Assembly: GCA_043742785.1 (NCBI GenBank)
Contig: JAYTXU010000002.1
Span: 9,707-73,706 of the forward strand
Reading direction: 5' to 3'
Length of the DNA stretch: 64,000 nt
DNA from: Candidatus Omnitrophota bacterium
Lineage (GTDB): Bacteria > Omnitrophota > Gorgyraeia > Zapsychrales > Fredricksoniimonadaceae
Every line of letters starts with the position of its first letter. Positions within the stretch are counted from its first letter, which is position 1. This document shows, piece by piece, positions 1-64,000 of the stretch. The notes under the pieces were generated by a model that saw only the letters and a program-made list of their open reading frames with translations, was not told the origin of the DNA and ran no database searches. Made by a program: the position numbers and the translations under genes.

Positions 1-715
1 ATCATTAATTCTTTTTTCCCATCCTCTTGTGAAGTCCATCTTAGCAACAGCCGTATTAAACAATTCTTCCGTGATCTTTACTTCTTGGTATTTCATATCA
101 AAGCTATAACCTGACAAGAGATTAATCCGTTTCATCGGAAATTTAGCCGTTGGGTGGTCTACAATTTCGCCGCCTAATTCTTTAATATGCCCTGGGAATG
201 GGTCATTAGCCGTTAACATGCCCCTGATTTCTAGAACAATGTCTTGATATTTTGTATCGTGGTATTTTTCAAAAGCTTTTATGATATTGGTCAGTGTTTT
301 AGAAGAAACATGCCAATGAAACTCATCAATGCTTACCCTAAAATCTATCTTAATTGGTGATAATCCCGCCGGCACTCTTGCCTTAAGAGCGGTAACCAAT
401 TGATCTAAATATTCCTCTGTTCTCTGTTTGCTGGTCGCAAAGTAACCGCTGGTAGACAACGTTATCCTTTGAACCTTTGCTTCTCGGATAAATCTTAAAA
501 CAGTCCCCATTTCACTAACAGCTTCACCGCCTGTCACATCAAGGTTATAAACAGATCTTGCATTAATATACCTAAGCACTCTGTCCAGCTCTTCGAGAGA
601 GAGAATTTTGGCATTCTTTTTAATCGGATTGGCCCGCATCCAACAGAATTCACACTGAACAGGACAATAATCCGTTATTCCTACCAAGATATTATCGAAA
701 TATTCGACTTTGTGA
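1..715 (-). other. Radical-SAM module 2 of the giant ORF (paralog of module 1; continues toward the window edge)
   Basis: GITDYCPVQCEFCWMRANP carries the CX3CX2C cluster at 643-666. It is followed by YNLDVTGGEAVSEMGTVLRFIREAKVQRITLSTSGYFAT. It is collinear with module 1 over its whole visible length. The last visible residues are ...AKMDFTRGWEKRIND at position 1. Confidence 0.7.
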
Positions 716-3700
716 GGGGTGCTTAGAGGTTCCCAGCGAGTCGAACTATTATGATTCTCAATCAATTTGATTAATTCGTGATAAACAAAATCTTTTAACT
801 CGCCATCTTTAAGAAGATCCGACACTGCAAGAAAATGGTTATTCGCCGCAATAGACCGATCCCTTATATTGAGACGCTTGCGGGATGCAATATCTAAAAC
901 AGTGTTCAATCCAAACATCCTCAAAGCTACAACAAGAGGGTCACGTGTTAAACGGCTCTCCACTTCCTTAGAGAAATTGCTATTGTTTGCATTCCCCAGT
1001 TGAAAATCTTTAGCTAAATATTCATGAACAGAAACCGCACCGTCATAACTGATCGATATATTTGTGCTGTCTTCTTTGCCTTCTACCAATTTGGCATCTT
1101 TTTCCAGCCTCTTTTCATAACCTCTGTGGAATTTCTTTTGAGCCAATGTCGTATCTAACATCTCATCCATGAGTTTCACTTCACCATAACGAACGATGAA
1201 TTTGTATTCGGAAGGAAGAACAGCTTTCTTAACAGGATAATTTCCATGCTGCGCCTCTTCTATAATACTTCCACCTAATGATTGGATTATTCCTGGAATC
1301 GGGTCACTATCGATTAAGATGCCTTTAAGAATCAGGGAAATATCCTTATACTTCCCAGCCCAATGCTTTTCGAATATTTTAATAATACGAACAATGTTCT
1401 CGGCTGATACACGAGAATGAAATTCATCTGTGCTTAAAACAAAATCTACTTTTAAAGAATCTTTTCCATCTCCCCTTCTTTGAGTGAGAGCTGCCACTAT
1501 TTCATCCAGCTTTTTCTCTGTTTTATATTCATTAGTCGCGTAATAGCCACTGGTAAATATCGTAATGTGTTTAACCTCTGCCTCGCGGATAATCTTTACT
1601 ATCGACTCCATCGCATCAAGAGCTTCCCCACCTGACAATAAAAGGCGATACACGTGTTTTTCTTTAATAAAGGCAAGAATTCTATCGATCGCCTCAAAAT
1701 TTAATGCCGTGCTTTTTTTCTTATTAGGGTTAGCATGCATGAAACAAAATGAGCACTGTACCGGACAGAAATTCGTGAGGCCAATAGCAATACTGTCAAA
1801 CTGCTTGATCGACACAGGGGTCTTAAGAAGAATCCATGACGCCTGGCTGTTCTCTTGTGCTTTGACCAGATTCCAGTTTCTTCTGATATCATCCGGAGTC
1901 AATCGTTCAAACAAATCAAAAATCACTTCTCGGTATTGAGACGCGGTTGTTCCGATGGCAATTGTTATTGGAGAATCTCCTGTTTCTTTTTGAATTCTTC
2001 TAGAAAGATCAGCTATCATAAATTCACGTGTTCCTGCCTGGAACATCTCTTTGACCAATGGAACACGCAAAACTTGTCGGGAACCTTTTGCATCTTGAGC
2101 AAAAACGACCACATACTGCTGATGTTGAACATTTCTTGAGGCAGCTAATTGCTTGGCCTCTGTCCAGAACTGATCCCACATAGCGGTCAATGGTTCGGCC
2201 TTATAATTCCCTGAAGTAAAAATATTTTTTAACTGTGCTTCATCGGCACCATTAAATATGCTTGGAACAATTCTATTTTTTCGTCTTACGATAAAATGCC
2301 CTATCGCCAGTTGATCTAATCCTTCACCATAAAAATACGTGTTTAGAGCATCTTCTGGCGTCTCAACAATCGGGCCTCGCTTATTGAACGATGTGTTTAA
2401 GACTCCTGGAACACCCGTGCTCTTTCCTAATTCACCTAACAATAACCAATACAGAAGATTAGCTTCACGGGACACTGTTTGAGGACGGGTAGTTCCATCA
2501 TCTGAATGAACGCCTGCTCTTATAATGCTTTTCTTGTCTTCTTTCACAGGGAAAGCTATTGTCATAAAAGGAGCTCTGCTTACTCCCTCTAAGAATTCTA
2601 CCGCGTGTTCTTCTTGAATAGATAACGCTGAGGGACGCCATGGTTCACGACCTTTAATCTGGTTAACCTTGAGATTACCTTCTGGATCATTTAATCGATT
2701 TAAAATGCTTCTGTTCCCCAAGGCCCTCGGTCCTAATTCCGCACCACCCTGGAACCAAGCAACCGTCTTATCCTCCACGATAGCTTCTGCAACTTCTTTG
2801 ACCAATTGCTCATCACTTCCCATACGCTCATAATCAACACTCTCAACTAATCCAAAATTATTTAATACACTTTGAATCTCTTCATCAGAATATGTTTTTC
2901 CAAAGGATATTTTTTTAAGTTCATTTTGAACTTGAAGTCCGTACTCTTCATCGGCTACAGAAAGAGCGGCTCCAATGGCTGTCCCATCATCGGCTGGGTA
3001 CGCTGGTACAAATAATTTATCCGCGTCAACGATGCCGTTTTTAATAAGCTTGCCGTTGGCAGAAATGTTCAGAGCAAGACCTCCGCCCATCGCAACATAT
3101 TTCACGCCCTTTGTTTCCATATTCTCATTAAGGTAATAGGACACCATCTCGCTGATTACTTGTTCAACACGTTCCTGCATTACAAATGCCAAATGCGCCA
3201 TATTGCGATCATCCGGCGTTAAATCACGGCCCGTCTTGCCTTCCGGCATTGGCGGTACAATTCTGCCTAATCGCTGAATAAAACTTTCTGAGAATTTAAC
3301 CCCAGGAAGAGCGCTAATCTTTGTTAATTCATAATCATTTTGATTCATTTCAATCTGCTGGGTTTCTTTATTAAACCGTATCAATTCCTGCATCATTGCT
3401 CTTAATTGAGAAACAGTTTTCTCTTCTTCATTATCTCTTGGCGCTCCATAAGGAGCGTAACCCATCACCTTGCCTTCATCATTTCTGCGATAGCCTAAGT
3501 ACACGGTGATGATATGATAGAAATGCCCTAAGGAATGAGTAAATGGAGTCGTACGCGCAATCTTCTTTAATTTCCCCTCTTTAGCTAACCAAACGGTTGT
3601 TGATTCATCTTCTCCCTGACCATCGATGGAGATAACTACCGTGGGCTCTGTAAATCCGCTGGCATAATACGCTGCCGCTGCGTGGGCCTTATGATGCTTA

Positions 3701-6700
3701 ACAAAGGTGACTGGAGGAACATATTGTGTTCCATAACTAATCGCTAAATCTTTTAGAAATGCTTGGAATTTGTCTGTGTTATATCGTTGATACGATTCCT
3801 TAAAAGGAAGGCCATGTTTCTGACGATACTCAGAGTGCGGATCCTTACTGCCGGGAGTCTCCCGATAGAAGTTATAATCATAGCTGACTGCAATGTGATG
3901 AATATCTTCCCAGTTGATTCCGTAAGCTTTTAATAAATAACGAGTTGCTTCTTTGGGGAAATACGCTGTTGTGTGTTTATCAAGATTAAGCCGCTCTTCT
4001 TCAATAGCCCCGATTAAAACCCCGTCTTTAATTAAAGACGCCACTGAATCATGCCCCGCGCGAACGACACCTAGAATATAGACAGGTTTGTTCTGCTGCT
4101 TTATGTCATCACGAGAATCACGATGATAAATTTTTACAGCCACCTCAGAGGAAGTCACAGCCTGTTTAACATAAAATCTATTGATTAATCCAAGCCGTTC
4201 ATTGATCTCTTGTCCTTTTTTATGAATCTTGATCACCTGCGTTTCCGTGACAATTGTTACTACACCGTCTTTCCAATCAACTCTTTGAATCCCTTTGATC
4301 AAAGATAATATTTCTATCACTGTTTTCTTTTGAGCTAAATAAATTAAAATTCCTGCTACAGCCAATACTCCTAATCCTACCCATCCCCATTGAGCAATGG
4401 TTAAACCTAAAATTGTTTTAACAACCGGCAAGACAGTTGCCTTGGCTGTGATATTTACCGTTTGCGCTGAAGCAGACAGAGCAATGCTTAAAAGGCCTGT
4501 TGAAATCAGCGCTGCAAGACTTGTTCTGTGCATTAATCCTTTGCTAAGTCTTCCTCTGAATTTCATAATCCCATTAGCGCCACCTAATTCTCGTCTATTA
4601 AAAGTAATCCGATTGTTCTGTTTTTCTTTTTGTTTTGTTAAAACAAATCGCGTTCTACATTCTAAAGCGTACCCAATGTATAGTGGTCTTGCCTGCGGAT
4701 GATCATTTTGGAAAGATTCCAAATTCTCAATCACTTTAATATCAAACTGATCTCTTAACTGAGAAGCCACTCTATGTTCAAACATATTAAGAGTCCCTTG
4801 AGACATAAAGAACTTCTTATCTAAGACATAGGCATTGATGGCTGCTTCCTTACTGACTGCTCCAAAACCAAAAGATTTCATCAAAACATCTAAAAGCGTT
4901 AAATTTAAAATATCTTCGTGTGCTAAAACTGTTTCAGGGAAGGTGTCAAAATATAATTTTATCAATGGACGTAAAAACCCTTTGTTGCGCAACTCGCTGC
5001 TAATAGAAACTCCCCTTAGAGCATATTGACCATCCTCTAAACGAATACTATAAATAAACATCTCGTTTCCAAGATCTTGTCCGTTTTCATCAATAAGATT
5101 CAAATAAATTCGATTGTAGATCTTATTCTCTATTGGATAATCTCTTACTCCCTCAATACGGAATTGATGTCCATTGATCCTTACAGTCTGCGGTGTTGTA
5201 CTTTGTGTTGGAACCGTTATCGATTGAAGATTCGGAAAAACAACATTTTGTGAACGTACAAACATAATTAGTACTGCTACAAAAATTCCCACCATCGCTA
5301 ACACACCTAATCCTATCCATCCCCATTGAACGATGGTCAATCCAAGAATTATTTTGGTTGCGACTACAACTGCAGATTTACTTGCAATAACTGTTGTTTC
5401 TGCAGAAGCAGATCTAGCCAAACTTAAAATTCCAATAGAAAGTAATATCATCAACGTCGTCGAACTGCCCCCGTCAAAATTCTCTTTACCATTTTGTTTA
5501 ACAATCGCTGTCTTGCTCTTTTTCATCCAACCTAAAAAGACAGTGCCGATTCTTTTTAAGACGAACGCCCCAAGAATTGCAGCAACGATGCTGGCTAAAG
5601 CCACGGCTACCTTACGTGCTAAAACATAATCAAACACCAAAACAGGCTTCCTTGGGGCAGGCCTGCCTGCCGGTGAGGCAGGGTGAGATACAACGGGTTT
5701 AGGATTATTCTGTTTCGGTGTTAATAAAGAAGTTGCTACGCCAGCTCCCACATTTGTTGCCTGTGGTGATACACGGGAATCACCACGCTTATTACCTGGG
5801 GCAGGGTGAGTAGCTGGCGTTAAATTATTTGTTTGAGCACTGCGAATAGCATTAGTTGAAGTTTTAGATGTTGCGTTTGTCTTTAATGTGATGACCGTCT
5901 TAGCGGCAGCTGTGTTGGAAGACACATTAACAACAGCATTGGTTGCTGGGTGTAAATTAACACGCCCCTTGGAAACATCCCCGCTAACAAATTCTAACGT
6001 GTCCCCTATTTGGATATTATGCTCTTGTGCGTACCCACTGCTTACTTCCAGGACATAGACAGCGTTTTGTTGAGACTCATTTCTTAATTGTTTGCTTGGC
6101 TCATCCTTACTAGCATTCTTTGTGATATGAATAATTTGCATTTGCTTATTAAGCCAGAGAATATCGATATTAAATTTCATATTAGGCATCGCAAATGCTG
6201 AATTGTGTACGCCTAAAAATAACATCCCCGCATTAGCTGCTAAATTAATTCTGTTGCTTAAACCATTTTCTTTTTTCTTTTGACTAACAGCCGCTTCAAC
6301 TTTGAGTTCAGCTTTGACCTCTTTGCCTAATAATCCTCGAATGATACCTCTTCCTACATCGCCATCTTTTCTAAGATAATCCGTTGCTTGAAATTTCGTA
6401 TCCTTTCCGGCTACACTTTCTACTTGTTTAACGCTAGCGATCTTTGACATTTCTGCCAAGCCTTCTTCAATCTCACGGGAAGTGGTGCATGCTAACGTTT
6501 TTCTTTGTAATTCTTGTTCTGACTCAAGTCGACTAAATACTTCCGAAGTGCTCATTACAGGGTTTGTTTGTTTTATTGAGCGACGATAGTCATTCCAAAT
6601 TTGTTCTGCGGTTGATATCTTCCTGTCTTCTGACTCCCTCTCTCTTCCTAAAAGTTCCCCTGCGAATGAACGGTTTCCTCTGACTAATCTTTCTTCTTCA

Positions 6701-9700
6701 ACTCTCTTTTGTTCCGCTTGAAGAGTGTTGTAATAACTAAAGTCTTCGGCAAAACCTGTGTCGGTGGGGAATGGTTTGGTATCTAGTACAACTTCGTATG
6801 GAACCACGAAATTTAATTCTTTCCATTTCTTAATAAGAGCATCAACTCCTTCAGAATCTTTTTCTGTCTCCATACGCTCTTCTGCTGCAGGACTATTTCG
6901 TTTTATTAACTTTCGTACAATAGAAAGTGATAACAAACTTAGCGATAATCCCCCTACGATTAAACGCCAATTATCATTAATAAATTTAAAAACGCCAGCT
7001 GCCACATTTGTTGCCTGTGGTGATACACGGGAATCACCACGCTTATTACCTGGGGCAGGGGGATCAGCTGGCGTTAAATTATTTGTTTGAGCACTGCGAA
7101 CAGCATTAGTTGAAGTTTTAGATGTTGCGTTTGTCTTTACTGTGATGACCGTCTTAGCGGCAGCTGTGTTGGAAGACACATTAACAACAGCATTGGTTGC
7201 TGAAGAAACTTTATTTACAACTTGAGCAGGGACAATTTTGTTGAATAGTTCTTTTTGAATCGCATCTTTATTGATATATCCAATCCTAAGGACTGTGGCA
7301 ATCATCAAAGAAGCAATAACTACCTTAATCTTATTCTGAGCGATCATCTTTATTGTATTCTTAGCAACATGAATTCCTGCTAACACGCTAAAGACAACTA
7401 GTGCAACCGCTTGACTTATTGCTTCCACTCCGATGAAGGACATGACACGGTTAACATTGAGGCTATAAGCCCCTGGCTTGCTGTTAATCTTAGCTGGAGT
7501 ATATTCCATTTGAGTTGTAAGCCAATCAATCTTCTCAAGCTGCACAATGGTGGGATTGTTATTGAGAATGCGTTCAGCTTTCTCAATCTCCGCGATTAAA
7601 TGATCCACGTTACCGATTCTTTGAAGTTCAGCGACATATTTCTTCAAGTATTCGATGCGGTTACGTAAATCATACGCAAACGGACTATAATTTGTTGCTG
7701 TTTGTGACCTGCCAACAAGTTCATTAATTTCTTTTTGAGCAGGATAAACATACTTATTGTCTTTTACATATTCTGGCTTACCCGCAATGGCTGTATTACT
7801 TAAGACTGTCAAAGCTCGTAATACGGCTGGCAAATTAACACGTGTATACATCTTGCGTGAATGACCAGGATATACGTGGAACAATCCGATCATTTCAATT
7901 GCTTCGTCCTTCTTATTATCAGGAATATCTCCCCATTTCTCAACTTTAACACCTAAATCAGTAATTGTTTTCTGTAATCGATCTTCTGCATTACGAGAAA
8001 ATTTAAAAATAGATCCTAAATTATATTGTAGACGTTCAATCTGATCGATCACTCCCCAAGTAAAGGCAAATATAATATGTGCAAAATTCTTCCTCATATC
8101 TTTCGCCTTATTATCTGTGCGGGCTGGATTAAAGAAGAATGGAGCTGCAATCCCTGCTAAAGGCATTAATAAAGTGAAGGCCCATAAAATAGCCTTAGTT
8201 GGATGGAAACCAATTGCAATAAAGACTAAAAGACCAAAACCTGCAGCTGTTTGAATAGCAGGAGCGCTGCGCATATAAACTGTATTCCAATCCAATTCAC
8301 GTTCAATATTAGCTCCCTTACCACCTGTACTAATGAAACGACCTAGGCGATTGGCAGCTAGTTTCCCAATCGTTTCGTTATAAACAAAAATCATGTGTAC
8401 ATAATAAGTAAATAATCTTGGAAATCCTTTAATTGTCTTTGCGATGCCTCCAACGTATCCATTAGCACGGTCAAAAATATTATAGAGGAATAAACCGTTA
8501 CTGATTGCTTGTGATAAGGCCAATGATCCAACCCATAACACAACAGGTAATCCTGAGAATAAGTTCCAATCAAGAACTAAATAGAATGGTACTAGCCATT
8601 TAAGGTAGCGGATAATCGCTGGCTTCTTTAAATAGAAACCAAATCCATCCAACCATAAATTGTTTACTAAATATGGCCAATCAACATATGGAGACATCAT
8701 CATCTTTAAATTCGTACGACCCGTTATAGATTCTACAGAGTCATAAGACCACTTACGGATTGGGTTGCGAGCTGCCTGGAATTGATTCGGCCAACCCTTC
8801 TCATCTTTAACATAACCAGCATATCCAGAAATATAACCAACACGACGATAAGCCATTGTTGTCAAAGCATCTTCAGCTACATAAGAATCGGTAATACCTT
8901 CAGACCAACGCAAAGCAGAAACACGTTCAAAAAGTTTACCGTAGGTTGTAAGCCCGCCGAAGAGCATCTTGCCCCTCATGGAGTGATAATAAAATGCATT
9001 TTCAGAAGTTGGCATTACTGAACCTAAAGGACCAATATCTTGAGTAATGGTATGTTTTACCACTGGCGTTGAGGTCGCTAATCCTGGATTATAGAAATAT
9101 TCATTAATATGGGCCAAAATAAACTGACTGTCTGCTATGTTAGTACGATGATCCGCATCAATATTCAACGCCACTGGTCCAATAATATAAGGAAGTTCTG
9201 ATGTCTTTTGGTTCCATTTAGAACGATGATAGATTTCTTGTTCATCACCAAACCTAGGAAGATTAGTTCCTTCAAATAAAAGAGCTGGGAACACTCTTTG
9301 TTTATAAACAAGGTTAAATAAATTCTTACTTCCTTCTTCATTTCTTAATAAATTGTCGATCACTTCTAAAGAAAGGCCTTTTATAGATTGTCCATTAGCA
9401 TCGATCTTTGCAGTATTTGTATAATTAGTTTCAATAAGAACATCTACAATCTCTCTTAATTTATTATTTAATACTCCATTGAGCTTATGAACAGCTGATA
9501 AATTTCGATCCATAATACGGAATCTGCTATACGCCCATTCATTGTCCATTCCAAACTGTTCTGCAATAGCTTCATAAATAACGAACATTGCTTCCTGATG
9601 AGAACGAGCATTGTTATAGCCCGTTGGTAATTGACGATTAGCCCATTCTTTAATCTGTGGCCAAATACTCCAAATTTCTATTCCCTCTGGCTTATGCATA

Positions 9701-12700
9701 GGTTTCTTAATCATCTTAAGCAATTCACTTCTTTCATTTGAATTTTCTGCTGTTAAGTGTCTTACCATCAACAAGAAAGCTTCTGTCTTATCCTTAGCCA
9801 ACATACCTAAACGATGCGTAAACTGAACTGTTTCTCCTGGAAGATCCGTTCCTAAAAGACCTACATTATTAAACCAGTAATCTTCAGTCGCACCATTAAT
9901 TAAAACTGTCATAGGAATGGTTTCATCAGCACTGGCTGGCTCTACGCCTTTATCCAAACGATAATTCCCATTGATATATTCAATAATACGAACCATTCCT
10001 GTTCGATCATCATTCTTAGCTCTAATTCCATTAACAATCACTGGCTTAGCTAATGCTTTAACCAACGCTTTGAGTTCAGCACGTAAAGCATTTACAGTTG
10101 TTTCTGAAGTATTAATTGTTTCGCTTAATTCTCTTAAACGAACAACTAGGTCAGTTCTATTGTCAATGGCCTTCCCTTGAGCAAAATAGTTATACCCATT
10201 ATCATTAACCATCTGTCCAACAATCCTGCTGAAAAATGCTAAGCGAACTTGACCTTGAGTCGCAAAACGATTAGCTCCGGTTGTTGGTGTTTTATCAGTA
10301 AATAATTTCATCAACCGATTTACTGCTTGTCTAGCGTTGCCTTTATTTTTAAGCTCATACACATTATTGACCCAGTTGTATCCGAAGCTAGCCATACCCA
10401 TAAACAAATAATTAGCGGCATAGAAGCTTAATCTCCAGGTTTCAATAAAGATGAGGGCGGGGATAATACGAAGCGGCCATTGTGCCCAAGCTGGAACTGC
10501 AAAGATAACCATGGCGCCAGATGGTAAAATCATTGACCAAGGAGTGATCAAAGCTCCTATCATGCTTAACGCTTGTAAGCCATAGAACATGATTAACCGT
10601 GCGCGAAGAGCTTTGAATGCAGATTTCTTTTCCTTCTCAAGATCTACAATCTTGGTTTGATCCTTTTCATCCTTTATTTGTGCTTCAATATCAGCAATAT
10701 CTGCTTCTAGCTTTTTACGTAATGGATTTTTAACTAAAGCACCTGCGATGAGATTGAAGATCGAAGCTCCTGCTGCCATAATGACTGCCCATGGCATGGT
10801 CATAAAGTTGGTTACCCCAACACCCTTTAGTAAAAGCCCTGCAGCTGGGAAGGCTAACCAAACAAATAAGGCAGTTACAGAAGCAATTAAAACATAATGG
10901 TAAGCCCTTCTCATCAAATCACGAGCTGTTTGATTATACGGACCACCTTTTGAGAAGATCGCATGACGCCAATTCTTGCTTTTTAATAAAGTCCATAAGG
11001 CTATTGCATTAATCTTCCACATCGCTAAACGTGTTTTGACAACTGGCATGCCAATTGCCTGATCAACGGTGTTAACAAAGGCAAGCATCAAAGGTTTAAA
11101 TTCACGTAAGAAGTCTTGAATAGCAGCTTCACGCTGGACAAAAGGAACATCTAATAACGTTTGCATCTCGAAAAGCTTTTGTTCAATTCTACGACGAAGA
11201 GGATCTATGTTGGTCATTACTTCTGCAGGAATTGCCCCTCCTGGCATATTCGCTGTAGCATCTTTTTGACCTAATAGATAACGGAAGGTATCGTTATAAA
11301 TTTCTTCAGTGATAATTTCATGGAAATAAGCTACCTTGCCTTTAGGATCACGGTTATCTTCAATTCTCTTTTGAATTTCATTAAATAGAAGAACATGGAA
11401 GACTTGTTTAAAAATTTTGACCTTATTAAGGAAGTTTGCCCCAACAAAGCTATTATTAGTCGTCAACGCAGGATAAGCATACTTAGCCCAGAGATACTCT
11501 TCTGCTCTTCCTTGTCCTGCTAATCCAAAGAGCGCGCGTTGGAAGATGACTTGCATAACAAATAACTTCTCAACAGAAACTAATGCGCTGCGGACTTGAC
11601 GTTGCATATCTGGTCCTTTGCGTAAATCATCCCAAGCATAAACAACCATGCTGCTCTTGATATCAAAATCATTAAAGCTAAAAAGCTCTGGTAATTGACG
11701 AGCATTGAAGATATTAGCAAAGAAGGTTTGCTTTAAAGCTTCGATCTGATTACCAAAGGCATTGTCAAAACCAGTTTCTGTAATGATCTTATTCGCAATA
11801 TTTTTAACATTACCCTGGAAGTCTTTGTGATCACGCATCTTGGCATATAGTTGCACCAAGATCGCTTGAGTTGCACGACGCTTATCAAAGGTATTCACAA
11901 GTTTCTTCACATATAAAGAACCAATCACCTGTTGCACGATTTCAATACTCATGAAGGCGTTCAACATTGTTTCAAAAGACTTAACTGCATTCTTTTCAGC
12001 ATCGTTAATACCGTACAAAGCTGTAAGTTCTTTCATAAATTCAACAATCGTTGCAGTTCTTATTAAACGACCTAAATCTTCTTGGGTAAATGTTTCTTTG
12101 TTAGCTGCATAACGAAATTTCTTAGCATTTTTCATAGCCACATAAAAACGTGCCTTAGTAAACAACGCGCGCAAAGAATGTCCTGATAGAATATGTAAGT
12201 TCTTTAATTCATTCTCAATACGATTCTTAAATTCTTCGTTATTTTTATAAGCTCCATTCATTTGACGATTTCGAACAATAGCCATTGATTGAGCAGGAGT
12301 AAAGCCCATTGATTCAAATGTCTGAACACCCTCATAATTAGCATCAACTTTGGAACGATTGCGCAATTGATAAAAGGTAAAACCAATTCCTGGGATAATA
12401 AACCCAATCATTAAAAGGAGTGTTGCCATTCCTCCGACAAACCACCAAGCGCCAATGCTGATTCTATTTAGCACTCCCATGACAGTGGTTCCTTCTTTAC
12501 CTTCATAAGTAGAAGAAGCAGGATTTGCGATATTGATCTTTACTTCTCGCCCATTTTTCTCAATTAAAGAAATGATATCGTTGTTCTTCATATCTGTAAT
12601 TTTTTGTATTCCCCAAGAAATTGGACTGTTACGGAAAAGATCTTCCATGTTAAATACTGACGGGTATGGAGCCGTGTTACGATTAAATCTATCTGCACTC

Positions 12701-15700
12701 CAAACCACTTGACCATTTTTAATAAGAATCTTACGGTCATCATTGATGCTGTGCGTAGCTACTTCAAAACCGCTTTGGGTAGCATGTTTTTCTGTCACTA
12801 ATTGCCAAATATCTCCGGACTTTTCATCAGCCCAGACCTTATTAATCATGTTACGGTAGCTGTATTCCGTTCCATCAACCATGCGATTAACAAAGACTGG
12901 ATAACTATTAAGATAATAAACGCGCAAGGTCATTGTGTTGTATTCGCGTTGTTCAAAATAAACACCCGTTGCAAGAGAGTATCTAGTGTCTACGTTATTA
13001 ACCTTTTCCATCCCTTCTTCAAGACCCTTATAAATAGCTTCCGAAGTTTTATTGTCTACAGAAGTTAACGCAGTGTCTCTGAGAACATTCTTGCCTCCTA
13101 ATAAGGTGCTAATATTTTGGTTAATAACCATTTGTCCTGGAGTCAACTCCAATTGAGAAGGCATCCACCACTTATTAATACTGGTTTCACCCGAAGGACC
13201 TTGAAGGGCAATGTCGCGGTTAAGAGGATCTTTAGGCATCAAATAACGATGCTGTGTTCCTGTGGCAAAATTCGTAAATACCCCGTTAAGATTAATATAG
13301 GGGACTTCAAGAAGCTCTGGTAACGGGGAGTCTTTATCTAAGCCGAATATTGTAAATTTATTCTGTACTCCATTCACAGCTTGTCCAAGCGTGATTGTTT
13401 TTCCTTCTTTCAAAGTGAAGGCATCCCCCACAGAAGTTGCCTTGATACCTTCTGTCGCTTTATCATCTTTCCAAGCCGTGTTAATAATCACAATTGGATT
13501 GCTGTTAGGACGAATAATTTCTACTACGGTACGGCCAAAGATATCTCCTTTAACGCGGTAACTTACAGACACCATCCCATATTCACGACTTGCTGTTGAT
13601 TTTTCAAGAGTTGCTTTTCCATTCTTAATGCCCATTTGTTGAGCAATAAATTCCACAGCCTTATTTGCTTTTAAAACCATCTCTTGATAAAGAACATTGT
13701 CTGAAACAACCGTGGCAATGCCTTTATTTAAATCTTCTGCTGAAGCATCTATTGTCACAGCTGATTTTTGATGCTCAAATTTCACAAAAACATTTGTTTT
13801 GTTTTCCAAAACAGCATGATAGGCTTCAAAGGTTCCTTGATTCTCATTCTTTAATAACACCTGGTAAAGATTAGTAACAGGACCAGGAATCTGTTCAATA
13901 TTTCCAATTTCACGAGAATGTTTTGTATCGATAATATACATTTTCTTGCTAAAGGTTCCGTTGGTCTCTTTACGGCCTGCTACAAAAAGATCTGAAACAC
14001 TAACGCCAGGAATTATTACAGGTAAATTCTTGAGATTAAAATTCATTTTTACAGCATACCCAACAATATCTTTTCCGATTTCATAATTATTGTTTGAGGC
14101 TGTGAAGTTATAGATTTCTCTTACCTCTTCTTCTGAATAACCAATAATCGCACTTCCTTTGCTAGCAACTCCGTTGACCATTTCCGTAGGATAAAATTCT
14201 ACATAAACAAGCCCAATACCTTTCTTCTCTTTACCTTCAATTGGAACAACAACAGCAAATGCTTTTTCAAATGCTCCCGTTGGAAGACGTCGTTCAATAC
14301 GTTGAACTTTTTGTCCTTTAACTTCAAATGATTCTCCAACCTTATGGGCGATCGCCAATAAGGTGTTTTCATTACGCTCTGTGTTAAATGGATAAATATT
14401 CTCTGTTCCATCGTTATTGACAACTCCCACCTGTACGTCATCTTGAATAAAATAAACACGTTCAATAGTCTCTGTTTTGCTCCCGTTGGTACGAATTTTG
14501 ATCACTTCGAAATTCTTATTGTTGCGAATAAATTCTTGATTAGCTGGAATCATCAACTCTGCCATGGTTAAAAATTCGCTGGTCTTGGCTTCTGTGTCAT
14601 TCAACATATAATTATTAGCTAAGAAATCTTTTACAGAATTGTATGCAACAGGCTGCGCCTTAACAGGAATGCGAGTTGTTCCTTTTTCTAATACAACTTG
14701 TTGATCATATTCTTCTCCAACAATAGGCTTGATATGACGGATACTTGTGCGGTTCTGATTCATTAAATCAATGAATTCTTTTGCGCTGTAAATTTTGATT
14801 TTGTTTGTTGATAAGTCTGAAGCTTCAACTCCGCCGGCAATCAGGGTTTCTAACTGAACCTTACGTTTTTCAAGCGCTTGTTTACCTGCATCCAAGATAG
14901 CCACCACGCGTCCAGCTTGAACCTTAATCATCATATTCTCTGTGATTGCGATCTTTTTCGTCTGGCCATTCTCATTACCGATCTCAATAGCCTGACCCAC
15001 ATACTTTTTATCTTCCACAAATTTAGCAGGAGCAAATTCATTAGCTTTAGCCGTTTCTATGTTCCCTGATGGAACAGAGATAGAAAGCCCTTGTCCTTCA
15101 TAGAATGGAAGAATTCTGCTTAAACGTTCATTCTCTGCGGCTGCCTTTGTAATCCATTCCTTCATTGTCTTCACAGATGGAGCAAAAATTCCAACGCTTT
15201 TACCGTCTACAGGCATTTGGATAAGAGCATTTCCAGGAACTTTGATTTCACGGCCGCCAACATTGAATACAATTCCCTTATCTGTTTTCACAGCGCTGAT
15301 AACAACAAGATCTGCATTTCTTAAATAACGGGCAACCTTTAAATGGCTTGTTGAATCAATCGCTTCTGGTTTGTTATTACTTAAATAGAAGATGGTGCCC
15401 GCCTTAGCTTGAGCTGCTGTATCCAAATCTTCTAACAAGTTGGAAGTTTCAAAGAGATATCCTGGAACCTTAGGAGTTAATTGATCCTGTAAAGCTTCGT
15501 TCATAGCCTTTGTAGCGGTCACTGGACCGTTATTATTTCTGACCTTATAATATTCCTTGACCACAGTACGAGATTCCCCAAACATAGAATTATAAGCATC
15601 CGCTGTACGGGTGAATTCATCTTTAGCATAATCGACAAAGACATTGCCAATTTTATGGGCGATTTCCATTTTAGTCGCTTTGACGGCATGAATTTCAGCC

Positions 15701-18700
15701 GCTGGGATATATCTAATGCCTGTTGTATCTTTCTCAACTAAGGCTAAGTATCTAGCATCGGTAATGATCTGAACAATCTCTCCGGATACAGGATGACGAA
15801 GCATGCCTAAAATTTCTTTGCTGTGTTCAATCGCAAATCGTTCATTCAATAAAGCGATTCTGGAAGGAAGAGCTTTGACTAATGGCTTGCTTAAATCAAC
15901 ATTGCCGTTGCTGGAGGCTGCGAAATACATCTTCTTCGACACAAAGGTTGGTGAGGTAAAGACATAGCGGACTTGAGCTTTTCCGTTGCCTAAATCTTTA
16001 ACCATGAACCCGCGAACCTTGCCCTTATAGACTATCTTGTCTTGATCAACACTGCCTTTGGCTTTATCAAAACCATGTCGATTGTTTTGGACATACGGCG
16101 TTGTTACGTCAACCTCATCAAACATCTCGATATAGGCAATATTCTTGGCTTCTTCAGGTTTGATGCTGGCAGCATATTCAAAGCCTGCTTGATACAATCC
16201 AATATCAAATTGTTTGCCTAAATTCTCGAATGGGAAGCGTTTATTAGTGTCTCCTAAAAGACTCCATACAGGTTGTAAGAAACCGCCTGTTAATCGATTT
16301 AAACCGCTTGGGATGGCGCGTAAATCATCAAAGATACCAACGCTATAAGCATTCTTCTTTTGTAATTCATTATTCTGATCAGCTACTTCAATAGGGATTC
16401 TATTGATTAACAAGGTGCTAATAGGATATTCCAACCAGAATTTATCTGTGGAGATTAACTTGGTTTGATATCTATTTTCATGTAAGACGGCATAGTTGCG
16501 CAATTCCAAAGCGATATCAACCAAGCGGGCAGGACCCATAAATTTATTTAAAGCTGTTTGCGCGCCGAACTGGCTGAAGCCTTGGATGATTTGGAACGCT
16601 TCTAATCCTGACTTAAATGGATGATCAAAATTAACAATAAATGTCGCTGTCTGATTTGGTGTTCCTATAGGAGCAGACATCATTGGGAAATTGTAATTAT
16701 TAACAATGCCTAAGTTTACTGGCAAACCAGGACGAGTTAATACTGTCTTGGCTAATTTTCTCTGGTCATTTAACTGAGAATCAATAAAGGCTTTCCTGCT
16801 ATCATCATCTGTTTTAATTCCTAGCGCCTCTCCAGCTGCCTTTTTCTCTAACGCCTTGCGGGTATCTTCTTCATACTTGGCGATTTCAGTTTCTAATTTC
16901 TTTGAACCTTCTTTATTGTCAGCAATGGTCTTTTTAATCTCTGCCATCTTTCCTGGGATGCCATGGCTTAAAGCATCGTTGACGACCTTTAATTCATCCT
17001 CAGGGGTAAGCTTAGAATCAACACTCTTAGCATTAGCCAACACAAACCCTTTAATATCCACATTGCCATCTTTGTCAACAAACGTTGCGACAGGAACACT
17101 GGAAGCAGTTAAGGCAACACTCTTATTTCTGATTGTTCCAAAGATGGCACGGCGGGCATTGTTAAGAACGTTTTGATAATCATTCTTAAATTCTTTAGCA
17201 TCAATGCTAGCCACATATCCTGCATCGACCAACATCACAGCAGGATTTTGAACATTTAATTTTAAATTAGCCAATACGCTATTCGTTCTAATCGCTTCTG
17301 GCATATCCGCTTCATTGATGATCTTGCTGCCTGTAGCCATATACAAGCCATTGGTGCTGCTTCCAACAATCACCATTGGCTCATCGGTCATTCCTTCTTC
17401 CATGGCCTCAATAGAGGTGATGCTAAATACTGGCTTACCAGCATTTAACGTAGCACCCTTATTGAGGCGTTCTGTAATACTGTGAACTGTGCTTGTTGAG
17501 GCAGGTACGGTTTGAACACTTTGACTCTTAGGGAAGTCAGTAGCGTTCACATTGCTTGGGGCTGCGGCTGAAGAAGCAGCAGTGTTTACTTCAGGAGCCA
17601 AGGTGGCATCCACATTATTAGTTGAGGCTGTCTGTGCTGTAGCGCGGGCTTCTGGCTGTGTCTGGATGTTTAAGGATCCCGCTGAAGCTGTTGAGATCTT
17701 CTTGGTCGAGAAGTTGCCAAGATTCGTTGAGCCCGTTGCGTTTGGAGATGTTACCGTTGTGTTCGATGAGGTAGATGTGAATCCTGTTTCCTTGGTCCCT
17801 TGCTGTGGCAATTGAAGCGTTGATGTCGTGAACTTTAACGAAGTGTTGGATCCGAAACGTGTTGCTAACCATGGTGCACCTCCGTTGGTTTGTTGCTTAA
17901 CTGTTAATAATTGTTGATTGGTTACTAAACTACGAATAGATCTGCCATCACCAATGTTGAGCGCAGTGGTGTTGGTAGCGCCCTGGGGTAGAGCGCGTGG
18001 TGCATGGGTATTGGAATAACGGGTGGACAAACGAACTCCACTGCCAGAATCAGTAGGTTTTAGAACCAGTGATTTAGCGGTGGTTGCAAAAGCTTTCTGC
18101 TCCTTCGAATTAGCTCCTGGGATGGAACTATCTGCGGGCAGACTATGGGAACCATTGATATTGCTTGAATATCTAAACTTACCTTTATAAGTGAGAGAAC
18201 TTGCATTTCTTATACTACTTGCTTTTTGCGTACGAACAGAATCAGTGCTTGGAACGTTTCTTCTTGTTCCTCTCACACTTCCTGCACCTATAGAACCTTC
18301 TGTATATTTATCAGCGTCTACGTCGCCACCCTTGGACAAACTTCTCACACCTTGAGCGCTTGTATCCTTTAGAGAGCTTTCGCTACCCTTAGGACTAGAC
18401 ACGCGAATGTCATTTTTAGTACTTCTAGCTACGGCAATGGCATCGCCACTACCAGAACGGATCCTGCGTGATTCACCAGCATTGCTTCTTTCTACGGTAC
18501 TGCCAGCTACAACTACGGTGTTGCTTTCGCTTATATTGACACTTGTTACTTGTGCTTCAGGTGCGATGATGCCACCATTTGTTAACTTGAACTCACTTCT
18601 TACTTCTGTCCTACTTGCTACCTTACTGCTTACTGCCTTGGTACTTGATGCACTACCATTTACTCTTTGTTTCTCTTGGGCAGAGCTTGCGCTAAACCCA

Positions 18701-21700
18701 GTTTTTGCTGTACTGTCAACAACTGTACTATTTCCTGCAACTGCATTACTACGAACACTTATGCTCTTTTCCTCGTCTCCTTCATTTCGTCTGTCTGATG
18801 ACTTGAGGAAAGTCACGACAGAAGCAGTACGACCGCCGTCGCCGCGGCTCGCTTGTAATTCAGTCAAAGATACGGCCTTAGCGATCTCCAAATTATTAGA
18901 ACCTGCTTTACTTAAAGTTGTCTCTATGAAAGGCCTTGGAATTTCCAAAGCAATCGATGGATGAACAGGTGGCGGTGGAGAAGCCATTAAAGGTGTTGTT
19001 GGAGTGACCGGCGGCATCACAGGTGTTGGCGGTGCCACTGGTGTTGTTGGCGCAACCGGTGCCGGTGTTGTTGGTGCTACAGGCCCTGCTGTTGGAGCCA
19101 CAGGCCCGCCTGCCGGCGAGGCAGGAGCTGGAGTCGTTGGTGCTGTTGGTCCAGCCGTTGGCGTTGTTGGCGCTGGCGTACTGCCCCCATTGCCGCCTGG
19201 TGTACTTGGTCCATTAGCACTAGGACCAGGAACCGTTGGAACAGGAGAGGTGGCCAATGGAGCAGGCTGTTTATCAAGCGCTGCCAATTCTTCTAAGGTC
19301 GCCTTCTTTTCTTCTGGTGATAAATTTGAATTCTGAACATATTTCCTGTACTCTGCCTTTTCTTGCGGAGACTTCTTATCCCAAGCTTCTCTTAAAATAG
19401 CTCTTTTCTGGGCTACAACCTCTTGAGCTTCAGCAACAGCTTCATTGGCAGCCCTAACTTCTTGAGCTGTCTGCTGTTGAAGCTTTTGCTGCATAGCGCT
19501 AACTTCAGATCCCAATTGAGCCACAACGGCTGGCGGAGGAATGCTGTCTTTCGAATCAAATCTTGCATCTTGACCTTTAGCTAATACTGCTGAAACAAAT
19601 AGCAATAATGCCGCAACCAAGGACGTGCTCTTATTCATTTTAGAATACAAACTTGTTACTAAGATCGTCGCTGGGATCGCTATCAATCCCGCTGTTAACC
19701 CAAGAGGAATGCCTACGGCCAAGGCAGCCATCCCGCTCAACCAAGGATCGATGGTCACCCAAGATCCCACCTTAACTTGTGTGAAGTCTGCAAGTGGCCA
19801 GCCCTTAATGGCAATATGCTTGATTTCTAGATGAATCCAGCCGGGTTTCTTTTGTGTGGAATTATTCGTATCGGTCTCTTCAGCTTTAGGACTTTCTGTA
19901 ATCTTAGCTGCTAAGCGCTCAATCGTTTCCTTGCGAGGTTCAACCTTTGCCACAGACGTTTCAACAATAGCTTCTGCTTCCGCAGGGAATGGATCGGTAT
20001 CACTTGTTTGTTTAATCGCATCTACGGCCTTGCGTTCCTCTTCATTCAATTCTTCTGCGGCCTTACGGCTTTCTAAGATGGCTGAAATTTCCTTGACCAA
20101 ATCTCTTCTGGCCCCTTGAGGGAAGCTGGCGTATTGATTAAACAGATTCTCTAAGGCAATCATCACCGGCTCGCCATTGGGAGTGACAAAGAGCGGGCTC
20201 TTCTTAAACTCTTCTGGTGTTTCGGCAAGAAGCTTGCGGACAACCTGAGCTCTCTTTAAATTTTCAATGGATGGCAAGGTTCCCGCCGGTAAATTACTTG
20301 GACCAAAAACAAAGGACAGCAGAGCATCGATTCTCTGCTCGATGGCAGCACGCAGCACCCATTGCTTTCTCTTCTGTGTTTTTTCCTGTTCCATTTGCTC
20401 TGCCGTTTTTTCGCTGTAAGCCAAATGTTTAACACCATACTTATTTTGAATATATCCTAAAGCAATAGCGGCTACACGGCTAGCCACTTCACCCTCAAGA
20501 GGTTTACCATCGATAAAGATAATCGATGCAATCTGATCACCAGCTTCGCTTCCCGTAGCTTTTCCGTTTAAGGATTTGGCATGTTCAATAAAATCAAGAG
20601 CTTCTCTCTCTAAGCTTTCATCACTTAAAATCATCCTCTTAATAAATAAATTCGTCGACAATCCTTCAATTTGCCCTGAACGCGTCTTGTCGCTGTCGCC
20701 CACGGCCTTGGCTATCTGTCCTAAATATTGCGCTGTTGTGCTTAATCCTAAAGCCTTCAGCGCTTCATAAGGACTGCTTGGATTAATTTGTGTCAGAACT
20801 TGAACGGTAATAGAAGCAATTCCTTTACGCGTCTTGGCTATAAAATCATTGAACGCTCTCTGTTGTGGAGAAAACTTAAATAATCTTAAAACAGGATTGG
20901 TGTTGCCCTTGCTGTTACCTGCTTTTTGTAAAGCAACTAAAGCTTCTCTAGCTGACAAAAGACCTTTAAGAGCTTCTAAAATTTCTAGTTTATTGTTAGC
21001 CTTAGCAAGATTGGCAATCACCTGGATATCACTTAAGAAAGATACAGGATCATTAGAAACATCAAGAATAGCCTGTAACAACTCGTCGCTGTTCTTGGCC
21101 AATCCTTGGGTCATCAAAAGAATAGCCAAAGATAATTTATCAGCGCTATTAACGCCAGCTTCAAAGAGTTTATCAGCTGCTTCAAAAGTATTAGCTACCC
21201 CTAAGAATTTAAGGAACTCCTCTTTGCGGGATAATAATTGTTCGTTAAGCGCCTTAGCAATGCCTGCGATCGTTAAGCCCGTTAAGTTAACCTTATTGTC
21301 ACTATCAACAAAGTCGCCAGCAATCGGCATATCGATCGCCACAGCAATCTTGTCAGCCTCTTGACCTCCGGCCTTAAGCACCAATTGATTGGCGGATTGA
21401 ATTTCCTGACGGGCATTATGTCCCACGAAGAAGGATGGAAATAATCCTTGAGCAATACGTCCTAAGGAATCAAAGAGGCGTTCATAATAATTAGTTAATT
21501 CCTCCTTAGCGTTTAAATTGATGGTGTTTCTCTGTGGATCAGCGAGAACAGGATGCTGCATCACATCCGCCAAGGTTTCACTTCCTTTGGCATCAATGCC
21601 CTGGTATTGAACACGGCGCAAGCTCTCTTGAGTTTGGACTAAAGCGTTCTTTGTAGCCTTCTCAAGACCATCACTTAACTTACCGCCGACGCCAAGACCA

Positions 21701-24700
21701 ATAATATCATTAAGGATATTTTGAACAGAATTTAAGGAAGCAATTGCTTCAGTTTGTAGGCGCTCACTTGGAGAGAGCGCAAAGGCTAGGAGTTTCTCTA
21801 TAAATAAATTGTATCCGCCGGCCGACATCTTCTTGCGGATGGAAGCCATAATCTCCTTGTCTCCTGGTGAATTCTCATAGAGAGACAACATTTCTAAAAT
21901 CTGCATCAGCACATTGTGATACAAGGTATCTGCGATGACGTGATGAACCACTTGATCACGATGAGTTAAGTTATTGAGCTCAACCCAGCTTAATAAATCC
22001 TGCTCGCTAAAGTTTGAACCACCTGAAGCTGGACGGGTATTGATCCAAGAACGGATATCCTGATTCAAACCATTTGAACCCGCTCGTTCATTAACTAGAC
22101 TAACAATTTGCTCGGCATACTGATTCATCATTAAGCCGTCTTTGAGATTTCCATAGGTCAAGCGCAAGCCGTTGTTTGCTTCACCTAAACGGTTACGCCC
22201 TAAGGCTTGTTCTAAAACATCCTTATTCCAGAAAATAGCATCGGGAACATGATTGACCACATCGCCTACAAAGTTCTTACCTTGAGAAGCAAACGGTAAA
22301 GTGGCGATGATCCATTTACTATCCGCCGCCTTTGTGCCCTGTAAGAAATTAAGAATATCCGCTGTTTCACGATTGGTACCGTCTAAGATAATCGCTCTGC
22401 GCTCATATTGAGGATCATTATGTGCAGCTTTAACTTCCGCCAGCGTAATCGTGCGAGGAGCCAAATAGATATTGCCGCCACTTCCCGCTAATCTTGCCTT
22501 AAGCTTGGTTTCAAATTGATCTAGATTCCCGCGCATGATCATCTGCACCAAGGCACCACCAGTTGTTGCTCCACTCAATAATTGATCGATCACAGAATCG
22601 ATGACAGCGTCGATATCAGCAAAATTATTACTAAAGGTTACTCTTCCGCTTTGTAGATCATCTTTTAAATTATTCGGATTAAATCTCTTATAGGTAAACT
22701 CGGGGAACATCATCTTTAAAACTTCTTCCGATGCACCCGGCGTTGCTGTAAACCCGTGGATATTGACACCCGTCAAGATACGGGCCAAGGCGTATTGATC
22801 TAAGGTTTCAGAAGAAATATTTAAGTTGTCCACATCCAATTCTGGTCCCTGTGGATGGGTGTTTTTATAGTCGATCGTAAAGGCTAAGAGATACGGTAGA
22901 TTGTTAAATATCTTATTTTCCGGCTCTCCCTTTTCGTTCACTGGCATAGGTGCAAACTTATTCTGCTTTTGGTCATAGGCAACAGCTAGGCGTTTGCCTT
23001 TTTCTACCAAGTACAATAAGGTGTTATAGAAGGCCACCTGTCCATTAAAGTCGCTCGCGGCAACCTTAAAGGCATCATAGGTTTCCTGTGGGATATCCAA
23101 ATGCCCTTGCATAGGGGCTTCTGGATTGGGCGATTGGGTGTAGAGTACATAGGCTTCGCCTGCCAGCGGATTCTTCTGCATTTGAATATATTCTTCTCTG
23201 GAAGAAATCACCTTGATCTTGGCAACCCCTGTTCCTGCTAAAGCTTCTTTAATCTGAGGCAAGTACTCTTCGACCTTAGCTTTGACTTCCTTAGCGAAGG
23301 TGTTGTCCTTGAGCGGCCCCGATTGAGACACAATGAAATTATAGAGAGAAACGAAATTGTGAATTTCATCAACCACCGCTTCCTGCAGGCTGCCTACGGC
23401 ATCGCGCATATCCTTCTTATTCTCAGGTGTGGAGGTAATAGTTAAGAACCCGCGCTGGCCAACGGAGGTGACCTTGATTAAATTATTATTCTTCAAATCA
23501 TTAATAATCATGCGTTCAATATCGGCTGGCTGAGAGATGCCTAATTGAGTGGCGTATTCATTAGGCAGGCCGGCTAACAAATCTTGTTGTGCCTTACCTA
23601 ATTTTTCCATATTCACCAATGGACTCGTCGGCAGCTCACTTTGAGGCTTGCCTGTTAATTCGCTGACCACTAATTTGACCAAATCCTGGAAGGATAGATT
23701 GATCTCTGCCTGAACTTCATCGACAAAACGATCAACGTCGCCGCTGTCATTGAGCAACCACATGGTGTTTTTCCCTTGAGCTAGGTAGGTAGCGGCTAAG
23801 ATTACTTGAGAAAGCGTCTTACCCGACCCCGTGGCGGCGGCGATGTTTTGATTGTCTCTGTAGGCCGTTTCAAACATTTCCCACTGTCTATTGAAATAAT
23901 CATCCCCTTTTTTCACCTTAGAAGAAGCCTTCACCTTTTCATAAACAATCGCTTTTAATTGATCCAATTGAATCTGACCAAATAGATTAGCCGTAGTTGG
24001 TGCGGTTGTAATCATCGCCTTGCTTACACCTGACAATTGATTGCCTAATTCAGCCTGGCGATCATTAGCCCACTGTTCCATTTGGTTTAATACAGACTTG
24101 GCTCCTCTTTCTGGCGCATTCGGTAATCCTTGGGCTGTTAGGGCCGTATTAATTTCTCTGTTAAGGCCGTATGACTCAGGGAATCTTCTAGCGTTATCGA
24201 TGGCTGTCTTGAATTCTTCTAGAACATAATCTGTTTTCTTGGATTTTATCCTGCTCTTGATTAAGGTATACAAAACTCCTGCAGCAGCTAAAACAGCTTC
24301 CTGATTTTCCGGCGTTGTCATGGCATAGTCTCTAAGCTTATCGGGACCCTCCTTGAAACCAGCGGTACTTTGATCGCCATTCGCATCTAATAGAACCCCC
24401 ATCTTTTTAGCTCTAATCCTTCTATCCTCAAGACTTTCAACTGGAGGATTAGGGACAGTTCCATCGACATCTTCTGTTACCATCGCATTGTTAGAGAAAT
24501 CGCTCTTGGCATCATTAGCAATGTTTCTATCACCCCGAGCTATGGCTGTTGCCTGCATGACTTCTCTGAAGCTTAAATTGAAAGGCATTGCCACTGGAAG
24601 AGCGGGGACAATTCCTTGATTAACAGGAATTTGTACGGGTTCTTCTGGAGCATTTAATTGTATTGGAACGTTTGTTGTCCCTGATGATACTTCTTCGCCG

Positions 24701-36700: not shown

Positions 36701-39700
36701 TCTAAGAAACCTTTGTCTTTTAGATTTCCATTAGCATAGGAAAGTTCATACCCTCCCACTCCTCCCACCAGCATTCCTGCTGTTACTCTTTTAATCGCAT
36801 CTTTAACCAATTCTTTAGGAGCATAATTAACTATCTGTCCGTCTTTCATTGGGAAAAACCCTTTACCAAAAGCCCTCAAAAGACCTGAATTCATAACCGC
36901 CCCATTCATCCCCCCTATCAACATATATTTTGCTAAATCCTTAGCCCCCTTAGCTTCAGGATCTGACATAAATACGACTCCCCCAACAGCAGAGCCTCCC
37001 GCAAAACCAAGACTGGTATCAACAACTGCTTTATTAACCCAATCTTTAGCTGCCCACTTAGCTACTGAATTATTTTCTGTCCAACTTGCTATTCTGGCAG
37101 CACCAACGGTAGCTCTCTCCATAAAGGTTAAAGGAACCCCTGCTACTTCAGCGGTACTGCTAACGTTTTGAGCTTGTTCTTGAAGGCTTGTCGTTACTTC
37201 TTGTCTTGTTGGTAAATTTACTCCACTAGATGCCTCACCATAAGCAGCTGTTCTTACCCAACGACTTGCTGCAGAAGATATAACTCCACCTCCTAAACCT
37301 ACAAGAAAATCTGAACCTGACCGATGACCGTTTTTACCATCCAGAGAACCTCCTAAAACACTTACTCCTCCATAAACAAGGCCATTTAACATTGGTGATT
37401 GCGTTAATGCTTTTCCTATCAATATCTGATTCGTTGCAGAACCTATAGTCCATTGACTTGCTCCCCATTTACCTAAACCTACAAAAGCGCCTGCTCCTGC
37501 ACCCACACCCATATTCTTCAATCCGTTGCTACTAAAGGCATAGCTAACAAAACCCTCGCTACCGCCATTTAATTTATAATCCTTATACCCGCGCACGGTA
37601 TTAATCGTTGCTCCAACTCCTGCATTGACGACAACTTGTCTTGCTGGGGCAATCCATCCGGGTAACGATGTGCCAAAATTCCCTCCATTGGCAATGCCCA
37701 TGGATACCTTATCCATAAAAGTCAACTTCTGTGCAACTCCTTCAATAGCAGGATTATTTAAAACACTCATTTTTTCTAGCTGATTAAGATATCTCCCATT
37801 TTCGTAAATACTTGTCCCCTTGATAAGACCATTGATCGAAGCGCTTGATGCTGCTGCAACTTCACCTAATATAAAAAGCGTACCTGCCATGGTTCCGCTC
37901 ATTTGACCACCATCTTTCATTGAAGTTGCTAAATCACTAAGTTTGAATTCTCTAGGATCTAAAGCAGCGTAGGCCAAACCACTAAATGTAGCCCCTATAG
38001 CATAATTAACAGCAACTGTCTGTCCTACCTTTGTTGCTAAAGCAGTTCCTTTTGTCGCAATTCCGGCCCCTTTTAAAACAGCACCCGCACCACCAGCCAA
38101 CATAAGAACTGAACTCGTAGCACCCATAAAAGATGGGTTTGTTGGATCCCAATTAGTTGCGTTTGATTCCTCCCACCCTAATGCATTTCTTAAAAATTTC
38201 ATCCCCGCAGTACTCCCACCATTATACCCTCTGTAACCTCCTCCAAGCCAAACCGCCCCCTGACCTAATAATGTTGTTCTAACGTCATTCTTATAAATAT
38301 CAATCGCAGCTCCAGGAACACTTAAAGGCAAAGGATCTTCTTTGTCATAGGCTTGGCCTGTAGCAAGATTAATCATCGGAGCTCCTATTTCTTTGCGGGC
38401 AAAAGAATAGAAAACACCATTGTTCTCACCTGAATAAACCGTAGCTCCTTCCATTCTTATAAAGGATGTTTCCTTGCCGTCTGCGTTAACCGGAGCAGCT
38501 CCTATATATTTCAACTCATTGGCATCCTTGCCTAAAACATAGTATAAATTCACTGTTCCCTCTGCAGAGGGGGTTTTAACAACCATATCCTCTGGGTGTT
38601 CTTGTTTCAGCATCACTGGAACAATATTTTCCAAAGACTTTTCTTTAATTACATCGAGAGTAGTTGATTCCCCTGTATCAAATCGAACTATTGTCTTTCC
38701 ATCCTCAGGATCTGAGATGTGGTATCCTCCTCCTGCCACTAATGCTATCGCGTTCCCTCTGGACATTCCCATGTTTTCAAAACTTCTAACTATTGCAGAA
38801 TCCAGCTTTGCGCCAGTTGAATCCTTACCATTCAATTGGACAGTTTGACCCTTCACATAATCTTCAAATGTCTGCATCTCACCCGTTTTAAGGTTTAAAA
38901 TTGCTTTCTTTGTGAAATTATCTTCTCTTGACTCTATTCCCATAACTCCACCAGGAACTACGTCGTCAACAGTAAATCCTTGATCAGCAGCCCCTGCAGC
39001 TGCCAATGAATTCAAAATTGTTTTCTTAACATTAACCTTATCCCCCTCTTTGACTTGGAAAACCAGCATTCCGTTTAAGACCTGCCCCCCATTAACAAGT
39101 CTAAGATCTTTACCATCTCCAATTCCTAGAATTTCTTTTACTTGCTTAGCTCCACTGGTAACATCTACCCATTGAATCTCATTCCCTATTTTCATGGGAA
39201 TTTTACTGATTTCACGAATAACATTTCCCTCTTTATCTACATGTGTTTTATAAATAATGTTGTTTGCTTCCTTAATCTCTCCTGATTTAGTTAACACGCC
39301 ATCTACGGCAAAGCGGTCTTGAGGAACAAGGACTTGTTTATTATCTTTTGTCTGAGCAGACATTGACATATATTCATCAAATCCTCGATCATTTTTTCCT
39401 AATGCTACAAAGATTCTTTCATAAATTCCTAGCGGTCTAGAAGCCGTGTATGAAACAGTGCTTTCTCCGCTGGATGAGATTTCTTCGGTAGAAACAACTT
39501 TAAAATCCCTACTTTTATTAATATCTGTTCCTACAAGAATAAGCTTCCCATCAATCTCTCTGGATTTCTTTGTGTTACCATAATCAAACGTCGAACCTAA
39601 ATTCGATTTGTTAATATCCGCCACCAAATTATACTTTCCATCTTCACGAGTATTGATTTCGTTATTTTCTCCTTGCTTACTATAAAATATCTCATTCTTT

Positions 39701-42700
39701 GTTCCTATTAAACTTTGAACATCCAAGCTTGTTTTATCACTCTTTTGTCCAACAGGTTCAAGACCTAAGCCTTGAACTTCAAAAGTCAAGCCAGACGTTG
39801 AATTTCCTATACCGGTAATGTCGTATTTATGAACCCCGTCGTTAAAATCAATGGTATTTTCTTCGTTTAAATCTATCGTTGGTTTTGTTATCCATTTCTG
39901 AACATACTGACCATCATCTCCAACAACTGTTTCAGAAACTCCGTTAGTACCAAGAGAGTAGCTTGCTGTCACTGGTGTTTTTTGACCACCTTTTTCTATG
40001 GCTGTTTTATAACCATTATCGAATGTCCCCTGAGGATTCCCCTCTGCATCATAGGTTGTTTTCTGCAATGTCCTGGTAAATCCCCAAGAATTAATTCCTT
40101 GATCTGTTATATCAATAAACCCCATCGAATTAGGTTTTAACTGTAGTCTTTCGTCTTCGCTTTTCACAAGAACACCATTACTATCTACTACTCTTATTCC
40201 AGTAGGAACCACCATTCTTGGATCTTCCGCAATGAGTTTAGTGCCCACTCCTGTTCCAAGCTCAACACCTTGAGAATTAAGAGTAAATTCCAAACCTGGA
40301 GAGAACGGAGCAGCACTTTTAAGTCCCGTCAAAGGAAGAAGCTTGCTCATCATGTTTATTTCAGTTTTTGCGTCTGTAAGGCCTTCCTTGCCCTCTCCGC
40401 TGGCGCTTAACAAGAAAGCCTCTCCTAAGTCTGTCAACTTAGCTACGCTATGTGCAGGCATAGAACTATCTTTACTGAGTTGTCCATTGTTAAGATCTTC
40501 CCCATCTTTTTGTTCACTTTTACGAACTAAGAAATCTTTGTTTGCTATGTACTGGCCTTGATTCGATTGCAAAATAATCTGACGATACCCCTGACCAGGT
40601 TCTGTTTCTCCTGGGAGAGCTTCGTTGCCTAACCGAATGCCTGTTATATCTGCGCTTTTAGTAGTGCGTACTTTTCCTTCTTTATCTGTTAAGATTGAGC
40701 CCACCTTGCTTCCTTGCTCAACAGATGGTTCTGTCCCTGCAAGAATACGGCCATCCTTTGTTACTGCAATTAACTGATTGGAAGCTTCAAGACCAAGATT
40801 ATTATTTCCTGGAGTTTGTTGATTCAAACTAGAAGCATATACTGTGCGGTCAGGTAGGCTATTGGAATTAAGAGTAAACCAACCTTGATTAACTGGCTTT
40901 AATTCGTTAACAAGATTATCGTTTTCATCGAAGCTATCAATACTTTCACTTACAGGCAAAGATACTTCCGTTATACCAAAACGCTTAGAAGATCCGTTGT
41001 TCCCAAGAGCAAATTGAGCTCCTGGCATATTCTCAGTTGAAACAAAACCATTGGCCCCTGAAAATATAAACTGCTGTGTACCTTGCGTTTCGCTAAAAGG
41101 TGTTCCAGATATTCCATTAAAAATAAGCTTTGATTGATTATCTTTGGCACTAAATTTCTTGCTTAAATCGTCAGAACCAGAACCAATAGAACCTTGACTA
41201 GAAGAAAGTGATTCCCCTTGTCCAACTAAAGAAACAATCCCATTATTATTAGCCTGCCCTGAAGTAAGGCTTACTATCTTATCGTTACCTGAGACTCCAT
41301 ATTTAATTTGATTGTTGGTATCAATGTTGCTTTTTACCGTTGCGTTAACTGCAATATTTCCTGCCTGCGGAGTAATGTCATTTCTCCCCGTTAATACAAA
41401 TTTATCTCCTTCAAACGTCAACGCCTTGTTTTGTTCAGGAATTAAAGCCCCGTTGACCTTTGCATCTACTCCATTGATTTGAACTTGACTATTTTTAAGA
41501 ACAAGTGTATCTGCTTTTGTATTTTGACTAAAAACAATTCCTTTTTGTGAATCATAGTTATATCCGCCATCACGCATGAATGAACCTGGTGTTGCTCCAT
41601 ATGCTTGTGAATTTGGATCAAATCCACCTTTAGCATTAAAATAAGCACTCTGAGGAGCCATTGGCATAAGACCAACAACAGCGACAGAGTCATTATTTGT
41701 TGGCTCAATATTTACTGCCTTAACAGTAGGTAAAACAAAGTTTAAAGCTGTTAGTTGCTTGTTGCCATCTGTAATAATTGTTCCCTGAGCCTTGGTGCCA
41801 TTATTAATTGAATTAGGAGCCCCTCCTTCTCCTCCTATATTATTAATCAACGCTTCTCCTGAAACCAATTTACCGCTGACATTCACATTGTTGACAATCC
41901 CATCTTCGCCAACAAAATAACCCATTCCAGAAGAAACCTTAACTGGAATACTAAACAAAGCTTTGTGAATTGGATCTGTGCTTTGAGGACCATTAGGAAA
42001 GAACTGATCCATCACACTTGTGGATATTGTTGTATCGTAGGTTCCACCAAACTGCGCATTCTTTTGAACGATCACATTATTATCACCTACAACTGCAGTA
42101 ACCAATTTTTGGCCTGTCATGTCTAGAACATGTTGACCTGGTGTGGAAATATCCGCTCCCTTTACAAAAACTTGAGCCCCATACGAAAACTTTTTATTGT
42201 CTTTAGTAGCTACCGCTATCTCTTGTGCCATAGCTTCCGCTTGTTCTGGAGTTAAGTGTTGAACCTCTACAATTTTCTGAAAAGCTTTGCTTGTTTTAAT
42301 AGCATTGATGTCGCCATTAAAACTTAACTGCTGATTATTTTGTACCAATATGTCGCTCTTACCATCTCCAGCAGGCAATTGATAGGTTCCACTGGTAGGA
42401 GTTGCATTTCCAGCTTGATGATTTTCATTAAAATTAAAAAGACGATTCCTGTCTGTGCCTTCCGCTGAAACGCTAATTTCGCCCCCCTGTCCTATAGCTT
42501 CCTTAAACCAACCATCTAACCCATCACTCTTTGTTGCTCCTACCAATTTCTCTCCATTATTTAATGAGTATCCTAAAGCGGCCTGAAGCTTAACATCCCC
42601 TGTCACTTGAGCAATGGCTGCATCTTTTTCTTTATTATTACTAAAGTAGCGAAGAGAATTTAGTCCCTGAGCAAACACTCCCCCGTCATTCCCCTGCGCT

Positions 42701-45700
42701 CCTACTGTTACCTTATTGTCCTCACTGCGATTGATGCCATAAACATCTATTATTTCTTTCGTACTCATGTTTTCATTAGAAAAAACATTGTTGAGCATTT
42801 TTCCAGCATCGCCATACGTCCCGCTGAACTGTGTACCGCCTTCACCCAAAGCGTTAATTACAGAAATATCCTTACCCTTATCCTTACCCTCTTTATCCTT
42901 GGTATTTGTGAACCCTCCCATGGAAAGAAGATAATTGTGTTCTCCTTCTTTGCCATAGCTCTGCAACAATTGGGGTGCATTAAGACCTAAGTAATCAAAC
43001 AACTCGCGGGTTTTTCCCTCTACCGGCAAACTGCCAATCATAGGTTTTAGAACATAGATATCTGACTGATGGAGGACAGAATTTAAGGTGCTTGTAGGAA
43101 TTTCTGTACCTGCATGCAAAAGACCGCTGTTAAACAATTGCAAAACATACTGACTGTGCAGATCATCCGCCGAAACTTTCTGTGGAGCAGCCAAATAATT
43201 GGCCGTTAAATATCCGCCGGGACCGCTAGTAAAACCGGTCGCTTGTCCTGTGATGGCGTTATTGGCCTTGCTCATAGAATCCCACATATTGCCCCTGGCA
43301 ATTGCATTCTCTACCGTAAAACCATTCAGCCCTGACAAGGTGTCTGAATAAGCATTAAAATCATGCACGCTGTTAAAGCCGCCTGTTTTATCATTTAAGA
43401 AAGACATCCCATAAAGATTGTCTGTCATGTTTTGCATAGGACTTCCAGGCGAGGACCAAGCTGCATTATAACGAGCATCCCAACTGTCTTGGCTACCAAT
43501 ATTCTTATTCGCCTGGTCTTGAGTATCACTCAAATCTGTTCCCGTTAAAATGGCGCCTTTACTAGCCAATCCCATAGCAACCAAATTGCTGCCAGTTGCT
43601 AAAAATCCCCATCGAAAAGCCATCAGCTTATTATCGTATGCTTTTCTCTCTTCTGCAGAAGCATCAGCTCCCGGCGCTTTCCCAACAACTGAGTTTTCAT
43701 AGGAATTAAGAGCCATCGACAGTGCTGCTTGAGTGGCTCCAAAAGTGGCCATTCCTCCTAAAATGCTGGATTTAAATCCATCCCAAGTTTTAACGTTAAG
43801 CCAATCCTTGTCCTTGGTTTCCTCTCGATTAAAAAACATATTAACTCCAGAGCTCCCCAACACATTTCCTGCCTGAGCCAACCCTTGAGAGAACTGACTG
43901 TCAGCTTTAATACCCATCGACAATCCTCCCAGACGAAGAGCGCCTCCTGCCAATTGCCCCACAGCAAAGCCGGCATCTGCTTTTAAAATTGAACCTGTAT
44001 ATTTAAAGAAATTGTCTGACGTATTGAATTGTTTTGTTTTATCATTTGGATTACTTAGATCCTTTGTAGCTCCCAAGGTGGTGCCAAAACCAGCGTCAAA
44101 TGTACGATCTCCCACCCAGGCAATGGTGCCCACGGCTAAATCAGCAGCAACAGAAGAAGCAATCACGCTAGAAGTTTGCATCAAAATTTTATTTTTATCA
44201 CTGCATTTATTTGGATCAGGACAAAAAGATTTGTTGATGGCCTTAGTAATTTCCACCTTCACATACCCTGAAGCAGCCCCTAACACAAGTCCTTTGCCTA
44301 GTCCTTCAATAAAGGAAAGCCCTACTGATTGATGGTCTTGTGAAAAATCACCTACTTGTTCCTTGATTAAATCAATCCCATCTGATGATATCCCTTGTTC
44401 TTGTGCTATCGCGGCAGCTTCGTTTGCAGACATTCCTTTGGCAACCGCATCATGAACAATCTGAGCTTCGTTATTTTCACCATCCCTCAGTATTGTGTTT
44501 GTATACGCATCATTAGGATTATTTATGTTTGTATCCATCGTATTCAGCATTGATGAAAGACCTAAAACCGTCCCCATGGATAATGCTGAACTTAAAATCA
44601 TTGCTGTTTCCTGACTGCAAACACCTTTCATCACGCACACAGTTGCTGTGATTCCTGCCATTTGACTGGCCGCCATGCTAATAATTGCCTTGCTAACGCT
44701 TTTTCCTAAATTTTCATTATTTATTTTTGTGAAAGCTTCTTTAAAAGATTTAGGAGTATTTGGACTGTCTATAGGACAAAGGGTTGTAGAAAAAGCCTCC
44801 ATTTTAGAGTTGAAGTCATCAAGTAAGATATCCTTGTTTATAGTAACAAGTTCTTTTGCATAATCGGATGCCTTTTGAGCACCAATGATTTGATTGGAGC
44901 TGAAACCAGCGCCCCCTTGCATAGCTAAAGAAGTTCTCTCTATATTAACTGCTGCTATCTGCGCATCAGTTACAGGAGCAGCGGTCTTTGCAACGCTTGC
45001 AGGTTTCGCATCCTCATTCTTAGGATCGAGGCCACTTCTCGTTTCAGAGCGTCCATCTCCAAAAATAGTTTTCACCATCGTCTTATCACCACTTGTATAG
45101 TTGCTCGTTCCAGTCTCACCATCATAATGAAAAGTAGCTTTCGTAGAAGCATTGGTACTGTCAATATTCCCATTGGCCCATACCGTCCTTTGATCCCCAT
45201 TGCTAAACTTCGTCATATCCCCCTTCATTCCTGTATTATCGTAAACAGTCTTAGGTGGTTCTGCCTTAGTATCCGCTGCATTAACCGCATCTTGTGCATT
45301 TTGTTGAAGAGCTAGCTTTGCACCTTCCATTTGGGCTTGATCGAGTTTGTATTGAGCAGCAGCAGAATAAATAGCCTTCGCTAAATTAATCGCATCAAAT
45401 CCAATTTGCGCTAAAGGTTTGCCATCAGAAATATCAAGGATTAATTGTGCCGCCGGAGTAGCTACCATTGACGCAAATCTTAAAACAGCTAGAGTTTGCG
45501 TCATCCCTTCTACCCTTACAACTGCATTAGCACCATAGGCAACCCCCGCCGCAACAACCCCGATACAATCTACAATCAATTGTCCTGTGGATGCTCCGTT
45601 GGAGGCATCCAAACCTAAACGTATCGCTGCAGCTAAAAATGGCCCTACTCCCGGAATAAAGTTTACAAGCATCAATCCTATTTGTATTGCAGTACCTGTT

Positions 45701-46971: not shown

Positions 46972-47046
46972 TTTTTATGGTCAAACTTTTTATCGCCTTC
47001 TGCTTGCCAGCAGATAATTCTCGACGATGCCGCCCCGTATAAACAG

Positions 47047-47074
47047 AGTATAACATATGATTCATAAATGACAA
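47047..47074 (-). promoter_or_regulatory. Candidate sigma70-type promoter for the giant gene (TTGTCA-16 nt-TGT-TATACT, extended -10)
   Basis: The minus-strand sequence reads TTGTCA tttatgaatcatatgt TATACT, with TG one base upstream of the -10. It sits about 75 nt upstream of the ATG at 46971, inside an AT-rich ~650-bp intergenic region. This is a sequence match only. Confidence 0.35.
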
Positions 47075-47573
47075 CTTTTTGAAAATCTTTTTACACATCT
47101 ATACCCTTATGTTTCTAGCACTTACATCTGTGGTTGAAAATATTTTATTCTTTTTCAAAAATATTATTTATTAAAGAGGTTCTTTCTTTAATATATATTA
47201 AATCTTTATATACTTAAAAGTCCTTATTGAATTAGTCTAAAAATAGGGAGCTGTTCCTTAGTTTCCTGTTTCGCTGGCAGACAAATTAATCAAGCTCACC
47301 TGAAAGTAAGCACAATAAATTTCTCCATTAAGAGATTGTAGTGTACCATTTAAAAAACGCTTCCCAAGTGCATTTATTTCCAGTCTGGAAATAAAAAATT
47401 GCCACAATTGTTTGTTATTTATTCCATGGCCTGCTTTTTTATCCCATCATCTAGCGCCTTAATTTTAAAGAATTTACGTGCTCTATAATCAAATTATATT
47501 TGATATATTATCAATATTATGTTACCCTATCCTTATCTTAAAAAGTAAATCTTTTAAAAAACATATAAATATA

Positions 47574-47605
47574 TTGATTAAATAACCATACTATGGTATG
47601 GTTAT
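47574..47605 (+). promoter_or_regulatory. Candidate brnTA promoter/operator: TTGATT-17 nt-TATGGT overlapped by a nested inverted repeat
   Basis: ATAACCATA (47582-47590) pairs with TATGGTTAT (47597-47605), and an inner palindrome CCATA-C-TATGG lies between them. GAGGG then precedes the ATG at 47618. RHH antitoxins commonly autoregulate through such palindromes. Confidence 0.35.
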
Positions 47606-47617
47606 AGCGAGGGTCAG

Positions 47618-47893
47618 ATGAATGATTTTCTTTGGGATATCGAACGAGAAGCCGTCAATATCGCTAAACATGGCGTTGATTTTAGTACAGCTGCCCTAGT
47701 ATTTAACGACCCTCAAAGAAAAGTTTTTATAGATTTAAAACATAGTCAAAACGAAGATCGGATGATCTGTATTGGTAAGCTTCACGATAAAGTTCTAACT
47801 GTTCGATTTATCTATCGCGATGGAAAAATTAGGATTTTTGGAGCAGGTTACTGGAGAAAAGGAAAAGACTACTATGAAAAAGAATTCTGCTGA
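47618..47893 (+). CDS. brnT: BrnT-family (DUF497) type II toxin
   Basis: The 91-aa product is MNDFLWDIEREAVNIAKHGVDFSTAALVFNDPQRKVFIDLKHSQNEDRMICIGKLHDKVLTVRFIYRDGKIRIFGAGYW. This is the typical BrnT pattern: F.WD..Ka..N..KHGv.F.ea..vF.D ... R.IsaR. Confidence 0.85.
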   Translation: MNDFLWDIEREAVNIAKHGVDFSTAALVFNDPQRKVFIDLKHSQNEDRMICIGKLHDKVLTVRFIYRDGKIRIFGAGYWRKGKDYYEKEFC

Positions 47894-48104
47894 TCCCTTG
47901 CTGCCTATAGGCGAATTAAAACAAATCGCTGACTTTTTACCTCCTCCTCACCAATTGGTCATGCCTGAAGCAACGGTTAAGGTGACTTTGTCACTGACTA
48001 AGTCAAGTCTAGAATTCTTCAAACGAGAAGCCAAAAAGAACCACACTAAATATCAGAAAATGATCCGCGCTCTAGTTGACCGCTACGCCCATATTAGTTC
48101 ATAG
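47874..48104 (+). CDS. brnA: BrnA-family antitoxin (RHH/CopG-like)
   Basis: MKKNSADPLLPIGELKQIADFLPPPHQLVMPEATVKVTLSLTKSSLEFFKREAKKNHTKYQKMIRALVDRYA. I prefer the internal ATG at 47874 (codon 19 of the track ORF 47820..48104), which overlaps the brnT end by 20 nt as in typical brnTA pairs. Confidence 0.75.
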   Translation: MKKNSADPLLPIGELKQIADFLPPPHQLVMPEATVKVTLSLTKSSLEFFKREAKKNHTKYQKMIRALVDRYAHISS

Positions 48105-48140
48105 TTCACAGTGAACCATGAACTATGAACATTTTTATTT
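48097..48140 (+). terminator. Hairpin plus T-run after brnA
   Basis: GTTCATAGTTCAC (48097-48109) pairs with GTGAACCATGAAC (48111-48123) with one mismatch, followed by TATGAACATTTTTATTT. It shares the GTTCATAGT...ACTATGAAC arms with the hairpin at 49827-49860. Confidence 0.45.
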
Positions 48141-48166
48141 ACACCCTTGCCTCCTTGTGCTAATAT
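48138..48166 (+). promoter_or_regulatory. Candidate promoter TTTACA-17 nt-TAATAT, implying a leaderless mRNA for the 48174 gene
   Basis: The -10 ends at 48166 and the ATG is at 48174, leaving 7 intervening nt and no Shine-Dalgarno sequence. The predicted start site therefore coincides with the start codon. Confidence 0.35.
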
Positions 48167-48173
48167 TTAATTC

Positions 48174-49151
48174 ATGAAAACATCTACTGGTCAAAAAATA
48201 TTGGACTATCTTGCAAAAAACAAGCAATCAACCCCAAAAGACCTTTATAATCTCTTAGACCTGAGTCCTAGAGCCATTTTCAAACAACTTAGAATTCTTT
48301 TAGAAAAAAATTTAATTCAAAAAATCGGAAGCCCTCCTAAAGTTTATTACCAGTTATCCCGCGATCCTATTGTCAAAAAAGAAAATTCTTTAGATGAACA
48401 AACAATCCAAGCAATTAATAAAAACTTTTATTACATTTCCCCTAGGGGAACTGAAGAAATTGGTGTAAATGGATTTGAAGAATGGTGTCACAAACAAAAA
48501 CTGGATATAAATAAAACAGCTTCTGAATATCTCTCTACCTTAAAAAAATACGAGCAATTTAAAAATAACGGCCTTATTGATGGTTCCTCCAAAATAACTT
48601 CAACTTTTCCTCAAGTAGCTTTGGATAAAATATTTTATCTGGATTTCTATGCTATCGAACGGTTCGGCAAAACGAGACTTGGGCAATTACTCTTGCTTGC
48701 AAAATCCAGCCAAAACAAAAAACAAATTTCTTTCTTAATGGAAACAATTAACCCCTCAATTCAAAAAATAATCAAAGAATTTAACATTGATGGAGTCGGC
48801 TTTATTCCTCCTAGTGTACGCCGCGAGACTCAATTAATGAACGAACTTAAAAAACGCCTTCCTATTAAACAAAAAATAATGTCTATTGTAAAAACAAGAT
48901 CTTCTGTCGTGGTAGCGCAAAAAACTCTAAGCAAACTTGCCGACCGTATTGAAAATGCCAAGCACACCATTATTGTAGAGGACAAGGTGCCTTTTAATAA
49001 TATCTTGCTCATTGATGACGCTGTTGGTTCGGGCGCTACCCTTAATGAAACAGCCTCTCAAATCAAAGAAAAGAAACTTTGTAATGGCCTCTTAATTGGT
49101 TTGGCTATTGTCGGAAGTTTTAAAGGCTTTGATGTCATCAGTGAAGTGTAA
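48174..49151 (+). CDS. Winged-HTH protein fused to a ComF-like phosphoribosyltransferase domain
   Basis: The N-terminus is GQKILDYLAKNKQSTPKDLYNLLDLSPRAIFKQLRILLEKNLIQKIGSPPKVYYQL, which looks like a wHTH. The C-terminus has a PRPP-binding loop, NILLIDDAVGSGATLNETASQIKEK, preceded by ...QKTLSKLADRIENAKHTIIVED, as in ComF-family proteins. Confidence 0.6.
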   Translation: MKTSTGQKILDYLAKNKQSTPKDLYNLLDLSPRAIFKQLRILLEKNLIQKIGSPPKVYYQLSRDPIVKKENSLDEQTIQAINKNFYYISPRGTEEIGVNGFEEWCHKQKLDINKTASEYLSTLKKYEQFKNNGLIDGSSKITSTFPQVALDKIFYLDFYAIERFGKTRLGQLLLLAKSSQNKKQISFLMETINPSIQKIIKEFNIDGVGFIPPSVRRETQLMNELKKRLPIKQKIMSIVKTRSSVVVAQKTLSKLADRIENAKHTIIVEDKVPFNNILLIDDAVGSGATLNETASQIKEKKLCNGLLIGLAIVGSFKGFDVISEV

Positions 49152-49197
49152 AATCAGAACCTGTGGCTAATTTATCCAGATGTATTCATTTGTATGC

Positions 49198-49226
49198 TTG
49201 ACAACTACAAAAACATACGATATATT
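49198..49226 (+). promoter_or_regulatory. Near-consensus sigma70 promoter TTGACA-17 nt-TATATT upstream of the RHH/RelE pair
   Basis: TTGACA is at 49198-49203 and TATATT at 49221-49226. An AAAGGAG ribosome-binding site (GGAG at 49285-49288) lies 7 nt before the ATG at 49296. Confidence 0.5.
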
Positions 49227-49295
49227 TATAGTAGCCTTGATTAAAAAATATCGAGGCTCTAACCCCTGGGCTAAAGTTTAAAAAGGAGTTTTTAT

Positions 49296-49538
49296 ATGAG
49301 TAAAATTGTATCTATCCGCCTACCTGATGATGTTTACAAAGAAGTGGTCAAAGCCTCCAAAGCTGAGCACAGACCTGTTTCTAATTTTATCACCCATGCT
49401 GTCATGAATGCGGTCGCTAACCTTTTTAAAGTCAGCGATAAAGAAATGAAAGAAATATTGGCGGATAAGGAACTGTTGAGAGACTTGGAAATTGGTAGAC
49501 AGCAGTATAGAGAGGGGAAAGGTCACTTCGTTGAGTAA
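49296..49538 (+). CDS. Ribbon-helix-helix (CopG-type) antitoxin
   Basis: MSKIVSIRLPDDVYKEVVKASKAEHRPVSNFITHAVMNAV has the N-terminal RHH strand-helix-helix pattern. The gene lies directly upstream of, and overlaps, a RelE/ParE-like gene. Confidence 0.75.
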   Translation: MSKIVSIRLPDDVYKEVVKASKAEHRPVSNFITHAVMNAVANLFKVSDKEMKEILADKELLRDLEIGRQQYREGKGHFVE

Positions 49539-49815
49539 TTATACGGTTTTTGAAACCCAGCATTTTCAAGACGAGTTTTCAAAATTCTCATTTTCTCAAA
49601 GAGAAAAACTACTAGAAAAAATTCGTTCCTTTGTTTACACTCAACTAAAAAATAATCCTTATTACGGATCAAATATCAAAAAACTAAAAGACAAGCTGCC
49701 TGAAACATGGCGTTATCGAATAGGTGACTACCGTTTAACCTATGAAATCGACAAAGAAAATAAAACGATCGTTATTTATTCTTTTCGTCACCGCAAAGAA
49801 GCCTATGACCAATAA
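49492..49815 (+). CDS. RelE/ParE-family type II toxin
   Basis: ...FSKFSFSQREKLLEKIRSFVYTQLKNNPYYGSNIKKLKDKLPETWRYRIGDYRLTYEIDKENKTIVIYSFRHRKEAY is the classic RelE/ParE C-terminal pattern. The coordinates are the track ORF. A TTG at 49531, in ttgagtaa overlapping the antitoxin stop, is a plausible true start giving 94 aa. Confidence 0.8.
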   Translation: MVDSSIERGKVTSLSNYTVFETQHFQDEFSKFSFSQREKLLEKIRSFVYTQLKNNPYYGSNIKKLKDKLPETWRYRIGDYRLTYEIDKENKTIVIYSFRHRKEAYDQ

Positions 49816-49826
49816 AATTCCGTATA

Positions 49827-49860
49827 GTTCATAGTACATAGTGAACTATGTACTATGAAC
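49827..49860. terminator. Perfect 15-bp hairpin between convergent genes (candidate bidirectional terminator / repeated palindromic element)
   Basis: GTTCATAGTACATAG (49827-49841), loop TGAA, CTATGTACTATGAAC (49846-49860). The right arm contains the stop codon of the minus-strand gene 49846..51078. The stem is AT-rich, so terminator strength is uncertain. Confidence 0.45.
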
Positions 49861-51078
49861 TTTCGGAAACGGAAACAGGAAGGACCCTCCGCTTTTCAAA
49901 AACCTTTTTTCTCGAGCTAAAATGTTCTTCTTAAAATGCCAGGGCAATACCAAATAAACATCGGGTTTGCGAAAACTGGCTTCTTTTTGGGAAATAATAG
50001 GTATCTTTGTTCCTGGGCAAAAACGCCCCCATTTATCTTCATTGATCTCTGCCATAAACGAAATTTCTTTTGATGTCAGCCCACAAAACTGCAGCAAAAC
50101 ATTTCCCTTGGTCGATGCCCCGTAACCTGCGATGGTTTTCCCTTTGGAAATCAGCTGATTAATTCTCTGGAGCAACTCTTGACGATGCTTTAAAATATTT
50201 TTAGAAAAATCTTTAAGTCTTTTTTCATCCTGCTTTTCGACCTTGATAATTGTTTCAACCTCTGCCTTAACCTCACGAAAAGAGGAGTCCTTGTGAGCCA
50301 ACATCACCCTTAAACTACCCCCATTGATTGTATTAAAACTGCAGCTGACAATTTTTAAGCAAACCTTATCTGCCAGCCATTTAATTGAGCTCAAACCATA
50401 GTAGGTGGCATGTTCGTGACAGATAGCATCATAGCTATTCTTTTTTAACATAGCGGGCCTATAGCCCTGTTCCAGCACTAGAACGCCCTCTTTGGCCAGA
50501 GAGTCTTGCACCTTCTTAAGAAAAGATACGGGGTCATTGAAATCGTAAAGAACCGCCACCGCCATAATCAGCTTGGCTTTGCCTAATTTGCTTTTAAACG
50601 TTTTCTTAGGGAAAAAATCCTCAATAACCTTGATCGATGGGTGATAATGTTTTTTAAACTTACCGACGAGAGGATCGATGCCTATAAGATTTAAATCCTT
50701 TCCACAAAAAGCTTCAAGCAGGGTTCCGTCATTGCTGCCGATATCGATAACCGTGTCTTTCTCTTTAAGCTGAACAAAGCTTCCAACCGCTTTAGCCAAT
50801 CTTTTCAGATGACTCTTCATGCTTTCATTAAGACCTGAACGATACCCGTAGCTGTTCCCAAAAAGAAGCTTAGGATCAAAAGAGTTTTTTAATTGAAGCA
50901 GACCACAAACTTTCTTAGGATCACCCTGACAAACCACAAGCTCCAGTGGCCCTTGAGGTACTTTTTCATTTTTAGTTTTTGGGAAAATACCTGTCAACGC
51001 CATCGTACCTAGATTACAAATGGATACCAGTTGAGTGTTGTGACAGATACGGCAGACTTTAATAGGCTTGATGGTCAT
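49846..51078 (-). CDS. SAM-dependent C-methyltransferase (NDP-sugar C-methyltransferase type, TylCIII-like)
   Basis: The N-terminus is a Cys-rich zinc-ribbon-like segment, KVCRICHNTQLVSICNLGTMALTGIFP. SAM motif I is TVIDIGSNDGTLLEAF. The C-terminal segment TIAGYGASTKGNVLLQFCGL is typical of the C-methyltransferase C-terminal domain. Confidence 0.75.
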   Translation of the reverse strand: MTIKPIKVCRICHNTQLVSICNLGTMALTGIFPKTKNEKVPQGPLELVVCQGDPKKVCGLLQLKNSFDPKLLFGNSYGYRSGLNESMKSHLKRLAKAVGSFVQLKEKDTVIDIGSNDGTLLEAFCGKDLNLIGIDPLVGKFKKHYHPSIKVIEDFFPKKTFKSKLGKAKLIMAVAVLYDFNDPVSFLKKVQDSLAKEGVLVLEQGYRPAMLKKNSYDAICHEHATYYGLSSIKWLADKVCLKIVSCSFNTINGGSLRVMLAHKDSSFREVKAEVETIIKVEKQDEKRLKDFSKNILKHRQELLQRINQLISKGKTIAGYGASTKGNVLLQFCGLTSKEISFMAEINEDKWGRFCPGTKIPIISQKEASFRKPDVYLVLPWHFKKNILAREKRFLKSGGSFLFPFPKVHST

Positions 51079-51102
51079 GGAAATCAGTACTGCTGTTATT
51101 CT

Positions 51103-52302
51103 TTAATTAAACAACCCCGCAAGAAATAAGGGTCGCCGCATACCATCCATCTCATAACTGTCCGAGAAAATAATCTTTCTTTGGACATCAATTCCCTTGA
51201 ACTGGCTTCTACCTTTTCCCTTACCGCCGATTTCAAAGACAATATCTTCAGAATCACGAATAAGATAATCCGGTGTTTTCTGACCACGCATTGATTTAAG
51301 ATAAAAAACTTCTTTGCCTGAAGATCTTATGGCTTCTACAAAAAAATCTTCACGCAAACCACCAATCGCTTCACTAAACGATCTATATAAAAGTCGATAC
51401 GGCAAAGCCATGACAACCTTAGGCTCCTTTAACACATTGCTCCCTTTTGGAAAAACTTGATGCAAAACAAAAGCTCTCTCCAAAAGCGTAATATACTGCT
51501 CCGCTTTATACTTCGAAATATGAACATTCTTTGCAGCCGTTGAATAATTAATCCCATCTACCCCCGAAAGTCCAATAAAACGAACAAGATGCTCAATTTT
51601 ATCCAATTCATCAGTTAAAAGTTTTGCTATGCGTGGAATATCTTTATGGATAACAGTTTTAAGAATATTTTCTAAAAGCTTTAACGGTTGAGGCTCCCTC
51701 AAAGCAAAAGGCATAAGACCTCCTTGAATATATGCTGAAAAATGTTCCCCTACTTTAAAAGTATCTGAAGGAATATTTTTCTCAACAATATCCCGAAGGG
51801 TTAATACATCAAACTTTTGTCCATACTTAAATAATGCATATTCCCGCAACGAAAAAGGATAGATGATCTTAAGCAAAACGCGTCGTGACAAATCATACCC
51901 TGACTCATACATTCCCAACGCTGTGGAACTGGTGAAGATCACCTTAATATGAAGAACATCGTAGATCTTCTTAAGATCAGCCTCAAAGCGAGAATAAAAA
52001 TGAACCTCATCCAATAAGAACAATTTAATCTGCATTGTTTCATGCAAGATCTTGACGATAGAAAAAAGATCTCCCTCCATTGCATCTAGCGATATGTAAA
52101 ATGACTCTTTATTAGCCATAGCTAATTGCTTAAGTAGAATGGTTTTACCCGCACCACGGGGGCCAACAATTCCAATAAAATGATCTCCATTATCTTTAAC
52201 AATCTCTTCATAGAGCGTACGTTTCTGATCAAATTTCTGACCATCTTCTTTAGCCAGACGATCAAATTCAAGCAATTGATTAATATTCATTTTCTCCTCC
52301 AA
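51103..52302 (-). CDS. AAA+ ATPase (COG1373-like, DUF4143-containing)
   Basis: Walker A is GIVGPRGAGKTILLKQL and Walker B is KLFLLDEVH. The C-terminal region resembles DUF4143-type ATPases that occur sporadically in prokaryote genomes. Confidence 0.75.
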   Translation of the reverse strand: MEEKMNINQLLEFDRLAKEDGQKFDQKRTLYEEIVKDNGDHFIGIVGPRGAGKTILLKQLAMANKESFYISLDAMEGDLFSIVKILHETMQIKLFLLDEVHFYSRFEADLKKIYDVLHIKVIFTSSTALGMYESGYDLSRRVLLKIIYPFSLREYALFKYGQKFDVLTLRDIVEKNIPSDTFKVGEHFSAYIQGGLMPFALREPQPLKLLENILKTVIHKDIPRIAKLLTDELDKIEHLVRFIGLSGVDGINYSTAAKNVHISKYKAEQYITLLERAFVLHQVFPKGSNVLKEPKVVMALPYRLLYRSFSEAIGGLREDFFVEAIRSSGKEVFYLKSMRGQKTPDYLIRDSEDIVFEIGGKGKGRSQFKGIDVQRKIIFSDSYEMDGMRRPLFLAGLFN

Positions 52303-52399
52303 AACTCTTATTTCTTACAAATATAGCATTTAATTGCATCTTGTCAAATTATTTTACATAATGATATACATTTTGTATAACAGTGTGTTTAAATTGCTG

Positions 52400-53101
52400 T
52401 CATTTAATATTATCACTGTTTTTCAAAGAAAGAGTCGCCGCTACATATCGAAAGAAGGTTCCAACCAATTTTTTATTACCACACCCGGCGCGTCTTGGCC
52501 CATAAACAGAGGGCATCTCCAACATTCTTGTATCGCTTCTTTGCCAATGATGCAGCAATCGTATCGAATACTCCCCAAATCCATAAAAAATATCTTCCTT
52601 AAAATTCAAAGGTAGCACGGATCTCTTAAAAACAAAGAAACCAAAAAGGTGATCCGTTAATAGACTGCCTGTGCGTATTTGAATAAACTTATTAAACAAC
52701 CAGCTAGCCATGCTTCTCCAAGGAGGAGACATTGATCCTCCTTTAATAAATCGAGAGGCCGAAATCACGTCGTAGTCAACGATTGCCTTGAGCATCTTTG
52801 ATAGATCGCTTGGGTTGTGATTAAAATCTGAATCCATAATAACAAGGATTAATCCCTTTGCTTCCTCAATGCCGCGGGCAATGGCTCGAGCAAAGCCAAG
52901 ATTCTCCCTTCTCACAATAACCCTAACCTTGGGATTTTTTATTTCGTTAACCTTCTGAGCTGTGCCGTCAGAGCTTTGATCATCAACAACTAAGATTTCA
53001 TACGCGTAATCTTGAACTTCTTTTTCAATGGCTGTTATCAAAGGCAGGATATTTTGGGATTCATTAAAGGTGGGGAGGATAATGGAGACGTCAGGCTTCA
53101 T
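52400..53101 (-). CDS. GT2-family glycosyltransferase (polyprenol-phosphate sugar transferase type)
   Basis: VSIILPTFNESQNILPLITAI, EILVVDDQSSDGT, NLGFARAIARGIEEAKGLILVIMDSDFNHNP. These are canonical GT2 (DPM1/ArnC-like) motifs. The start overlaps the upstream gene by 4 nt. Confidence 0.85.
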   Translation of the reverse strand: MKPDVSIILPTFNESQNILPLITAIEKEVQDYAYEILVVDDQSSDGTAQKVNEIKNPKVRVIVRRENLGFARAIARGIEEAKGLILVIMDSDFNHNPSDLSKMLKAIVDYDVISASRFIKGGSMSPPWRSMASWLFNKFIQIRTGSLLTDHLFGFFVFKRSVLPLNFKEDIFYGFGEYSIRLLHHWQRSDTRMLEMPSVYGPRRAGCGNKKLVGTFFRYVAATLSLKNSDNIK

Positions 53102-54213
53102 TTATTTTTCTTTAAACTAATTAAGCAGTCACAGATATATTTAATTTCTTCGTTTTTAATCTCAACAAAGGAAGGGAGGCTGATCACATCCTTTGAAACC
53201 TCTTCAGCAACGGGGAGAATCGATAACTTGTAAAGAGGCATGAGGCTGGCTGGATAAAAACCTGGCCTTGTTTCAATGCCCCTTCTTTCCAAACGCTTGA
53301 TCAAAGTATCCCTCGAGCAGCCAAACTTTTCAGGAGAAATGCTAATGGCAACACACCAAACAAGAGGACCTACCTCCTTTTTAAACTGCTGAAAAATCAC
53401 GCCTTCCTGCCCATCTAATTCTCTTTGATATTGCTCATAGATTCTTTTTTTAGAAGCCGTTATTGTCTTTAGTTTATTAAGCGCTGCCACCCCAATTGCT
53501 GCCTGCAAATTGGTTAAACGAAAATTGTGTCCAATCACCGTATGCCAATAACGTTTCTTACTTTTCATCCCGTGATCACGAATCAATTGCATGCGTTCTT
53601 GAAGATTTTTATCGTCTGTTACCACACACCCGCCTTCACCCATACTGATTGTTTTAGTCGCCTGAAAACTAAAACACCCCACGTCTCCAAAAGTTCCTGC
53701 TAGCTTTCCCAAATACTTCGAAAGAAAAGCCTGTGCAGAATCTTCAATAAGAAATAATTTATGCTTATCCGCTATTTGCTTGATCACCTTCATGTCTCCC
53801 ACATTACCATAAGGATGGACGACAATGATGGCCTTTGTTTTTTTCGTTATCCCTTGTTGAATTTGTTGCGGATCAATACACCACGTCTTAGGATCTATAT
53901 CAACAAAGACCGGCTTTGCTTGGAGACTTAAAACCATGTTAGCCGCTGCCATAAAACCAAAACCTGAAATAATAACTTCATCGTTTGGTTTAATATTCAA
54001 AGCAAGCAGGGCTAGATGGATTGCTGAGGTCCCACTGCTTGTTGTAATGCAGAATTTCTTCTTATGCAGACGTGCAAATCTTTTTTCAAACTCCTCCACA
54101 TAGGGACCGTGCGAGATTCTCGTTGTTAAAAGAGCTCTCTTAAGGAGCTTTTGCTCCTCAATACCTAGAAAAGGCTTTGCCCATGGAATTTTTTTAGGAA
54201 TCTTTTTTGTCAT
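53098..54213 (-). CDS. DegT/DnrJ/EryC1/StrS-family PLP-dependent sugar aminotransferase
   Basis: TSSGTSAIHLALLALNIKPNDEVIISGFGFMAAAN, LIEDSAQAF, and FSFQATKTISMGEGGCVVTDD with the PLP lysine, then IGHNFRLTNLQAAIG. Confidence 0.9.
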   Translation of the reverse strand: MTKKIPKKIPWAKPFLGIEEQKLLKRALLTTRISHGPYVEEFEKRFARLHKKKFCITTSSGTSAIHLALLALNIKPNDEVIISGFGFMAAANMVLSLQAKPVFVDIDPKTWCIDPQQIQQGITKKTKAIIVVHPYGNVGDMKVIKQIADKHKLFLIEDSAQAFLSKYLGKLAGTFGDVGCFSFQATKTISMGEGGCVVTDDKNLQERMQLIRDHGMKSKKRYWHTVIGHNFRLTNLQAAIGVAALNKLKTITASKKRIYEQYQRELDGQEGVIFQQFKKEVGPLVWCVAISISPEKFGCSRDTLIKRLERRGIETRPGFYPASLMPLYKLSILPVAEEVSKDVISLPSFVEIKNEEIKYICDCLISLKKNK

Positions 54214-54829
54214 AAATCCCTACCCTGTAACGCTCCGTTACTCTTTCACATCGATACCCGTGAGCCTTCATCACCTCTTCAAACTCGCCCGAGGTATACC
54301 AGACAACTGGAATATAGTACTCATTGGCGCATAGGTGATTGACCATTCCTTGGTAGAACGATTTTTCTAAACGAGGAGAGCTTAAAACTTCTTCTATAAT
54401 AACAACGCGACCGGCTGCACCCTTAAAATATTCCAAAAGTTTATCTACCGAAGTTTTACGAAATTGAGAGAGAGAAATAATCATAACAATGACATCTCCC
54501 CAATATTTTCCTGGTGATAATTCCTGGTGCAAATTCAAACATTGACACTTAATCCCTTTTAATTCTAAAACTTTTAAAAATTCAGTACTCGCTTCAATGG
54601 CTTCATAGGAACAATCCTTCAAAAGAAATTTCTTTAAAGTTCCTGTTCCAGCACAAACATCAACAACCGATTGCTTAGAATTAATATAACGAGCTGCGAT
54701 TTTGTAACGAAGATTTCGGTTGGTTCCTAATTTTAAAAAATCACAGGTATTGTAAAACAACCGGCTTCTATAGTGCAACCCTTTAAATAAATAGTGACAG
54801 GCACTATTAAAATAATTAGTGCCTGTCAC
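54194..54829 (-). CDS. Class I SAM-dependent methyltransferase
   Basis: Motif I is SVVDVCAGTGTLKKFL. A downstream acidic/hydrophobic motif GDVIVMIISL is present. The gene is translationally coupled, with overlaps at both ends. Confidence 0.7.
   Translation of the reverse strand: MTGTNYFNSACHYLFKGLHYRSRLFYNTCDFLKLGTNRNLRYKIAARYINSKQSVVDVCAGTGTLKKFLLKDCSYEAIEASTEFLKVLELKGIKCQCLNLHQELSPGKYWGDVIVMIISLSQFRKTSVDKLLEYFKGAAGRVVIIEEVLSSPRLEKSFYQGMVNHLCANEYYIPVVWYTSGEFEEVMKAHGYRCERVTERYRVGIYDKKDS

Positions 54830-64000: not shown

Follow-up and report, generated by a model that had tools for sequence, protein, structure and literature searches.

The 64,000-nucleotide stretch analysed here (the window), from a contig of an uncultured Omnitrophota bacterium, carries a genuine and very long open reading frame (ORF), which begins with a transmembrane (TM) anchor and a C39 peptidase head and is preceded by a Tad/T2SS-like pilus cluster. 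It is considered likely that this ORF is a composite formed by in-frame joining, and that it specifies one or more membrane-anchored scaffolds which are probably linked to the Tad apparatus.

The ORF lies on the minus strand (1..46971), starting with an ATG at 46971 that immediately follows an upstream stop codon and leaving the window at base 1 with 15,657 stop-free codons visible. It had been described in the initial annotation as an uninterrupted ORF of at least 46,971 nt, and this was borne out by a six-frame scan in which edge-truncated frames were allowed. Register 1 of the minus strand was stop-free from 46974 to 1 (15,658 codons, with 0 stops in the translation of 1–46974), and the second-longest stop-free stretch in any frame of the window was 1,189 codons. 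The claim that such a frame could not be due to chance also held, since the base composition of the minus strand gives a random expectation of one stop per ~14 codons. Reassignment of a stop codon was dismissed because TAA, TAG and TGA are all in use by the 11 neighbouring minus-strand genes. In each tile of 1,500 codons, codon usage correlated with that of the neighbours at r 0.62–0.87 in the ORF frame versus 0.04–0.42 off frame, and the ORF is thus confirmed as real, uninterrupted and coding-like over 15,657 codons. The best promoter-like site on its 5′ side (47047..47074, minus strand) reads TTGTCA-16-TATACT with a TG element, is a match to consensus only and lies ~75 nt before the ATG. The putative product may be one 1.7-MDa chain, the calculated mass of the visible part being 1,716,881 Da, in agreement with the ~1.7 MDa estimated initially. 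To place it among the largest bacterial proteins is, however, dated, as 5,761 proteins of at least 10 kAA are on record, and so is one of 147,155 aa (Nielsen and Lui, 2026, bioRxiv 10.64898/2026.06.07.730766). At ≥46,971 nt the ORF exceeds the giant-gene criterion of >20 kb (Seymour, 2023), while its visible part is below the >90 kb of the Omnitrophota giant genes for which a function in prey or host attachment and cell-wall attack has been proposed (West-Roberts et al., 2023, bioRxiv 10.1101/2023.11.21.568195). Giant ORFs are an already catalogued trait of the Omnitrophota, and so the length of this ORF alone adds little.

The N-terminal module (42922..46749, minus strand; aa 75–1350) defines the family and is conserved in Omnitrophota relatives. 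It consists of the TM anchor, the C39 peptidase, three hydrophobic segments and a Cys-containing block. The C39 (double-glycine type) cysteine peptidase domain (45832..46224, minus strand; aa ~250–380) was matched by Pfam PF03412 at aa 297–373 (E 6e-10), and Cys257, His342 and Asp358 were invariant in an alignment of six sequences. The core of its AF2 model (pLDDT 75–91) gave Foldseek matches to LahT, PCAT1, ComA and HlyB-CLD with TM scores of 0.6–0.7. With a papain-like fold and Cys, His and Asp residues in place, the domain is predicted to be a C39 peptidase. The fold and the Cys-His-Asp triad are shared with the PCAT/AMS ABC transporters LahT, PCAT1 and ComA and with the C39 domain of FapD, and weak NCBIfam matches were obtained to NHLP-type PCAT and to FapD; unlike in the PCAT/AMS proteins, the domain has no ABC transporter attached and is preceded by a single TM anchor where the ORF begins. 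A double-glycine-like LLNGG at aa ~60–66 was dropped as it is not conserved among homologues, and no conserved site of this type was identified.

Homologues of the N-terminal region were all Omnitrophota/Omnitrophica MAG proteins with 41–51% identity. The head of TM anchor and C39 domain was found in 50 GTDB species loci, of which 29 are titled Omnitrophota/Omnitrophica, 19 'uncultured Planctomycetales' (a TPA MAG label) and two otherwise, these last being contigs under 4 kb. Two loci (L005 and L007) suggested that the head is normally a separate gene of ~1,250–1,460 aa, an idea that was rejected because in 46 of the 50 no stop closes the ORF before the DNA examined (up to ~3,700 aa) runs out. 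Of the 34 loci with enough upstream DNA, 27 have a TadC-like gene no more than 2.5 kb before the ORF, and the same gene order, Tad-like genes followed by the C39-headed ORF, was seen in L005–L007. In the window this cluster is represented by two T2SS-F (TadB/TadC-like) genes (58238..60004, minus strand), 46–65% identical to those adjoining the homologous ORF in relatives, and by conserved genes for 132-aa and 1,185-aa proteins with no Pfam match (60031..63986, minus strand). The Tad-like genes are set apart from the giant ORF by an insertion of ~11 kb (47618..58210). Its minus strand carries two B12-radical SAM genes, an unannotated gene and genes for a DegT aminotransferase, a GT2, an AAA_14 ATPase and a C-methyltransferase, and its plus strand carries ParE/RHH and BrnT modules and an HTH-PRTase; judged from these annotations, it is made up of predicted sugar-modification and toxin–antitoxin genes.

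Sequence comparison confirms the window ORF as a further member of the known C39-headed Omnitrophota giant-gene family. In the set of West-Roberts et al. (2023), a C39 (or S8) peptidase is found near the N-terminus, a divergent SecA DEAD/preprotein-binding domain in 'most', not all, members, and a T2SS/T4P(Tad)-like locus upstream. Shared with that set are the Omnitrophota origin, the N-terminal C39 near a TM or signal segment, the many TM segments, the mostly unannotatable sequence, the embedded enzyme domains and the upstream T2SS/Tad-like locus with its GspF/TadBC homologues and small pilin-like genes. The fit to this pattern claimed initially therefore stood for the phylum, the many TM segments and the upstream T2SS-F genes, and was unsupported for the SecA DEAD domain. 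HEAT, GT5/GT1, TPR, NUDIX, dockerin, TSP3 and SecA_DEAD were not detected in the window ORF, which also differs in the insertion before it and in the antisense tRNA unit inside it. Archaeovorin, the 39,678-aa protein of Velamenicoccus archaeovorus LiM (West-Roberts et al., 2023), is longer than the window ORF, of which at least 15.7 kAA are visible, and its glycosyltransferase, methyltransferase, glycoside hydrolase, NUDIX and HEAT domains were absent from whole-ORF Pfam and NCBIfam searches. The dockerin-type subtype differs likewise, as neither dockerin nor TSP3 repeats were detected in the window ORF, which has almost no internal repeats. With the PF03412 (Peptidase C39) cluster and 'TM-only' proteins of Nielsen and Lui (2026) it shares a size of at least 10 kAA in Omnitrophota with C39 as the main Pfam signature, radical SAM domains, a unique sequence and Tad/T2SS flanks; it has ~20 TM segments, while the number reported for proteins of ≥10 kAA averages 22, with a median of 16. 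A carbamoyltransferase is present in the window ORF and is not mentioned in the text of West-Roberts et al. (2023), nor is one of NodU/TobZ type in the main text of Nielsen and Lui (2026). Three features are new relative to these two texts: the ~11-kb insertion, the near-absence of cysteine and the antisense tRNA in the ORF, none of which is mentioned in either. Literature searches also found no mention of tRNA genes within giant ORFs.

The tRNA gene in question, tRNA-Val with anticodon AAC (27007..27082, plus strand), is complete, lies wholly inside the giant ORF on the opposite strand ~40% of the way along, and was identified by Rfam RF00005 and by ARAGORN. With a cloverleaf scoring 54.4 bits (gathering score 29) and compensatory changes in 8 of 21 pairs among 18 sequences, the element is predicted to be a tRNA of the RF00005 family. 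It is preceded by a promoter-like site (26945..26972, plus strand; TTGACA-16-TATTAT, 11/12), a joint-best match in 20 kb, and followed by an intrinsic-terminator-like hairpin with a 13-bp stem and a T run (27205..27233, plus strand), the top match in 20 kb. A divergent promoter-like site (26968..26996, minus strand; TTGACA-17-GATAAT, 11/12) is directed into the downstream half of the giant ORF. The antisense translation of this unit forms a non-coding-like in-frame linker of ~115 codons (26902..27246, minus strand; aa ~6576–6690), with a coding score of 0.08, among the lowest in the giant ORF, versus 0.30–0.38 in flanks that both have a normal coding signal in the same frame. The unit had been overlooked by the initial annotation and bears on the single-gene status of the ORF. 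Other candidates for embedded intergenic-like sites were rejected, the remaining low-coding windows coinciding with the rare Cys codons or having no strong promoter or terminator signals. A signal-peptide-like stretch was also noted at aa 6768–6797, which is unsupported.

As the giant ORF reads through a complete antisense tRNA gene, it may represent two large genes joined in frame. It is suggested by the sequence that aa 1 to ~6575 and aa ~6690 onward were joined across a former intergenic region containing the tRNA unit, with the downstream part perhaps also transcribed from the divergent promoter at 26996–26968. The fuller proposal, in which a still-functional tRNA-Val(AAC) unit would be nested antisense in a translated giant ORF that grew by in-frame capture of the intergenic region, is put forward only tentatively. 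A possible but rather doubtful alternative is that two genes are expressed separately, gene A (aa 1 to ~6575) with transcripts ending near the hairpin at 27205–27233 and gene B (from ~aa 6686) using the promoter at 26996–26968, with little or no full-length protein made and the stop-free linker an accident or a recent loss of the stop codon of A. Such a reading would account for the near-zero coding score of the linker, for the presence within it of the two promoter-like sites and the terminator-like site that score best in 20 kb, beside a structurally intact tRNA, and for an in-frame ATG at aa 6686, which follows the minus-strand −10 box by ~45 nt. At the other loci examined, moreover, this type of tRNA is intergenic: in 18 other metagenome loci it lies in short intergenic gaps with spanning open frames of no more than 110 codons, antisense to ordinary flanking genes (flanks listed for 8 of the 18). 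However, the flanks share one frame, and the ~115 linker codons are stop-free while the other five frames are closed by 4–14 stops each in the same 375 nt. The hairpin has no T run on the minus strand, so that termination of a gene A transcript there is not predicted, and no Shine-Dalgarno-like motif precedes the ATG at aa 6686, although strong ones are also missing at neighbouring genes.

Apart from its head, the body of the giant ORF is almost an orphan in sequence and nearly free of cysteine, with no PDB sequence match at E ≤ 0.01 from aa 1 to ~12,000. A P-loop NTPase module (31990..34290, minus strand; aa 4228–4994) contains a Walker A motif (APVSEGKT, aa 4247) and DEAH (aa 4365) and is conserved in one 4,542-aa protein (P0018). 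A second Walker A/DExH pair (23359..23838, minus strand; AATGSGKT at aa 7712, DEIH at aa 7868) gave a weak Pfam DEAD match of 18 bits. The divergent SecA DEAD domain expected from the initial annotation was not recovered: the Pfam search of the NTPase region yielded a borderline DEAD/ResIII match (26 bits) with SecA_DEAD absent even at E ≤ 5, and no SecA chain was among the PDB matches of sequence and three-sequence profile searches. A SecA or helicase identity for the first module is unsupported, as the three-sequence profile matched only P-loop motifs (ArsA, Soj, FTHFS), and an AF2 model of aa 4181–4800 made with no alignment (pLDDT 38.8) was too poor for fold comparison. A word-indexed search found no homologues of the NTPase region, and only three matches emerged when 1.84 billion representatives were searched exhaustively with HMMER.

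Approximately 20 hydrophobic TM-like segments were detected in the giant ORF (19-residue Kyte-Doolittle mean ≥1.6), among them a hairpin (19573..19731, minus strand; aa 9081–9133) inside an Ala/Ser/Thr/Pro-rich stretch. A polytopic region (4333..12462, minus strand; aa 11504–14213) has ~14 such segments, called by Kyte-Doolittle only and split by soluble loops. In the last ~4,000 aa, hydrophobic segments alternate with a DUF192 domain (5989..6303, minus strand; PF02643, E 2.5e-20; PDB 3pjy, 'hypothetical signal peptide protein'), an O-carbamoyltransferase of TobZ type and two radical SAM units. The carbamoyltransferase (2281..4077, minus strand) comprises Carbam_trans_N (PF02543, E 4e-42, 2–346 of 346) and Carbam_trans_C (PF16861, E 5.5e-49, 1–170 of 170), matches TobZ (PDB 3ven) over residues 14–572 of 576 (E 3e-65), and scored 120 bits against the 1000-bit cut-off of the NCBIfam NodU equivalog. 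With a full-length Kae1-like N domain and YrdC-like C domain it is predicted to belong to the NodU/CmcH/TobZ family, although the two-domain match, also full length to NovN and GdmN, is here one module (aa ~14,224–15,026) of a giant membrane protein. The radical SAM units (unit 1, 772..1884; unit 2, 1..771, cut by the window edge; both minus strand) are 44% identical and have CxxxCxxC at aa 15069–15076 and 15436–15443; PF04055 matched in two stretches with no radical SAM equivalog at cut-off, and each motif lies within its Radical_SAM domain, for which both are predicted radical SAM units. The initial annotation was thus right about the carbamoyltransferase and twin radical SAM, which Pfam, NCBIfam and PDB matches support. 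Over the C-terminal third, neither Pfam nor NCBIfam showed anything of the glucan-synthase-like kind it proposed, and its statement that these enzymes match no described protein did not hold, as 90 giant proteins are listed with radical SAM (Nielsen and Lui, 2026) and the carbamoyltransferase module, with or without twin radical SAM, has 54–61% identical homologues in Omnitrophota MAGs and metagenomes. These multi-enzyme proteins are stand-alone genes of 1.3–2.4 kAA with their own starts, whereas in the window the giant ORF carries the module as a fusion at its end. Examples are P0001 (2,383 aa), with carbamoyltransferase and twin radical SAM in the same order, and P0008 in GCA_043823005.1; comparison with P0001 suggests that the giant ORF would end ~125 aa beyond the window edge.

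The product or products would be inner-membrane-anchored scaffolds. Given an even number of the ~20 TM segments and an N-terminus inside, the NTPase motifs, the carbamoyltransferase and the Fe-S radical SAM units would be cytoplasmic and the C39 and DUF192 domains outside. This putative topology is derived from domain requirements; the positive-inside rule did not discriminate and was discarded as a guide to orientation (K/R 0.148 versus 0.146). It is suspected that the membrane-anchored scaffold is linked to the Tad apparatus, with a role probably coupled to it and to glycan or envelope tailoring for cell–cell attachment, as proposed for the class.

Cysteine depletion is typical of proteins secreted unfolded. 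Only 15 Cys occur in the 15,657 aa of the giant ORF, with none between aa 1000 and 13400, versus 1.9% in the neighbours, and 33 relatives are likewise depleted (30 Cys in 77,207 aa). This would be at least as compatible with a body that is exported or extracellular as with one that is cytoplasmic. It is conceivable, though held to be improbable, that the chain is a surface or extracellular mega-adhesin or polyprotein, self-cut by its N-terminal C39 domain and acting in prey or host attachment and cell-wall attack, and that it is free of cysteine because most of it is exported, perhaps via the adjacent Tad/T2SS-like machinery. The depletion common to relatives, the conserved and active-looking C39 head (as judged from alignment and model), the conserved linkage to the Tad-like locus and the published proposals for the giant-gene class all point this way. 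Against it, Pfam and NCBIfam revealed no domain of an adhesin, lectin, dockerin, glycoside hydrolase or lytic transglycosylase anywhere in the ORF, intact Walker A/DExH pairs are present in the TM-free body, and a conserved double-glycine site was not identified. Carbamoyltransferases and radical SAM enzymes, moreover, depend on cytoplasmic cofactors.

An assembly artefact, in which a chimera or an error of the consensus, for instance at the tRNA gene or a 211-nt direct repeat (copy A, 6991..7200; copy B, 5737..5946; minus strand; 96.7% identical), had fused separate genes, is regarded as very improbable. tRNA genes and repeats, both present here, are the usual points of assembly chimeras. A 48,983-bp Logan contig from run SRR23617268 was 100% identical to the window over the 2.5 kb compared, and its gene call has the same ATG and 13,266 residues ended by the contig end, the continuity past 13 kb, including the tRNA site, being taken from the length of this call. 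The contig ends ~30 nt inside copy A, so that the last ~2,390 aa, with the C-terminal enzyme block, are linked by the assembly of the window alone; the source contig is absent from the GTDB and JGI collections searched, and the last 800 aa had no match when GTDB genomes and JGI metagenomes were scanned with protein patterns. Nevertheless, this second, one-run assembly keeps the frame open through the tRNA site, and a chimera would neither strip stops from both tRNA flanks nor preserve the frame. The longest exact run in the repeat is 62 nt and thus spannable by ordinary reads, older duplications (44–57% identity) connect the regions either side of it, and such very long ORFs occur in relatives as well. 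Internal repetition is confined to one short tandem repeat and four local duplications, all within the last 2,500 aa, and collapsed repeats, raised initially as a possible artefact, were dismissed since so few repeats cannot account for the length.

The preferred reading therefore remains that of a composite, membrane-anchored ORF behind a Tad-like cluster. As TadB/TadC-like genes directly precede the C39-headed ORF in at least 27 species, the family could be used for testing whether giant proteins are linked to the Tad apparatus as proposed, and the near-absence of cysteine over more than 12,000 residues constrains the site or mode of folding, or export. The antisense tRNA unit supplies an exact junction (26.9–27.25 kb) for deciding on the one-chain reading. 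Should the capture of a tRNA-bearing spacer be true, the question of one chain or several products would become testable at a defined junction, and family-wide cysteine avoidance would be a second selectable property of these chains; if also general, it would provide a concrete route, by stop loss and spacer read-through, for the growth of Omnitrophota giant genes.

A six-frame scan in which edge-truncated frames were allowed identified a stop-free minus-strand register from 46974 to 1 (15,658 codons), the runner-up stop-free stretch in any frame of the window being 1,189 codons. From base composition, a stop would be expected about every 14 codons. The first ATG of the giant ORF lies at 46971, directly after the upstream stop, and its translation contains no stops in 15,657 visible codons, with the C-terminal end cut by the window edge. 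An in-phase TTA, CTA or TCA was sought as a refutation of the uninterrupted frame claimed in the initial annotation, and none is present in the ORF; the computed mass of the visible part (1,716,881 Da) likewise agrees with its estimate of ~1.7 MDa. As TAA, TAG and TGA all serve as stops among the 11 neighbouring genes, the standard genetic code applies. Codon usage correlates with that of the neighbours in the ORF frame in every tile (r 0.62–0.87, versus at most 0.42 off frame), and domain matches in this frame are spread from the N-terminus up to the last residue. GC1 exceeds GC2 and GC3 in all tiles except aa 9000–10000 (residues counted from the Met at 46971), where GC2 is 0.53. This Ala/Ser/Thr/Pro-rich stretch (aa 9001–10000, window 16972–19971) has its GC raised to 0.47 and yields long spurious plus-strand ORFs, e.g., 18356–18961.

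The giant ORF is essentially non-repetitive, with one tandem repeat of 57 nt (24-nt tandem, 19038–19094), which falls within the Ala/Ser/Thr/Pro-rich stretch, and four local duplications, all located after aa 13,170. A Logan contig of 48,983 bp from run SRR23617268 shares the upstream genes and shows 100% identity over the 2.5 kb that were compared; the gene called on it begins at the same ATG and extends for 13,266 residues before being cut by the contig end. That end lies ~30 nt into a 211-nt direct repeat inside the ORF (96.7% identical, longest exact run 62 nt), the copies of which (6991–7200 and 5737–5946) are 1.25 kb apart and surrounded by an older duplication (44% aa identity). A break at such a repeat is the expected behaviour of a k=31 graph. 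For the last ~2,390 aa, linkage to the rest thus depends on the window's own assembly, and is supported by older duplications of 44–57% identity present on either side of the 211-nt repeat.

Antisense within codons 6630–6655, a tRNA-Val(AAC) was detected with Rfam and ARAGORN (27007–27082, plus strand), the sole tRNA found in the window by these tools. A promoter-like site (TTGACA-16-TATTAT, 26945–26972, plus strand) lies 35 nt ahead of it, a second (TTGACA-17-GATAAT, 26996–26968, minus strand) is oriented towards the ORF's downstream half, and a terminator-like 13-bp hairpin with a T run is located at 27205–27233 (plus strand). In a 20-kb scan, both top promoter-like sites and the top terminator-like site flank the tRNA, and no comparable promoter/terminator-like cluster was found elsewhere in the giant ORF. 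The coding score falls to −0.31 in 40-codon windows over ~aa 6585–6685 (ORF mean 0.475, sd 0.16), and comparably low values occur only where a window includes rare Cys codons of the radical SAM motifs. An independent codon table derived from the neighbours gave 0.08 for aa 6576–6690 and 0.30–0.38 for both flanks in the same frame. The five other frames are all closed across this linker.

The 28-nt 3′ half of the tRNA (T-arm/acceptor) is shared identically by 18 JGI metagenome loci, none of which has an open frame of >110 codons spanning the tRNA. In all eight of these loci with ORFs listed, it occupies a short gap, antisense to ordinary-sized flanking genes. Compensatory changes were seen in 8 of 21 stem pairs among 18 sequences, with every pair kept in the window copy. 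The shared 3′ half, intergenic placement and compensatory pairs indicate that the element belongs to a real tRNA gene family, of which the window copy looks intact. The anticodons assigned by ARAGORN in this family are CAC (eight genes in seven loci), AAC (three, plus the window copy) and GAC (one), others being odd or unassigned. Valine anticodons with A34 are unusual in bacteria. A C31-A39 mismatch is common to the family on reading of the anticodon stem-loops, and in the window copy a non-standard pair was flagged by cmscan. On the simplest reading, the giant ORF traverses a present or recent intergenic region, which would join a ~6,575-aa upstream ORF with a downstream ORF of at least 8,970 aa. 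It should also be noted that a signal-peptide-like stretch, MISLGSRTKNWMMAIGAGVLSLASQQSVKA (aa 6768–6797, window 26670–26581), lies ~80 aa past the tRNA linker and could, as a weak suggestion, represent the ancestral N-terminus of the downstream ORF. Transfer RNA genes inside giant ORFs are unmentioned in both giant-gene preprints (West-Roberts et al., 2023; Nielsen and Lui, 2026), and a full-text literature search was also without a match.

The N-terminal 1,100 aa match only Omnitrophota MAG proteins (41–51% identity), all of which contain PF03412. A hydrophobic anchor (aa 106–124) is followed by a C39 peptidase (aa ~250–380, Pfam E 6e-10), in which Cys257, His342 and Asp358 are invariant in an alignment with five homologues, and then by three hydrophobic segments (aa 429–512). 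The AF2 model of the C39 core has a pLDDT of 75–91, and Foldseek related it to the double-glycine peptidases LahT, PCAT1 and ComA and the C39-like domain of HlyB (TM ~0.6–0.7 on target). The ORF also gave a weak NCBIfam match to FapD, a periplasmic C39 peptidase.

A profile of this head identified 50 loci among GTDB species representatives, titled Omnitrophota/Omnitrophica (29), 'uncultured Planctomycetales' (19, a TPA label) and, for two contigs of <4 kb, Elusimicrobia and Caldithrix. In 46 of the 50, the ORF runs on without closing to the limit of the fetched DNA, at up to ~3,700 aa. BLAST-level similarity covers aa 75–470 in all loci, ~755–1,350 in closer loci and ~3,380–3,780 in two; beyond these stretches the relatives' ORFs are too diverged in sequence. 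Upstream, a gene for a large protein is followed by one for a ~120-aa protein, by two T2SS-F genes in succession and then by the C39 ORF; sufficient upstream DNA was present for 34 loci, and in 27 of these no more than 2.5 kb separates the end of the second T2SS-F gene from the head. The window counterparts of the four conserved Tad-like cluster genes lie at 58238–63986. Most relatives have <2.5 kb before the giant ORF, whereas the window has an insertion of ~11 kb (47618–58210) encoding two B12-radical SAM proteins, a DegT aminotransferase, a GT2, an AAA_14/DUF4143 ATPase, a C-methyltransferase and an unannotated 211-aa protein; the opposite strand carries an HTH-PRTase and toxin-antitoxin modules of the ParE/RHH and BrnT types. 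A PemK module occupies the corresponding spot in the related locus L007. In two relatives, L005 (14041–23756) and L007 (15532–23949), the C39 protein stops at 1,251 or 1,459 aa. Further large ORFs come after it (of at least 4,628 aa and of 2,806 aa), for which BLAST gave no similarity to the giant ORF of the window. The locus thus exists in both split and continuous forms.

No PDB sequence match was obtained for the first ~12,000 aa. The stretch aa 513–9080 is without a strong hydrophobic segment and contains two Walker A/DExH pairs (APVSEGKT 4247 with DEAH 4365, and AATGSGKT 7712 with DEIH 7868). The first pair matched Pfam DEAD and ResIII at 26 bits, right at threshold, with no match to SecA_DEAD even at E≤5. 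A PDB search with the NTPase region returned a reverse-gyrase helicase domain (E 0.004), and a 3-sequence profile gave P-loop motif matches; SecA was never matched in either, so that the divergent SecA DEAD domain expected from the initial annotation was not recovered. An exhaustive HMMER search of 1.84 billion representatives found three relatives of this region, the best being a 4,542-aa protein with motifs and spacing in common.

A hydrophobic hairpin (aa 9081–9133) lies in the Ala/Ser/Thr/Pro-rich stretch. Further on, ~14 hydrophobic segments (aa 11,504–14,213) form a polytopic region which contains a DUF192 domain (aa ~13,557–13,661), the PDB relative of which is annotated as a signal-peptide protein. 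The enzymes proposed earlier for the C-terminal part were found as a full-length O-carbamoyltransferase of the TobZ/NovN/GdmN type (aa 14,224–15,026) and two radical SAM units, 44% identical and each with CxxxCxxC (aa 15,030 to the window edge); nothing resembling the proposed glucan synthase was detected in Pfam or NCBIfam. Homologues of the carbamoyltransferase module (54–61% identity) are separate genes of 1.3–2.4 kAA. One stand-alone Omnitrophota protein (P0001), a complete 2,383-aa gene, has the carbamoyltransferase and twin radical SAM in the same order and ends ~125 aa beyond the point matching the window edge, from which we infer that the giant ORF may stop ~0.4 kb past base 1.

The ORF contains only 15 Cys in 15,657 aa, with none within aa 1000–13400 (window 6769–43971; 12,400 residues); the C39 nucleophile accounts for one of the 15 and the pair of radical SAM motifs for six. 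Against the 1.9% Cys of the neighbours, the depletion has a binomial P of 3e-108; this set is a generous comparator, being rich in Fe-S enzymes. Past their first 1,000 aa, the ORFs of 33 relatives hold 30 Cys in 77,207 aa (0.04%). Among the few Cys of the head are those of a conserved 'CPDPSxCSDT'-type block (aa ~779–785 and 917–923). Cysteine is unmentioned in the texts of West-Roberts et al. (2023), Nielsen and Lui (2026) and Seymour et al.

The product, made as one chain or perhaps as two, may be a membrane-anchored scaffold. If the N-terminus is inside and the membrane is crossed ~20 times, the NTPase motifs, carbamoyltransferase and radical SAM units would be cytoplasmic, with their cofactors, and the C39 and DUF192 domains would lie outside. 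Charge bias in the giant ORF did not discriminate this topology, and the lack of Cys would fit an exported body equally well. The sugar-modifying genes of the insertion together with the carbamoyltransferase/radical SAM tail suggest that a glycan or envelope component could be tailored by the product. Constant linkage to TadB/TadC-like genes suggests that it may work together with the Tad-like apparatus in attaching to other cells, a role already proposed for the Omnitrophota giant-gene class (West-Roberts et al., 2023; bioRxiv 10.1101/2023.11.21.568195).

The locus has most of the defining features of published Omnitrophota giant genes. The likeness holds for the phylum, the N-terminal C39, the many TM segments and the upstream T2SS/Tad-like locus, but not for SecA-DEAD, and the domain sets of the Archaeovorin and Dockerin subtypes were not detected. 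Among the long proteins of Nielsen and Lui (2026; bioRxiv 10.64898/2026.06.07.730766), the ORF fits into the C39-architecture cluster, and in their scheme we would call it a putative member of the TM-only class. With 5,761 proteins of ≥10 kAA reported for the phylum and a maximum of 147,155 aa, a length of at least 15.7 kAA is mid-range for the phylum rather than among the largest bacterial proteins as first supposed. Giant Omnitrophota ORFs of this kind are thus already known, and what the present locus adds is the embedded tRNA unit, the avoidance of cysteine and a defined Tad-linked family.

Follow-up and report, generated by a model that had tools for sequence, protein, structure and literature searches.

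The last ~1,440 residues of a giant protein encoded in the 64,000-nucleotide stretch analyzed here (hereafter, the window) probably represent a captured three-enzyme tailoring cassette that is conserved as a functional unit across genomes of the Omnitrophota type. At this end of the protein, a class III carbamoyltransferase and two radical-SAM modules are fused in one frame with their catalytic motifs intact, and the same three enzymes are linked to each other in other genomes.

The frame in question, on the minus strand from 46974 to 1, contains 15,658 codons and not a single TAA, TAG, or TGA, as anticipated by the initial annotation, which had described the enzymes as joined without a stop. 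Translation likely starts from an ATG at 46971, while the frame continues past window base 1, i.e., the 3′ end of this giant ORF (1..46974) lies beyond the window. Stop-codon reassignment was rejected, as all three stop codons are absent from the frame and neighbor genes have a normal length under table 11. Two plus-strand ORFs (1565–1939 and 1855–2139) are antisense to conserved coding sequence and were set aside. The frame encodes an Omnitrophota-type giant membrane protein of >15,600 residues: it spans >10 kaa in one frame and has many TM helices (about 20 hydrophobic segments), a Peptidase_C39 domain near the N-terminus (46083..45853), and a DEAD/ResIII ATPase domain (34275..33853), and Pfam also identified a DUF192 (6303..5989). 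Type II secretion system (T2SS) genes are found near the giant gene. Two earlier descriptions of this protein fared less well: the label “adhesin-like” is without domain support, and an extracellular location of the upstream tracts is questionable where the 8,000-residue tract is concerned, which is TM-free and contains the DEAD/ResIII ATPase domain.

The carbamoyltransferase core (2281..4077, minus strand) is of the TobZ/NodU/CmcH type, with Kae1-like and YrdC-like domains. A complete enzyme had been predicted at 2285–4090, which was borne out by Pfam matches to Carbam_trans_N (PF02543; 4077..2962, E 1.4e-41, 143.5 bits for a cut-off of 24) and Carbam_trans_C (PF16861; 2790..2281, E 1e-48, 165.5 bits for a cut-off of 27), and by the similarity of the core to TobZ (PDB 3ven) in both sequence (E 2e-67) and fold (Foldseek TM 0.86, 31% identity). 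The motifs HHKAH, DGQGE, ADDGTAIGAA, GPRALGNRS, KGREPWRP, TRPQTV, and NTSFN align with TobZ, and all invariant and nearly invariant residues of a 40-sequence family alignment are present. Based on TobZ, we take the aligned His/His/Asp/Asp to be metal ligands and the other motifs to form the carbamoyl-phosphate/ATP site. The enzyme is a member of the family only and was rejected as a NodU orthologue (NCBIfam equivalog NF041651, 123.9 bits for a cut-off of 1000). Two accessory domains flank the core: a beta-rich N-terminal domain of about 75 residues (4081..4308; AF2 pLDDT 85–96), which is also present in stand-alone carbamoyltransferase homologues, and a C-terminal alpha/beta domain of about 140 residues (1864..2280; pLDDT about 75–90). 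The boundaries of this unit are visible in its relatives: homology of the window cassette to P0001, L003, and P0122 begins at residue 14223, the end of the C-terminal accessory domain (1864) coincides exactly with the end of a separate carbamoyltransferase gene in locus L002, and the P0001 terminus ...AIRNWNIVG aligns with ...DIRRNWNLVKAQ of the window.

The two radical-SAM modules were confirmed as paralogs. Module 1 (757..1854, minus strand; 365 residues) is modeled as a partial TIM-barrel followed by a Cys-free helical C-terminal domain (AF2 pLDDT 89). Module 2 (1..756, minus strand) lines up with the second modules of both P0121 and P0122 and crosses the window edge, with 252 of its about 365 residues inside the window and about 110 outside. 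A motif scan placed the CX3CX2C motifs, CPVQCSFC in module 1 (1744..1767) and CPVQCEFC in module 2 (643..666), exactly where they had initially been annotated, and these two are the only ones in the whole 15,658-residue product. Pfam Radical_SAM/Fer4_12 matched two stretches of the giant frame (E 2e-20; PF04055, 73.9 bits for a cut-off of 29.5), and the modules are 44% identical to each other over 257 residues (E 7e-79), with a repeat period of 365 residues. C35/C39/C42 and the SAM-binding GGE (G80/G81/E82) are invariant in the family alignment, and solved radical-SAM enzymes match the beta/alpha core of the AF2 model. The duplication is old, module 1 being closer to first modules elsewhere (48–56% identity) than to its own module 2.

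While the expected carbamoyltransferase N/C and Radical_SAM families were thus recovered, the SPASM family was not. Neither module has a Cys outside CX3CX2C, with no further conserved Cys across 17 family members, and the modules were rejected as SPASM/twitch maturases on the grounds that they lack auxiliary-cluster Cys and have no SPASM Pfam match at E up to 0.01. Instead, EpeE/YydG was the top match in NCBIfam, in profile searches against PDB (E 3e-11, C-terminal domain included), and by fold (Foldseek E 1e-10, TM 0.65/0.73 over about 360 columns, the next match being MoaA at TM 0.39–0.44). Membership in YydG/EpeE itself (TIGR04078) was rejected, with 42.3 and 45.4 bits for a cut-off of 300. 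The modules belong to a rare, unnamed radical-SAM subfamily for which EpeE/YydG is the closest characterized relative. No more than 12 of 1.84 billion cluster representatives reach E ≤ 1e-30, and the family counts 89 members at E ≤ 1e-10. Recovering them required an exhaustive HMMER search: word-seeded homologue searches, which were insufficient, returned none for module 1 at E ≤ 0.001 and none for the 17-sequence alignment at E ≤ 1e-20, in the latter case probably because a capped list of candidates was taken up by generic radical-SAM proteins. Members of the subfamily are always linked to a TobZ-like carbamoyltransferase.

Overall, the carbamoyltransferase and the two radical-SAM modules constitute a conserved cassette across Omnitrophota-type contigs. 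A search for homologous modules as separate adjacent genes in related genomes, suggested by the initial annotation, was successful for two loci. L002 (JGI Ga0506529_0002795) encodes the cassette as three adjacent genes of 845, 1008, and 784 aa with gaps of 12 and 20 nt, the first two sharing a frame with a single stop between them, and L022 (JGI20166J26741_11875251) as two adjacent genes of 1814 and 1084 aa. In L003 (Omnitrophota MAG JAZDHG010000098.1) the cassette is a 2,509-aa fusion, and it is also fused in P0122 and P0124, the L003 and P0122 fusions being 2.4–2.5 kaa. For L002, L022, and L003, the carbamoyltransferase unit is 60–72% identical to that of the window over 815 residues, and the radical-SAM modules are found in the same order at 46–56% identity. 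These relatives differ from the window in being separate genes or 2.5-kaa proteins, either TM-free or with only an N-terminal anchor, and in having one more segment (PRTase-like, P-loop-like, or histidine-phosphatase), placed between the enzymes or ahead of them, which the window lacks. Specifically, neither the 1,008-aa PRTase-like partner in L002 nor the N-terminal portions of P0122 and L003 have a homologue anywhere in the giant. This 1,008-aa partner shows weak purine-PRTase matches, and methyltransferase and APH are also among the partners, all below curated cut-offs. Further partner domains are PF00834, PF00480, and PF02397, and genes next to stand-alone cassettes include unrelated ones (sulfate transporter, EamA, M20 peptidase). 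All four of the closest radical-SAM loci are in Omnitrophota MAGs (36–53% identity), and the named relatives of the carbamoyltransferase are “Candidatus Omnitrophica”.

In the window, the cassette is directly preceded by the last TM hairpin of the giant (4333..4521, minus strand; residues 14152–14214), composed of a signal-peptide-like helix, a 17-residue loop, and a second helix. The hairpin is paralogous to another one at 5472..5260 (57% amino acid and 78% DNA identity), and its flanks, MKFRGRLSKGLMHR before and QKK after, are K/R-rich. By the positive-inside rule, applied by hand, this last hairpin would tether the cassette to the membrane. The cassette itself likely faces the cytoplasm, as was first proposed from the cofactors that these enzymes need, given these cofactor needs, the K/R-rich hairpin flanks, and the TM-free soluble cassettes that are homologous to it. 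Gly-Gly motifs, FDGG and RRELGG, are found just upstream of the two TM hairpins, ahead of residues 13,836 and 14,132.

A tentative scheme can be drawn for this pathway. The mechanism expected for class III carbamoyltransferases proceeds via carbamoyl-AMP (PMC9633730), and, by analogy with TobZ and GdmN, the YrdC-like domain of the window enzyme would convert ATP and carbamoyl phosphate to this intermediate, whose carbamoyl group would then be transferred onto an acceptor in the Kae1-like domain. Each radical-SAM module is predicted to hold one [4Fe-4S] cluster and to contribute one H-abstraction step by a 5′-deoxyadenosyl radical, and the three enzymes would act on one and the same substrate. 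In the lineage of the giant, stops between separate genes would have been lost and the cassette attached in frame after a TM hairpin, so that the pathway would end up tethered to the cytoplasmic membrane face within a multi-enzyme giant. Our low-confidence guess is a small-molecule substrate (a polar sugar, a sugar-phosphate, or a nucleotide-type compound) and not a peptide, because the domains paired or fused with the cassette in relatives are PRTase-like, ribulose-phosphate-epimerase, ROK, sugar-transferase, histidine-phosphatase, and kinase-type ones. Against this reading, the window itself offers no clue to the substrate, the best characterized radical-SAM relative acts on a peptide, the partner-domain matches are weak, and the window giant has no PRTase-like partner.

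Alternatively, as initially envisioned, the cassette could belong to an export-coupled assembly line, tailoring at the export site a polymer that a glucan-synthase-like module further upstream would make. Several observations speak for this scenario: the cassette is tethered beside a cluster of TM segments, a sugar-nucleotide tailoring set is encoded upstream in the window (DegT aminotransferase, sugar C-methyltransferase, GT2, and two B12-radical-SAM proteins), P0005 is a fusion of a carbamoyltransferase with a polyprenyl-phosphate sugar transferase domain, and catalogued giants combine radical SAM with sugar-metabolism domains. However, the proposed synthase at 7290–12470 has no significant match in Pfam, NCBIfam, or PDB sequences, with Pfam hits to glycan synthases absent from 7291–12471 even at E up to 5, and this label was rejected as having no evidence at all in sequence-level searches. 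Moreover, the cassette is conserved as free, TM-free soluble genes beside a sulfate transporter, EamA, or M20 peptidase, hence exporter coupling is not intrinsic to its function, and an assembly line is both unneeded and, in our view, unlikely.

We consider it improbable as well that the cassette performs a RiPP-like maturation, in which EpeE-like modules would modify a peptide or the giant itself (e.g., through C-alpha H-abstraction and epimerization), C39 would cut at Gly-Gly, and the carbamoyltransferase would cap a side chain. The consistent ranking of EpeE/YydG as top match by NCBIfam, PDB profile, and fold speaks for such a process, as do the Peptidase_C39 near the N-terminus of the giant and the FDGG and RRELGG directly upstream of both hairpins. 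Yet the three Cys of each module include no equivalent of the EpeE auxiliary [4Fe-4S] Cys or of Cys223, YydG scores are 42–45 bits for a cut-off of 300, no gene for a precursor peptide was seen, the domains paired with the cassette in relatives are of nucleotide or sugar-phosphate type, and GG dipeptides are common by chance.

The fusion could also be an artefact, i.e., separate genes or another locus connected through a mis-join or the loss of stops. Window 39846–56155 is matched at 100% identity by Logan SRR23617268, an independent short-read assembly whose gene call extends over 13,266 residues up to the contig end, calculated to fall near window 7170, inside a 211-nt direct repeat with 97% identity between copies (6992–7202 and 5738–5948). 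This sole independent contig thus backs the giant frame but not independently its join to the cassette, the link from ~7170 to 4308 being outside its coverage. Also in favor of an artefact, the gaps between the homologous L002 genes are very short, with one in-frame stop between the first two. On the other hand, sequencing errors disrupt frames and do not create a 47-kb open one, in which a stop would be expected about every 16 codons at 39% GC (calculated from base composition for a random frame). In addition, three successive junctions are all in frame, the repeat copies are 1,254 nt apart (a multiple of three) and sit within an older 179-residue duplication, the same modules are independently fused in L003 and P0122, and the composition is uniform, which together make an artefact quite improbable. 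Finally, we give very little credence to the giant being a fused operon or “polyprotein” of hairpin-delimited units following Gly-Gly, with the cassette acting in cis on the giant or released by C39; if true, this would amount to a self-maturing giant protein with new radical-SAM chemistry.

As a probable captured tailoring cassette, this segment offers a traceable example of giant-gene growth in Omnitrophota, from separate soluble genes to a 2.5-kaa fusion to the C-terminus of a >15.6-kaa protein, and allows the idea of a “giant protein as fused operon” to be tested on a small piece that is well folded. The segment further delineates a rare EpeE-related radical-SAM subfamily without auxiliary cluster, whose stand-alone genes are amenable to expression and assay. 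The gene fusion is real but not unprecedented, and nothing is overturned: cytoplasmic enzymes, including radical-SAM domains, were already catalogued in such giants.

Compared to known systems, the carbamoyltransferase shares with the class III O-carbamoyltransferases TobZ, GdmN, NovN, and VtdB a two-domain Kae1-like and YrdC-like core, and with TobZ the conserved His/Asp metal ligands and the GPRALG.RS, K.RE.WRP, and NTSFN motifs. It departs from this class by its fusion to radical-SAM modules and a membrane protein, and by the ~75-residue N-terminal beta and ~140-residue C-terminal domains, seen only in an Omnitrophota-centered subgroup. The radical-SAM modules resemble EpeE/YydG (PDB 8ai1-8ai6), their closest profile and fold match, along their full length, helical C-terminal region included, and share with it an S.DE.H motif (ISYDEYH in EpeE), although identity is only 16–17%. 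In EpeE, a T-SPASM domain holds an auxiliary [4Fe-4S] cluster and Cys223 serves as H-atom donor (PMC13012085), whereas the window modules have neither auxiliary-cluster Cys nor a Cys223-type donor, occur as two in tandem next to a carbamoyltransferase or fused with it, and are accompanied by neither a precursor peptide nor a dedicated epe-type ABC/peptidase operon.

Omnitrophota giants have been described as multi-enzyme, membrane-anchored proteins in which C39, DEAD, and radical-SAM domains occur (West-Roberts et al. 2023, bioRxiv 10.1101/2023.11.21.568195; 2026 preprint 10.64898/2026.06.07.730766), Radical SAM (PF04055) being recorded in 90 of them and co-occurring with sugar-metabolism domains (same two sources). 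Carbamoyltransferase is mentioned neither in the main text of 10.1101/2023.11.21.568195 or 10.64898/2026.06.07.730766 nor in one supplementary file of the latter. The window giant shares with the catalogued ones an N-terminal hydrophobic anchor with C39, a DEAD-type ATPase (matching DEAD/ResIII and not the SecA_DEAD model in Pfam), many TM helices, >10 kaa in one mostly unannotated frame, nearby T2SS genes, and embedded cytoplasm-type enzymes. Neither preprint traces a giant segment to a conserved stand-alone cassette, and the present analysis provides one such tracing.

The minus-strand frame running from 46974 to base 1 of the window comprises 15,658 codons with zero stops and continues past the window edge, its probable start being the ATG at 46971. 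No other frame of the window holds a comparable stop-free stretch, and the upstream genes (49846-63986) are normal-sized under the standard code. Toward the C-terminus of the giant product, Pfam searches of overlapping product pieces identified Carbam_trans_N (4077..2962, minus strand, E 1.4e-41), Carbam_trans_C (2790..2281, minus strand, E 1e-48), and two Radical_SAM/Fer4_12 stretches on the same strand, while the only two CX3CX2C motifs of the whole protein lie at 1767..1744 and 666..643 (minus strand). The two radical-SAM modules repeat every 365 residues and are 44% identical (E 7e-79), module 2 being truncated by the window edge. The initial annotation, which described a carbamoyltransferase and two radical-SAM modules joined without a stop, was thus correct in its domains, its coordinates, and the single frame.

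Sequencing errors disrupt reading frames and do not create them; three junctions keep the frame, and independent fusions of these modules occur elsewhere. An independent short-read assembly contig (Logan, SRR23617268) is identical to window 39846-56155, and its gene call covers 13,266 residues up to the end of the contig, which is calculated to fall inside one copy of a direct repeat (6992-7202 / 5738-5948; 211 nt, 97% identical, 1,254-nt in-frame spacing). Since this only independent contig ends within the repeat, the repeat copy number is an assembly risk, and from the repeat to the cassette the window's assembly is the sole support. The repeat is nested in an older 179-residue duplication (residues 13171-13328 / 13577-13746, 50% identity) overlapping DUF192, and the giant gene's 3' end lies beyond the window.

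Homology of the carbamoyltransferase unit to relatives spans residues 14,223 (window 4308), nine residues past the last transmembrane (TM) helix, to 15,037 (window 1864). The unit combines a ~75-residue beta-rich N domain, a class III core, and a ~140-residue alpha/beta C domain, and its entire predicted structure is confident (pLDDT 90, pTM 0.92). The core most resembles TobZ (sequence E 2e-67; fold TM 0.86, 31% identity), followed in fold by GdmN, NovN, and VtdB; NodU orthology was ruled out by NCBIfam (124 vs 1000 bits). By the accepted mechanism, class III enzymes make carbamoyl-AMP in a YrdC-like domain and then transfer the carbamoyl group in a Kae1-like domain (PMC9633730). Because all family-invariant residues and TobZ-aligned motifs are kept, the carbamoyltransferase looks active, as judged from sequence.

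The radical-SAM module family is rare: when 1.84 billion cluster representatives were searched exhaustively with a profile, just 12 proteins reached E <= 1e-30 and 89 reached E <= 1e-10. Across a 17-sequence alignment, the three cluster cysteines, GGE, the TSG-motif threonine, and the DPxP proline are invariant, the S.DE.H motif is nearly so, and no further cysteine is conserved. With exactly three cysteines apiece, the window modules lack any SPASM or twitch auxiliary cluster. By NCBIfam, PDB profile, and fold alike, they matched the peptide epimerase YydG/EpeE best among named proteins, at 42-45 bits (far under the NCBIfam cut-off of 300), E 3e-11 (reaching into the C-terminal helices), and, for a confident module model (pLDDT 89), TM 0.65/0.73 vs 0.39-0.44 for the next match, MoaA. 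However, the defining features of EpeE, the auxiliary cluster of its T-SPASM domain and the H-donor Cys223 (PMC13012085), are both missing from the window modules. We therefore rejected membership in its family: the modules are distant EpeE relatives, and their reaction cannot be read from EpeE.

The next-nearest relatives of the module (eight loci, L007-L012, L024, and L029; 25-33% identity, ORFs of ~480-585 residues) come from MAGs of host-associated or episymbiotic lineages, i.e., Legionellaceae, Chlamydiae, Rhabdochlamydia, Paracaedibacteraceae, Paceibacterota, and Peribacteria. They have in common CPVGC.FCFF, GGGEP, and S(V/L/F/I)D..H (LSVDEEH in several), with no extra cysteine position common to all eight, and no named NCBIfam model fits L007 or L008 (scores <= 26 bits). 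Two long multi-domain homologues, P0131 (5,119 aa) and P0132 (2,671 aa), carry a single module near the N-terminus along with repeated low-complexity linkers, e.g., GSSEGRGMRDEGR in P0131. The module is reused across several giant-type architectures.

The check proposed in the initial annotation, whether related genomes carry the cassette modules as individual neighbouring genes, was positive. In Ga0506529_0002795 (L002), the carbamoyltransferase unit has a gene of its own (P0001, 845 aa) ending exactly where the window C domain ends (74% identity over a 640-residue query; 69% over the 815-residue unit), followed by a 1,008-aa gene weakly similar to purine PRTases and a 784-aa gene with the same two radical-SAM modules, the gaps being 12 and 20 nt. 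At 12536-12551 of this locus, the first two genes are in the same frame, with one stop codon between them and an ATG 12 nt later; losing that stop would fuse them, as in JGI20166J26741_11875251 (L022). There, a 1,814-aa carbamoyltransferase-plus-PRTase-like gene precedes a 1,084-aa gene with a histidine-phosphatase-like segment (read from an RHGES motif) and then two radical-SAM modules. In the Omnitrophota MAG contig JAZDHG010000098.1, a single 2,509-aa protein joins one module to the carbamoyltransferase unit (72% identity), and P0122 (2,383 aa) unites the unit with both modules. Stand-alone versions have zero TM segments. Since the modules exist as separate adjacent genes in relatives, the window arrangement reflects fusion of the genes of an already existing pathway, with no domain invention. 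Module 1 shows 48-56% identity to first modules elsewhere vs 44% to its own module 2, so the duplication is old and both copies were maintained.

After a TM segment at residues 13,785-13,806 come a K/R-rich stretch and two paralogous hairpins with 57% amino acid identity (window 5260-5472, residues 13,835-13,905; window 4333-4521, residues 14,152-14,214; both minus strand), each a signal-peptide-like helix, a short loop, and a second (TM) helix with basic flanks. A basic stretch and a Gly-Gly precede each hairpin (FDGG/SS; RRELGG/ANGIMKFRGRL). By sequence, each hairpin resembles the start of a formerly separate protein, or may mark a C39 double-glycine cleavage site. As a hairpin brings the chain back to its side of origin, the chain from residue 13,807 on, and with it the cassette, should lie in the cytoplasm. 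This makes the cytoplasmic orientation proposed initially plausible, and it fits the required ATP, carbamoyl phosphate, SAM, and reductant, as well as the soluble homologues.

Overall, the cassette comprises three intact-looking enzymes, always linked, which we infer would share a single substrate at the inner membrane face. Ribulose-phosphate 3-epimerase, ROK, and polyprenyl-phosphate sugar transferase domains are fused to near carbamoyltransferase relatives, PRTase-like segments occur in the protein intervening between carbamoyltransferase and radical-SAM modules, APH and methyltransferase adjoin a radical-SAM module in relatives, and a segment of the homologue P0123 reads as histidine-phosphatase-like. 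These partner domains weakly favour a polar sugar-phosphate or nucleotide-type molecule, and the window's own upstream sugar-tailoring genes point the same way. A peptide substrate, suggested by the modules' resemblance to EpeE, is a less likely alternative. The export-coupled polymer assembly line of the initial annotation is likewise less likely: its proposed partner, a 'glucan-synthase-like' module at 7291-12471, has no glycan-synthase resemblance by Pfam, NCBIfam, or PDB sequences, and the free-standing soluble cassettes make it unnecessary. The wider reading of the initial annotation thus finds support only in part.

Directly upstream of the giant gene, a sugar-nucleotide tailoring set (49846-58210, minus strand) encodes an NDP-sugar C-methyltransferase (Methyltransf_13/14), an AAA_14 ATPase, a GT2, a DegT/DnrJ/EryC1 aminotransferase, a 211-aa protein, and two B12-binding radical-SAM proteins; two T2SS-F genes (58238-60004) and a 1,185-aa ORF without annotation (60429-63986) come next. 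Small genes lie between the giant gene and this operon (~47000-49800, plus strand; 6341-8538 in locus L001), with Pfam matches to ParE_toxin, RHH_5 (weak), and BrnT_toxin and none for the 325-aa and 88-aa genes.

Most of the 15.6-kaa protein has no Pfam match. Besides DUF192 and the C-terminal enzymes, Pfam placed a Peptidase_C39 domain directly after the N-terminal hydrophobic segment and a DEAD/ResIII ATPase domain (33853-34275, minus strand, residues ~4234-4374, E 2e-8) mid-way in a ~8,000-residue TM-free tract, which argues that this tract is cytoplasmic rather than extracellular. About 20 hydrophobic segments are grouped in three places: the N-terminus, the vicinity of residue 9,100, and residues 11,500-14,214. 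This architecture, with two T2SS-F genes upstream, is that described for Omnitrophota giant genes (10.1101/2023.11.21.568195); the radical-SAM module has its nearest genomic relatives exclusively in Omnitrophota MAGs, and the named carbamoyltransferase relatives are 'Candidatus Omnitrophica'. A 2026 catalogue of 916 such giants recognizes a class of 'multi-enzyme metabolic clusters', records radical SAM in 90 of the proteins, and interprets nearly half as anchored in the inner membrane and carrying cytoplasmic enzymes (10.64898/2026.06.07.730766). Enzyme-laden, membrane-anchored giants with radical-SAM domains are thus already described, and the window giant belongs among them; modestly new are the conserved carbamoyltransferase and double radical-SAM cassette, traceable from separate genes to a giant-protein terminus, and an unnamed EpeE-like radical-SAM subfamily that lacks the auxiliary cluster.

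What the first reader, a model, noticed from the sequence alone, without database searches (positions are those of the whole stretch)
7290..12470. Cyclic-glucan-synthase-like glycosyltransferase core embedded between TM bundles of the giant protein
Motifs LNIDADHRT...AHINEYF, MLFGGLTTYGKLF, VAEDALTT and IRKWSYDS occur in the order and spacing I remember for the GT domain of Cgs/NdvB cyclic beta-1,2-glucan synthases. At least eight predicted TM helices flank them.

A processive polysaccharide synthase inside a giant adhesin-like protein would mean the protein makes and exports a glycan rather than only binding or degrading one. Together with the carbamoyltransferase and radical-SAM tail, it could form a self-contained synthesis-and-decoration unit.
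Basis: partly seen in the sequence, partly recalled or inferred. Interest (0 to 1): 0.55.

Follow-up and report, generated by a model that had tools for sequence, protein, structure and literature searches.

The report
Fungal-type glucan synthase module in giant protein

Summary
All five motifs are present in the stated order in one uninterrupted minus-strand ORF of at least 15,658 aa (window 46974..1), and 10-11 hydrophobic helices flank them.

The segment is a GT-A glycosyltransferase domain set between two transmembrane bundles, as in processive polysaccharide synthases. It is not Cgs/NdvB-like (GT84).
- A 20-sequence profile hits yeast FKS1/GSC2 (GT48) at E about 1e-19, across the GT domain and the following membrane helices. 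BcsA scores 1e-10, and Cgs gives nothing at E<=10.
- An AlphaFold2 model (pLDDT 80, pTM 0.80) matches Fks2/Fks1 best (Foldseek E 1e-10, about 930 columns). Cgs ranks 44th.
- Pfam, NCBIfam and single-sequence PDB searches find no glycosyltransferase family in this segment.

The residues matching FKS1 K1082, D1102 and E1221-D1222 are invariant in 54-59 relatives. Charge distribution places the GT domain in the cytoplasm.

Named relatives come from Omnitrophota and Elusimicrobiota metagenome-assembled genomes, mostly inside giant proteins and labelled "hypothetical". The unit carries DADH where FKS1 has DAN. It also has a conserved N-terminal domain of about 470 aa with no known fold.

No relative carries the carbamoyltransferase/radical-SAM tail, so a fixed "synthesis-and-decoration unit" is unsupported. 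The product is unknown.

The parts
1..46974 (-). Visible part of the giant ORF (at least 15,658 aa; the C-terminus lies beyond the window's left end). Residue r begins at window coordinate 46974-3(r-1).
   Evidence: Stop-free frame found. Start ATG at 46971. Pfam finds Peptidase_C39, DEAD, DUF192, carbamoyltransferase and radical SAM elsewhere in it.
7270..12462 (-). Conserved FKS-like synthase unit, residues 11,505-13,235 (about 1,730 aa)
   Evidence: The core 12,000-13,000 has 73 relatives. The upstream 11,506-12,010 and downstream 12,990-13,200 segments are contiguous with the core in several relatives.
12364..12462 (-). Leading transmembrane helix TM0 (residues 11,505-11,537), followed by a K/R-rich stretch
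   Evidence: Hydropathy scans. AlphaFold2 model of alignment A2 gives helix 2-43.
10945..12363 (-). Conserved helical domain of about 470 aa, predicted cytoplasmic, with no known fold. It carries a helix-hairpin-helix-like (ComEA-like) motif near residues 11,545-11,590.
   Evidence: Alignment A2, 9 sequences, 16 invariant columns. Model pLDDT 74. Best Foldseek PDB E-value is 2. Weak helix-hairpin-helix/ComEA matches.
10384..10905 (-). N-terminal membrane bundle TM1-TM4 (residues 12,024-12,197)
   Evidence: Hydropathy. Model helices 18-52, 63-103, 107-148 and 163-203. K/R counts alternate 4/1/11/0/3 along the loops.
8635..10383 (-). Cytoplasmic GT-A glycosyltransferase domain (residues 12,198-12,780, about 580 aa)
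   Evidence: The A1 profile aligns with FKS1 831-1281. The model shows alternating strands and helices. Foldseek top hits are Fks2/Fks1.
9883..9885 (-). E12364, equivalent to FKS1 E851 (a UDP-glucose-binding residue at the end of the first beta strand)
   Evidence: Aligned. E in 41 of 46 relatives, D in 3. FKS1 residue role from PMC12715860.
9604..9645 (-). WANRQLPTGYNNAR, aligned with FKS1 'WASLRSQTLYRT'
   Evidence: Profile alignment; sequence.
9217..9219 (-). K12586, equivalent to FKS1 K1082 (UDP-glucose binding). It lies exactly 20 residues before the DxD aspartate, as in FKS1.
   Evidence: alignment. Invariant 54/54.
9148..9159 (-). DADH motif (D12606-A-D12608-H), at the position of FKS1 D1102-A-N1104 and of the BcsA DxD
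   Evidence: alignment. D12606 is invariant 56/56. D12608 is D in 41, N in 7 and H in 3 of 56.
8935..8943 (-). YGK motif (12,678-12,680), aligned with FKS1 'HYGHPD'
   Evidence: Y-G is invariant 58/58.
8869..8874 (-). ED motif (E12701-D12702), equivalent to FKS1 E1221-D1222. D12702 is the presumed catalytic base.
   Evidence: alignment. Invariant 59/59. FKS1 role from PMC12715860.
8749..8757 (-). R-K-W motif (12,740-12,742), at the place of the (Q)xxRW acceptor-binding motif of cellulose-synthase-like enzymes
   Evidence: Position 12741 is K or R in 59/59; position 12742 is W, Y or F in 59/59. Spacing ED to RKW is 38 residues, against 39 from D343 to R382 in BcsA (BcsA residue numbers quoted).
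8125..8622 (-). C-terminal membrane bundle TM5-TM8 (residues 12,785-12,950). It includes FISTGGKG (12,880-12,887; window 8314-8337) and APFFFNP (12,944-12,950; window 8125-8145), which align with FKS1 'YISTGRGF' and 'APFIFNP'.
   Evidence: Hydropathy, model helices and the profile alignment reaching FKS1 residue 1497. Conservation: F12880 in 53/56, T12883 in 40/55, K12886 in 47/54.
7270..8124 (-). Conserved helical segment (12,951-13,175) followed by a TM hairpin (13,176-13,235) that closes the unit
   Evidence: Homology to P0003, P0016, P0002 and P0004 downstream of the core. Hydropathy.

Best explanation
Residues about 11,505-13,235 of the giant protein form one conserved unit. It is a divergent prokaryotic relative of the eukaryotic GT48 beta-1,3-glucan synthases (FKS1/FKS2, callose synthases) and belongs to the cellulose-synthase-like class of membrane-embedded processive glycosyltransferases.

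Shown:
- The unit has a GT-A domain of about 580 aa set between a four-helix and a four-helix membrane bundle.
- It shares with FKS1 the nucleotide-sugar-binding Glu and Lys, the first Asp of the DxD position, the ED catalytic pair, and motifs that extend into the membrane helices.
- These residues are invariant across the family.
- The local charge pattern puts the GT domain in the cytoplasm.

Inferred:
- The domain binds a UDP-sugar in the cytoplasm. UDP-glucose is likely by analogy only.
- D12702 acts as the catalytic base to add sugars to a growing chain, and the chain is threaded outward through a channel formed by the flanking helices.
- The unit has DADH where FKS1 has the metal-independent DAN, so catalysis is probably dependent on a divalent metal, as in GT2 enzymes.
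- The polymer and its linkage are unknown. A beta-glucan is the best guess.

The unit is one module of an Omnitrophota giant multi-domain membrane protein of the 'Archaeovorin' type.
For: - Profile of 20 family members against PDB sequences: FKS1/GSC2 at E 1e-19 to 1e-18 over FKS1 831-1497. Motifs align register for register: K1082 with K12586, D1102 with D12606, E1221-D1222 with E12701-D12702, 'YISTGRGF' with FISTGGKG, and 'APFIFNP' with APFFFNP. BcsA scores E 1e-10 over the GT core only.
- AlphaFold2 model: pLDDT 80, pTM 0.80.
- Foldseek against PDB: Fks2 9wzs_A E 1.1e-10 and Fks1 9wzu_A E 5e-10, TM-score 0.48-0.50 over 910-930 columns. BcsA, hyaluronan synthases and CesA follow.
- Distant family members reach Pfam Glucan_synthase PF02364. 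P0072 scores 8e-29 and 100.8 bits against a cutoff of 37.2. Four of the 20 aligned members hit it, with a best E of 6e-18.
- Catalytic residues are invariant in 54-59 relatives.
- Against the closest genome (85% amino-acid identity), dN is 0.11 while synonymous sites are saturated.
- Positive-inside pattern: K/R counts of 4, 1, 11, 0, 3 along the N-terminal bundle and 2, 0, 3(+7), 1, 5 along the C-terminal bundle.
- Closest genomes are two Candidatus Omnitrophica metagenome-assembled genomes.
Against: - The window's own sequence matches no glycosyltransferase family: nothing in Pfam at E<=0.01 or at E<=1, nothing in NCBIfam, and no PDB sequence at E<=10 on its own. The link to GT48 rests on a profile and a predicted structure.
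- Foldseek TM-scores are moderate (about 0.5) and rmsd is 8-9 A.
- The FKS1 accessory domain was not detected. The conserved upstream domain has no PDB fold match.
- The DxD position reads DAD, as in GT2, and not DAN as in FKS1.
- No activity, donor sugar or product can be read from sequence.
- Model coordinates could not be inspected, so the channel and the active-site geometry are unverified.
Confidence: 0.7

Rival explanations
1. The module is a divergent bacterial GT2-type synthase (cellulose-, curdlan-, chitin- or hyaluronan-synthase-like). Its resemblance to GT48 is only the fold shared by the whole class, so nothing about a beta-1,3-glucan product or a special tie to FKS follows.
For: - BcsA is matched at E 1e-10 by the profile and at E 6e-7 by structure.
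- Six of the 20 aligned relatives hit Pfam Glyco_trans_2_3 PF13632.
- The DxD position is a canonical DAD, as in metal-dependent GT2 enzymes.
- The DxD-to-ED spacing (96 residues) equals that of BcsA (97), not FKS1 (120).
- From general knowledge, the bacterial beta-1,3-glucan (curdlan) synthase CrdS is a GT2 enzyme.
Against: - FKS scores nine orders of magnitude better than BcsA with the same profile, and the match is about 2.5 times longer. It continues through the membrane helices with motifs absent from the BcsA match: HYG/YGK, YISTGRGF/FISTGGKG and APFIFNP/APFFFNP.
- The GT domain is about 580 aa, as in FKS1 (about 570). The BcsA match covers only about 230 residues.
- K12586 lies 20 residues before the Asp, exactly as in FKS1.
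- Relatives reach PF02364 above its curated cutoff.
Confidence: 0.2
2. One reading: the module is a Cgs/NdvB-type (GT84) cyclic beta-1,2-glucan synthase core.
For: - The generic D...DxD...ED...RW motif order is shared with Cgs (D527/D624/D739/R773; PMC10901819).
- Cgs appears among the Foldseek matches: 8rf9 at E 6e-3 and 8rf0_A at E 1.4e-2.
Against: - The family profile gives no Cgs hit at E<=10, although Cgs entries are in the PDB.
- Cgs ranks 44th by structure, behind FKS, BcsA, hyaluronan synthase, CesA, the mannosyltransferase and chitin synthases.
- The Pfam scan of the whole ORF found neither of Cgs's companion domains, the GH144-like cyclase and the GH94 phosphorylase.
- Cgs has six TM helices and a GT domain of roughly 340 aa (residue range from my own knowledge, not checked here). 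This module has 4+4 helices and a GT domain of about 580 aa.
Confidence: 0.03
3. The module is a catalytically inert relic that serves only as a membrane anchor or scaffold within the giant protein.
For: - No family HMM recognises it.
- It sits in a protein made of many rapidly diverging domains (West-Roberts et al. 2023).
- No activity data exist.
Against: - Every residue that is catalytic or substrate-binding in FKS1 is invariant across 54-59 relatives that share only 20-50% identity overall.
- Strong purifying selection acts on the module against the closest genome.
- Stand-alone versions of 740-1,040 aa exist in ordinary bacterial gene neighbourhoods. This argues that the module has a function of its own.
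Confidence: 0.07

Closest known systems
Fungal beta-1,3-glucan synthases FKS1 / FKS2 (GSC2), CAZy family GT48 (PDB 7xe4, 8jzn, 9wzs, 9wzu)
   Same: - It is the best profile match (E about 1e-19) and the best structural match (E 1e-10, about 930 aligned columns).
- Both have a GT-A domain of about 570-580 aa inserted between membrane bundles.
- Shared residues: Glu (E851), Lys (K1082, same 20-residue distance to the Asp), Asp (D1102) and ED (E1221-D1222).
- Shared motifs: HYG/YG, YISTGRGF/FISTGGKG and APFIFNP/APFFFNP.
   Different: - DADH replaces the metal-independent DAN motif.
- DxD-to-ED spacing is 96 residues, not 120.
- There are 4+4 (plus 1+2 outlying) helices instead of 6+11.
- No FKS1 accessory domain was detected; a conserved 470-aa domain of unknown fold takes that position.
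- No Rho1 partner is expected in a bacterium.
- The window's sequence fails Pfam PF02364.
- The host is a bacterium, and the module is embedded in a protein of more than 15,000 aa.
Bacterial cellulose synthase BcsA (GT2; PDB 4hg6, 4p00)
   Same: - It has the cellulose-synthase-like fold.
- It has a canonical DxD.
- Its DxD-to-ED/TED and ED-to-RW spacings are nearly identical (97 and 39 against 96 and 38).
- It is matched at E 1e-10 by profile and 6e-7 by structure.
   Different: - The match is limited to about 230 residues of the GT core.
- The module has no PilZ domain.
- No FFCGS or QxxRW sequence is present (YGK and xRKW instead).
- The membrane-helix motifs are FKS-like, not BcsA-like.
Cyclic beta-1,2-glucan synthase Cgs/NdvB (GT84; PDB 8rf0, 8rf9)
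   Same: It is a large multi-domain bacterial membrane protein with a GT2-like GT-A domain under a TM bundle, and it has the same generic order of acidic motifs (PMC10901819).
   Different: - No profile match at E<=10.
- Structural rank 44, E 6e-3.
- No cyclase or GH94 phosphorylase domains were found here.
Giant 'Archaeovorin'-type proteins of Omnitrophota (West-Roberts et al. 2023, bioRxiv 10.1101/2023.11.21.568195)
   Same: - The host protein fits the description: more than 15,000 aa, many TM helices, an N-terminal C39 peptidase domain, a DEAD/SecA-like helicase domain, and a secretion-system gene upstream.
- The closest genomes are Omnitrophica metagenome-assembled genomes.
   Different: - That paper reports GT5 and GT1 domains. 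It folded only regions without TM helices.
- Neither it nor the 2026 Omnitrophota preprint mentions a glucan-synthase, FKS or GT48-like module.

Membership tests
GT48 (FKS / callose synthase; Pfam PF02364 Glucan_synthase) | Sequence reaches the family HMM's curated cutoff | tested here: not met
   The window's residues 11,400-13,300 give no PF02364 hit at E<=0.01, nor at E<=1 for residues 12,000-13,000. Distant relatives do reach it: P0072 scores 100.8 bits against a cutoff of 37.2, and 4 of 20 alignment members hit it. dbCAN's GT48 model was not available.
GT48 (FKS / callose synthase; Pfam PF02364 Glucan_synthase) | Detectable homology to solved GT48 enzymes across the GT domain and the following TM helices | tested here: met
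   A1 profile against PDB: FKS1/GSC2 at E 1e-19 to 1e-18, profile positions 143-705 aligned to FKS1 831-1497. Foldseek E 1e-10, TM-score 0.48-0.50.
GT48 (FKS / callose synthase; Pfam PF02364 Glucan_synthase) | ED catalytic motif and UDP-glucose-binding Glu/Lys (FKS1 E851, K1082, E1221-D1222) | tested here: met
   E12364, K12586 and E12701-D12702 align with them. They are conserved in 41/46, 54/54 and 59/59 relatives.
GT48 (FKS / callose synthase; Pfam PF02364 Glucan_synthase) | DAN motif in place of DxD (metal-independent catalysis) | tested here: not met
   The window has D12606-A-D12608-H. Across relatives the third position is D in 41 of 56 and N in only 7 of 56. FKS1's DAN is described in PMC12715860.
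GT48 (FKS / callose synthase; Pfam PF02364 Glucan_synthase) | N-terminal cytosolic accessory (AC) domain before the first TM bundle | tested here: inconclusive
   A conserved helical domain of about 470 aa occupies that position. Its model (pLDDT 74) has no PDB match; the best E is 2. The alignment behind it is shallow (9 sequences).
GT48 (FKS / callose synthase; Pfam PF02364 Glucan_synthase) | Product is linear beta-1,3-glucan made from UDP-glucose | not testable with these tools
   This needs an enzyme assay and linkage analysis.
GT84 (Cgs/NdvB cyclic beta-1,2-glucan synthase) | Sequence or profile similarity to the Cgs GT domain | tested here: not met
   No Cgs chain was matched at E<=10 by the single sequence or by the family profile.
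GT84 (Cgs/NdvB cyclic beta-1,2-glucan synthase) | Cgs is the closest structure | tested here: not met
   8rf9 ranks 44th (E 6e-3) and 8rf0_A ranks 47th, behind FKS, BcsA, hyaluronan synthases, CesA, the mannosyltransferase and chitin synthases.
GT84 (Cgs/NdvB cyclic beta-1,2-glucan synthase) | Accompanying GH144-like cyclase and GH94 phosphorylase domains in the same polypeptide | tested here: not met
   The Pfam scan of all 15,658 visible residues reported only Peptidase_C39, DEAD, DUF192, carbamoyltransferase, radical-SAM-type domains (Radical_SAM, Fer4_12) and three sub-threshold chance-level hits (p450, PB4_spike, Radical_SAM_2). The C-terminus beyond the window was not seen.
Cellulose-synthase-like membrane-embedded processive GT-A synthases (structural class spanning GT2, GT48 and GT84) | GT-A domain with D, DxD, ED and (R/K)W motifs, docked under a TM bundle on the cytoplasmic side | tested here: met
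   Motifs and spacing. The model and all top-50 Foldseek hits belong to this class. Positive-inside pattern.
Omnitrophota giant 'Archaeovorin'-type proteins | Protein of more than 10,000 aa with many TM helices, an N-terminal C39 peptidase and a SecA-like DEAD domain, in an Omnitrophota genome | tested here: met
   At least 15,658 aa. Peptidase_C39 at E 8e-9. DEAD at E 1.8e-4, below Pfam's cutoff. About 20 distinct hydrophobic helices. Nearest genomes are Omnitrophica metagenome-assembled genomes at 85% and 72% identity. Family description.

The most novel reading that the evidence does not exclude
The giant-protein modules of Omnitrophota and Elusimicrobiota, their stand-alone bacterial cousins, and the DAN-bearing protein from a Njordarchaeales-labelled genome bin together form the prokaryotic sister or ancestral lineage of the eukaryotic GT48 beta-1,3-glucan synthases. 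FKS and callose synthase would then have arisen from a prokaryotic, metal-dependent DxD enzyme whose motif later shifted to DAN. These ultra-small, possibly predatory bacteria would build an exported glucan from within a megaprotein.
Probability: 0.25. Interest if true: 0.8.

Novelty: new variant of a known kind. Interest (0 to 1): 0.6.

Why it matters
GT48 enzymes build the fungal cell wall, are the target of echinocandin antifungals, and make plant callose. The papers I could read describe them only in fungi, plants and green algae and do not discuss a prokaryotic origin.

This is a conserved prokaryotic family that shares GT48-specific motifs right into the membrane helices but keeps a canonical DxD. 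It offers three things:
- a natural outgroup for asking how the metal-independent DAN chemistry and the FKS channel evolved;
- smaller stand-alone relatives (740-1,040 aa) that might be easier to work with experimentally;
- a concrete biosynthetic activity for the giant Omnitrophota proteins, which so far are discussed mainly in terms of attachment and cell-wall degradation.

It also shows that scans which skip membrane regions, or rely on family HMMs alone, miss such modules.

Tried and rejected
1. Direct family searches of the window's segment found no glycosyltransferase: Pfam, NCBIfam and single-sequence PDB phmmer at E<=10. The Pfam p450, NCBIfam PhoU and NCBIfam comE hits there fall below their cutoffs and are chance-level.
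2. The word-indexed homologue search returned only one partial Omnitrophota protein, both with the single sequence and with the 20-sequence profile. The exhaustive representative search was needed.
3. The search for related loci with alignment A1 failed because no conserved stretch was long enough. The single-protein scan found only two close Omnitrophica genomes, so the wider taxonomy rests on source names for about a dozen hits.
4. I tested whether the conserved upstream 470-aa domain is the FKS1 accessory domain. It has no PDB fold match (best E 2), and its profile gives only a weak helix-hairpin-helix hit. This is left as inconclusive.
5. I tested whether the carbamoyltransferase, radical-SAM or DUF192 tail travels with the module. 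phmmer of those segments against all 73 relatives gave nothing, and Pfam of P0003, P0005 and P0013 showed only a phosphoribosyltransferase domain downstream. A conserved 'decoration unit' is rejected. A role in this one protein cannot be excluded.
6. I looked for a second copy of the module in the visible ORF and found none.
7. dN/dS against the two close genomes could not be computed because synonymous sites are saturated. Only dN (0.11 and 0.19) is informative.
8. Literature searches for GT48 or glucan synthase in Omnitrophota or other prokaryotes found nothing relevant in the held library. This is absence in that library only.

Full report
WHAT IS THERE

The window contains one stop-free minus-strand reading frame from coordinate 46974 to coordinate 1. 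It has 15,658 codons, its first ATG is at 46971, and it continues beyond the left end of the window.

All five quoted motifs are present in the stated order:
- LNIDADHRT at residue 12,603
- AHINEYF at 12,621
- MLFGGLTTYGKLF at 12,670
- VAEDALTT at 12,699
- IRKWSYDS at 12,739

Hydropathy scans and a structure model give the flanking helices:
- one helix at 11,505-11,537
- four between 12,024 and 12,197
- four between 12,785 and 12,950
- a hairpin at 13,176-13,235

WHAT THE DIRECT SEARCHES SAY

Family libraries do not recognise the segment. Pfam gives no glycosyltransferase hit at E<=0.01, or at E<=1 for residues 12,000-13,000. NCBIfam gives nothing meaningful. The single sequence matches no PDB chain at E<=10.

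Elsewhere in the ORF, Pfam finds the following:
- Peptidase_C39 (residues 298-374)
- a weak DEAD helicase match (4,234-4,374)
- DUF192 (13,558-13,662)
- both halves of a carbamoyltransferase (14,300-14,898)
- a radical SAM domain (from about 15,066)

RELATIVES

An exhaustive phmmer search of 1.84 billion representative proteins, using residues 12,000-13,000, found 73 relatives at E<=1e-3 and 33 at E<=1e-30. Most are pieces of very long proteins (2,000-7,500 aa). Several are stand-alone proteins of 740-1,040 aa.

Where a source names them, they come from Candidatus Omnitrophota or Elusimicrobiota metagenome-assembled genomes, nearly all labelled 'hypothetical protein'. One (P0072) is labelled Candidatus Njordarchaeales. 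The closest genome matches are two Candidatus Omnitrophica assemblies, at 85% and 72% amino-acid identity, so the window almost certainly comes from an Omnitrophota genome.

The host protein fits the published description of giant 'Archaeovorin'-type Omnitrophota proteins: many TM helices, an N-terminal C39 peptidase, a SecA-like DEAD domain, and secretion genes upstream.

WHICH FAMILY

Distant members of the set connect the module to known families. P0072 scores 100.8 bits (E 8e-29) on Pfam Glucan_synthase PF02364, the GT48 family, against a cutoff of 37.2. Others give weaker PF02364 or Glyco_trans_2_3 hits.

I aligned the window's segment with 19 relatives (alignment A1) and searched the profile against all PDB sequences. 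The results were:
- Yeast beta-1,3-glucan synthases GSC2/FKS2 and FKS1 come first, at E 9.6e-20 to 1.7e-18. The alignment runs from FKS1 residue 831 to 1497, covering the GT domain and the membrane helices after it.
- Bacterial cellulose synthase BcsA follows at E 1.3e-10, over the GT core only.
- The cyclic glucan synthase Cgs is not matched at E<=10.

The alignment puts the functional residues in register. FKS1 residue roles are taken from PMC12715860.
- FKS1 E851 aligns with E12364.
- K1082 aligns with K12586; both lie exactly 20 residues before the Asp.
- D1102 of the DAN motif aligns with D12606 of DADH.
- E1221-D1222 aligns with E12701-D12702.
- 'WASLRSQTLYRT' aligns with WANRQLPTGYNNAR.
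- 'HYG' aligns with YGK.
- Within the membrane region, 'YISTGRGF' aligns with FISTGGKG and 'APFIFNP' with APFFFNP.

STRUCTURE

AlphaFold2 with alignment A1 gave a confident model of residues 12,000-13,000: mean pLDDT 80 and pTM 0.80. It shows long helices at both ends and an alternating strand/helix domain between them.

Foldseek against the PDB ranks the hits as follows:
- Fks2 (9wzs_A, E 1.1e-10) and Fks1 (9wzu_A, E 5.2e-10) come first. Their TM-scores are 0.48-0.50 normalised to the query, over 910-930 aligned columns, which is nearly the whole model including both membrane bundles.
- BcsA (6e-7), hyaluronan synthases, plant CesA and chitin synthases follow.
- Cgs appears only at rank 44 (8rf9, E 6e-3).

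All top hits belong to the cellulose-synthase-like class.

IS IT LIKELY ACTIVE, AND WHICH SIDE DOES IT FACE

I aligned all relatives to the profile. Conservation at the key positions is:
- K12586: 54/54
- D12606: 56/56
- Y12678-G12679: 58/58
- E12701-D12702: 59/59
- position 12741: always K or R
- position 12742: always aromatic
- E12364: E in 41 of 46
- third position of the DxD motif: D in 41, N in 7 and H in 3 of 56

Against the 85%-identical Omnitrophica genome, dN is 0.11 while synonymous sites are saturated. This pattern indicates a working enzyme, not a relic.

K/R counts along the loops alternate as the positive-inside rule predicts. They are 4, 1, 11, 0, 3 around TM1-TM4 and 2, 0, 3(+7), 1, 5 around TM5-TM8. 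This places the GT domain, the domain upstream of TM1 and the segment after TM8 in the cytoplasm. That is where nucleotide sugars are, and where the GT domains of FKS1, BcsA and Cgs sit. I could not inspect model coordinates, so the channel and pocket geometry remain inferred.

EXTENT OF THE UNIT

The roughly 500 residues before the core (TM0 plus a helical domain, 11,506-12,010) and the roughly 200 residues after it are conserved and contiguous with the core in several relatives. The unit is therefore about 1,730 aa, close to the length of FKS1.

The upstream domain was modelled from 9 sequences (pLDDT 74). It matches no PDB fold; the best E is 2. It carries only a weak helix-hairpin-helix/ComEA-like signal near its start. 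Whether it corresponds to the FKS1 accessory domain is unresolved.

Only one copy of the module occurs in the visible ORF.

THE 'SYNTHESIS-AND-DECORATION UNIT' IDEA

None of the 73 relatives contains a segment similar to this protein's DUF192, carbamoyltransferase or radical-SAM regions. That includes relatives with 1,700-4,600 residues downstream of the module. Pfam on three of them shows only a phosphoribosyltransferase domain downstream. The association is therefore not a conserved design. It may still matter in this one protein, but nothing here supports that.

MECHANISM PROPOSED

Shown: homology and fold shared with FKS-type synthases, conserved catalytic residues, and a cytoplasmic orientation by the charge rule.

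Inferred:
- The GT-A domain binds a UDP-sugar with E12364, K12586 and the DADH motif.
- Because the second Asp is present, a divalent metal is probably used, unlike FKS1.
- D12702 deprotonates the acceptor hydroxyl.
- The K/R-W motif holds the terminal sugars of the chain.
- The polymer is passed outward between the two four-helix bundles.
- The sugar and linkage are unknown. A beta-glucan is a guess by analogy.

COMPARISON AND NOVELTY

The module works like FKS1/BcsA-type synthases. Strict membership of GT48 is not established:
- It fails the Pfam family threshold.
- It lacks the DAN motif.
- No accessory domain is detectable.

It shares GT48-specific motifs that GT2 enzymes lack. I therefore file it as a new variant: a divergent prokaryotic GT48-like family, mostly embedded in giant proteins.

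The two papers on Omnitrophota giant proteins report GT1, GT5 and starch-synthase domains but no FKS-like or GT48 module. One of them folded only TM-free regions. Searches of the held library found no description of prokaryotic GT48-like synthases. That is absence in that library only. CAZy itself could not be consulted.

VERDICT

It is a real, probably active, membrane-embedded polysaccharide synthase module that faces the cytoplasm. It is related to fungal FKS-type glucan synthases, not to Cgs/NdvB. Interest 0.6.

Noticed in passing
window 1-46974 (minus strand): A single ORF of at least 15,658 aa that runs off the window. It contains Peptidase_C39 (window 45853-46083), a weak DEAD/SecA-like match (33853-34275), DUF192 (5989-6303), carbamoyltransferase N and C halves (2281-4077) and radical SAM (1486-1779). 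About 9,000 residues between these have no Pfam hit at all.
   Followed up: partly
window 12205-12342 (residues about 11,545-11,590): A helix-hairpin-helix / ComEA-like motif lies directly after the leading TM helix of the synthase unit, on the predicted cytoplasmic side. Support is weak: NCBIfam comE E 0.08, and the A2 profile against the PDB EEPD1 helix-hairpin-helix region E 2e-4. A DNA-binding-type motif next to a polysaccharide synthase is unexplained.
   Followed up: partly
window 49846-60004 (minus strand): A row of genes lies upstream of the giant gene: a sugar C-methyltransferase, an AAA_14/DUF4143 ATPase, a GT2 glycosyltransferase, a DegT-type aminotransferase, a 211-aa unknown, two B12-binding radical SAM enzymes, a T2SS-F-like membrane protein, and a 285-aa ORF (59147-60004) that was not scanned. 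It looks like a modified-sugar pathway plus a secretion component.
   Followed up: partly
window 60429-63986 (minus strand): A 1,185-aa ORF with no Pfam match.
   Followed up: no
window 48174-49151 (plus strand): The only sizeable plus-strand gene next to the giant gene's start. It has an ArsR-type HTH domain and a weak phosphoribosyltransferase domain, so it may be a regulator. Phosphoribosyltransferase domains also occur downstream of the synthase module in relatives P0003 and P0005.
   Followed up: no
protein P0072 (from; not in the window): A 961-aa protein labelled Candidatus Njordarchaeales (an Asgard archaeon) on a 2.9-kb contig. It passes Pfam Glucan_synthase (8e-29), carries a DAN motif like FKS1, and matches FKS1 at only E 4e-12. 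It looks like a prokaryote-labelled intermediate between this family and eukaryotic GT48. A binning error cannot be excluded.
   Followed up: partly
protein P0046 locus (not in the window): A stand-alone 949-aa relative of the module sits beside an outer-membrane efflux protein gene and a B12-binding radical SAM gene. B12-binding radical SAM genes also lie upstream of the giant gene in this window. Whether this is a real association was not tested.
   Followed up: no
whole window: GC skew is negative in every 2-kb bin and is strongest at 30-44 kb (down to -0.31). This is consistent with almost all coding being on the minus strand.
   Followed up: no
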